Below are positions 1-64,000 of a stretch of 64,000 nucleotides of DNA, in pieces; the first letter of the stretch is position 1, and the number at the start of each line of letters is the position of its first letter. This DNA is from Phoronis australis (lineage: Eukaryota > Animalia > Phoronida). The translations under genes were made by a program, and so were the position numbers. The DNA is taken from assembly GCA_002633005.1 (NCBI GenBank), contig NMRA01000162.1:596304-660303 (forward strand). Direction: 5' to 3'. Below the pieces are notes generated by a model, which saw only the letters and a list, made by a program, of their open reading frames with translations, did no database searches and was not told the DNA's origin.

Positions 1-366
1 GTTTACTTTAGAAATTACTCTCAGTATGGGCCGCCTAATCTGTTAGGCACCGTGGAAGATATTACTGGCCCGGTGTCATGTAGGATTCGCTGTCAGGATG
101 GCCGAGTGTTCAGACGCCATCACGACCAGATGTTTAAAGGTGTGCCCTAGGAGCATGAGGTGTCGGCGCGCGTGGATGTTGGTGTTGAACCGCAGCAGAC
201 CCCAAGCTCAGTAGCGTCATCCGAAGTAGGCCCGGTTGCAGAGGTGACCCGGTCAGGGGCTGTGGTTGCTGAAACAAACGGCGCTGTGGAGAGTGCTAGC
301 CCTGAGGCCCCCCCTCTCCGGCGTTCCGTGCGAGTACGGAAGCCTGTTGATAAACTGAACTTGTAG
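1..366 (+). mobile_element. 3' end of a Gypsy/Ty3-type LTR retrotransposon pol (integrase C-terminal region), degenerate
   Basis: Frame 1 reads VYFRNY...GTVEDITGPVSCRIRCQDGRVFRRHHDQM, an in-frame stop at 148-150, then ...PPLRRSVRVRKPVDKLNL*, the typical GPVSY / RRH.DQ / LRRS.R.RKP ending of Gypsy pol. Followed by a PPT and LTR. Confidence 0.8.
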
Positions 367-505
367 ACACTAAGGAGTTGGAGTAGTTAACCAATTCGTT
401 GACATTTTAATCAGATACTAGTCAGACTTTTGTTGAAGAGACATTAATTACTACACTTAAAATGGACGTTACTAACGTGGCATACTTTAACGGGATGGGG
501 AGGGG

Positions 506-672
506 TGTGATGTACTGTCTTGCAGTGACATCTATTGAGTAGTTTTAGTATTGGAGTTGACAGCCTCACTTTGGCGAGTCTTCAGTGAGCAGCCATTTAG
601 CATTGTATTGTTTTAGTCTGTTCTCAGAAATAAATCAGATTTTATCCGAAACATCGGCTATACTACACCACA
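506..672 (+). repeat. 3' LTR of the Gypsy element, with polypurine tract at ~492-505
   Basis: gggatggggagggg directly precedes TGTGATGTA; the segment ends TACACCACA (near-inverted termini TG..CA); internal AATAAA near 629. Confidence 0.75.
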
Positions 673-764
673 CATTTTCAGTTATCAGAACCATGCGAAA
701 CGGCGCGATATCTCGAGGTGATGCCTTCCCAACAGTCCCCTTTGTAAACCTCTTCCAATTCTAT

Positions 765-1363
765 TTAAGGTATGTTGAACTCGCCAGTTTGTGAATTTTT
801 CTTTTTTTTTCGTCGCGCTTTTGCACGCGTCGACCACTCTCTCTCAACGTAACCTTGAACACCCACCGCATATGTCTGGGACTTGGAAGCCGTTGTTGAA
901 GAAACCTTGTTCTCACGTCTTTTAGGCAATGGTGCTTCGTTGTTTTCGGAGACTCTGGCGGATTTCAATTGTCGCTTCAGAGCAGGCTTTACTAGTTCGC
1001 TGACATTGACAGCAAGGGTACTTCCTCGTGCCAGAGAACGTGCACTTGTCTTGTCACATTCGTCCCATTTCTCGTAAATGTTACATTCCGTTTTTAAAGA
1101 CATGCGCACCAGCTGCTCAATACTGTCTTTCAGCACCAAATGTTGATCATCGCCGTCCTCGATGTATAACGTTGGACTATTGTCGCTCACTATTTTCACA
1201 TTTTTTTCTGGGATATAACACTTACTGGGTTGCCTGGAACGGGGCCTGTCTCTCATGTTAGCAATGGAGCGCCTTCTCGTCTTGAACAGAATAATCAGAA
1301 TTCCTGTCAAGATTACCAAGAAGATTGCACCTCCTAATGACGATCCTGTGACAATTGAATCAT
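765..1363 (-). CDS. Terminal exon B of Ig-TSP1 receptor: TM helix plus cytoplasmic tail (distal copy)
   Basis: Phase-1 acceptor ttttggttacag|AT GAT TCA; reads DDSIVTGSSLGGAIFLVILTGILIILF-KTRRR (TM plus stop-transfer), open to TAA at 765-767; clearly paralogous to 14620-15269 (QPS.CYI, SPT, DSIE.LV.MSLKTE.NIYE). Confidence 0.75.
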
Positions 1364-2159
1364 CTGTAACCAAAAGCACACGTCACGCGATTTCTACAAT
1401 TGCATGTGATAAAGACGTTACTTATTTAAAAAATCACCAAATGTTCTAATGGCAGGGATAACTTTTACAGTCATGAAATTGAGGGCCACTTTCTGAGAGC
1501 ACCTACAGGTTGTTCTACATGCCCATGACATTTTATGAGTGCTTGGTCTACCCCTAGATATGCACTAAGCCAACTTTGGTTTTTCAAACACAAGCTTCGT
1601 TTTGCTTTCAAGCTGATTTTGCCAAAAGGGCTTTTTTCTATACTTATTTTTGAAAAAAGCTCTCAGGTTTGCAAGACTAGTAAACTTAGGCACAGTTATG
1701 TTTTTCTGTGAATGTATCTAGCCTTAAGATTCAAAAATACGCTTGGTATTTAAGACAGAGAATTTCAATTTTATGTACTGGCTTTTCAAAGGTGAGAATT
1801 TTTGCGAATATTCAACGGCCTGATTATACCCATTTTAAATAAGGAAAGAACAAAGAATGCAGCATGTGAGTATGCGACCAGTGTGATTTGGTAGTATTGG
1901 AATAGTTTAATACGTACATTAATTTAGATAGTTAAAACTGATGTCAAAATACAAAAATGTCTGCTATACTTCCGCTGTCGTACAGTTTCATAGCGATGGT
2001 AAATAACAACAGACACTGAGAAATTCATTTTTCCATCCAAAAACTTTCAGAAATTTTCGACATCTGCTTTCCTGATGTTAAGAAAAACAACAACGGACTT
2101 AAACCGGCTTGACCATCATGTAGAAGAAAAAACACAGTGTCCACCTGGCCGCTGTACAC

Positions 2160-2570
2160 AGACGTTATTGCATGTTGCGCTTAGTTAATATCCGTCCTTA
2201 CCACGGTTCATGGGTCTCTTCTCTTTTCTGATGTGGATCGAGTCCATATCTTTCTTTTAAGATAATTGACCTCCGTGCCAATGTTAGCCACACACGAACA
2301 GCCAAAGGTCTGGAATTTCTCTAGATAGTCTGTGATTGCAGGTTCATTAACCTCACGTAGTGGCTCTGGTGAAACTTGTTAAAATAAACTGCGTTAACCT
2401 CTTTTTAACGATCCTTGAGTCGACATTTAAAATTTGCAGATATGTTGCTTGTAAATGTTTGGTCACAGGAGCGCAGGGTATATTGTTGACAATACCACTA
2501 GAGTCTGCAGTGTCCCTTTTATCCCTCGGATATATCAAGACACTCCGCATCGTCCTGTGTGGCCACATCG
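2160..2570 (-). mobile_element. Penelope-like element fragment (GIY-YIG endonuclease region), degenerate
   Basis: Minus-strand pieces PRDKRDTADSSGIVNNIPC, FTRAT, AITD, SIHIRKEKRPMNR..DGY.LSA parallel the plus-strand copy beside it. Confidence 0.65.
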
Positions 2571-2574
2571 CCCG

Positions 2575-3082
2575 TTTGATTCCATGCTACATGTACACTT
2601 CACTCCTCGTTTCTGAGACTCTGATCAGAGTGTACAAGAAGTTTGCGATCAAAACAGCGATGAAGCCTCACGCGACCTTGAGGATTGTGTCGGTACATCC
2701 GAAGGGTAAACGTGAAATTGAACACTCTAATGGTCATGCCTACAAAATACCTTGCGCCTACCGTCATCAGACATTACATGCATATGCGACACCTCTAAGA
2801 ATTTTTAATATTACGTCAAGAGACACCAGAAAGAGGGTCAGGCGGTGACTAAATACTTTATTCACAAGAGCTACTAGAATTATGCTTAAGAAATCAGCAA
2901 CCACAGATCATGCAGCTAGAGACAACCATGTTATTGATTGGCCGGGTGTAGCTATCATCGAGAGGGAGGCCAGAGATACTAAAAGAAAAACACGAGAGTC
3001 GACATCCACCAGAAAATGGAGATCATCCATCAACCGTAATGAGGGCGAATATAAATTCAGTGCAACGCACGACATCCTGTGA
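2575..3082 (+). mobile_element. Penelope-like element fragment (GIY-YIG endonuclease region), degenerate
   Basis: KTAMKPHATLR..VHPKGK..YKIPC and KSATTDHAARDNHVIDW..IIERE..RKTRES..INRNEG.Y match the PLE GIY-YIG C-terminal pattern. Confidence 0.75.
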
Positions 3083-5039
3083 ACAGTGCCACCTAGTATG
3101 CATCAAATAAGACGTCATGCATATGTCGAAAATCTCTGCAGGAATTTCACGGTTCTTTGGATGGAAACATGAATTTCTCTGTATCTGTTGGCACAAATCC
3201 ATTTATTTTAGGATTAACATCCAGGTGTTCGGACATTATGCCTGCATTGGTCTTTCTCAATTATCATAACTGGCATTTTATGAAACTGGACGTCGTGTTG
3301 CCTGCCAAATAATTATCGTTTGAGTATCTTTTTCGTTATCTGAAACTTTGTCTCTGGATTGATCGACCCTTATGGTAACAACGATTAACAGTGTCTAATT
3401 CCCTTTTTTCACAGCAGAATAAACGTATGTGGCAATGAAACGTGTGAAACAAAACAAAATGAATAAACACACATGAAGAAGGAATTGTGCAACTTTAAAC
3501 CTCGGAAATCAACCATCAGAAATGGTGCTCACTTTACAAACTTTGCCAGTTGAACGGACAAAGTAATCCAGATGTTTCAGAACTTCATTAATAGATCGGA
3601 TCTTAACAGTCCTCACTACACAGTTTGTGCATCTCCATCCCGCAGCAAAAGTTTGAGATGACAGCCATTCAAGAAAAGAAGCCACTGATCTGGGTCTCTA
3701 TTTGTCGTCTCATTTAAAACGTATATTTGCATTCTTCTAAAAACCTTTGGGCAACCACACCTCTCGACCCACGACCACTCTGACCCACGGCCCACAATCC
3801 TCCTCGACCCAGTCGAAACAGGCTCGGCTTAATCGGAACATGTAGTACGCGTGTGACCTGCAGGACGGACGATTCTGTCCGTGAGCTCAGCTGACTTTTC
3901 CCAGTTTTTGTAAGTAAGAGAATCGATTTGGCAAGTTTGAAATCCAAAAACATAAAGCGCAACGCCACCAAATCAATTCAAAGAGCTGTGTTCAGTAGAA
4001 CAGGGTCATTGTTAGCCTGTCGCGGACTTGTTGAGAGTCACTGCATGCGAACGTCAGGCAATTTGCAAGATTATTGGAACACGACATGTAACGAATTTTA
4101 AATTTGATATAGTAAATATATCATTTGGGATGAATTAGCTACAAAAATATAAAAATTAAGTTTTGTCATTCGCCAGTTTGTAATTATATAACGAATTACT
4201 AAATCGGGTGAAAAAATGGTCTAACCCCTTGTGCGCAACTGTTGAAAATGCCCTATGTTTCCATGGGAATTAAACCACTTTGCGGGCGTTTAAAAATGAA
4301 AATTTGATTGAGTTATACACAACTATCCACTTTGTAATTGAGAATGCCAAAAATAATTCAGAATGACGTATTTTGATACTTTTAAGGAACTTTTGAATAC
4401 ATTTACCAATTGAGACCTATATGGAGGCCTATGTAATTCAAGCACGCAAAAACGCACACCACCCACACATGGGTTCTGTGATAGCTAATGCTCTCGTCTT
4501 TGACCAGATATTGTTATTTCCGTGGACAGCACCTTTTTTAATTCTCGAATTTGCACTTTAGCGAAGGCGCTTTCAACACTTTCACCTGTTTCATACTGCC
4601 ACCAATAGAGGGCGGCAAAGCAGAAAATATGAAAAACATGATCCAAATTGGAAGTATATCGTAATAAAAAATCATCTTAAATTTTATTCAAGATAACTAG
4701 AATTGCTTCGAGCGTTTCTTTAGCGAAATATTGCGTTGTTTACATTAAGCTAAGAAACGGAATGAGGTTCACAAAAATAGGTCACGCTCTGAAGGAAAAT
4801 GGCCAAGCCAGCATGAGCGAGCCGATGTGTTACTTACAACAAAGATATTGTCAAATACCTGAAAAGTGTCAGCGCACTAGATCACTTGGAAAAATGGGAG
4901 TTAATTGGCAATTTGGCACGAATGGGAGTGTGAGAGACAAAGGAACTAGCCAGCCTGTTATAACAAAAGATCTTATGTCCAAAGCACCTTATGTGGCAGT
5001 ATCTAGGTTGTAAGCCAAGGTGTACGTTTGCAGCATCAG

Positions 5040-6430
5040 GAATGCAAAGGATGTTCACCACTCAATCCCAGCTTTACGTCAACTTAGTAACTTTTCATTT
5101 GAAGGTGAGTTACGTAACAATTAATATTTTTTCTCAGAAATCTCACTGTGATTAGTCATACCATCGGAGAATTAGTTTCAGCTGTGTATGAGGTCTGAAA
5201 CAAAAGTTAATATTTGATGGAATGGAATATTCTTTCATCGTTTGATTTTTGACAAGGACTTGTGTTCTAATGCTTACAACTAAGTTACCTATTTCAACTA
5301 GAAAAGTGGTTGCTTGGAAAGCATATGGGATCGGAGATGGAGTGGTTTTGGAGAGTCGTGCTTCTGATTGCAAACCAGTGGAACTAGTGATTGAGGAATG
5401 TCATGTCGAATCCTCATTGAGACCTTTCACTAGTTTCTGCGATCGAAAGACGAAGGTATTCATGTATCCAAAAGATGGCTGTAACAACACTTTTGGCTTT
5501 CAAAACAAACTCAAGCAGCAAGTTAGCATCGGCTAGCATGATAAACAGCCAACAGCGCTTGAAGTTAATCGCGGAGAGATAGTGGGTTGCCAAAGTCACA
5601 GGGATACAAGGTGAAGTTCATGATCTAACAGCATAGTCGTTGAACTCAATTTGGCATCACAAATCCATAAGTTTGACATACAGGTATAACCTTTGTTGTG
5701 CATTTTAGTCACTGACTGTTCCAAGTTGACTTAATGGTTAACATGGAAATGCGCTGTGTGATGTTCTATATTACAACCCAACAAAAAGTGAAGCTGTTGT
5801 GGAACATGCTACTCAAGAGCCTATGCAGTCATGGCTTGGACATTCGCACAAATTTAGGCTGGATTGTTTGACGGGGATTAATGTATCAATCAGACCACTC
5901 AAACAGCACAACTCTCTCACTTATGATCACAGCATTTGGAATATCTAAGCTCATTTTGTGAATTCACAAAACATGGCTACCCATCCAAAAAGCATGGCTC
6001 CTGGTGTTGCATCCAGCTTTGTTACCTTTAAACACTCCTCACACACTCTTCCCTGAGTCTTGCACATGATTCTAAGTCACGTGGGTTTTTAAACTGATTA
6101 TTGGTTGCAAAAGCTGTGTTTGATTTGTATGAAGAGGGATTATTTTATAATTAGGTGTGTGAGTGGTGTTCACGAGTGTTTGACAATTGTTCTTCTGGTA
6201 GCCTGCCAGTGGTCTAGGTAAAATATACTATCTTATTGAGTTTTACATTTGCAGGTGTAAAAATGCAGGCAGCTACTACCCAAACAGCAGGAGAATCATA
6301 CAGCACAATGGGATGGGTTCTGAAGTCAGCATAAAGGTCTGAAATAATGACTGAAAGCGTAAAGATGTTTTTGACTGATGCGTTCAACGAAGGCATGAAA
6401 ACTGGTCAAAAAGCGATCCAATGAGGTGTT
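5040..6430 (+). pseudogene. Decayed, intron-containing transposase-like gene (possibly Sola3-type DNA transposon)
   Basis: Ordered fragments SIPALRQLSNFSFE|gt, VVAWKAYGIGDG, FMYPKDGCNNTF, MGWVLK..MFLTDAFNEGMKTGQKA recall a transposon-associated protein family; superfamily assignment is from memory and unverified. Confidence 0.35.
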
Positions 6431-7269
6431 CTCAACAAAGTCAACAATCATAGAAGTGCTGTTTGAATATCTTGAGCAGTATCCATGTAGATCGTAATCA
6501 TCATTGTTACTGTATTCTTGTTGTGCACTTTATGGTGTGTCTATTGCTATGAAGTAATGTTGCTAGTGAGTTTGATTCCTTGATATTTTCTGTGAAATTA
6601 CTTCTTACGTCAAGTGTCCCTTTAACTGTCATTTCCAGGTTATTTGTATACATTAATATACAGTACAAGCCAAACGTATCCTGACAAAATAACCCGTAAT
6701 TCCTTGCCATGACAGCTGGGACAAAAGTAGAATTCGTGGTCAAAGTTAAGGGAAACTGGAAAGTCAGTATGGTGGCTAAGACATTCTGTAATTAGTTGGG
6801 TAATAGTTATTACCAGTCATTTTTGCCTTAACAGGACTAAACATCAAGTGGGGCAGAGATTTATAGTGTCTGATTGCTTTTGCCTTGTTCTGTATGACAG
6901 TTTGCAAGCATGCGTGTGTAGGCCCATTATGCTGTCATCCTGGTCTTTTTGTCTGGCATCTGCAGCTGCATCTCCAAATCCTTGGTGAATTTGAAATTTT
7001 ACAAATGAGATGACACAAGAGCGTTTTGGGATGTATTTGACTACCACTGGGCCCCTATAGGCAACTTTACTTCTTCATGTTAGTCTCTTTAACTAGCAAG
7101 TGTCTTGACTGATTTTCATCAAATTTCGCAAATTATTTTCAGTTATGGAGACAGCCACGTTTTCCTAATTCTTGGCGTACCTAAATGTAATCTGTACAGA
7201 AACGTTGCCATTGAGATGAGCACGACTGACACTGATTGTTGATTGGACGATATCCTATGGTGCCCTTTA

Positions 7270-7440
7270 ATGGCAGTGCTGTAGGGGTAAAATTAAAGGT
7301 ACTGTAAGTAGGCGCCCAAAGCCCACCGCATCACCTTGAGCACTGAACGTAACTTATGGTGCGTAGGCACTACGTTCAAATGCCAAAAGGTGGTTTGTTG
7401 CGCCTACCTGTGCCTAAGCGCCATTACAGCACTGCCTAAT
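7270..7440. mobile_element. Small palindromic MITE
   Basis: ggcagtgctgta ... tacagcactgcc terminal inverted repeats with further internal inverted matches (taggcgc/gcgccta). Confidence 0.5.
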
Positions 7441-8574
7441 GGCAATTTAGGTTTCCTTTATGTATGCCTCTATATCTACCAAGTTTCTTGATGTATTTTC
7501 GTGCAATATGGTATACTTGTCTTCTTTTGAGGAGACGAGAACAATCTGCTATTTTCGGCTGGATTTAAAATATTCTGTGCCAATAAAGATTATTAGTTCT
7601 GGCAGCAGCCTCTCTGTCCTTGAAATTGCTTGGAGGATAGCTCTGAAATTTTGCTCACGTGTTCCTATTGAGATGATCACGACTGACATGTTTTCTGATG
7701 GATGCAATCACCGAGACGCCCGGAGTGGCAATTTGTTTGTTTATCTGCACCGCAATACTTACAAAGTTCTGCTGATGAATCTGGGTGCAATATTATGTAT
7801 GTGTTACATTATTGAGGAGAGTATGCTTGGCATAAATTCTAGGACATATCTGAGTGCTGTGGCGACTCTAGGGATTCTGTATCAACCAAGTATCTTGATG
7901 TATGGAATATGGCAAGAATGTGACAGCGATTGTCTTGTTTCAGACGAATATACATGTAATGTATGCTGCATCACCTAGAGGTTTTTTATTTTACATGTAT
8001 ATATTACATATCATTAACATCCCTGGAAGCATACCGCCAGAGCACTATCCGTTTTTCCTGTTTTTGTATGGTGTTGACAAAAATGCAGTGTGATGTAGAC
8101 TATGGTTTCATTTTTACTTCTTTTGATCAAAGATCTCGATACCCAAAACTTAACGTTCACAACTAGCTTTAACACCCACACATAATACACATATGCACTA
8201 TAATCAATTTACAGGTGGGAAACTAAAGTGTTCTATCCATAACTCGATGTCAACCATGACCAAAGGCTGCGTTGTATAAATTTCCTGTGTAATAAATACT
8301 GCACTGATGTGTTTTTCTATGTGTTGCAAGTCAGAGTTTCCGTGAGTATTAGACAATAAAACACTTAAGTTCACCGATACCTTACGTAAAATAGTTTGAC
8401 ATTTTAGTAGTCTGCCTGTATTTTAAATTCATAGCACCACTGCAATTGACCCTTTTGAAATTCTTGATCTCTCCCAGTGGTTTACCTCTGATGACCAGAT
8501 TAACCACTGACATTCCTAGACCTATGTAGTATTTTTATGTATATCTCGAATTCATATTGTGTTAGGGATGTTCT

Positions 8575-9985
8575 ATAATCGTCACTCGGGTTCCCTTTTC
8601 TTTAAAAATGAAGTAAATTTTCTTCATTGCACAGTAGACCAGACGACAGAAAAGGAGTCGTAGTGCGCAGCGCCACTGCCGGTCGCCTGGGTTATCGCGG
8701 GAGAGTCTATACTTAGCCATAGTTCCTTTACGATTGCGCCGTGTTCCGAATTTGACACTTGAAATTGGATCTGAGCCCACCCACCATAACACTAAAACTG
8801 CGCATATTTAAATCTTGTTTCTTCCGTATAATTTTAATTACCGGGGTTAATTAATAAACTCAACATTTCCCTACGCTCCTGCTGTTTTATTTTTTCGGCA
8901 GCCAAGGGAGGGGGTGCCGGGACCCCTGGGCGCCCCCTAAATCCGCCTATGAGTACGTCCCTCATTCCTTGTGCTTCAGTCGTCAGTATGTGTTTCAGTC
9001 GGAAGAGGCGCGCCTTCAAGAGGACATTGCAAGGTGCAAACCAATCTGAACAACAATAAGGTAGTATAGATTCCTGTTTATAGTTATAATAGCTATATTC
9101 GTAACCTTTACATGTATTGTACCTGTGGCGGATCTAGGATATCACATGGGGGGGCAACATTTTGTCCGGCTGCCAGCATTTGCCCAAAGTGAACCACAAT
9201 TGTAGATGCGCATAGCACCGTATGGGGGGAGGTCGGGAGGGGGGTTTGCGCGCGTGGATTACCACTACACCACCACGAATTAACTAATCACACACTAAGA
9301 GACCTACTTTTTTGCTATCAATTCTTAACAAATTTGTCGTATTTAAATTAGTCTTCAAATGCCCAAAGTACCAAATTCGTTTTTCGTGTTGGCAATAATG
9401 ACGGGATTGCTTTGGAGATCGTCCTAAGATAAGGTTTGACAAAGAGAGTATTGCGAGTTTCTGAGTGATTCACTAAGGCTTCGATTAAAATTCACATCTT
9501 ACCAGCAGCTTCTGTTTTTTTCATCGTCACTCAGGTTCCATTTTCTTTAAAAAATGAAGTAAATTGTCTTCATTGCACAGTAGAGCAGACGACGGAAAAG
9601 GATTCGTTGTGAGCAGCGCCACTGCCGGTCGCCTGGGATATCGCGGGAGAGCCTATACTTAGCCATAGTTCCGTTATGAATGCGCCGTGTTCAGAATTTG
9701 ACACTTGAAATTGGACTTGAGCCCCCCCCCAACACTAAAACTGCACACATTTAAATCTTTTTTCATCCGTATCATTTTAATTACCGGGGTTAATTAATAA
9801 ACTCAAAATTTCCCTACGCTCTTACTGTTTTATTTTTTGCGGCAGCCAAGGGGGGGGGCCGGGCCCCNNNNNNNNNNNNNNNNNNNNNNNNNNNNNNNNN
9901 NNNNNNNNNNNNNNNNNNNNNNNNNNNNNNNNNNNNNNNNNNNNNNNGCCCCCTGGGCCGCCCTCCTAAATCCGCCTATGTGTAC
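8575..9985. repeat. Two direct copies of a ~400-bp interspersed repeat (~8575-8960 and ~9525-9985, the second containing an 80-N gap); partial inverted third copy at ~58900-59135
   Basis: Shared blocks aaaatgaagtaaatt..cattgcacagtaga, cttagccatagttcc, ttaattaccggggttaattaataaactc, taaatccgcctatg. Confidence 0.8.
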
Positions 9986-10560
9986 GTCGCTATACAAAGT
10001 TATTTACGTAGTTAGTGCCGTGGTGTTATAACGCCATTGTTGTAACGACAGATAGAAACGGCGCCATTTTCGTTCGTTACACATCTGTGACGTGGTGTAG
10101 GGAACACAAAGGAATCCATGTGTGTCCAAATGAGTAAAGCATCATAGATGAGAAATACTTTTAAAGATACAAGGGCGGCCAGGTAGACTTTTCAGATGAT
10201 CCCGACCTTTCGGACATGGAAGTGGGGGTGCGGATCCCATAGGCACAATTTGTGTTCACAAATTTTCAGTAGTGGAGCCGTTCTCCCTCGATCTCTTTTA
10301 CGGCACTTGCTCAGGTTGTCGAAGGCTCAATCCCAGCCGGTTCGGCCAGTGAACCCCCACGGCCATAAGATGCGCATGAGTCGCGAATGGGTGTTAGTGA
10401 CTGGTAAGAATATTATTGATAGGTATCTTACAACCGCTAAATATTACTTGGTCTTTTTTAAATCAAAACTCAGAACTTGCTTTACCTGTCAGTCCCACAG
10501 GCGTCCTCATCTTCTGATCGTCCCCAATACCCTATATACAATACTACAAGGTATGACACC

Positions 10561-10784
10561 CGGGACAAGGAATTCCACGAGTGCTTCACTTCAGCTGTCC
10601 ATATCAAACACAAAACTCGATTAATTTACACAAAGCAGAGAGTCAACTAACCATTAGTGATTGTTCTTTCTTCGGGACAAGGAATTCCACGAGTGCTTCA
10701 CTTCAGCTGTCCATATCAAACACAAAACTCGATTAATTTACACAAAGCAGAGAGTCAACTAACCATTAGTGATTGTTCTTTCTT
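10561..10784. repeat. Exact tandem duplication, 2 x 112 bp
   Basis: cgggacaaggaattccacgagtgc...gattgttctttctt starts at 10561 and again at 10673. Confidence 0.9.
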
Positions 10785-12021
10785 CTAGGACCACACACGG
10801 TGCACTGCTCCAGCGAGATCGCAACAAGTTTGCGGTCAACGAACAAAACTGTTCCGAAAAATCCCAGACATCAGTCCTGCGTTGACGGTTCGAGGTCAAG
10901 GACGGTACGGAATTATCAACCTTATGACTATGACATAAAAACCTATGTTTTGAATCTGGGCCATTGTCTGAGGTCGAGACTGAATCTCCTGTCCTGTTCT
11001 TATGCAGTAGAACTCTCTAAATTGGTAATGCTTCATTTGGAATTTTAGAAAAGGTTTAAATTAATTCCGCAATAACGCCTCCAGATAAATCAGACTTTGA
11101 TGAAATATATCAGTGTCACCGGAACCACCTTAGCCAGTTCTACTGTAATTCAATGAGATATCAATTAGAACGTCACAGAAACCACTGAATCTCAATCCAA
11201 AAGCTCCAACATGCAATAGCTTTAGGTGTCTATGACTTGGCATAAAACACAAAAAGTATTCACATGTATAGGATGTGGGAAATCGTGAAATAGTGTTTGT
11301 ATCACTCACTCAAAAATTCTCGAGAAAAATGTTTTTGAATTTTGTGGACATTTTAGGACGTTTCCAGAGTGCATTGTAATTCCCGTCTATCCCCATTCCT
11401 AGGTAATTGATTATTGGCTAATAGATGCTACCATTATAATCTAACCAATCAGAGTACTGTTTTGATGGTTTTTTGCTTGTGAAGTCATTTACAGCACTCG
11501 TTTCGCATATTGGTTTTCAACATGTTGTGATGCTGTTTAGATTGAGGATTTGCTGGGTAACGCGCAAAACTCCAGCAAGTACATGTAATTCAGTTAAGGT
11601 TTTACGTTTAGTCTATTAATGTAAGCCTGCTGGATATTGTACATGTGTGTATAGTGTTTAATTGTTGAACTGTAACGGCTGCTATGTTGTGGTTTCGTGA
11701 TACGCGGGTTCAAGTCCCGTGTGCCAGCCGTATTAACTATTAGGTAACATTTTGAGAACATTGTTTGGTTCCGTTGACAAACTTTAATTATTGTTTGTAG
11801 ATAACCGTCAATTCAAGAATAAATCGATTAAACGAAGCTGACACGTTACACTATCGCCCACACTAATACTGAGGTACCTTTTTACCCCCACTTAAGAAAG
11901 TCTACTTATACCGATGCACCGTATGGGACAGCAACAGTTTCGAGTGCCAATCAGATATACCTAAAAAGCTATGCCACAAAATTTATAGTCCTTGTATTGA
12001 AGAAACATTGAAATATTTCCA

Positions 12022-12160
12022 GGGGCGGATCCAGGATTTTGAGTTAGGGGGCATGGCACAGTATTAGTCAGGATTTTGCCCGTCAGACATTAGCACCAAC
12101 AAATTGTCCACGGTAATCTGAGATAATTTTAGGGGACATGGCCTCCTCTGAATCCGCCAC
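12022..12160. mobile_element. GGCGGAT..ATCCGCC MITE (Harbinger-like); related copies near 9128, 25292-25577, 28505-28645 and 58903
   Basis: ccaggggcggatccaggatttt ... gaatccgccactgg short TIRs, flanked by CAG/CTG. Confidence 0.55.
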
Positions 12161-12429
12161 TGGTTCCAATATAAGAACATAGTATATCACCAGGTTTATC
12201 TCTACAAAACGGACAGAAAAATGCCACGCACAAACTCTTTTCACAATTTCTAGTACTGGTACTATAAATACTCTGACTTTGCTATCTGTACCCCTACCAG
12301 AATTTTATGTAGAACATTGGTAGTGACTGTCAGATATGTGACGGAAAGAAATTCCAGTGCTGCAAATTGACAAAGCAGTCAGTGTGAATTTATCTGGATA
12401 ACGGATCCTCATCTGTGCCACGGCATCCT

Positions 12430-13229
12430 CCTTGGACACATCTGAAGCATCGGTATTCGGCATGGGAGGGGCATCAATTTTTAAGCGAATTTTAAGATCA
12501 CCAGCTTCTCTGTTGTTCCGCAATAAGTGCAAGGTGTTCTACCCTACTTCATTTACACATTCTGAAAAGCACAACAGCTGCAATTTAAAAGTAAAAAACA
12601 TAAATCATGAGTAATCCATGATTAAAATAAACACGACGATATCTAATTGCAAGTTTCGCCTAATTTTATAACCTTCTAACAAATGCCAAAACTAGATTTC
12701 AATCCCGTTTTTTGAAGCAGATTACATGTATTTTAACAATCACAATCTTGGAATTGAGTTACCATCCTGTTTTACTCTATTCATAGTCTGCAATGTTTTC
12801 AAAATACACGAACCTTTGGAAATCAGCTTTCCTTGTTGTGGCTTTTAGTTTTATCCATGTATGACTAAATGCTCCATGGAAAAACACTTGCGAAATATGT
12901 TGATAGTGAAAAAGATCGTTATTATTTAGGCACTGCAAAAGCGTCATGAATTTTTCGACATCGATATTATCAAGGTAACTTACTCTTTTACAACACCAGC
13001 TTCAACCTTCATGACGAGTTTGTCGTCGAAGCAACCGTCCTCAAAATGGTCGGAGCATATTTGGGCACCGGCACATGGCTGACTCGACAGTCATTTTCAA
13101 AAGACGAGCAGTGCACACGAAAACGTGCCATTACGCGGCCAGATGCTTGTCTTTTGGGAATTTAATAGGGCTCACGCCTTCCACCTGGCTGGTGTCAGAA
13201 CAGTTAGCGCACACACGACGATGCACCAT
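12430..13229 (-). pseudogene. Decayed THAP zinc-finger coding sequence (transposon-derived), apparently two exons
   Basis: ATG at 13229: MVHRRVCANCSD..IKFPKDKHLAA*W..ICSDHFEDGCF; downstream RLKIDAPP resembles the THAP RLK.DAVP box; contains a stop and frameshift. Confidence 0.6.
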
Positions 13230-13464
13230 TGCTAAACACCCCAAGGTTGAACGGTCTTTATTCGTCGTGTACTGTTACACAATGGCGGTGAACTACATCG
13301 TGGGATATGATCTAGTTTGTGTAACCCAGCACCATGTCACGGTGTCAAAAGTCGACGTTTCGCGGATTTTATTTTAGTTTCGCTTTTTGAAAATAACTAA
13401 AGATACAATTTTACGATAATTTGAATAAAAAAGCTAAACATACTACAGTACTTAATTAATTATG

Positions 13465-14130
13465 CGAGTAAGTACTTGGGAGCAGATCGCTTGTCCAATA
13501 GTGAACTAATCTCCAGTTTCACTGGTACAAAGGTCTACTAATCATGCGAATCTCAACCTTCTGATGAAGTTTTGTCGGCATTTTACGATACTCACAGATG
13601 CGTCAAATAAATGGCAGCGCTTGGTCTGTCGCACCTAGTTTGTCGGTCTAAAAACATTTGGTTGGGGGTCGTTGCCACCAAACAATCATATTTATGCCGG
13701 TGCATTGAATCACGTGCAGCCAAAGGCACTTAATGGCTGAAAAGCAGTTTTCGACATCTTGCCTCTCCTTTTCCGAAATAAAATTGGTGAGATTTTGCTT
13801 AAAAATGCCTCGAAATGAGATTCTTGGCGAGCGGCAAAATTATGTCCGGACGTCACCGATCGTGTTTCATGTTTTTGAAATTTTATTAAACCATCATTCG
13901 CGATCAACAATGAGTTAATTAGATTTATTTTATTTCACGGTGAAAGCGTGTGATAGTGTTTGCCAAAAAAGTGGGATGTCAATCTTGTGCAAACGTAACA
14001 ACATTAATGAAAACGCAAGGATAATGCTTTTAGCGTACATTCAGTGACGGATGGAGGAATTGTGTTAGGACAAAGGCCCGTGGAAGCAATGAGTTTTAGG
14101 AGTATTTTTGGGCCATTGAGCATTCTTTGA
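13465..14130 (+). repeat. Interspersed repeat, second diverged copy at ~32425-33035
   Basis: Shared ttttgtcggcatt..cgatactcaca..tgcgtcaaata, tcacgtgca, tcgcgatcaa, gcaaacgta, gaattgtgtt.ggacaa. Confidence 0.6.
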
Positions 14131-14619
14131 AGCCCGATTTTGCCAAGCCCAAGAAACCTAAACAAGGTGCATAAGTTCCCGGCAGGTCGATGTTGACGGT
14201 AGGTAGGCTTGCGCATAAAAAGGTCGCAGAAACGAAGTACAGCACAGCCATTGAATTATTAGCCTTCGTCCGGTCTGCCTCTGGTCTGACTAGGCGTGAC
14301 CGTAACCAAGGACAGACCGGAGAGTGAGGCTTGAGTCGACCTTCACAACTAGCGTGTGCGCAAGCGTGATTGTGCCCGGAGCTTACCGCGAGTCAGGCGT
14401 GAACGAAGCACGAAGGGCTGTTAGCCAGGCGTGATTCAGATACCCTTAGGCGGCGAGAAAGATAATACATTTATGTAACTAGGAAAGTGTAATGCAAATG
14501 GACAGGCATAACGAAATAACCACTACAAAATATGTATCTACCCCGACATCTTAAAATACGACAAATTATCACTTAACGTTCCCCAGGCTTGGTAAATCGA
14601 TGCGAACTTTTTGCTCAAG

Positions 14620-15269
14620 TCACCTTGCTGACCGAGTCCTTTTAGTTTTAACTCTTCTCTTTGGCCAAGTATTCCCCGTATCTGTCGAACTCTTCATTAT
14701 TGTGATTTGTTTGCAACCTTTCATTGTTTTCATTCTCGATTTCGAGTACGACTCTTTCGTTGCAGAATCTTTCTTTTTCACCTCACAGGCCCCAGACCCA
14801 AAACTGTTTTTTGATGACCGCTGATCTTCATCTTTTTTTACTGATGATCGTGGCGTTTTGACTTCGGAGTCTGGTGAACATTTCAAATGACCATGTGAAG
14901 CAGACTCTATCAGTTCATCAATATTGACAGGCACGTTGCTGCCTGGTGTCTGGGACCTATCAGATTTCTTGTTAATTGGCGGCTCCTCGTAAATGTTGCC
15001 TTCTGTTTTCAGAGACATTTTCACTAGTAGCTCAATACTGTCCATCAGCACCATTTCTTGTCCATCGTCTTTTTTGAAGCAATATGTTGGACTGGGTTCG
15101 TTCGATTGCTTTAGAAAACTTTCTGCAATGTAACACGGACTCGGTTGTTTGTAAGGGGTCTTGATGGAGTTTGAACGCCTTCTGATCTTGAAGAAAACGA
15201 TCAGAACTCCGGTAAAGATGACCAGGAAAAGACCTCCGCCAAAGGATGGCACTATGATCACCGCAACAT
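14620..15269 (-). CDS. Terminal exon A of Ig-TSP1 receptor: TM helix plus cytoplasmic tail (proximal copy)
   Basis: Phase-1 acceptor ttttttgttttag|AT GTT GCG, in frame with the TSP1 donor (G+AT = Asp); DVAVIIVPSFGGGLFLVIFTGVLIVFF-KIRRR; open to TGA at 14620-14622. Confidence 0.85.
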
Positions 15270-16107
15270 CTAAAACAAAAAACATGACTAATGTGTTCTA
15301 GGGATATTGGTTAACTCCCGTTAATTAAGAATACTTACGTAACACGCGATATTGGTTTTGACTTTGCCAAACGTGAATTTGAAAAATTGTGCTGTAACTA
15401 GCTCAGTCTCGCTTTCTGACAAGTTTCTTGGACCAAACTAACGTGTCAGTGTTTCTCGTAACAAAAACATACGACAAACGTAGTACACTTAAAGGAGCAT
15501 GCCACCCAAAAAACAACCTAGTTTGTATCAATGAATTTAGATCGAGTAGTTCTAGTCCCTAACGACACGTATGGTTGCGTTACCTGACACCTGACGGCAG
15601 ACGGAGGTGTTGAAATTATCCAATGACGTCATCGGTTTCAACGCAGTCTGTTCAGCAGTTCACAACACGGGTTACTAGTGTCAGCTTATCGCTTGAAGAC
15701 ATTGTTTAACACCAATAAATCATCAAACTCCGAGTTCTTATAAAAACGTGTTGTTTTATTTCGCTTTTACGGATATATTGGTATTTGGACACACCGTAGC
15801 CTACAAAGTTCGGCAGGCCAATAAGGTCCCGTAGTAGGAGTTTGGGGTCTGTTCGGAGATAATTTCGAAGTACATTCTGTGAGATACAGACAAGAAGACC
15901 TAGATCCCAGTTGTTTAGACTTGCGATTTTTTGAGTTCTTAACACAAAACGCTTGTTATCCTGGCCAGTGGCTCGGAGCCCGATCAGGCCCGTCGCGGCC
16001 GGCCGGATTGACTCATTATCCCGGCCTGTAGCTTGGAAACTGATCAGACATCACGAACATGAACCAGCCAAAGTTCAGTGGAAACTAAACTTCCGTCTAA
16101 AAAAGTA

Positions 16108-19100
16108 CAGCACACATCACGAATTTTTGTCCGACCGGTCGGAAATTGGTCGGCGACCAGCCGTCGACCGGTCGTCTAGCCGACCAATAGCCGACCAACA
16201 ACGGTCGGCTAGGAGCCGTCTGCTCAGTCGCCTCTGTGGTCGGCAATTGGGTCCGCTAAGTGGTCGCCTAGCGTAGACGACCAATTCGGATTAAGTATGT
16301 CCTTGGTCGGCAATTATCATTTTATGACTTAGCGGGTGAACTTTGGACAAACAAACATTTATCTGTTCGCTGTTCGTTTACCAGTGGCAACTCCGGTCTT
16401 GACATCGGTTTATCAACTTTTGTTCAACTATTGAAAGGAGGTAAAATCGAATCAACCTACAAATACGAAGTGCGTGACATTACACCAGCCTAAAACCTCA
16501 TGTTGAATTAATGACAGCGTGGTAAAATCAAACGTTAAGTGATATCGCGGAAGCATAATTTCTAACTTTAGATATGAGACTTTTTATACAATATATTATG
16601 CATAAAAACAAGCACGGAATTTGAAATTTACAGTAAAATCGCATAGAAAACAGAATACAACACTGGATATTTTACGACCTCAAGTGTTTTCATCCCGCGG
16701 AATACTCAACAAGCAGCACGCATTTGCGCTCATCCGTTATTGCTCTAGATCATCACGCTGTATATTGCACTTTACCACAGATAATAATTGTTCATTTCTG
16801 TATAATTTGTTAATATCTTGGTATAGCAATAGAACCCAAGTTTATTTTAGGAACAACGTAAACAATGGTTTGAACATAGCGCCGATATTTATCATGGGCG
16901 CATGAAAACGGAAGACTGTGATCGGTTTATAGTGTCGTCCATCGTCCATCATCATTCTGATATTGTCACTATCGCAGCAAAAAATCCTTTCGAAGCTAGA
17001 GCTTTCCTATCTAGCCAGCTAGCTGTGTGAAGACTATTTTCAAAATACAGCAAGGTGCCACTGCGTATTGAGCTCAAACAGACCTCGAAAATTCACAGAG
17101 CCCGGATAGTTACGCTGGTCACTTCGTCGAAAAGCTTGTATCAACATGAGCTGAAGACCGGCAGGTGTGCATGCAAACTTGGAAGTCAATTGGCATTCAG
17201 TTGCCGGTTACGGCCGTTTAAGCGATAATCATCCGACGTCATCTTCTTGCGTAATTCTCTGCCTTTTGTAACGAAAAAACGTATGTCGTCGTTTTGAAAG
17301 AGTTTATTCGTGACACGCGCCACTTTCAAAATGTTTTCGACATCTCCCATTAGATGGGGACAACATTTCAGCAAAATTTGTTCTAAAATTCAGTTCACTG
17401 ATATCAAAATTCCACAAACATATAATAAAGTGAAACCAACTCTGATCATTTGTCGTGACGTTTACGCAACCTCGAGAGAGAACGTTTGATTGAAGAATTT
17501 GGGGAAAAGAAACTGGCTAATAGGTGACGCAATATTTCATTGCGTCGAAAGTCGACGAAAAAGCTCACACTATAATTTTAGCAGCAGAATAATTGCAAAA
17601 AGCTAATTTTTGCAACGCTGGTAAATAATTTATATTACTCTAGGAAGACTTCATTCGGTCAGTTTTTGCCCACAACGGCACAAATTTGTATATTTAATTT
17701 AGTAATCAGCTTCGCACCAAGGTTAGAGCCTTCCGCGTCCTTTGGCGTAAGAACACAATACTTGACGTTTCGCGTATACTCCAAGGAATAAAACTTTGAA
17801 AAAATTATCTTCGGGGTAACCTGGCACATGTAATCCTAAAAAAGTAGTCTGTGTTTTCACGTAGAGCGTAAAAATTACTTACCCAGTGATTCAAAAAGAA
17901 CACCTTCGTAAACGAAAACGCACATAATTTTCAGCTCTATTACACTGGTTGAAAACAACTTCTATAAGTCTATTGCATCGGATTCTAGTGATCACCAGGG
18001 CCCGGTCTCCAATCTTTTTACTCGAAATGGAACTCGAAATTAGGTTTGTCATTTTCTACTCTACTTTTGGGCGAACTCAAGATAAGTGTCTATTATTCTA
18101 TGCTTGAGTACACAATAACTTACGTAGATAATTTATTGCCCTTAGTTCACAGTTTGTAAACCCAATATTAAAGCAATAATTTCGAGTTTGAACTCGAAAT
18201 TTCGAGTTTTTACTCTAGTTTGTAGCACAAATATAAGGGTCTTCAAGGGTAAACTTGAACTAGAAACTCCTATGCATAAACTATAATGTATTCGAGCACA
18301 GTCTGATAACCAATTGTCTTAAGTTCGCACAAAAGGAGCAGAGAAATTTCCAAAAAATAGTTTCGAGTTCGTTTCGAGTACAAAGATTAGAGACCGGGCC
18401 CTGGGCAAGTCAAAACTCTTAAGGAGGCGCAATTTCACCGAAACCTTTGGCATGAATCAGTGATATAAAAATGGAATTAGACCGACTTTAATTCATCAGC
18501 AATGTAGACACAACAGTTACAGACACTAACTGCGTTTGTTAAAGTCTTGTGACAATGATAAAAATAATTGTTTCTACTATGATTGAAAAATGTTTTACTC
18601 TGATGAGGTATGATGCAATATGCATGTCTAATATGCAGATCGGCAGTTGCAAAAATTGTTACTGGGTTTAATGAATCCGTTTGTTATGAACCACTGCAAA
18701 AGTATTTTTACTAATTGTACATTCGAAGCACGCCTCATTCGAATAAAACATACACATGCTTGATGATCCTGGGAGTACAGGCATGAATGAGGATACGTAG
18801 TTGTTAAGCCATAGATGATAATAAGGCTTACATAATATCACACTGAGCCATCTACACCAGGCATATACAAAGGATACAGTATTTCAAAACAATCCACAAC
18901 TACCAATTTTCATAGTCATAACTGCTCATTTTTCATAGTATTACTAAATCAGGAACACCTAGATTTATATAAGAAGTTTGATGCTACACAACCTGCTCTC
19001 CCACATTTATGGGAGGCCTAATTTGAAACATTTAACGGCATATTTTTTCTATGCAAGATTAAAACCAAGCAAAACATGTTAACTCTCCAGGACCAAAAAT

Positions 19101-21624
19101 AAATATCTCAAAACCAGAAATTTTACCTAAGCAGGAATTAAAACAATCCAATACATTGAGATTGTTTTCACACAGAAGACCAAAAAACAAATGAAGACCA
19201 AAAAACAAATGAAGACCAAAATTCACCACGTCAACACTGAAAATTTATCACATCAGCACCTATAATTTATCAAGTGAGGACAAAAAATTCTTCACTTTAG
19301 GATCAAAATAAAATACGACCGAACTGAAAACTTAATAAGTCAGGTTCAAAAACTTACCACGTCAGTGACTTTTCACGCCAGAACACCACGTCACCATCCC
19401 CAAGCATAGATCCTTCAAAGTGATAATGTCCGTACTATACGTATAAACAAGGGCTAAATGTTCAACCTCTTGCCGACGAAATGCGGTTGAATTTCTTTCG
19501 TCTAATCCACGTTTTACAATAGATGCCAAGTATACGTACACACTGGATTGTCATCATTGCATAATGGGTGATCACGTAGTCTCCGGGCATGAAAACAATT
19601 CTCTCCTGGCGTGATAAGTTTTCTGACACAACAAGTCCTGGTTGCCAATTGTTTTTGATTCTACAGATTTCAATTCCTGAATAGAAAATGTGTGTTCTGG
19701 ATTTTTCCGCTTCATCTTTCCATTCAGCTAACTAGTGTACAGCACAGTGTTTTTACTATCCTGTGGCGGCTCCACTGCAACGAATCCCTTCTGGTACAAC
19801 CTTCCGTAAATGACATTCGTACTTTGCACATTTCTTCGGGGTAACAGTTTTCCAAGAGCTATAAATTTATTGGGCAAGTTTCTGTTTGGTATTCGGTTTT
19901 ATTTTCTTTCTCAGGTAGTCCTTGAGCTCAGGCTCTGAATGTTTTGTATACGCAGCTCTTTCTTTACGCAGATACCGTTTTCCGCCTGTGGACACCGACT
20001 CGCTGAATTCATCAACCAAACATTTATTTTTGAAAATGCCCTCAAAAGTGTACTTTTTTAAAACACCGTGTTGACCATAGTCGTAAGTGTAGTAAAGTGA
20101 AATGAACAAATTTGTACACACTGCTCAAAACACTTATGTGGACATACGAAAACGCCAACGTCTCTGTCTTACAACGCTGCGAGTGATTGGCATTTCATTT
20201 CGTGTTGGAAAGATTTTTAAGACTGAGCACCTTTTTAAAAATAGTATTTTTTCATACAGCTGAGAACAGAAGAATTATTCTGCGATTTTAGGACTGAAAC
20301 GGAATCAAATCTCGAGTGGTGACTCATTAGAATGTGCAAAACTCGGGGAGGCGGGGTGGTGGCGATACAAGCATGATGTATATATATTTTTTATTTACAT
20401 TTTGTAGTTGCCACTTCCCATTCAGCGTCACTTACTACCTAAGGTAGTAAGATCATACGCTATAAATATCACCAGACGTTTTCCTTCTCAAAGCAGCACC
20501 TTCATGTATTTTCAATATTTTTTTGCCATCGCAATCGCTTTACCAAAGATTCACGCACATATGCCGCGTAGAAACAAATACCTCTTCACCACGTATTTAC
20601 ATCTTCCCGTTCACAATTGTTTTATTTTACATAATTTGTCAATATGTTGTTGACAAAAAATATTTATTTTTGGAACAACGTGAACGGCCAACTGATAGGC
20701 GTCTACGTGTACATGTAACTAGCCCAGATTTTAACGTCACCGATAAATGAAAACGGAATGCGCAAAGCTGCAATTGGCTGTAGCCTCAAAAGTGGCCATT
20801 CTGTGTTAGATATCACCTTCTTAATTCATGGAAATCGTAACCATAGTATGATTTTGAAGTTAGAGCCATCAAAGTCCGTGGGTTTAGGGCATAGATCTAC
20901 TGGACCGTGAATTTCGCGACTGTACTTACTGCAGGGGTCAATACTATGAAAATAAAATCCCCGAAGTGTGTAACAACTCACTCACTTATACATCATCTTG
21001 GGCGCGTGATAGGAGTCCAGTGAATAATTTAAAAAACGCAAAAATGATGCAGTTTGGCGTTACACAAACAAAATCAATTGTGGGCGAAGACTGCGAAAAA
21101 TAGCCGCGTTTACAAAATGACTACAGCGTTGTATTGATCGGGAAGCAACCAATCTAATACAATTTGTTAACTTCACGAGTCAAATTAAAGATCAAATGTA
21201 AAGAAAACTTTCACGTTTTTCATCCAGAACTTGTTGCATTGTGCATCATCCAATATTTACTATTACCGCTTGCCTTCAAACTTCGAATTAGTGGTGTTAC
21301 ACAACCGACGTGAACTCATGTAACCGAAACAGCAAAACGAGGTTAATTTATTTGACCCTGTGCTAAGACGAATATGCACCGACACGCGAAGTGGTATGAG
21401 CCTGACAACGTATTACGCAACTGCTACTCTAGCCTAAAAATAGCAGCTGACCAGCTGGTCGGCTGATGGCCGGTCGGCAAAAGGGTCGGCTGAAGGGTCG
21501 GCTGGGGAGTCGCCTTAAGAGTCGGCACTGCGGGCGGCTGCCGGTCGGCTAATTTGCCGACCGGTCGACGGCCAGTCGTCGACCAATTTCCTACCGGGCG
21601 GACAAAAATTCGTGATGTGTGCTG
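16108..21624. mobile_element. TA-flanked TIR DNA element (Tc1/mariner-like target site), no intact ORF seen
   Basis: TA|cagcacacatcacgaatttttgtccg.ccggt ... ggacaaaaattcgtgatgtgtgctg|TA; the host Kolobok sequence is contiguous in the sister copy near 29431 (aaaagactatactag); second copy at 44811-47680. Confidence 0.85.
17999..18400. mobile_element. PIF/Harbinger-type MITE
   Basis: cag|ggcccggtctc..aatcttt ... aaagatt.gagaccgggcc|ctg (CWG target); the empty site gatcaccagggcaagtc is present in the sister element near 46652. Confidence 0.85.
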
Positions 21625-24600
21625 TACTATACTAGCGAGCCAAAGTGACGTGCACGTGATTATGTTGGCGAATCAGCCACGAAACTGCAAATCTACTTAC
21701 TCGATCGTCGGGGGACGCGAATTCATGTTCCGCTTTGGCCACAGCAACGCGGGTCAGGGCAAAAGTTGTACATTGACAATCATTATTTGAGTAAGGTAAA
21801 TGTAAATAAAGATTCCCCTAACACTTGGCCGTGAGATAGAAATCGAGTTGTTTCACAACAGTTTCTGCCAGCAAACACTAAATTAGCATGAGCTCGCGCG
21901 GCCTCGGTGTCCCATTAATTAGTTTTATAGCAGCTAAAGACGGTAACGCAGTGATTTATTCCTTGCTGGCTTCTCAAATCATTTGCACTCACGAACACTC
22001 CAAAGGCATTACAAATTGCATCTAATGAGACAGATTTTGTTTCAGTTTGGTTAGGGTGAGAATAATTCATTTTTAAACAGAACGCTCAGTAATAAACGCC
22101 ATCATGATATCTCGCAATCCCCGGCCGACTTGGACGAGCTAGAGCTCACCAGTCCCGACTTTGCAGGTGGATCGTTAAGTTTTACAGGCTATCGATTCGA
22201 ACAGGAATACAGTGATTAAGAAACAATAGAGCGGCGCCGTGAACAAGCTCAGAGACCGAACGGAACGTATGGAGTTATTTGTCAGGCACTTTCGACGTCT
22301 GCAGGCCACAGACGCGGAGATGTTTCACTGCCTCATACTTGGTATTTACAGCGTATATTTCATTCTTCGCTACCGTGAGCCACTTCCTAAGCATTTCGGA
22401 CTCTCGGTGAAGTGACGATTTACCCGCTTTCCTCGCAGCTGCTTAGTTCGGACAAGCGAGAACGATGCACCGCAACATAGCGGCAATCACTCTGCATATG
22501 AACCACTGACGTCGCTAGCGTCGTTTCTCACCTTCCTCACAGGTTAACGCGACACCTCTTGGCAAGGTAAGGTCGACCGTATGCGAGGCGATGTGGATAT
22601 AGGTCGATTAAGATGGCAAAAAGACTAATTAAATCGGGTGGCATTCTCCTTTAAGACCAGGCAAAAATCCATACAGGGGTGATAAACCCTATGTGACGGA
22701 TTTGGATCATATTCTGCATTTTTGTTTACTTTCTTATGGTAATTACTAAAATGCACTTTAAACAAATTCTATCGCTTTAGGTAGCTTAAAATTCGGGTAC
22801 CTCACTTTTCACTGAAAACCACTATCAGAACTTGCCCCAATAATCACAGTTTTTGTGACATTGTAAGTAATTACAGAAGCTACTAGAAAATGAACTAGCT
22901 TCTGTTTTGTATGAAGTCATCCATTGTCTTACTAAAATGAAAAATAAATGTGTCAAGTTGCACCTTAAATTCCACATTTCGGGTTTGAAGGGTCATGTGT
23001 TCATACAAGCAGAAAACATGGATAACTTGCCCAGGTTTGAATGAGTCAATCTCAGCTGAAGCCAAATTTTACACTTTCAAACTTTATTGTGGGTTTGATC
23101 TATCTTAGTAGAATAGATATTTGGCATCAAAACCACCGGCAAACACATGTCTTCATATAATAATGAGCAATTGTTCGCAGCCACCTCAGCCAAAGTGAGC
23201 ACTTGTGACAATAAATAATAGTCATCGACAATGTTGACTTTTGAGATTAAAAAGTGCTCAAAAGGCTGTTAAATTATTGAGCTTACTTCTTAGAAAATAA
23301 AATTCAATAAAATTAGTATTTGTTTTTTTTTTACTGTGAATTACCATTTTGATGAAAATCCCTTCAGGTGTCTCTGATATCACTGAAGAAAACATGGCTG
23401 ATGAGGTGGTGGAAGTAGTTAATATAGTGTGTTCGTGGGCATAATCCTTCAAATCTGGTTTATGGAGCTTCAAAGGAATCTGGAACCATGCAGCAAGCAA
23501 TTGAAGCACTAACTGATTGCAGAAAGTCCATAGCAAGCCATTTGAAATATGTTAAAGTCACCGACCTAGTCCCGTTCAGTGACAGTGCTGAAACTGAAAG
23601 TGGCAGCTGATTCTTGCCAGGGTCAGAGTGGGCTTGTTTACAACAGTTTGCCCCCCAGTTTGTGGAAATCGTCGATCTCATCATGTTATCAAATAGAGGC
23701 CAAGTAAAAGTAAGATATGTGCCCACCTTCAACATCAGAAAGGCTCTAAGCCCAAGGCCAAGCTTGAGTTTGGAATGTAAGTGGAAATACAGTCATCAAA
23801 GAATTTCTGGAAGAACAGAATGTATCGATTCCAGTTGGGTCAAATAAGTTGTGCTGCAGGTCATCAATACTCTATACCTGTTGATAACGACTTTAATATG
23901 TTTGCTTTCTCAACTAGATTCTTACTGCAGTCGCCAGGAAGGGCACGACCCTATGAAGTAAAGCGACACTCGAGTACTAGAGTAATTTTAGTAACTTCTT
24001 CCAGTACTGACTTGTATTAGTAAAATATTCACTTTATCTCAATATTGAGGATTTGTCGAAATACATTCCATTTTATGAATACGCATGTGTAAGAAGTGGA
24101 AACTTGGTGTCCATTATCAAAAGATTTAATCGAGCCCTTGTCTCTTAGACACCAATTTCTCGTCTAATTCACCTGCAGTTGGTCACATTGCTCTATCCGT
24201 AGGGAAAAGGCTATTTATGGAAAATATAATTCTTGTGTTTACGGATTAACTTTCATACAATTGTAATATTTACAGGCATTTTTTTCAAGTGGAAACGAGG
24301 GTGACCAACCATCATTCTGGCTGCCCACGCCTTTGCCAAAGATCCATAAGTCGAATCAGTTTCTCACTGCTGCATCTGATGGAAGAGTCAACCCTGTTAG
24401 GACCCATCTTCTAACTGACACCGATGAATTTGCCGAAAGGTCCTAGCGATATTACAAACAGAAAGCCAGCAAATCATTATCTGTGACTCATGAATGTATT
24501 GCTCCTTGTCATAGGGATGTTCTGAAGAATGTCTCTCATCTCAGCATATCAAATATTTTCCCGTTTAGCAGCACTCAATCATTCTGGGAAACTCGCACAG

Positions 24601-27116
24601 TTTGATGCCTTTGGAATGAAACGAATCGCTGAGGAAAACCATCGATTTGAACTGTGACAAACGATTGTTGAGTCAATGGAATTGCCGCAGTAGCACATTT
24701 CCAGTATACAAGACTCAGAAACATTTGAAATACAGTATCTCAAAAGGAGACAAACAAAATGCTATTTCCATTTCGTGATGTGTCATCTGTGCTGACTAAA
24801 GGTGTCTCATTGTGCACCTAATTTGCTCGCATTTTGTAAATGTGACCACATTTGTTCTTTTCTATTCACTTGATTTATGGCGTGTAATTTGCCTGTGTCC
24901 TATATCAGCCTCAATATCGTATTACTGTTCTCTAAACTACATTGGTGCTTGTTTAATGTTTGGCTATCGTATTGTTTTTGCTACATAAGTACAGTATAAC
25001 CTGCTCTGCTGCATATCTGTCTAACATAATAAACAATATTTTAAATCAGGACAGTTTTTAAATATTGCCCAACTTTGTTCCAAAATCTCTTTGCAGGATT
25101 ACCCAAGTTCACCTATATGCAGTCTGAATGTTTGTGTGTTTTATTTTCTTTTTGCTGCACATGCATTGTCTTATGATTTTTCAATGAAGTAGCTGACACT
25201 ACATGTACATGTATTAGTCTCGAGACTTCTGAATTTTTGGAGTCTGACTGATGGTAAGCACCAAACACCATTGCATACCCATACTAAACTCGGGCGGATC
25301 CAGGATTTTTAGTTGTGGGTCATGGCACAGAATTTCGCCACATCCGCGGGCCCACCCTAAAATCTAGGGATGCAGGGGTCTCGCAATTTTGAGTTTGTGG
25401 ACCTTACTACTAAGAAAATCCGTTAAAGGGGGTTTGTTCAAGGCCAATGCATTGTGCATTCGCCCCCGGAGCCCCCTGGGTGCGCGAAAAATGCTAGTCA
25501 GCAATTCACACCCCGAACTGACAAATGGTATCTGGGAGAATTTTAGGGGGGCATGGCCCCCTCCCGGAATCCACCATTGAAACTGTGATAGATGCAGAAA
25601 ACATCTAAACTGATTTTTCTGCTATCTTGCGTGTGAAATACTCGGTTTCCTGTTTTTTCATGAAAATGTCTACGAACCTTCCGCAAATACATCATTCTAT
25701 GCGTTGTCGGTAAAAACTAAAATAACATTGGTATCCATAATGCAAGAGTATTCAGACATCCATATGCACATCTGGGCGTGTGCTGTTCGGGGACTTCTCG
25801 AATGAGAAGCGTAAGAAAAGTTATTCAACAACGCCAATTTCACCGGTAGTCGACTGTCCTCACTATATCTGTTTTTCTAACCTCATTTAACTGCATCTAT
25901 CCCATACCATTTCAATATATCTCTTTTTTATGACTAACTACTTTGCTGTATGATTTGTTCGGTATCGGGTTTGGTGATATACACTGTATGGAGATGCAGT
26001 TGTCTACTTCCGGCGCAATACACCTATTATTGTTTTTATAAAATTCGTTGAACTGAGATTCGTCAGGACGCGATCAACCGACTTCGAGAAAATTAGAAAA
26101 CTAAATTTGAATCAGACCCACACATTAAAATTTTAGAATGTGAGTTTGCAGTTAGGTATAACTGAAGACTTACTTTATAGATTTTTTACTCAAGCATAAT
26201 GCATTTTGAAACGGTGAGTACATGCACATGCTATTGACAGCGTTATCGTCACGGTCAAATGAAACCAACGTGCCTTTTTGTGCTTCTTATTCTTTTCAGT
26301 AAAATAACAAAATTATAGCTCTCTTGATATGTTCGATCGCCTATTTTAAGATTTCAAAACAGTATTTTGAATCCTCGCATACATTTGTAACTATGCAGAC
26401 ATTGGCTGGTTGCACAATTTTGGTGAGGTGCCCCACTTCTAGAGCCCGATGCGGTATGAAGAATGGTGATTGCCTAGACTTTTGTTGGTTTTATTTCATA
26501 GAGCTAAGATCAATCTAAACACTGGTTGTAGTTTTGTTGTTTTAGATTTGGCTTTAGCTGAGATATTTAGGCAGGAAGTAGGGCAATTTTCAACATTTTG
26601 GAATCACCACAAACTAGCTAAACTGGTAGCCCTCAAAAACGGCTAAGATGTAACTGAAACCGCGATATTTTCTACGACTGGCAAGTTGAAAGACACCTCA
26701 ATTCAGTGATAAACTTGAAGTGTTTCATTTTGCATTATTGTTCTCAAGGTAAGTTCGCAAAAAGTGGAAAAAGTAGCTGTAACGAGGCTTGGAATTGGCA
26801 GAAAAAAACACGTTCCCATAGCAACCACAAGGTGGCGCACACAAAACAAAAATCAATGTTGGTATGAATGTTGAGGCATCAACCCCTACCATCATGCAAA
26901 AAATCGAGGAAATCCGTGACATAGCTTGTATCACTTTTTGCCTGGTCCATTCGTGGACGTGCTCTTAAGTTCTTTTAAAAACAAATTTAAACCGACGTTC
27001 CGGTAATGGTATGTGGTCTACATCAAAAGCTTGGCGTTTGCTATAAAAGTGTGGCTCTCTGAAGCATGGAGTCATGTCTTTGTTGACAACAATTTTTTTC
27101 GAGTTATCATACTTAC

Positions 27117-27296
27117 CCAAGCACCTTGTTTCTGCAGAACAGGTCTTCACCTCACGACCTTGACCCCAGCAGTAATTTCCTCCATAATAAGGAACTGGGT
27201 CGTCACAAGTTCGGTTACGGAAGACACTACCGGTACCAGAATCGCAACTGGCGTTACATTTGCTCCAGGTAGCCCACTCCGACCACCCACCATCAA
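27117..27296 (-). CDS. Thrombospondin type-1 (TSR) domain exon of the receptor
   Basis: 180 bp, ttacattag|..|gtaagt, phase 1-1; VDGGWSEWATWSKCNASCDSGTGSVFRNRTCDDPVPYYGGNYCWGQGREVKTCSAETRCL with WxxWxxWxxC, RxRxC and six Cys. Largely missed by the ORF track. Confidence 0.95.
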
Positions 27297-27402
27297 CTAA
27301 TGTAATAAAGGATGATAAGGTTACAACTTACAACTTCACTTTGGCAGATGTCAGATTGTTTGTAAACCGTTTACCAACATTCTGACATCTGCCAAATTGT
27401 AT

Positions 27403-27520
<118 letters not shown>

Positions 27521-28054
27521 GTACTATGACAAAATGCAAGGGAATGAAACAAATCACTTGGACAAGTTGTGAGGGCGCAAATTGGCAGCTCATTTTTACA
27601 TGTGTTTGCTCAGCTGAAGCAGTTTAAAGAGCAGTTTTAAGACGCATGACACGAAAACAGTAACTAGGACTTCTGCTTTGTATAGAAGATGTTTGCCAAA
27701 GAAATGACCAGCTGTTTTTTTAATGTGCAATTTTGTAAATGAACTAGCCAAAATAAGACAGGCCCCTAAACATAGGACAAACCTCTAACCGTAGTCGGGA
27801 ATTTGAAACAATAACTTTGCATTTCCAGTTTTAATAACTCTAATGAGGCGACTTAAAAACTTGCAAAACTAGCTGTCCCTTTATAGTAATAGTGCTTCTA
27901 ACCTTACACGTATATGTTGAAATATTGCTAGGAATTCGATGGAATTGAAACTTGATATTTCGAGCACCTTGGATATTTCCGCACTAACACATCTTTACTC
28001 AACTGCGATACTTTCATAAATACGGAGTTATAAACTTATATCAAATTGCATTAC

Positions 28055-28378
28055 CCGGTCGTAAAATGGACTTAGTAGTTGAGACGTATTTACTGTTAGA
28101 CTTTGCGTTGCGCGCGCTGCACGTGACTTTCGTGTCTCTCTCCCGCACTGCATACTGCATGAAGCTTGTATAGATGCGGCCTTGGTACTCATCAGGCACC
28201 GTGTTTTGTTCAGTTTCCTTAAGTTCACCTTGTATCGACCATTCGAACTCCACTTCCCCATATACGTAATCTGTTGAACACCCAAAGGTGTAGGACTTGC
28301 CGGAGGCTAAGGACCAACCTTCGCCATCATCCACAGTGCTTGATGAAATACAATTTAGTGTAACGTTTGATGGGCCGT
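28055..28378 (-). CDS. Ig domain exon 5
   Basis: 324 bp, ttgtttcag|..|gtaatg, phase 1-1; YGPSNVTL..YTFGCSTD..FEW..VTCSARN. Confidence 0.9.
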
Positions 28379-28847
28379 CTGAAACAATATTACCAATTTC
28401 TCGGATTAATGCGCAAGTGTTGCATATGGAGTTTGTAACACCGTGCAAAATCATTTGAAGAACGATTTCCTAGTTTCTCGTGCTTCAGTATACAGTCGTC
28501 AACAGTGGTGAATTTAAGGGGCACGGGCCATGCCCTCATAAAATTCTACCAGATTCTTTTTGGCAGAGCGGTGCTACGAATGTCTGACGGACAAAATCCT
28601 GGCCAATACTCTACCCTTTCCCGGCCTCAAAATCCTCGATCCACAGTATGTGTTGATGCCGTCGTCGTGCATACAACGTCCACTTTTTCTGAAGAATCAT
28701 TTATTTAATCGATAAAACAACCTTCAAAACAAGAGCTGTATTTAAGAACTGAGTATTGCAAATCACGGACGGTGTATCTGCTTGTTAACTCATTCCATGC
28801 AAATTCTCACCAGAGGTAGGGGGATTTACTGGTTTGGTACCGCTTAA

Positions 28848-29825
28848 AGAAGAATGCCACCCCAAAACAGCCTGTTTTGTATCACTGTAGATCGAGTAGT
28901 TCCCCTCGATAACAGCAAGTCCAGTTGTTATACCTGACACATGACGGCAGACGGAGATTTTGAAATTAACCATTGACGTAATCGGTTCAGCCGTTCACAA
29001 CACTCTTGTTGGTGTCAAATTATCGCTTGAGTGCATCCTTTTTAACCGATAAATAATCAAATGTTGATGTAAAATCTATAAAAATACATCGAGTTCTTGA
29101 ACCAGCGTCTAGTTATATTTCAAAATTACGGTTTTATAGGTATTTGAACGTACGGTAGGTTCGGTAGGCCAATTTATCTTGGTTGACGGCGGGAGTTAGG
29201 GTCTGTTTGATGATAAATCCGAATCATTCTTCCGCAAAATACATACATTACAGATAGTTGTGTGTTGTACTTTTAGACTTGCATTTTTTCAGTTCAAAAC
29301 ACACATCACATTTGTTATCCAAGCTAGTCTCTCCGATCCCCGGCGACCAGGCCCGTCGCAGGCGCCGGAACCGGACATCACGAATATAAACTAGGTTAAG
29401 TTGGAAGCTACATGTAAATCTCCTGTCACGAAAAGACTATACTAGTGACCCATAGAATTAATGTGCACGTAATTATTTTGGCGGATTAGCCACGAAACTG
29501 CAAATCTATTTACTTGTTGGAGGTCGCCAAATCAACATGCCCTTTGATAGAACCGGCGTCAGGGAAAAATTTGTACACTAGCATTGATGTTGATGTTAAT
29601 AATGTATTTATATTTCTAAATAAAGATTCCAATGACATGTGACCATAGAAGTTGAGTTATTGTTTCACAACAGCTTTTTATCAGCAAATACTAAATTAGC
29701 ATGCGCTCACACGCCGGGCCTGAAACGCAGTGGTTTATTCGTTGCTTGTTTCTCAAAACATTTGCACTCACGAGTACTCTAAAGGCATCACAAATTATGT
29801 CTAATACGGCAAGCATTGTTTCTGT
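28848..29825 (+). mobile_element. Truncated copy of the 15493-22650 Kolobok family
   Basis: TTAA|agaagaatgccacccc terminus; collinear with 15493-16105 plus 21627-22045. Confidence 0.75.
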
Positions 29826-30250
29826 TTACTATCAGCATTGGTTGTTGTAACTTGAACTGGATGTACTTATGGAGAAGGTTTTCGAAAAAACAGAATTGAT
29901 TAAACGCACGACACTTTTCATTGTTCAAGTCTTTATTCCGTTACGGTCATACCTTCGGAAAAAACTCTACTCTTACCAAAACAGAGATTAAGTAACTGAC
30001 TTAGCTACATAATTAATAGGCACTCGATATTGTTAAACGTACTTGTTTCATTCTCAAGTGAAGATAAAACGAGGCAGTAATGCTACCACAGAGCATAAGC
30101 TGATGACACACACAGTGGGACACGGAGGGTGTGAAATACTGCAAAGAATGACTAATAGAGGGGGTAACAGGAAAGTCACGTAAACAAGTGTAACGTGCGG
30201 CGCGACCCTGTTTGCTGATCATTGAAAACAGGCTTCTTCAATGTAATGAA

Positions 30251-31896
30251 AGGAGAATTCCCCCACCCGATTTAACTAGTCTTTTTTACCGTCTTAATCG
30301 GTCTATATACACATTGCTACGGTAACCTTCACCTGGCCTAGAGGTGTCGCGTTAGCGTGTGAGGAAGGTGAGAAACGACGCAGCGACGTCAATGGTTTGT
30401 CTGCATAGTGAATGCCGCTATATCGCGGTTTCCTGCTTGTCCGAACTAAGAAACTGCGAAGAAATCGGGTTTATGGTGTTACCGACTTCCTCGAGAGCCC
30501 GAAATTCTTAGGAAGTGGCTTGTGGTACTGAAGAATGAAAGGTACACTGTTAATAATAAGTATGAGGTCGTGAAATATCTCCGTGTCTGTGGCCATCATT
30601 TCGTCGACAGTGATTTCTCTGCCGAATTACGGCTTACCAAAGAACTATTTATACGTTCCGTTGCCTGAGCATGTTCACGGCGTCTCTCTAGTATTTTTGA
30701 TCAGTGTATTTCGGTTCGAACTGATACCTGTGAAACCGCACCAATCCAATCCGTGAAGTGTTCGTCGGATGAGCTCTTGACTATCTAAGTCGGAATTGGC
30801 GCCGGGCAAGTTGCCATGTAGACGTTTGTTATTCTACGTTTTTTTCAAAATGAATTCTTCTCATCCTAACCAATGCTTATATAAAACTGAAACAAAATCT
30901 GTCTCATTATATACACTTTGTAATGCCTTTTCAATATTTGTGAGAGCAAATGTTGAGAAGCTAGTAATGAATACACCCCTGCGTTACGGGCTTTTGATGC
31001 CGGCAATGACCGGGCACTGAGGCCGTGTGAGCGCATGCTAATTCAGTGTTTGCTGACAGAAAGTTGTTGTGAAACAATTACTCGATTTTATATCTACGGT
31101 CACATATTAGGGGAATATTGATTCAGAAATACAAATACATTATTCAAATCATTGTTACTGTACAACCTTTGCCCTGAGGCTCTGTGGAAGGGGAACCCGG
31201 CTTTGCGGCCCCCGACAACTAGTAAGTAGATTTTCAGTTTTGTGGCTAATTCCCACTATTTCTTTGGCTCACTATGATAGTCTTTTCCAGAATGCCGGTT
31301 TAGTTTCCAAATCAAGCTGGTTTATGTTCGTGCCAGTCCCGGCGGCCGCGACGGGCCTGATAACACGCGTTTCGTGCGTTTAGAACTCAAGAATTATAAG
31401 TCTAAACAACACAGTTCTAGATTCTCCTGCCTGTATTTCACGGAAGAATTCTTCGAATTTATCTCCGAATAGACCCCAAGCTCCTGCTATGGACCTTGGT
31501 AAATTGGCTTGCCGAACTTTGTAGGCTACGGTGTGTCCATCTAAAAATATATCCGTAACAGCGAAGTAAAGCAACATGTTTTATAAGAACTCGGTGTATT
31601 TTTATGGGTTTTACATTGAATTTCGACTATTTATTGATGTTACACGATGGATTCAAGCGATAACCTGACACCAGTAACCCGTGTTGTGAACTACTGAGCA
31701 GACTGAGTGTGAAACCAATTACGTCAGTGGATAATTTCAACAGCTCCGTCCCCTCAAAGCCAAGTTTTGACATACACAACCGCTGCCAACCTCAGAGTGT
31801 TGTTACCCAGTCAAGTACATACAGTGATCACTAGGGGAAATATTGTATTTTGCAAAGTAATTACACTCTTGGGTATCTTCCCGGGATGTCGGCTTT
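30251..31896 (-). mobile_element. Third copy of the same Kolobok family in opposite orientation, with THAP remnant
   Basis: aggagaattcccccacccgattta matches the reverse complement of the 22630-22650 end; plus-strand YRLPREPEILRKWLVVLKN..YLRVCGHHFVDSDF at ~30480-30620. Confidence 0.75.
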
Positions 31897-32017
31897 TTAA
31901 ATGTACATGTAGCTTAAATGCTGATGCACACACCGCAGATCGCATCCGTGGAATTTAACATAAAGTTAACCACTCGTCCATAGCAAATATGCCATCACAC
32001 TATACCCCTGTACTTAC

Positions 32018-32356
32018 ATAAAACTTCAAGCTTTAAATTCACTTCAACTTTGTGCCACCGAGCGAATGTATTCACCGCTTGGAATTTCAAAGTCAAGCCC
32101 TGATGCCGTACCTCTGGAGTGTATGTTAATTCTCTCGATATAATATACGACGGGTGTAGCTGACTTCGCTGCCTTTTTGTTACAGAAACGTTTCCACCAG
32201 GTGCGTCAACGCAAATCGAGGCGTTTGGGTACACGTAGTCTGTGTAAACGATCAATTCGTGAACCTTTCCGTAAACAACAATGTATTTGCCAGAGAACAA
32301 GCCACGCCATTGTAACTTGCCGACTGTTGATTGAACAGATAACGTCGTTGGGCCAT
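32018..32356 (-). CDS. Ig domain exon 4 (atypical: lacks canonical Cys-Trp-Cys)
   Basis: 339 bp, ttcaaccacag|..|gtaagt, phase 1-1; YGPTTLSV..HELIVYTDYVYPNASICV..ISRELTYTP..HQGLTLKFQAVN..LEVL. Confidence 0.85.
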
Positions 32357-34456
32357 CTGTGGTTGAAAAAGATGTTAATATATACAACATGGACACCACT
32401 TTATTAAATCTGATAAAATATGTGTGTAACTATTTGGGAGCAACTCGCTTGTCAGAAAGTGCCCTAGTCACCAGGCTCACTGGCTTAAACGTCTACTTAT
32501 CAGGCGGAACTAAGCTTTCCTGGGACACAATTTTGTCGGCATTCAGCGATACTCACAAGTGCGTCAAATAGATGACTGCAATTCCTTCGTTATTCTTGGC
32601 TTGCCGGTCGACCGGCAAAGAAATTTGGAAGTGGTCGCTGGCAAGCAATCAATTCTCCGCCGGAGCAGATAATCAAGTGCACCCAAGGACAACGAAGAAA
32701 TGACAAGGCGTCAATTACAGTGGTAATTTTCGTTTTCAAATTGAAATTAGTGATATTCTGCTTAAGTTCACGTGCATCACCCATGATTTTCCAATTTTTT
32801 GCAACTTGATTGAGACATCAATCGCGATCAAAAATGATTTAATACTTTCTTTGACGGGTAAAGCCTCTGGTGTGGGCTTAATCACCAAGTAGGCTGTCTC
32901 TCGTGCGCAAACGTAGCAATAATTATAAAAAAAACGTGTCTGGATTTTTTGGGCTCATGCAGTGACGTGGGAAATGGAAGAATTGTGTTGGGACAATGGG
33001 TCGTCGGAACCATGAGCTGTCGGAATATTGGCAACACGTTGCCCATCGCTTGGCCATTTAAGGGCTAAAATACTTTCCATCACTTCCACTAAGAATTTCG
33101 TCCCGAGGACATATACTTTAAACGAGCGGTAGGCGAAATCATCTCACGTTTGGAGAGTTTTCGACTCCTCAAAAATACATTCTAGACTTTGACTTAAAAA
33201 GCGTTTACTTTCTTCGGTGGTCCTTTCTACTTCTGCGCATATCTTCGATGAATTATATCAACGAGAATTAATTAACTTTTGCGAAGAATTCCAACTTCTG
33301 GTCACTGTTAACTTTTTCACCACGCGCGCGATAACCACAAATTATTTCAACCTCGTCGGGTGAGTTACATGTTGGAAAAGGCTGGCGCGTGACACTTGCA
33401 AGATAGCATGGGAAGGTATCAGGTGAAATTCGTAAGATTTGTGTCCCTTGGACTTTTTATTCGACAACATGCGTGATTTCACGTAGTTTTCTCAAAATGG
33501 CACCCGGTTAGAGCAAGCCGAGACAGATTTTAGTGGATGTGTATGTTCAAGTTATGCTGACTAAATTCTATCCAGGGTCATGATGTGTATTAATTATATC
33601 TCCATTTTCTTATATGTATGGTTCATTTGATTTGATTTGCTGTATTTTGAAATGAATAACTTTTTACTTGGATGGACTAGATATCGCAACTCCCTGTTAG
33701 GTATGTAATTGTATATGTAATTGACTAGTCGAAATACTGATTTTCGGGCAATTTAGCTGTAACCACTCAAAGTATATTCACTGAAGCCCGAGTTTTGTAC
33801 GCTCAGGAACCTGAAAACGTTCTGAAGTATGCAAGTTGGAGGAGGGCTGTTGATGGTACTTGGTGCGCATGCACATGGCGTCTGAGAACCAGAGTATTGC
33901 GCGTCATTAAAAGTTAAAATTTTTAGGAAATAAAACTTAGTCCAAAATCATATCAAATCTGCGAACATTTGGATTACTACCACGTAACCTGTTTTTATTG
34001 GCCAAACTTCGGCTAATGATTGCAGCTGAAATTCCTTGTATAACGTTATCCCAAGGAAAAATCGATTATCATTACTCACTGGAAAACATGATTACAGGTC
34101 ATTAGCTATGGTGACTATTTGATTAAATAAAAATGACTTTTTTATTCGGAGACTGAAAGTCTGTGCCCTCACTGTGCCTTGACCAAATATTCCTGCCTTG
34201 GTAACAAAAAGTTTGTTTCAACATAGTGAGAACATGTTTTGGAATTCCAGTGTGCTTAGATATCAAACAACGTGAACGAAATACACGCTTATGGGCTAAG
34301 AACACTTCTAAACCATTATATCATTGTTTTACCTATTGTTTGTCTATGGTTTATGGGCTAACGATTTACCTCTCTTGAGTAGTTGATTACTAGCAAAACA
34401 AACAGGAGCACATATCGCACATGCTAGTGTGACCATTCTGGTAACAAAAACCTTAC

Positions 34457-34801
34457 ACGGGTTCCTTAACTTCAAAAGTCTCTGTCTGTATTGGGACGCA
34501 TCGATGTCGTTACTAGAGTAACAGGTAAATGGATAAATCTGACCCTGGAATGATGAAGCCAACGTTATGTTACGACTAAACATGAGGCTTTCTCCACCCG
34601 AACGCTGATAACTGGTTGCAATACTTTGGACGTAGTTGACTTCCGACACTGTATTCCAAGCGATGGTTGCTCCCGGCTTCACGCTGTCCGTTAGGCATGT
34701 GAATGTGTAATTAAGTCTGGGCAAGAGAACGACCTCGTCGAAACCGGCTTCAAACTCGTAGCGACCTCCATCAACATTGAAAGTTAAACTGGAAGGCCCA
34801 C
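34457..34801 (-). CDS. Ig domain exon 3
   Basis: 345 bp, ctttttag|..|gtaagg, phase 1-1; GPSSLTFNVDGGRYEF..YTFTCLTDSVKPGATIAW..FTCYSSN. Confidence 0.92.
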
Positions 34802-36582
34802 CTAAAAAGTGTGTTACGAATGCAATTTGGAAGGTACATTACCTAAGAAAGTGGTGATCTCTCCATGAGCTAGATTTGTCATCGATGATCTATAAGGTAC
34901 ATGTAGTTCAAAAAATAAACCAGAAATACTTCTAAAAATACAGATCCTTCCAATTGTGGAGAAGTGTTGCCAGATGTTTCTGGGATGTTTAGTGAGATTG
35001 TATCCCACTTCGTCTGTTTTTTTCTATCAAGATTCAAACGGTCGTTGGACGCCATTAATAATAATGTAATAATAATAATAATAACAAACTCTATTTAAAG
35101 AGGATAAAATACAATAATTGTAAAACATGCTTTAGCCAAACGCTATTATCCACCATGGTCCTCTGCATTGCCATTGCTCCATAGATGTATAGTCTCACTA
35201 AGAATTGGTGCAATTTCTTAAAAGACCGAGGATACGCAAAGGCTCATGATTTGTCGAGATTTACGTTTTTGCCACCTTTGATACGGAATCCAAGTCATAT
35301 TGAAGTGATATTTGCAACCGGTTTTGTCCGTTGAAAACACCTGCATTTTGGATTCACTCAAACGCATGCTACTACGTTTTTTGCCTTACGGTAACACAAC
35401 ATGTATATATACGTATACATATTCATAAACATATACCTATGCATACACACAACTATATATATACAGAATTGAATGAACACACGACACTTTTCATTGCTGA
35501 CAGGCTTTATTCCGTTTTGTTTATATCTTCGGAATGAAACTCTCCTCTCAACGGAACATAGATGAACTAACTGACCTAGCGACATAATAAAAAGGTACAC
35601 GATATTTCGAATCATACATGATTCTTTCGCTAGGTCAGTTACTTTCATGTATGTTCAGTTGAGAGTAGAGTTTTATTCGAAGATATGAACGAAACGAAAT
35701 AAAGACTGCCAACAATGAAAAGTGTCGTGTGTTCAATCATATCTGTATATCCGCAAACTTGCTCCAGAAGTACAGCCACCTCTATATACATATATGTACA
35801 TGTATCCATGTGTATACATGTATTGAAAAATACATGTAGCCTAGGTATGCATGTTTGTATAATGTTTTTTAAAAATGCAAATGTGTATCAATACACTCAT
35901 ACATATAGAACGCAGTATATGTAGGAGGACACAGTTTACGAAATTGAGTTGAGAAGCGCTTTGAATTTTTAGTATTCCCCCTATTCAAAATTTGAAAAAT
36001 AACCACAAACAGTATTTTTGAGACTGAAAATCCATGCAAAATATTTCCCTGGTGTACTTAGATTAAAAGTCATGGCGACCTTTCATTTTATCGTAACACA
36101 GGGAAGCACATTTGTCGGACATCTTGGATTCTAAAAAGCCAAGCCAGTGCCAATTGGCCACTCGATTTCTTCATAATTGGGACATCTCTAGGCTATGGAG
36201 ACCACCAATGTAAGCTTCAGTGGATATTCTACCGGCCTGTACTGTAGGTAAGCGTAAGTTTGAATTTCCTATGTTTACCAAAGTCTATTTTCGCGAAAAA
36301 TAGGGGTAGGCAGCGTGAAAATATGGCAAACAAAAGCCCGATATTCATCCACAACAATCGTCAACTGTCACGAAAATGTTTCCCGTTTTGGTTCAGTACT
36401 TAGAATCCCAGGTCCGGCTTTTTGACAAGTTAGTGTTGAGCTTGCCGTGAACTGTGTATCTGGCTAAATTCCTGACCTAAGTACCCCTGTACGTGTTTCG
36501 TAATTCTCATCAGGCATAACGTTTGAGGAAAGGCAGTGTCTTGTCTATGACGAACCAATAGAATATTGGCTTAGCGACTTAC

Positions 36583-36930
36583 ATCTACCAGTTAATGTCC
36601 ATGAAATCGATTTCCATGGAATTCCAGAATCCAGACTGTTACGCGCATGGCAGCTTAGTATTTGCTTAATATCTGAGTTTGTGAACGTGAAGACAATCTC
36701 TCGCCTGGACAAAACCCCATCTCCTTTTGACTGTGTCACGTGTGTCAATGCTAACTGACGAGCATCAGGAATTTGTGATGCGTTCCAAACGATTTCTGCG
36801 CGAGGCATCGAACTATCCGACTGACATTCGAAAGAGTATGGCGATTTCGGAACTAGTACGTATTCATTGTTCAAGAATAGATACGCGTATCTTCCCGAAG
36901 TTATTGTCAAGTTGACTGACGATGGTCCAA
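36583..36930 (-). CDS. Ig domain exon 2
   Basis: 348 bp, ttcttacag|..|gtaagt, phase 1-1; GPSSVNL..YSFECQSDSSMPRAEIVW..LSCHARN. Confidence 0.92.
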
Positions 36931-37743
36931 CTGTAAGAACAACGATAAGAAGATGTATACAATACATAAGGCAAACTGCTCAGAAGCACTGACTGAGTTT
37001 TAATCCTTATAGTGTAGTGTATTGATATGTAAAATAAAGTAAAAAATATTTTCGTAAATGCACATAACGCGTGTGCAAATATCGAGTCTCATTTTTGGTT
37101 AACATTTGCGGGTACAGGAAGCAACTCTAAAGTTCCATATAACTCTAGATTGCTGTGACTCGATTCTGCTGTACTTGCCGTTTGGATTCTGGATGTGTCA
37201 AAGATGCTCACTCGTCGGCAACAGTAAATAGAAACGTGTCAGTATACATTCCAATTTTGCCGCAGTTAATGTTTTCACCTCAACATCAAATGGCAATAAC
37301 TAGCTTCAAAATTTATTTGCTTATTTTCAAGCAACAAAACACCTTCTCATTGCACTATCATCAAACTTAGTGTTCCCGTGGCCTTTGTGTTGCCTTGTGA
37401 CGTATCCTAAATATGGCTCTATTTCAAGAGAAATACGAATATATTAGTCTAAAAAAACACGTAGCCACATCTATTCTTCGCAATTTTAACGCCAAACACG
37501 AAATCGTCAATTGTCAAGATCGTGCTCCTTTAATTCGGTGCAACGAATAGAATTGCCGCGTTTCGAAATTGTTCGCAATTTATTACGCAAATTCTTCGGT
37601 GTTCACAGACTACCTTTCAAGATATTTTAATGTCCACCTTCTTTGATAATATGTATAACATTTGGAAGATTAGATAGCAACGTTGTGATTTTCACGACTC
37701 CAAGAAATGAAGTTGTTGTTATGTCTACATGGTCTGAACTTAC

Positions 37744-38091
37744 ATGCACTCCGGAACTTTAAGGTTTTACTGATGTTTTTACGTTCGTCAACGGTGTTAT
37801 GGGCATAACATGTGAAAGGGACGACATTACGACGGAAGGATGCGACGAATGTGATATTCCGACAGAAAACAAAGCTTCCTGCTGTCAATCCCGTAGACCT
37901 GGTTTGATTCTTTTGGACGGAATTGACTTTGGTGGACGTTCTCCAAGTAATCCTTGCGTTTGGTTTAACGTCGTTCGTATTGCAGCTTATTGTGTACTGG
38001 ACATTGGTTTGCAATATCACTACATCATATCTACCCGGCTTGTACTCGTACTTTCCTCCCGTGATTGAAAATTTCAGTTCGGATGGACCTT
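37744..38091 (-). CDS. Ig domain exon 1
   Basis: 348 bp, tattacag|..|gtaagt, phase 1-1; EGPSELKFSITGGKYEY..YTISCNTNDVKPNARITW..FTCYAHN. Confidence 0.92.
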
Positions 38092-38231
38092 CTGTAATAT
38101 CATTTGGACTCTAGTAAGAAAAGACAAAATTAACTTGCGCTTAAAAATGCGCGCACCGATCAACGCTCATGTCTTCATGAACTCGCTATCGTAAATGGCC
38201 TTTTCTCAAGAATTAGAGAGCTTTCGTTTAC

Positions 38232-38270
38232 CTTGTAGGCAACCAGCACTCCATATGTTTAAGGACGATA
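38232..38270 (-). CDS. Candidate 39-bp micro-exon (possible second half of a leader peptide)
   Basis: tttttacgcag|TATCGTCCTTAAACATATGGAGTGCTGGTTGCCTACAAG|gtaaac; open in phase 1-1 (xSSLNIWSAGCLQ), 140 bp upstream of Ig1. Confidence 0.35.
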
Positions 38271-39941
38271 CTGCGTAAAAATCGTGTAAGCACTCAATTA
38301 TTGACTCTGCTCTTGACGTTTGTATATCTCTTTAATGCCTGAGGTCATCTTTACGAAGACGACCGGTCGTTTGCATACTTTACAGCTTTGCTTACACAAT
38401 CTGCTTGCGCAAAAAATTGCAAAAGATTTTTAATGCCCAGTCCACCTAAGTATACCATTTGGATGATATTTGGAGATCTTTCTTTAGAGAATACATGTTT
38501 AGTGCTGTGTAATTCCATTTCGTGGTGCAGTAAAAGGCACCTCTTTTTTCGATTTTTTGTGTACATTCGTTCATCATCGTTGTTATTATTTTACAGTACA
38601 TTTAAACGAGTAATATTTTTCTGATGTACATGTAATTGTATTTAATGTAAGCACCCAAATTTGCATACGTAGCATATCACCGAAACGAAGTAAAATAGCA
38701 AAATGAACCACGTGTGGGCTTACATTAGTAGAAAAATGCAACAAAATCTTCATAGTTTAAGAAGCCCTGTACGTGCTTTCTTACACGTACCCTACAAATT
38801 CCAGCTGTGCAGTAGCAGGTTAAAGCTTCATATCCGTTGCAAAGGAAAGTGGAAAACCTCGCTCATTGTAAAAGTCTATGGGTTCCTGATTTAGAAAGCG
38901 ATGTGAAACACCTGTCCATATGCCCACGAAGATGTGCGTTTGTATAGTGACGGTTAGGGTTCTACTCTAGTCACAATTTGCTCCTATGGCTGATACACAA
39001 ATTGTGCCTGAGATCTAGGTTCCCAGCAATGGAGCATCACAATGACCTCTTTGTCCATAAAACGCTCTCACATGTTCGACGGACACGCTGTCATCAATCT
39101 CCGTTTCTATGACTGATCGGAACTCGATTTTTCAAAATGGGCCGAGCGCAGCGTCAGCCGGCCATGAACTGGTCGCTTTTTCTATCGCGGGTTGCCATTG
39201 CAGTGTGCTACTCAATGACCCGTGCAATTTCTGGGCTATTTTATTTAGGGTCTATTGGAAACGCAGACACTGAGATATTGTGTCTTCGATCGCTGTTAAT
39301 TTTTAAATGCACCTTTACATAAAACTCGCCTTAGGGAATACTCATCTGTTGGTTTAGATCGCGCTTTCACTGATGACGCAACGCACTCTTATTTATATCT
39401 ACTTTCGCGTTTATTCCTTGATTGCAATTTCAGAGATTGATATAAACACACAAAAAGTATATTATCAATATTGTTGGTAACCGATTTCAAACTTTTATGG
39501 ACTTGCCTTGGTCTGAAGGGTTGAAAAAAGAGACAAAAAGATTTTGCCATTGCCGCTATGACCCTACAAGTTCTCCACGCAAAATTAACGTAATAGTTGT
39601 CCGAGCATCTTCACCTAATGTAATTCTAATGAATCTGGAGCAATACAGGCGTGTAAATGCAATAATTTGATGGAAAGGCGAATGACTCTATACAGATATA
39701 GACCCAGGGCTGCCTCTAGTTGCAACAACTGCTGCGATGAAACGCCACATAAAAACACTATACCGCACCAGGAAATTCATTTTCTATAGACTTTTGTTTT
39801 GTTAAAGAGCAAACGTTCTCGAAGAAGTCGAAAAACTACGAAGGAATTGGCACACGAAGGGAGCGAAGAAATTGATAGAGGATTCAGGTTTGCAGCTTCG
39901 TGAATTTAAGTTCTCAGACTCGTGATAGTTCAGTAGATTTC

Positions 39942-40345
39942 CTAACGCTTTACATTCGACCATGCGATTGTATTCACAGGTGGCAGACACCCAAGTTGTG
40001 TTACTGGCTGTATGAAAGATTGATTACATCTAAAATCTAGGCAAGTGATACATAATGTACGCATAACCACCAAATAACCAACCAAAGCTAAAAGTGGTCT
40101 TCCAAAAATCGCTGCTTATGTGTACACATGGTGAAAAGCATATTTGATATTGAAAATCACTTGTGTCTTTCCAAGGAGAAAACTAATAAAATTGGGAACA
40201 TGATCCCTTTTCTCAATCCATGCAAACCCCCTCATTTCTTTTTTGGCACGGTTCATTGAGAAATGAACAACGCTGGTACACTTGTTCTCATTTGCGAACA
40301 TAAAACAGCTGTTAATCATGACAGCAATTTGTTTACTAATACTGT
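39942..40345 (-). pseudogene. Decayed C-type-lectin-like exon
   Basis: Acceptor ctcatatcccaag|; fragments NSCFMF, PCQKR, FAWIE..NFI, DFW, and WVSATCEYNRMVEC (exact W-x4-C-x7-C ending of CTL domains); frameshifts, stops and a defective donor. Confidence 0.5.
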
Positions 40346-40439
40346 CTTGGGATATGAGCAATATACGTTGACTCCGGTAAATGTCAATATTTGTGTATGC
40401 TGCATTATAACCTGCAAATCACTATTTCATCATACTGAC

Positions 40440-40538
40440 CAGGAGGACGTGTTGTGACTGAAGCGAGTGTTGAGGCAATAGTCTGAGCTTCGGTCGGCTG
40501 GCTTGTTGTTGACACAGTAGTGACGCCAGCTGTAACGA
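40440..40538 (-). CDS. Thr/Ser-rich mucin-like exon B, copy 2
   Basis: 99 bp, gcaatag|..|gtcagt, phase 1-1; VTAGVTTVSTTSQPTEAQTIASTLASVTTRPP. Confidence 0.7.
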
Positions 40539-41643
40539 CTATTGCCATAAAATTTCACAACGAGTATAGTAAATGTAAGATAATCGGGGCAAGGGCAGCC
40601 GATGGTCATTCCTTCGACATTAACCGATTCGGCCAGACTTAGGAACCAAAATTTTTCGTTTGATTTTTCACTATCCTTCGATTAAATACAAGTACTGATT
40701 GGTGTGTCTAATCTTTGTACTTGGACAATATAAGAACATCAGATGTAATGTTTAATATGAAATTGTCCCGGAATAAAACTAACGCAGGTTTAAAATGCAC
40801 AATGGCTAAGACCAGATTTTTATGGATATAGCGGAGTTTATTTATCTATTTTTAATTTTAGGTTTATATCTTGATTACAAGCTCACGAAGCAATAGAAAC
40901 GCACTAAACTATAATACATATTGTTTTGGTAACCGAATTGAATCATTTAAATGGTCCTGTTTTTGTCTGAAAAGTTGAAACGGTGTAAACTTCAGTGTCT
41001 TCCGCTATTGCCCTATGTATTCTCTAAAAAAATGTATGCTATAGTTTCCGAGCATTTACTTTTAATGATATTCCTATGAATCTGGGGGCAACACAGTCGT
41101 AGAAATTCAGTTATTTCATACAATTGCGAATGAATCCATAATGATATGTATTTTCCGAGTAATTGCGATATTAGTTCCTCAGAATATTCGATATATTGAA
41201 AAATGAACAATTGTGCATATCTCATTGATTTGATCACGGTGACGGTACAACCTTAGAAAGTTTATTTTTTTGTAGGAAAATAGTTTCACTGTTGAAATTT
41301 GCCTTTTATGCATTAACAACAACTTTCATGACCGTAAAATTCATGGCAACATCTCGGCACAATCATAATGCGTAAAAATAATCGTAAAATTTGATGAAAG
41401 TCAAATATGTACAATGTTTATATGGAGTGTTTTCTCTAAATAATGCTTAATCAGACTAACCCAAACGATGAGTTTTTATTGAAGTACTAGTTGACGCCAC
41501 TACCGCAGTCATTGTTGGTTGTTTTGTTGTTGTTTAGAGCCGTGTACGTCTTGGGATATGAGAAAAATGTGTTGATATCCCTGAATGTCAACATTTGTAT
41601 ATGCTGGAGTGAAATTTGCTAAACACAGTTTCATCATACTGAC

Positions 41644-41742
41644 CAGAAGGATGTGTTGTGACTTGAGCGAATGTTGAGGTAATCGTCTGTGCTTTAGTCG
41701 GCTGGCTTTTTGTTGACGCAGTAGTGCCGCCACTTGTAATGG
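41644..41742 (-). CDS. Thr/Ser-rich mucin-like exon B, copy 1
   Basis: 99 bp, gcaatag|..|gtcagt, phase 1-1; ITSGGTTASTKSQPTKAQTITSTFAQVTTHPS. Confidence 0.7.
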
Positions 41743-42737
41743 CTATTGCGATAAAGTGTCACGACGAGTATATGTCATATCATTGTATCCGTAATAAAAA
41801 TATATTTAACGTTAGTAACACTTCAAGTATTGATAATGATATCCGTTATAGTAAATGTAAGAATATCAAGGCAAGGGCTGTCGATGACGATTGCCACGAC
41901 AAGAACAGATTCTTCCAGTCTTAGTAACCAAAATGTACAGATTGATGTACTTACTATCCTTCGATGAAATACTGATTGGCGTGTCTATCCTTTAGTACAC
42001 GTACATGTAAGCACACCAGATGTGTTGATTAATTTGAATTTGTCCCAGAATAAATCAAAGGCTGTTCTAGAACTGCACAATGGCTAAGACCGTGTTTTCA
42101 AAGATGACCTCACGGATTTTATTTATTCATGTTTACCTTAGCGTTTTTTTCTTGATTAACAGTTGACAAATTCATATAAACACAATGAAAATAAATTACG
42201 AAACTTTTTGGTAACCGAATTCAAACATTTACGGACTTGGATTGGTCTGAAAAGTTGAAACCAGGTCAAAAAGTATTGCCTTTTCCGTACTAGCCCTACT
42301 TCTTCTCTAAGCAATATGTTATAATTTTGGAGCATAATTGCTTACTACTATTTCAAAAAATCTGGGTCCAATATAAGCGTGGAATTTCAATTATTTCAGG
42401 CAACCACGAATGACTCTATACAGATGTGGATGTTACGAATAATTGCAATCTTATTACCTTACAACATCGATCAATTAACTAATGAACATTTCTGTATATA
42501 GCATTGTATAAATCACGGCGACGGTACAGCAAAAGAAAGATTAGTTTTCGTAGGAAAACAGATTCGCCATTGCAAATAGTCTTTCGTGAGTTTATACCAA
42601 TGTATATAACCGTAAATCAAATGGCACATCTCGGTACAACCTTAAAAAGTAAAAAATATCCTGGAATTCGATGAAAGTCAAAGATGTACAATGTATACTT
42701 AGATTATTTTTCTCAAATTATTGCTTAATCACCTTAC

Positions 42738-42869
42738 CCAAACGAGGTGTTGTGATTGCAATACTAGTTGAACCCACTACCGCAGTCATTGTCTGTTGTT
42801 TTGTTGTTGTTGACGTTGCTGCATTAACGCTTGTCATTGGCTCAGTTCTGCTTCCAGGTTTAACAACTG
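42738..42869 (-). CDS. Thr-rich mucin-like exon A
   Basis: 132 bp, tttcatcgtag|..|gtaagg, phase 1-1; VVKPGSRTEPMTSVNAATSTTTKQQTMTAVVGSTSIAITTPRL; broken copies at ~41460-41535 and ~39700-39731. Confidence 0.7.
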
Positions 42870-43984
42870 CTACGATGAAACGTCATATTAAAACACTATT
42901 TAGGCCAAAGAGATTCAATTTCTATCGATTTTTGCTGTGTTAAAGGGTAAGTGTTCTAGAATAGAAGAAGTCTTAAGTATATCCTTTGTTTTACGTTCAG
43001 GTAAGCTGAGCAGATGTAATGTTCAATTTGAATTTGACACAGAGATGAAGAAATGGTGCATGTTTATCTATAGGCAGGCTCATTCTATAAACTGTGACGA
43101 AATAGTGAAGTAATTAACAGGTTTTTTTTTTGTCAATGATACCAATGACAGTCACAACACCAGAAACTAGTCAAGATCCTCGTTACTGATACGTAAGGTT
43201 AAACCTACGTTGTTAATAGAAATATTTGAGTGGATAATACACGTGTCGTTATTGCTTAACATGGTTATATATTTCAAGCTATTTTATTGCAACGCGAGCA
43301 TCAAAGAATGCAATAATTAAACCGCAAAACCAACCACTAAGACAACACTCCATGTGTCACGCTCTCTTATCACGTCCAGCCCACCTGCTTTGACACTTTA
43401 TTGACAGAAACGACATAAAACTTATGCATTAAAGTTACCATCAGGCGTAGGGCAGTCTCCTGAGTATTGTCTATAATCGTCCACGAGACATTCCATTATA
43501 TCGCAATGTGCTGAAGGCTCGGCTTCTATAGTTAAAGTACAGCGCTTAATGTCTTTAACAAGTAACTTTTTTACTTCCCAGACCTTGGACACGCGTGGAT
43601 CTGAAATTATGATGTTACATCATGGGTCCTGCGAACACAAATCGTTCGAAATTGCCTTTCCACGAATAAACCAAACGTCGAATCAGGTCTCGAAAAACTG
43701 TGTGTTCACACGTCCTGGGGAGATATGTTCAAAATGTTTATTTCACATTTATAAAATAGATTTTTGTAGATATTTTATCCTCAAATAGCTCGTTTTGGAT
43801 CAAAGACGTTCAGACAGCAACGTACATTTGAGACGACTTTTAAAAATGTAGGGGAAGAAAGTATCGTTATGGTATCCATTTAGATAATGAATCTTTCTAT
43901 CAGAAGACAGTCTTTGCATGTTTAAAAGAGATTTACGGAATATTCAACCAGCTAAATCAATCACGACAGCTTGAAAAATTAGGT

Positions 43985-44430
43985 CCCCATCTCGTTCTCG
44001 CGAAGGAGATTCAAAATGGGTTGCAAATGGGGAATCCACTGACCTACAGTAAGTACGATAACTTTCTGGCTATTGACAAAGTAGGGGCTCTTGTTTCGTC
44101 GCTAGAGGTTGCTCCGGCGCCCAAATGGGAAACTAGTCGCAAGCTGGTCGCATAAATTAAAGTAGAATGTCGTATCCATGGTTCTCTTTGTTTTCCTTTG
44201 TTTTTATAAAGATCATGGCTAGAATTACCAATAACAAGCTGATATGCGCCCAAGCTACGATGTCTATGCGACCTGTATTTTTATCTCCAACAATGACACA
44301 CGAAAGGAAAACAATGAAAGTGTCTCATAGGTGAACATATTACGAGGTGCTCACGACCGTTTCATGGATGTTCCAAGTTGAACAATATCTTGCAACCTCC
44401 ATACGACGTCATTTGACATTGATGTGGCAA
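43985..44430 (-). pseudogene. Second decayed C-type-lectin-like exon
   Basis: Fragments in CTL order across frameshifts: YGGCKILF, RSLGAYQLVI, PWI, FPIWAPEQP..LLC, GQWIP..LL(R/C)E. Confidence 0.4.
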
Positions 44431-44810
44431 CTGTTACACAGTGCAGGCCCTCATAAGGTTAATTTTACGGTAGCAACAGATACACGTATCAGTGAAAGGA
44501 TAACATAGTCAGCAACGATAGACTTCCACATTCTTCAGAATTACTGAAGTCCATCAGTATTTTTGCTCTAAAATTAACTGTTCACAAGAAAAGAATATTT
44601 TCAAACATCTAAAAAAATGAAAGTTTATTCATACTTCTTAATATATTAAATGTATGTCGAATACACTTCATGCAATAGAGACGATAAGAGTAGTTTTCTT
44701 TTTAAGCAGGGTTCCAAAAGGACTACGTTTCTTCGAAATGGAGCTCGAAGTCCACTTTTTTGATAATAACAAAGTTATTTACTTGCTTTAAATCCGTTTT
44801 ATTCCTAATA

Positions 44811-47680
44811 CAGCACACGTCACGAATTTTTGTCCGACTGGTCGGAAATTGGTCGACGACCAAACACAGTCGGCTAGGAGCCGTCTGCTGAGTCGCGCCT
44901 GTGGTCGGCGCTTGGGTCGGCTAGCATAGACGACCAATACGGATTAAGCGTGTCCTTTGAAGAAAATTTTATGACTAATGATTTTATTACTTAGCGGGTG
45001 AACTTTGGACAAACAAACATTTAACTGTTCGCTGTTCGTTTACCAGTGGCAACTCCTGTCTTGACATCGGTTTATCAACATTTGTTCAACTATTCAATTG
45101 AGGTAAAATCGAATCAACCTACAGATACGAAGAGCGTGACATTACACCAGCCTAAAACCTTATGTTGAATTAATGACGGCGTGGTAAAATCAAACGTTAA
45201 GTGATATCGTGGAAGCATAATTTCTAACTTTAGATATGAGACTTTTTATACAGTACATTATGCATAAAAATAAGCACCGAATTTGAAATTTACAGTAAAA
45301 TTGCATAAAAATCAGAATACAACACTGGATATTTTACGACCTCAAATGTTTTCATGCCGCGGAAGGCTCAACAAGCAGCAAGCATTTGCGCTCATCCGTT
45401 ATTGCTCTTGATCATCACTTCATCACGCTGTATATTGCACTTTACCACAGATAATTATTGTTGTGCATTTCTGTAGAATTTCTTAATATGTTGGTACAGC
45501 AATAGATCCCAAGTTTATTTTAGGAACAATATAAACGATGGTTTGAATATAGCGCCGATATTAAATCATGGCGGCATGAAAATGGAAGACTGTGATCGGT
45601 TTATAGTGTAATTCATCATCCATCATCATTCTGAAATTGTTGTCACTTTCGCAGTAAAAAAAAATTTCCAAGCTAGAGCCTTCCTATCTAGCCAGCCAGA
45701 TGTGAAGACTATTTTCAAAATACAGCAAGGTGCCACTGCGTATTGAGCTCAAACACACCTCGAAACTTCACACAGTCCGGATAGTTACATGTACGCTTGT
45801 CACCTCGTCGAAAAGCTTGTATCAACATGAGCTCAAGACCAGCGAGTTTGCATGCAAACTCTGGAAGCCAATTGGCATACAAGTTGCCCGTTACGGCCGT
45901 TTAAACGAAAAACATCCGACGTCATCTTGCGTAATTCTCTGCCTTTTGTAACTTAAAAACGTATGTCGTCGTTTTGAAGAGTTCATTCGTGACACGAGCC
46001 ACTTTCAAAATGTTTTCGACATCTCCCATTAGATGGTGACAACATCTCAGCAAAATTTGTTCTAAAATTTGGTTCACTGATATCAAAATTCCAAAAACGT
46101 ATAATGAAGTGAAACCAATTCTGATCATTTGTCGTGACGTTTACGCAACCTCGAGGGAGAACGTTTGATTAAATAATCTGGGAAAAAGAAACTGACTAAT
46201 AGGTGACGCAATATTTCATTGCGTCGAAAGTCGACGCAAAAGGTCATACCCTAATTTTAGCAGCAGAATAAGTATAGACAACCAAATTTTGCAACGCTGG
46301 TAAATAATTTAGATTACTCTAAGAAGATTTTATTTGGTCAGTTTTTACGCACAACGGCACAAATTTGTATATTTAATTTAGTAAACACCTTTGCACCAAG
46401 GCTAGAGCCTTCCGAGCCCTTTGGCGTAAGAACACAATACTTGGCGGGGGTAAAACTTTGAAAATAATATTTTCGGGGTAACCTGGTACAGGTAATCCTA
46501 AAAAAATTGTCTGTGTTTTCATGTAGAGCGTAAAATTATTAACCCAGTGATTCAAGAAGAACACTCTCGCAAACGAAAACGCACAGAATTTTCAGCTCTA
46601 TTACCCTGGTTAAAAAACAACTTCTATAAGTTTATTGCATCTGATTCTAGTGATCACCAGGGCAAGTCAAAACTCTTAAGGGGGCGCAATTTCAAACCTT
46701 TGGCATGAATCAGTGATATAAAAATGAAATTAGACCGACTTTAATTCATCAGCAATGTAGACACAACAGTTCCAGACACTGACTGCGTTTGTTAACGTCT
46801 TGTGGCAATGATAAAAATAAATGTTTCTACTATGATTGATAACAAGTTTTACTCTGATGAGGTATGATGCAATATGCATGTCTAATATGCAGATCGGCAG
46901 TTGCAAAAATATTTACTGGATTTAATGAATCCGTTTGAAATGAACCACTGCGAAAGTGTGATTACTAATTGTACATTCGAAGCACGCCTCATTAGAATAA
47001 AAACATACACATGCTTGATGATCCTGGGAGTACCTCTATTACAGGCATGAGTGAAGATATATGGTTGTTGAGCCATAGAGGATAATAAGGCTTAAAATAA
47101 TATCACCCTGAGCCATCTACACCAGGCATATACCAGGCATATATTTCAAAAGAATCCACAACTACTCATTCTTCATAGTCATAACTACTCATTTTTCTTA
47201 GTATTACTAAATCACGAACACCTAGACTTATATAAGAAGTTACACAGAACGCTGCTACACAACTTGCTCTCTCACATTTATGGGAGGCCTAATTTGCAAC
47301 ACGCACTTCGTATTTTTAGGTTGATTCGATTTTACCTCCATTCAATAGTTGAGCAAAATTTGATAAACCGATGTCAAGACCGGAGTTGCCACTGGTAAAC
47401 GAACAGCGAACAGTTAAATGTTTGTTTGTCCAAAGTTCACCCGGCTAAGTCATAAAATGGCAATTGCCGACCAAGGACACGCTTAATCCGAATTGGTCGT
47501 CTACGCTAGGCGACCAATTAGCCGACCCAAGTGCCGACCACAGAGACGACTCAGCAGACGGCTCCTAGCCGACCGTTGTTGGTCGGCTGCTGGTCGGCTA
47601 GACGACCGGTCGACGACCGGTCGACGGCCGGTCGTCGACCAATTTCCGACCGGTGGGCCAAAAATTCGTGATGTGTGCTG
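44811..47680. mobile_element. Deletion derivative of the TA-flanked element at 16108-21624
   Basis: TA|cagcacacgtcacgaattt ... aaattcgtgatgtgtgctg|TA; 44811-47300 is collinear with 16108-19030 and lacks the Harbinger MITE. Confidence 0.9.
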
Positions 47681-47807
47681 TAGCATTATAGATCTGCTAA
47701 TCACCTCTTTGTTAAACATATATCCAAATGAAAAACCTTAAACCGGCAGGCGTTGTCAACCAACACTTGACCTTGTACGCTGGAACCACTTACATGTAAG
47801 TGAAAAC

Positions 47808-48918
47808 CACAGGCGCTTGGGTTTATCGCAAATGACATCACTCAATAATATATAAAAGAAAACATAAAGGTTGGACACTTATACTTTGCCAGGCCGAGGC
47901 TCCCAACTTCAACCGTCCAAAATCCAAATAAAATCTGCGTGCACCTCCCTCAGTCTGGTGTTGCATAAACCTTCGAAGCCTTATCTTTCCTAGATCCCAT
48001 TAACTGTCTTCGTGAGTGGTGAATTGGCGATGGAATTTCCAAAACAATCTCAAAACTCTGAATTCAAGGACCGGAAATAGTAAACATGGCGGATTTCAGT
48101 TGGGCTTCAACTGTACGCCTGTCGTAGGTGAAAGTTCGAGTTTGAGCAAGCAACCTAAATTTCAAATTTAATAATTCTTATCCAAAACTCAACAAATTGA
48201 GAATGTTGAAGTTAGTATTTTAATTATTATTTGTAACTTTATTCCACTGACGGCTCATTTTAGCCCTTAACTTAGAATTTTAAACTGGCGTATCTTTTTT
48301 CTCATCTTGACATCACGCACTTTTTTGATTGAAGCACAACACACACTCGGCCAGGAAACGCAGTCCGTGCAAGTATTACAATGCGCGTGGCCGACGAGTT
48401 AACTCAATGGTTTTGGCCAAAAGTAAAACCTTCATAAGAAATCACAGTACACAAAAATTTCGCATATCAATACAGTATCAGGAAAATTTATATTTGACAC
48501 AAATATGTGAGTAATTACATTTATTCGGCAATAAAGTGCTCTCTGCTTCTCATGATCAAGTAGTCGAGGGATTGATGATGAAAGCCGCGCGAAATTAGAC
48601 TTTCAGATTTAGCTCGCGAGCGTCCTTCAAAAACCCGGATGTGCGAAGACCGTCTGTCATGACATCACGGAATCACTTCCTTGAATTTGTGATTTTGGCA
48701 TTCTTTTGGCATTTTTGTCGCCAAATCACCACTCGACGACAATTTGAAGAGATCGAATGAAAGAAAGTGTTCTAAGAGTTGTCCGATGCTAGTTTCGTGG
48801 AGTTCCATGCACATTTGAGTACACAATTCTGAGCAAACAGATTTCGAGTGTCCAACCTTTATGTTTTCTTATATATCTTATTGAGTGACGTCATTTGCGA
48901 TAAACCCAAGCGCCTGTG
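47808..48918. mobile_element. Non-autonomous TIR element with 8-bp TSD (hAT- or P-like)
   Basis: gtgaaaac|cacaggcgcttgggtttatcgcaaatgac ... gtcatttgcgataaacccaagcgcctgtg|gtgaaaac; TIR about 70 bp. Confidence 0.9.
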
Positions 48919-51900
48919 GTGAAAACCAACCTAATCAATGCCATTTTCTCTCATACTTCTCAACCTTTTGTAACAAAGAATAATAAATTAACACGTAGTT
49001 TCGTAAACAGGACGCTCAACACGCGCCATTTCCTAAAATTCTGTGACGTCTTTCGGGAGATAAAGACAGCTTCGCAGGAGCAAATTTTTTCTGAAATTCG
49101 GTTTGCTGGTATTAAATACTAAAATATTGCAAGAAATTAAATCAGCTCCGATAACAAGTTGTGACATATCCAAAACTTCGAAGAATATTTAGATCGTTGT
49201 TGTACTAAGAAGAACTCGGGGAACGAAACTGGCCAATTGGGCTACATGTGTCGGCGCCGAAATCCGACCTGAAAGAGCGCAATCCAATTTTTGCAGAGTT
49301 AACTGGAGAACACTAATTTTTGCAACACGGATAAAAAATTTAGTTTTCTATTCGTAAAACCAATAATGTCCCTTTGACTGCCAAGTAATTCAAGCTGATT
49401 CTCGAGTATGCACAGGTCCAATGGAACTAACAGAAGCATCGGTAGACATGCCTTAAAGTACAACAGGATTGCAGTTATGAGCTACGTGGACGCTGCTGCA
49501 GCCAGTCAAACGGAAGTACGTTCAATGATGCAACTGATCAGCATTAGCGAAGTACTGGCAAGCAGCCATTAAATCAGCCCTTTTGAGCTTGAACAGTCTT
49601 AGGATAGATATCTGAAACCAAAGATGCGAAACTCCACATGGTGGGAACCAGCACAATAGAACCCACCTCCCTCTTTCAACACTGGCCTGCATTTTTCACC
49701 TGGGAAAATCATTAAGTGAATAGAAATACAGGTTATCTAGTCCATGTACCTGAACAAGACTTGCCATGCATGCATGAACACAGCTCACCGACCCACCTCT
49801 TTGCTGTCTCAAAGACACGAGATCGCACCCAATAAATAAGAGCCACACATCGACTCTAAATCGAGCTACTTTTATTGCTTCAGTCAAAAAAGAATTCACA
49901 TGTGGCGAGCTGGTGAAGCGTAGCAGGGATCAATGAGAAGCAGGTATCACTTTTTGGCCATTTGGTAAAACTCCCACTCTCCCTCAATTTCGCCCCAATC
50001 ACAGGTACATGTATAGCCATACCACGCACACTTGAGTACCCACCAAAAATAACGAAAGGAAGTTAACTGACGGGAGTCTCCTGCGTTCTAAAAATGAAAG
50101 GTTGCGTCGATGAGTCTTTCAGATGAAGCTACAAAGTACGAGTGTCAATCTCAATTCTCTGTTCGACTAATGAAAAGAAGAGAAACATCTTCCAGGAGAT
50201 ACATGTACCTGTATGGTGTGAACCGACTTAGATTTGGTGAATTTTCTGGGTTTTAACTTGAAGGTTCTAGCTTATTTCTTAGGAAAAAAGAAGCACAAAT
50301 TACACCACCGTAACACAACGGTGTGAGCAGTCATGACAAGTTTTTTTTTAAATGACCCGTTATGCCCATTGCCTTAACTGAGCAAAAGGTACATGTATAT
50401 GCGCAGCACGTACCCTAACCACGATGACTTAGACAACACGCCTGCCTATTTTGCTATCTTCGAATGTTCTTAATATTGGCAGTGCTTACAATGTTTTGGA
50501 CTAATGATTACTGATCACTCCAGTCCGAATCCAATCATTCGTGCCCTATTGCAAACTCCCAGTCTTACAAATGATCCAAAGCATTGATACTTTTTAGACT
50601 TTTGGCGACATCTCTTGTAGCGTGGTGTTGGTAAAAGTTCTTTGTAAAGCGCTCTAGACTATGATGTGAAACAAGGCAACGAGACCTCAGATCGAGCTTC
50701 GTAACAGCCATTTCTTGGAATCATGACCTACATGTACTAACATGAAACTTATTCAATTTCATAGATAAACGTCATTAGCACAATATTTCGATAAAATGAT
50801 TGCTTGAAACAAATACGATGATTTTGACTAAAGCTTCAAACAGCTGTTGTTTATTAAATTTTCTTGCCAATTGAACAATACTTTTTATTCTTACTGTTTT
50901 TTACCACCTATTGGTAATATAAAACAGGTGACAGTGGTAAGAGTACCTTTGCCTAAGTATAAGTTTGAAATTGAAGACAAACGCTTTGGCTATTGCTGGA
51001 ACTACGTGGGGACGTAAGCAATCCAAGGCCTATGATTATAGAGCCCTTGAACAAGACCTGAATGCGTAATGGATTTTAACGGTTGGAGGCAGCCCAAATA
51101 CTGTAATCTGGAACATTCTAGAGCCTAGAACAATTGTATAGATTCTGGTTAGTTCTAGAAAGCGATTGGATTAGTGAAAACTTCTACAACATTGTATGGG
51201 ACTATCAATGCCCAAGCAAAGATTTGTGACAGCTAGTTGAAGTTAAAGAGAATTACGTGATAGCTACAGTGGAGCCTTCGTAGCACTGGCTGGACCATCC
51301 AACATATATGACGTCGGGGGGTATTGTTTGTGCAAAATTGAGAAGGTACGGTCGAGATTAATAAAGTGATTAATTTAAACCAGTCTTCAGTCAATCACTG
51401 CACCGAAAGTTACTAGCACTGGTCGTTTACCACCTGCGCTCCCCCACAAACGAGGAAAACATGACAATTGGCAACTCAGTTGGTGTCATAGTTATTGCTG
51501 GGTCACTTACCGTGATTAGGCAGAAGTACCCATTCTTTTCTACCCAATTTCGCCTTTATCGAACCGTTACAGTTAACATGCATAAACGAAAACATTATGC
51601 ACGTCAACCCCTTTTGAGGCTGTATACGCGGACCAGATAGTTTAGCTTGCTTAGGATGGCGTCCTTGGAAATACCAAAATTGTCCTTAAAAATAGAGAAA
51701 CAAATTTAACCGTCGGTTTGTCAAACTAGTTGAATCACAGGCCCTTTACTGTCCTGTTATGTAGTGTTTGGCATGTTTATTGGTGCTCATTGCACTGAGT
51801 ACCAATCCACTACAAATAGCCGCCTTGCCATAGATGTCCACTGTCTTTGTAAAAAACGCTGGGAAATGTGTAACGATAACGGTGGTAGACTTTGCAAATA

Positions 51901-53339
51901 ATGCTGGAATATACATGTAACTGTGGCCAAAAAGTCTTAATGGGTGCTGTATAACTGTATTAGACGTTCCAGTAAAACTCGAATAAACACATCGAGGATA
52001 TCGGATTCCAAGATTAATTCTGGGTCAAACCAAATGGGTTTTGATAGGGAGAGCTGGGTCGTGTTAAATAATGCTGCGGTCTCGAAATATACATGTACAT
52101 GTAAACACGTTCATGCAAAACTAAGCAGCATACCGTATTGCATACTAATGATAGCACTTGGTCTTGATCAGTATTCGTTACTAGTTTGAAAGGTAACAAA
52201 AAGGGGGACTTTCAAAGAGATATATGTATGGATAAAAATATCCAGAATTTATTGCTCATATCATTCAAACACAAATGTTCCTTAAATGACTCATCGCCTT
52301 TTAGTAAGCACATAAAGCAGCTGTCGTCTTGCTATCGCTGAATTACTATTGTCCGATAACATTCCGATTGGTATCCAGAGGCTTAGAAATACATGGAGTT
52401 TAGACTTGTGCAGCAGGGAAAATGAAGGTTAACCAAACTACCGAGCAACATCCCATTGGACGAGCTCTGGCGGCAATTATTGTTTCATGTGGTGCAGAGA
52501 CATCTAGCGTTCGTTTTTGCAATAAACAAATATAGCAAGATATGACGGCACCAGTCGGTAAAAACGCAATGTTGGTTTTTGCAATATCTGCGGCTGCAGC
52601 AACGCTGAGTTAATTGAAAATTCGTGATTTATGTTTTTTGATTCCCCACTGATTGCAATAGTTGATGTTCACGATTGAATCAAAGCATATTTTTGCTTGA
52701 AAGTGTTGCCAGTCATTCAGTTATAGACTGGGTGATTTGAATTTATGCCATTACCGTTTCTTGCATTTGGTCACATGTGTAGAAAATTATCGTAAATTGT
52801 TAGCTTGATTTTTGGAACTAATGGTTACTTTAATCTATGCCAATTGATTATTTTTATCAATTTATTTTACCTATTCTTTTTCATTATTATTTATTAATTT
52901 TTAATTATTTATTAATGTATTGTTTTTTATTTATACTTTGTTACTTATTCAAATTATTTAATGTGAACCCATACAGTTAACATTCTGGCTGCTGTTGAAG
53001 AATATTCAATATTATATGATCACGGTATGGATTTGAGTTCATAATAAATACATGTATTAAATGTAAGGTTCGGTGGAAGTGGGTAAGGAAGTGTTCTTTC
53101 AAAAGCGTATTGAGCCTTACATCGATGGGTGCTACGGTAATATTTGTATTAAGTTGGAACCCCGTTACACTCAGTGACCATGTGGTTTGTTTAGATGTTT
53201 TTGAGACGGGTCTTCAGACATCAAGTCAGGAAATAAGGCGTCCTTATATCTTTCACTTTGAATTTGGCAACTTTTACCTGCCAAAGCAGGCTGAACATGC
53301 TTTAATTAACTTCAGAAAGCAGACTTAAAAAAAAAACAT

Positions 53340-56300
53340 GCAGGATTGTGCCCGGCAGAAACCCCAAAAAAATCTCAACCACGGTATGCCATCAAAGTTT
53401 GATCTAGACTAGATATTTAAGGTACCGGCCAAAACTGATTTAAAACGAACAATAGTACCGCATTAAACATTGAATGACAAATGACAGACAAACTGCACTC
53501 TAGAATGGGTCCGGCAGAATCCAAAAAAGCCCCCCCCCCAAAAAAATGAGCTAGCACATGCATTAGAGATACCACAAAAAAAAAACAATTACATGAGATT
53601 CAATACATGTCACAGATCACTTAATGACCGGCAAACAAAATACACTCTGGATTGTGCCTGGCAGAAAACCTCAACAATCTCAACCACGGTATGCTATTTT
53701 TGAGACACTTAGATTTTTAAGATGTCGGCTTAAACTGATTTAAAGCCAATAATGGTGCTGCACTGAACACCCAGTGACCCGTGAAAGACACGTTTTACTC
53801 GGAAATAGTCATCCAAAACCCAGAAAGTACCTAAAAATGGAGGTACAATCGTCCATGCAGCTTTCCCCTGCTAGTTCAAGTAGTCGGGTGAGAAATAAAA
53901 ACAACTGGACGACAAGATGTTAAAAATTACATTACGAAAGTCGAAGTACACAATTGGTGATAAAAGTGGTATATTTAATAAGTTAACTTCAAAAAACGGG
54001 GCAGCGGGAAACAAAAACTAATTATAAAAAACTTCCATTCACTGAAACCTGTGTTTACTCTCATGATCACTACAAGCGAAAAGCAGACGGGTTTCAAGAT
54101 GTAAAACAGTTAACTCGTTTAGTGGTAACTTTTTGAAGAAGTATTTATATGATGTCGAAATTCAGTGTAGTGTATAGTGTTTGCAATGTTTTAGTTTCGC
54201 GGAGTCATTTGTCGATGGCCAACATAATGTCTTCCGTTAATAAAATACAAATCACCCTAATTAGGTGCGCAGCCATGCGGTGGAGTCCAATGCTAGTTTA
54301 ATAAATATATAAACAAAGATGTGTTTTGGTTACAAGGGGTCTCACTGCAGTATTACCTGGAAATTGCATGCAAAGGCAGGGTGTGACGTCACAGCAGCAC
54401 TGTTTAGGAAAGAGAAAGTGAGGCCTCTGAAAATCCTGATGAAATACTCATTTGGCACACTAATAAGCTTCTTCTCAGACATAATAAACGTAGATGTCCA
54501 AGACGGAAGAAAGTTAGGGAGAAGTCAAATATGTCAATGAAGCGCAGATCTCTTTAATTTATAGAAATGTAATTGATAAAATATAGTTCATAAAAGCAAC
54601 GAAAATAATTCCAAATGTTTTCATAGTGTTAAATCAGTTTGCACGTCTTACTTAAAAAACAGTAAATGGTTGTGAGATTTCAACGCGCACCCAGAGGGGG
54701 GAGTCGGGGGGCTCGAACGAGCCCCGCCATTTGGCGAAGTGGGCAAAAAGGTCCGCCTCAGAGAAACAATCAGTCCGCGGAAACGAGACAAAAGTCCAGT
54801 AAAAAGGCGCAGACATGCAGTTCACAGTACTAAAGGTGGTACACCGTTTTTTATAGTCATTCAGCTTTTCTGCTAGCAAAAGGTCTACTTGGTCAGAAAT
54901 TCGAGACCCCCAAAAACTAGACGCCGGGTGCGTACATGGGTTTTATGTTTTTGTTCGTCAGCTTTTAGACAATTGGTCCCTCGTCAATAAAATATTCCCC
55001 AATGTCCAACATCAAGAAGATTGACTGCGCATTGCTTCCTCCTTGCCGAAAAACACTATTGCACAAGCTCAAACGAGCCCACTAAGTTGCCTTGCTCTGG
55101 GGCCAAGTGGTTTCGGCCGATCCGGGAAACGGTTTCAAACATCTGACCTACGGTTGGAAGGTACAAGATGGATACTATACTCCCAAATGGTTTTGCGGAT
55201 CTGCAATTTCTCATGTCCTTTTTGAAGGTACTGGTCTCTTACAAGAAAACCAAACCGATCGAGAGGTAAAGGAAATGGGCTATGACGAAACAAGCGTGCC
55301 CGAATCAAAAGCTGAAGTAGCAGTGACGAATCTGATATTGAAACGTAATAAAAACTAACGGGAAACTGCTGTTGACATTAAACATATAGTATTTAGATAT
55401 AGATTTTCGTCGATACGGTGATTTTAATTATCTATTACTATGCTGTTTGAAAACGTTGCTCTTTTCTGTGTAGTTTATTTTGATTATAAAAGGTTTTTAA
55501 AAACACGTCTGTTAATTTTCTTTCGACGTATTGTTTAGTAGTCAATAGGATGAAAGGGCTCCTTGGAAATAATTTTCGTGGTTCCTCGATCTAGCGCAAA
55601 TTTAGGGGCCGTGTGTTGTCCCTGACGTATCCTTTCTGCTGGCAGTTTTGATAGCGTTTTATATTTTACAGAATCTGCGTTCTTAAACATCACTGAGTGG
55701 TTTGGTTTTAGACAGTTCCTGGTATTCCAAAGTGTTACTGTTATCAGGTACTTTCCAAAATGCTTACTCTCCGCCATCATCCATTTGACATCCAGTGTGT
55801 GAGCTCAGTAGACGCAAAAGTATAAGCTCATTAACTAATATGTCATATATTTTCAAAATTATTTAACGATAGTTGACATTTCGGGGGTTGGCGAGCACGA
55901 TCCACACTGGGTTTTAACCGTCATAGCGTGTTTGGTAACCAGCTACATCTATTTGAATCATATGGACTTGTTTATTGTGGTACCCCGAATGATGACCTAG
56001 CTTCTTTTACGGTGTAAATGAGTTTCTGGCGAACGCCTTCCAGAGCACAATTTGTTGTCTGTCATGGGTCATCTGGTGGATTATTGGTTTTAAGTCAGTT
56101 TTAGCCGGTACCTCGGGTATCTAATGTAACTCGAAGTTTTGATAGCATATTTTGTGGTGGAGGGTTTCTTCCAGGCACAATCCAGAGTGTATTTTGTCTG
56201 TCATAGGGCATTTACTGACCTGTGACATGTACCTCATGGACAGGTTTTGTGTGGTACCTCGAATGTATGTGGTAGTTCACTTTTTTTTTGGGGGGGGGTC

Positions 56301-57360
56301 ATTTTTGGTTTCTGCAGGACCCATTCCAGAATGCAATGTTTGTCATGGGTCATTTGGTGTTCAGTGCGGTACTATTGTTCGTTTAAAATCAGTTTTGGCC
56401 GTAAATCGAAAACCTAGTCTATCTCTAATTTTTGATTGCATACCATGGTTGAGATTTTTTGGGGTTTCTGCCGGGCACAAGCTAGAGTGGATTTTGTCTG
56501 TTATAGGGGTTTTAGTTATCTGTGACATGTATTGAATCACATGAAATTGGTTTTTTGTGGTACCTCGAATGTATGTGCTAGCTCATTTTTGGGGGGTCCT
56601 TTTTGGTTTCTGCTGGACCCATTCCAGAGTGCAATTTGTCTGTAATGGGTCATTCGGTGTTCAGTGCGGTACTATTGTTTGTTTCAAATCAGTTTTGGTT
56701 GGTACCTCGAATATCTAGTGGTTTAACAATAACATTAAGTCTGAAATAAATAAAAGAAACAAACTGTACCGATCGTTCAGAAGATCAAATAACCCATGCA
56801 CGTTCAAGCGCTACAAAGAACAGTGCAAGAGTGTGGAAGAACTAATTAAAAAGACAAAACAAGACTTGTAAGATGAAAGTTATCTCTAATATCAAAAATG
56901 TCTCCAAAAATTCTAAGGAATATTGGGATATAGTAAACAAAATTCGAGGACATGTACTCGAACAATACCCCAATGTTTATAAAAATACTCTGAAATTCCG
57001 CAATTGTACAACAAAATTAATTTCGTTCAACATGGATGTCAAGAACTTAACTCAAACGAAAATAAGGTTTTATTTGAAATAGTATCAGAATTTCTTTATA
57101 ACATTAAATCTCTTTGTGTGAGTGGATAGAATTTTATACTTCTGTATGAAAATGAATTATTTTCATTCGTTGCCTTATATCATTGTATTCTTAACATCAG
57201 TTTTTTATTTATTTATTCGTATATAATAATTGTATATAGACTTCTTTGTATTTTTTTACCCAGATCTAATGCCTCTTGGCGCTTTCCGGGTTATGTATAT
57301 TCATTGTATTCTGAAGATTTCGTAATAAACATTACAAAAATATCTAGTCTAGTTCTATTT
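53340..57360. mobile_element. Foldback-like element with arms built of ~300-bp subrepeats (~53340-53790 inverted against ~55890-56719, resuming at 57339)
   Basis: tgtgcccggcagaaaccccaaaaaaatctcaacca.ggtatgc versus its reverse complement at 56438-56480; the unit repeats within each arm. Confidence 0.65.
56720..57338 (+). mobile_element. Truncated, internally deleted LINE (CR1/L2-like) with 10-bp TSD
   Basis: WFNNNIKSEINKRNKLYRSFRRS..YKEQ..LIKKTK resembles the EN-RT linker; 3' end has aataaa and an A-rich tail; flanked by aatatctagt at 56710-56719 and 57339-57348. Confidence 0.7.
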
Positions 57361-60300
57361 TGGGCTCTCTATAAGGCCCCCCGCGGTCACACCTAGAGAG
57401 CAGACGTACATTTCTGTACATACTGATGTAGACTTTAAATGTTCCCGTGGTCAGATGTTGGTACCTCGGCAATATATGTTAAGTGCTCTGGGCTGCCGGT
57501 CTAATGGCCCTAATCTACTAAACTTAGGTAAGCAGTACGATTAGTACACTTATACATTTTTCTTGTTTGCTTCCTGGTGTATAATTGTTTGCAGTATACT
57601 CCATGTAACGGTGAGATACGTTTTAGTTAACAGGTTGCTTTTGAAACTTTCTGAAGAAATCATATATTTGTCGGTTCCTTGCAGTCTCCCAAAAAGCTTG
57701 AATCTACCATTTACTGAAGAGCAGACGAGACGATTAATTTCTGCCGGGAAAGAAATTTGTAACGTTGGTAGGTTTTTGATTTGATTTGATGGCGTTCTTT
57801 TTTCTGTTTTGTCTTTCAGACTTTCAATTCTCTTAATTGCCAGATTCGTTGGTTGTGCAAGTCAGCTCTTGTTCCATGTTCGGATCGAGTTTTACATACA
57901 TGTAGCTTCTGTAGACCAGGTCGAGGGGCGTTGGGGGCGGTTCGACGAGGGTGGTCGTGGGTCGAGGGGGTTGTGGATTGTGTGGGTTAAAGGGTTTTAA
58001 ATCAATGTGTGATGCACTTTATCAACTATCACCTGATGTAACATATTTCACCTTTGTTTGCTTCGGGTGACTCATGGGCACGTGTATACTCATGGCTGAA
58101 TAGGCTGAATGTGATTTGCATGTCACCTGACACACATTTGAGTATGAACTGTTCTGCGCTGACTCGAACTATGCAGTTGGGCTTGCAGTACATCTTTGGC
58201 GTTGAAGAGGATGGGAGCGGCAATATTGAGGTATTTTCATGGTATTTTCGTATTTGGTATTTCCGAATTTGAATTTTGTTTGTTTCTTTGAGGTTTCCTA
58301 TGCTTTTTGTTTTTATTTTTAGAACTGAAACAGAGAAAAACTACGAGAATGTAAATGAAAAATTTTAAAGTTTCGTAATAAAGAACTCTTAAAAGTATTA
58401 ACTCCTCTTGACTTGCCAACACTCACACCCAATGAACGACGTCTTTTGTAGAAGATATGAACGTTTGTTGAACAAAGTACTGAAAGCTAAAGCAGTCAGC
58501 TACATGTATTCATTGAAACCTGTATCAAAGGTTATGCTTCCTAAGTACCAATCGTTGTTTAATCAGTTCTCACCTGATAGTGCTAAAATTGCTTGGTCAA
58601 CGGGAAGTTTTCGACCCTCGTTGGCTTTCTCGGCGATAACATGACGCCATCCGACTCCATCTTCATTATCTCCCGAGTTCCAAAATTCACATTTGTCTTG
58701 GAAATCGCATGATTTTCCTGAGTAAAGGAATATACATGGAAGACGCTCATCAATGCAGAGACTGCAGCATTTGACCTAAGCTTGGCTGAGACACACGTCT
58801 CATCTTCAGGCTAGCATTTACTACTTGTTCACAGTGAAACGCACAACCATCACGTTTGTCATTTCTGATGTGGACTTCACTATGTACCAGTAATAAATAA
58901 TTGGCGGATTTAGGGGGGGGGGGGGNGGGGCAGGGCTCCCTCCCCCCCTTTGGTTGCCGCAAAAAATAAAACAGCAAGAGCGAAGTTTATCCTTTAACCC
59001 CAGTAATTAACAATATACCGCAGAAACAAGATTTAAATGTAAGCAGTTTTAGTGTGTTTGGGAAAGGGGGATCAAATCCAATTTCAAGTGTCAAATTCGG
59101 AACACAGCTCAACCGTAACGAAACTATGGCTAAGTATAAAAGTGTGAAAACGACAATTGTTGTGCATTGAACGTGTACCATGCTTCGAAAATAAATAAAC
59201 AAATAACAAGAATATTTATAACATTGTAAAATTCTCATCGGGTAGCTGCGCTCATTCAAGAAACTAGGTTATTGACCGGTGCGCGTATCCTACACGTCGT
59301 CCGTTTTCACGAAGATGTAAAAAGTGCCACCGTTGATGACAGCTTCGGCGAATACTTGTATGCCAGTTGTAGCGTTGTTGCAGGCAAGTTGTCGCATTTC
59401 TACGAGTTCTTTAGCAGGGAATAGTTTACGTTTTTTCTGGGACGGTCGTCGTTGCTGCTTGTGCAATACCGTCTCCGATAGTATCAGGTACTGTCATGTC
59501 CAGTGACCCTTTGCTCCGTTGGCTTTGAGCGTGATTTTTGCACTGGCTAGCAGTTGATGTGGCCTTAGTTGGAAGAATGCTGGACATTGCTCTCTGTTTT
59601 GTCGCGGACGCTGATGCATAGTTGTTTAAACTTGCTGCAATTTTGTGTGCACTGAGTTGCACGATTGTGGTAGGTGGTATGTCTACATGAAGAAGTTTTG
59701 AGCACATGGGTCGCCTTACGCTGTGGTTGGTTTTCTTTCCCGGGAGGCCTGCTCCTTGTGACATTTTTTAATGACCAAACTATTGTGTGTTTGCCCAGGG
59801 ATTGATTCTTGTACCATATTTCGGAATCGAGGGTTTTGCAGTGGTTGATGTCGAGATAGAAATGGGAGTCAAGGGTAAGGGTGTTTGGTGGTCTTAGCTA
59901 TCCGTAGGCTTTGTAAGTAGCAACGGGGCACCTTGTCGGATCTGGCGGATGAGCAAATGCTTTTGGATTAAAAAGTCTAATGTCTCTGGCAGTGCCGAAC
60001 CCTGGTTAAAGGCGAAGGCAACCTTTTTTCATGTCATTTTGAGCTAAAATAAGGTTGGTTGGTTATCCTAGACATATTTTCCACTTAATTACAGATTTTC
60101 GTAATTTTGTTAATTACTCGTCCGCTACTCCGGAAGTGACGTTTTAGGAGGCAAGCATTTCGCGCCAATTTCTTTTCATATAGTCTGACTGTGAGAGCTG
60201 CCGAGTCAGTCAATGTTCTACCTCGGTTGTGTTAAGTTACGTCGTCGTTTGCTTTCATTGACTAGTCAGTCAGTATGCCACACTGTTGCTGCGTACCGGA

Positions 60301-60566
60301 ATGTACTAATTATAGTATCACGCGCACTTTGGGAGTGCCTTAGCATCGCTTTCCGATGGATGACACACTTCGCCGTACTTGGCTCGTTCGTGTGAAGAAC
60401 GCAGCGTTACCCGTCCCTGCAACGTACAATGCAGTCGAGAATTACCGTGTGTGTGGCATGCACTTTCTGCCGTCCGATTACGAAAGGGATTTGTNAGTCA
60501 GTCATTGTTCTACCTCGGTTGTGTTGAGTTCCGTCGTCGTTTGCTTTCATTTACTAGTCAGTCAAC

Positions 60567-61377
60567 ATGCCACACTGTTACTGCGTACCAGGATGTAGTA
60601 ATTATCAGCTCACGCGCGCTTTGGGAGTGCCTTTGCATCGCTTTCCGATGGATGACACACTTCGCTGTACTTGGCTCGTTCGTGTGAAGAACGCAGCGTT
60701 ACCCGTCCACGCAACGTACAAAGCAGTGGAGAATTACCGTGTGTGTGTGTGGCAAGCACTTTCTGCCGTCCGATTACGAAAGGGATTTGTACGCTGAACT
60801 GATGAAAGTCCCTGCGAAATAACGTCTGAAGAAGGATGCCATTCCGTCTGTGTTGATTCCCGGCAGTGCCCCGTCGCCACCCCCGAGAAGTGCGTTTTTG
60901 AAGCGAGAAGCCTCGCAAGCTGTGGCCAGTACCGTGACTGGAGCCAGTGGAGGCACTTCATCTACTGTCACTCGTGCCTCCGAACGTACCCCACAGCATG
61001 CAATTCCTAGAACCAGTAGTGATTTGCCCTGTGCTGTTTTCTCCAGCCCAGAGCCTCTAAGCAGCCCTGCAGCGATATTGTGTAGTGGGAGTGATTACAG
61101 GCTCAGTTCGACACCCAGTGAAGAGGACAGTTCGTCGTCCAGTGAACAGATCGGTGAGCCAAACTTTGATAAGTTTATTGTGGACTTGTCTAAAGTGTTG
61201 GAGCTATTTAGAAGGTGCCAGGTGTGTGACGAGGGAGTCACACGACACGATGTAAGCAGTTTGGGTGCTCAGGTCACCATAAGGCCAGTGGGAGTGTGTC
61301 GCGGGACACTCTGGCAAGTTGGACAGTTGTTCCTCTCTCCGTGGTATGCCGGAGGTCCACTTAACCGTGTCCAGTAG
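60567..61377 (+). pseudogene. 5' part of Kolobok THAP-transposase gene (frameshift, stop, truncated)
   Basis: MPHCYCVPGCSN..LHRFP..W..RVC..HF..RLKKDAIPS (THAP), then DKFIVDLSKVLELFRRCQVC. Confidence 0.8.
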
Positions 61378-61674
61378 TGGCTTGGCCTCGTCGAACCGGA
61401 ACAGCACAAGCATTCCATTGAGGTAGGCATAACAACGCACACAGTGCATTTGCACCAAGATGTGTCCCAACGTCTGTCCTCAGTAGCCGCCTCGTTTCTC
61501 TCAACAGCTGCCTGTGCCTGTGCGTACTCTGCCTCGTTATACTCGGGCTCAAACATGAACCCACCCACTGAATATCCGTGAAAAAATTCCTCATTGCTCG
61601 TCACTACTGCTGTGAACAAGGTCTCCGTCACTCACACTACTGTCACTGTGATACGGGTCACCGACTCCAGCCAT
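61375..61674 (-). pseudogene. 5' part of KolX-like gene (P2X7 C-terminal ballast-like Cys cluster)
   Basis: FMFEPEY...WDTSWCKCTVCVVMPTSMECLCC matches the PY.FEP..WC.C..C..M.T..EC.CC motif; truncated at the deletion junction. Confidence 0.8.
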
Positions 61675-63425
61675 TTTCAGCTTACAACACACTAAACAAT
61701 ACCTAAATCCAACGTAGTTGAGTTCTCTACTAACCTATCTTGCCGCAGATTACTCGCCGATGGAAAGTGGTGGCGACAATTGTTGAAAACAGCACAAAAC
61801 AAAAGTGGAATAGAACAGATTCGCACGGTAAAATCAACGCAAAACCAAGTGGCGGGAAACGCTTGCCTCCTAAAACGTCACTTCCGGAATAGAGGACGAG
61901 TAATTCATAAAATTGCGAAAAGCTGTAATTAAGTGGAAAATATGTCTAGGATAACCAACCAACCTTATTTTAGCTCAAAATGACTTGAAAAAAGGTTGCC
62001 TTCGCCTTTAATTTATCTTTCGTTGTACTCTAGGCGTTCGTTGCCAGATTCGTCATCAAGCAACTGTTTGTCTGCCCACTGACGCTGGCGGCTTTCATGT
62101 GAACCCCGGAAACTAAACGGTTTGGTATTTAAGAACCAAACTGGGTTGAGGAGAGCTTGTGTTGAATGTTTCCCAAGTTGACCGGAACTCCACAAGAGCT
62201 CTTCCTCGTCATATGTCAGTAGGTCTGCCCTGTTTTTTCGATTGCCCTTCCCTGTTGTTTCAAGTCCCGCCGGCGAGCAAAAAGCACGTCTTTAGAATGT
62301 CGAAATATGGTTGGATTGTCTACCATAGTGACTGGGTAGTCTATTTCATTCAGGTGTCGGTCGGTCAAGGACCTGTGGGAAGATGTTAGAGTGTCCGGCT
62401 CATATGAAGATACATCGGGATTTGCCAATGCCATTAGAAAGACCGCTACGAGGGTGTCTAGCTCTTTTGGGGATATGTCTAGCAAATGTTTGTTTTCATT
62501 GTGTTCAAATAGCCAGGCAGCAAATCTCATGATTGCACTTACAGTTTTCTTTACAGTGTTGATGCTTTTTTTTCTTTTGATGAAATTTTTTGCTTTACTT
62601 CCCATCACTTTGAATTTCTCATTTTCCTTTTCCTCTGGCACCTCTTGTTCTTTTAAGTCAACCAATTCCTGAATTTCTGTATCCTCGTATTTTAAACTGA
62701 GCTTTCCAAGGTTGAAACTCATTATTTTTGTGGCCGGGCTTCCGTAGTTACAGCGTCTGTGTTGCAGACGATGTGTTTCAGCAAATAATACGCAGACAAA
62801 AGTGTCATATAATTAACATTTTTGTACCAGATGTTATATTTGGGACCTCAGTGCATGTTGAGTGCCATTGATACTGCTACAGTTTCATTACTTAAAACTA
62901 ATTAATTGTGAAAGTTTGATGGTAGAGGTGGTTACCGAAGCCCTAGTCTACATTGACCAAATTTGTTACTTTCCACATTTTAGTATAGAGGGCACTGTTA
63001 AAAGTGGTGCAGGATGTGAAGACGGAAAATATTATTACATGGATGTATTTCCCTCGACAGATTCAACGCGTATGAAATAAATATGCATGCATATAAACGC
63101 AAATAAAGGTGTGAGTTAATGTATTATTGTCTGTGATCATAAACTATGATTGTAAAGAATCAGACTTGTATACCATCCAATCACTGGCGATATTACGCAT
63201 GCTTGCAGTGGTGTATCTCACCTTTGTATGTCACTATAGTGCTTCAGATATGTGCACACATTTAAACGATATTATGTTATATTATTTGGTTTTATCTACT
63301 TGACAACGGTGCGCTATTTCAACGAAAACTTCATCGTCACATGTGTATACATATGTATTCTTGCTGAAAAAAATATTCTCACTCTCCTTACAAAACTGAA
63401 ACTACGTTTTTCTCTGAAAACTTAA

Positions 63426-64000
63426 GAGTGCAGTACACTTCAGACCAGGCAAAAATCCATGCAGGGGTGATAAACCCTATGTGACGGATTTGGATCATAT
63501 TATGCATTTTTGTTTACTTTCTTATGGTAATTACTAAAATGCACTTTAAACAAATTCTATCGCGTTAGGTTGCTTAAAAGTCGGGTACCTCAGTTTTCAC
63601 TGAAAACCACTACCAGAACTTACCCCAATAATCACAGTTTTTGTGACATTGTAAGTAATTACAGAAGCTACTAGAAAATGAAATAGGTACTGTTTTGTAT
63701 AAAGTCATCCATTGTCTTCCTAAAAATGAAAAATAAAAGTGTCAAGTTGCCCCTTAAATTCCACATTTTGGGGTTTGAAGGGTCATGGGGTCATACAAGC
63801 AGAAAACACGGATAACTTGCCCAGGTTTGAATGAGTCAATCTCAGCTGAAGCCAAATTTTACACTTTGAAACTTAATCGTGGGTTTGTTCTATCTTAGTA
63901 GAATAGATATTTGGCATCAAAACCACCGGCAAACACATGTCTTCATATAGTAATGAGCAATTGTTCGCAGCCACCTCAGCCAAAGTGAGCACTTGTGACA
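63426..64000 (+). mobile_element. Left end of an uninterrupted copy of the outer TTAA element (runs off the window)
   Basis: TTAA|gagtgcagtacacttcagaccaggcaaaaa; near-identical to 22655-23210. Confidence 0.8.

Follow-up and report, generated by a model that had tools for sequence, protein, structure and literature searches.

The question raised by this locus is whether one extracellular region can be completed by either of two transmembrane (TM) tails, as the preliminary description had proposed on finding two TM-and-tail exons, A and B, downstream of a single set of ectodomain exons. The window (the whole stretch of DNA analysed, 64 kb) holds that single ectodomain only, encoded over 11 kb of the minus strand by five Ig-like exons and a TSP1 exon, all in phase 1 (Table 1). 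Three predicted S/T-rich mini-exons upstream of Ig1 were absent from that description; truncated copies of the mucin mini-exons lie near 39700 and 41500, and no signal-peptide exon was identified upstream of the ectodomain.

Table 1. Positions in the window of the receptor gene's exons and of associated features.
Feature	Position	Strand	Remarks
S/T-rich (mucin-like) mini-exon, predicted gene part	42738..42869	-	Phase 1-1; acceptor 42869 or 42866
S/T-rich mini-exon, predicted	41644..41742	-	Phase 1-1
S/T-rich mini-exon, predicted	40440..40538	-	Phase 1-1; tandem duplicate of the mini-exon at 41644..41742
Ig1 exon, C2-set-like	37744..38091	-	Pfam C2-set_2, E = 4.8e-6
Ig2 exon	36583..36930	-	C2-set_2, E = 0.0017, under cut-off; 30% identity with Ig3
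Ig3 exon	34457..34801	-	C2-set_2, E = 0.014; Atlas neighbors C2-set, scores 0.94-0.95, generic
Ig4 exon, degenerate	32018..32356	-	Single Cys; no Pfam match
Ig5 exon, spliced to TSP1	28055..28378	-	Pfam ig/C2-set, E ~9e-4
TSP1 exon, final ectodomain exon	27117..27296	-	Pfam TSP_1, E = 5.4e-8; GTAAGT donor, phase 1
Terminal exon A: TM helix and ~185-aa tail	14620..15269	-	Dominant 3' end; joint 15269/27117 in RNA reads
Likely poly(A) signal of A, CATAAA	14470..14475	-	Sole poly(A)-signal variant within 420 nt of A's stop
Assembly gap, 80 N	9868..9947		Within the G/C-rich end of one repeat copy
Terminal exon B: TM helix and ~168-aa tail	765..1363	-	Intact; near-silent in the runs examined

The two terminal exons

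Exons A and B are homologous to each other and lie on a common strand downstream of the same exons, each with a TAG/CAG acceptor in the same phase and one terminal stop of its own. Their coordinates, the phase-1 TSP1 donor, both acceptors and the Asp at either junction (...RCL-D-VAV for A, ...RCL-D-DSI for B) were confirmed. The resemblance is beyond chance, because a six-frame search with A retrieves B at E = 1.7e-30 and the window's two longest open frames (225 and 205 codons) are those that contain A and B. Amino-acid identity is 40% overall and rises to 48% across the first 135-139 aa, so the earlier impression of strongly diverged tails holds mainly for the distal ~80 aa; the motifs said to be kept (QPS.CYI.E, SPT and VL.DSIE.LV.MSLKTE.NIYE) are present in the alignment. 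Alleles or haplotigs were ruled out, as DNA identity is 64% across 439 nt and the flanks have no homology. Counted from the first full Ig1 codon (acceptor 38091), the products would be 843 aa with A and 826 aa with B; the lengths of 844 and 827 aa given previously were about right, the difference of one probably reflecting the split codon.

Common to both tails are a basic stop-transfer stretch, three proximal tyrosine sites and a short predicted helix. Both lack an ITIM ([SIVL]xYxx[ILV]) and a YxxL/I sequence (half of an ITAM), patterns that are vertebrate-derived and may miss invertebrate motifs, and neither TM segment has a charged residue. No Pfam match above cut-off was obtained for either tail, ZU5, death and FN3 domains included. 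AlphaFold, run for tail A on a two-sequence alignment, predicted with low confidence (mean pLDDT 48.6) a mostly disordered tail with a TM helix at 9-32 and weak helices at 75-86 and 117-120. Searches for homologs returned none among 6205 candidates when the A+B alignment was used in a word-index search of longer proteins, none at E<=0.001 in a full HMMER search of 1.84 billion representatives, and none among 6 candidates for the core of A alone. Tail A's Atlas neighbors were only weak TM-juxtamembrane look-alikes.

The preliminary description had also stated that no Ig or TSP1 exon separates the tails, and this was borne out: searches of 1364-27116 with profiles made from this gene's exons revealed neither an Ig or TSP1 exon nor a third tail exon. 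Of the minus-strand ORFs separating A from B, 93 reach 38 aa or more, and none of these gave a Pfam match at E<=0.01.

RNA reads at the two ends

Three raw RNA-seq runs (X1, X2 and X3; tissues not given) were chosen by species label and about 19% of each was read, with reads accepted at 90% likeness and joints and loose ends counted from 3 reads upward; X4, consisting of contigs whose RNA status was guessed and having no depth on B, A or TSP1, was left out. The receptor gene was off in X3. In X1 and X2 the TSP1 exon was expressed, and the end of Ig5 was carried by 29 and 34 reads whose loose ends sit at 27297. The joint between TSP1 and A (27117>15269) was present in 36 reads with 20 starts in X1 and in 44 reads with 29 starts in X2, and depth on A was 61 and 55, respectively.

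These reads confirm that A is terminal. Its depth runs out no more than about 200 nt past the stop, and the joints listed include no onward splice; sense depth falls to 1.7 and 0.2 in 13989-14495 and to 0 in 13482-13988, and no loose end occurred at A's 3' side among those listed (cut-offs of 13 and 18 reads) at an A depth of about 60. Onward splicing from a donor-like site at 14623 was ruled out, there being no large loose end and the depth running into the UTR. Because A is terminal, the arrangement would be an alternative last exon with a choice of poly(A) site, as defined in PMC8373072; strictly speaking, the earlier term "mutually exclusive" would not apply.

Exon B was nearly silent. Sense depth over 807-1313 was 1.09 in X1 and 0 in both X2 and X3; the X1 signal comprises 553 letters in about 4 reads, sense only and about 2% of A, perhaps 2-4 fragments that could stem from read-through or from a paralogous locus. 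Upstream of B, sense depth was 0 at 1821-3341, and B itself has only variant poly(A) hexamers and few reads. The joint between TSP1 and B (27117>1363), whose 26.5-kb span is wider than a single mapped stretch, was not seen in the ~19% of X1-X3 reads, where about 1 was expected and reporting starts at 3. The claim that the same ectodomain receives two tails is thus documented in RNA for A but not for B and, with B at about 2% of A in one run and at zero in the main bin of the two others, no switch was observed.

Constraint on the two frames and competing readings

Exons A and B differ by 144 substitutions in 410 aligned nt and by gaps of just 9 nt and 3 nt; in four repeat-copy pairs of the window there are 0.04-0.10 gaps per substitution, and 42 of 66 gaps are not multiples of 3. 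The dN/dS comparison proposed in the preliminary description gave 0.44 for the core (bootstrap CI 0.27-0.70) at a dS of 0.93, a pairwise value that is not assignable to B's branch, and 29% of bootstraps were at or above 0.5, the value expected were only A constrained. In simulations without indels, B's 198-codon frame survived neutral evolution with a frequency of 0.001 at half the dS of 0.93. The many substitutions with only the two short gaps, the dN/dS and the neutral survival of ~0.001 together support long-term constraint on both reading frames, which appear to have been held by selection.

An exon that seems to have been under selection and yet is hardly transcribed can be read in several ways, and we regard B as probably a minor, restricted alternative last exon of this type-I receptor gene, A being the main end. 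That B is instead a recently silenced relic, now transcribed by read-through only, is unlikely in our judgment; on this view it served through most of its past either as an alternative exon or as the last exon of a tandem paralogous gene that later had its ectodomain deleted. Its near-silence in RNA would fit such a history, as would the truncated mini-exon copies, which indicate a locus that gains and loses local duplicates. B's acceptor is also poorer in pyrimidines than A's (11 vs 14 of 20), but it falls in the range of used ones, that of Ig5 being spliced with 9 of 20. The loss, moreover, must be very recent: after 0.05 substitutions per site the neutral frame had already survived with a frequency of just 0.045-0.30 in the simulations, and after 0.1 with one of 0.001-0.10, as compared to a divergence of about 0.46 per lineage since the duplication.

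Quite unlikely is a second tandem paralogous gene with B as its last exon, its ectodomain lost from the assembly at 9868-9947, so that A and B would end ordinary tandem genes. The assembly has N gaps, suggesting short reads, and the repeat in which this one falls belongs to a family present at least three times in the window, a setting in which contigs from different copies could be misjoined. However, the sequences on either side of the gap are the neighboring halves of a single repeat copy and follow each other directly in the sister copy at 8578-8962, so the gap most likely conceals a few G/C bases. The known ectodomain extends over 11 kb, and the 8.5 kb from the gap to B contain no exon remnant. 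Depth on A was also similar at 90% and 98% likeness, which does not point to a closely similar, expressed paralog of A. We give very little credence to an internal promoter that, with a tiny 5' exon, would make B a separate TM adaptor almost without ectodomain: the interval from A to B offers ten phase-1 mini-exon candidates of the form ATG...GTRAG and several weak Atlas neighbors of tail A are TM adaptors, e.g., SCIMP and LIME1 (scores 0.83, leads only), but chance alone should yield candidates so short, the best 15 of 29 joints include none into 1363, and B's frame has no in-frame Met ahead of the TM.

The phase-1 donor at 27117 normally takes A's acceptor, the junction observed in RNA, and cleavage would follow shortly after A's stop at a site placed by read depth and the weak CATAAA signal. 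If B is an alternative last exon, transcription would continue for 13 kb where A is skipped, and splicing from this donor to the acceptor of B would give the same ectodomain a second TM and tail, possibly in a restricted cell type or condition. Because the proximal core is common and the distal ~80 aa differ, exchanging the tails would likely adjust partner binding, sorting or turnover rather than reverse the sign of the signal.

Comparison with known systems

Dscam1 is an invertebrate Ig receptor with duplicated alternative exons in its exon 17 cluster, exon 17 encoding the TM. Those exons are internal and mutually exclusive and share a common downstream tail, whereas A is terminal. In a comparison for docking/selector complementarity, confined to the 1.1 kb past the TSP1 donor and ~0.8-kb windows beside A and B, the longest match did not exceed 11 nt. 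The order Ig, TSP1, TM resembles that of UNC5, whose tail carries ZU5, UPA and death domains, and the Ig profile weakly matches structures of SYG-2, Rst and KIRREL1 (E = 0.001-0.013). Membership in UNC5 was ruled out, with no ZU5/UPA/death Pfam match, no FN3 and a tail predicted to be mostly disordered; an Ig alignment search returned one generic Ig/FN3 protein, at 24% identity, among 7995 candidates.

The two tails had also been likened in function to paired receptors. In CEACAM1/3, Siglec-5/14, KIR and LILR, as described in PMC2832619, the same or similar ectodomains bear different tails, but these are separate genes with opposite motifs (ITIM vs ITAM or a charged TM residue). The likeness fails here because the single ectodomain is followed by tails with neither motif and no charged TM residue, and the three tyrosine sites are common to both. 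A bolder version seems to us decidedly improbable: a lineage-specific invertebrate mucin-Ig5-TSP1 receptor with no known relative that, in rare cells or on stimulation, would alternate between two anciently diverged ~200-aa TM-and-tail exons, with distal halves that bind different partners and give different or opposite outputs, and so act as a one-gene paired receptor through non-ITIM/ITAM motifs.

The closer likeness is to C-terminal substitution by tandem exon duplication. PMC8373072 reports 77 of 236 human substitutions derived from tandem exon duplication as C-terminal, via alternative poly(A) use, PMC9741552 states that almost half of the genes with these substitutions encode a TM helix, and insect serpin-1 is an invertebrate case (PMC10513286). 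We find several features of this class here, namely tandem homologous exons on one strand, in the same phase, with intact acceptors, their own stops and no ectodomain exon between them, although the swapped region of ~200-215 aa is near the upper reported size (just over 250 aa) and the gene belongs to no known family. The open literature yielded no invertebrate Ig/TSP1 receptor with alternative tails, and further TM cases may be among the 236 events tabulated in PMC8373072. NECTIN2, an Ig-superfamily receptor, exchanges a tandem-duplicated C-terminal region that includes the TM helix (PMC8373072), and the alpha and delta isoforms of CD155 combine the same ectodomain with differing tails (PMC10455395). 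The NECTIN2 swap, however, involves several exons and PDZ-binding ends as opposed to one large exon per alternative, and a sequence relationship to the present gene was undetected beyond weak C2-set Ig matches.

The mechanism is already known from LAMP2 and NECTIN2, and this locus adds no new one. If B is used, the gene would be a clean invertebrate example of this type, with unusually long tails that have no database relative, and the exon pair would set the tail residues that matter, namely the common tyrosines and the DSIE helix, apart from those able to vary. For annotation, the lesson is that an exon with strong signs of long-term selection may stay at or below about 2% in bulk RNA, a level at which standard gene models would drop it. 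Human LAMP2, listed in PMC8373072 as a triple 3' tandem duplication, has one lumenal domain and tandem-duplicated last exons (9a, 9b and 9c, for LAMP2A, B and C) that each encode a TM and cytosolic tail, and LAMP2C can hardly be detected beyond four tissues (PMC10549195). A shared ectodomain and tandem last exons with TM and tail are thus common to both genes, and one LAMP2 isoform is tissue-restricted. The two are not homologous, however: the LAMP2 tails are ~12 aa long and all three are proven, whereas here tails of ~170-185 aa with tyrosine sites follow an Ig/TSP1 ectodomain, and use of B is predicted.

One ectodomain with two homologous terminal exons

The gene lies in DNA of animal-like character (∼40% GC, with repeat-rich introns). 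All five Ig-like exons and the TSP1 exon have lengths that are multiples of three, end in phase 1 and are bounded by GT-AG, and four of the five Ig exons match the C2-set Ig family of Pfam, only one of them above the curated cut-off. Searches with the ectodomain returned nothing beyond generic Ig matches. Ig4 has a single cysteine, can still be aligned to the other Ig exons, and is a putative disulfide-less Ig-like domain. Upstream of Ig1, the predicted S/T-rich mini-exons sit in a segment duplicated locally in tandem (truncated relics remain near 39700 and 41500) and could encode a mucin segment of variable length; no signal-peptide exon was found upstream as far as position 64000. The TSP1 frame stays open for ∼50 codons into its intron (27116-26968, minus), and a secreted receptor produced by such read-on would be possible in principle.

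Observed and predicted exons at the receptor locus
Feature	Position	Strand	Remarks
S/T-rich mini-exons	42869-40440	minus	three, predicted, phase 1-1
Ig1 exon	38091-37744	minus	C2-set Ig in Pfam, above curated cut-off
Ig2 exon	36930-36583	minus	C2-set Ig in Pfam, below curated cut-off
Ig3 exon	34801-34457	minus	C2-set Ig in Pfam, below curated cut-off
Ig4 exon	32356-32018	minus	Ig-like, no Pfam match
Ig5 exon	28378-28055	minus	C2-set Ig in Pfam, below curated cut-off
TSP1 exon	27296-27117	minus	Pfam TSP_1, E=5.4e-8
Terminal exon A	15269-14620	minus	TM and tail
Terminal exon B	1363-765	minus	TM and tail

Joined to A or to B, this common ectodomain forms one open frame (843 and 826 aa, respectively) with Asp at the junction. 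The pair of terminal exons reported in the preliminary description is real. The products of the two exons are 40% identical overall and 48% identical across the first 135-139 residues; at the DNA level, identity is 64% across 439 nt, from the acceptor pyrimidine tract to about codon 135, and the flanks outside this stretch share no homology. Each exon encodes a single uncharged hydrophobic segment of 19 residues. Common to both tails are a basic stretch next to the membrane, three tyrosine sites and a DSIE...MSLKTE segment (modelled by AlphaFold as a short helix with low confidence); the tails diverge in their distal ∼80 aa. Both end in basic clusters (14700-14620 and 830-765, minus; among the final 60 aa, 18 K/R in A and 14 in B) despite distal sequences that barely align, and these ends are possibly NLS-like or lipid-binding. 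Protein database searches detected no relatives of either tail.

RNA reads over A and B

Three raw stranded RNA-seq runs bearing the same species label (X1, X2 and X3) were mapped at likeness thresholds of 90 and 98, with ∼18-19% of each run examined. The predicted TSP1-to-A junction (15269/27117, GT-AG, minus) was found in 36 reads with 20 starts in X1 and 44 reads with 29 starts in X2 but in none from X3, and another 29 and 34 reads linked TSP1 to the end of Ig5. Because neither TSP1 nor A had real depth in X3, the gene is off in that sample. Depth over A (61 and 55) fell to 7.5 and 6.2 at 14186-14623 and to 0 at 13482-13988, and no onward splice was among the matches listed; A is therefore a terminal exon with a short UTR. 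CATAAA at 14475 is the sole signal-like hexamer within 420 nt of its stop. Splicing from Ig5 through TSP1 to A as the last exon, in two of three samples, is thus demonstrated in RNA.

The other half of the proposed tail switch is unproven and, in the data examined, minor at best. Over B (807-1313), X1 had a sense depth of 1.09 (553 letters or ∼4 reads, equal to 1.8% of A); X2 and X3 had 0. Were B present at 5% of A, the probability of zero X2 reads would be 0.009, and at 2% it would be 0.15. The bin at 300-806, which also contains a repeat, had sense depths of 1.07 (X1) and 0.58 (X2), and sense depth was 0 upstream of B (1821-3341). The B reads passed a 90% likeness cut-off and could reflect read-through or a paralog. 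The TSP1-to-B junction (27117>1363) is undetectable in such mapping, its span exceeding one mapped stretch and an entry needing 3 reads. Among the best 24 of 94 entries, of which the smallest held 13 reads in X1 and 18 in X2, none was a loose end at 27117.

Probable constraint on B and its possible origins

We consider it fairly probable that B serves as a distal alternative last exon in some cell type, stage or condition poorly represented in these samples; skipping of A's acceptor and of its weak poly(A) signal would allow B to be reached. A swap of tails would more likely tune signalling than invert it.

That B is instead a recently silenced relic seems unlikely. Its near silence would fit. 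The simulated probability of its 198 codons staying open is 0.045-0.30 at 0.05 substitutions per site and, even with indels left out of the model, 0.001 at 0.46. The aligned core carries 144 substitutions in 410 bases and just two gaps (9 and 3 nt), whereas four repeat-copy pairs in the window show 0.04-0.10 gaps per substitution, 42 of 66 gaps being frame-shifting. From the few, in-frame gaps and low simulated survival, we therefore infer that B was constrained through nearly all the time since duplication. In the suggested A-versus-B dN/dS comparison (Nei-Gojobori, dS = 0.93), the ratio for the 133 core codons was 0.44 (bootstrap CI 0.27-0.70), that for all 191 codons 0.57, and that for the 58 distal codons, where the alignment is doubtful, 0.97. 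Because 29% of bootstraps were at least 0.5, the pairwise ratio by itself does not prove constraint on B's branch. The four SNPs listed for A (14844 S142T, 14889 H127D, 14931 P113S and 15083 Y62C) are all non-synonymous, which is within chance and compatible with weak tail constraint. Y62C, carried by 35 of 83 reads and by 34 of 61, alters a tyrosine common to both tails that, being polymorphic in A, is probably dispensable.

More doubtful still is that B is the tail of a second gene concealed at the 80-N gap (9868-9947). A repeat-copy misjoin there is conceivable; the gap, which falls within the G/C-rich end of a single repeat copy, most likely conceals only a few bases, because a sister copy 1 kb away carries the two flanks without interruption. 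As previously reported, no Ig or TSP1 exon separates the tails: six-frame searches with profiles built from this gene's Ig, TSP1 and tail exons found no further copy in the window, and of the 93 minus-strand ORFs that measure 38 aa or more and lie between A and B, none matched Pfam at E<=0.01. Least probable, and very much so, is a stand-alone adaptor driven by an internal promoter.

Elsewhere, an exact 113-bp tandem duplication (10561-10785) is possibly an assembly artefact. A ∼2.9-kb repeat has two copies at 86-92% identity, one in the TSP1-A intron (16106-19030, with an inverted internal segment at 17995-18404) and the other upstream of the mucin exons (44809-47682). At 59400-62812 (minus), broken tyrosine-recombinase-like pieces (DUF3504, E=1.5e-10; Phage_integrase, weak), putatively Crypton, and a P2RX7_C-like piece are probably decayed transposons.

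Relation to known receptor systems

The likeness to paired receptors does not hold when set against the portion of PMC2832619 consulted, as there is no ITIM, YxxL/I or charged TM residue. The architecture instead resembles the C-terminal class of substitutions derived from tandem exon duplication, which in the available text of PMC8373072 comprises 77 of 236 human cases, is attributed to alternative poly(A) use, and includes NECTIN2 (TM region included) and LAMP2; membership hinges on one outstanding point, the TSP1-to-B junction. LAMP2A, B and C are variants of the last exon that have different TM and tail sequences, and most tissues show almost no detectable 2C (PMC10549195, in part). Genome-predicted receptor exon structures often disagree with cloned mRNAs (PMC5856374, in excerpt), which calls for caution with predicted structures. 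The arrangement is thus of a known kind, found in an orphan receptor.
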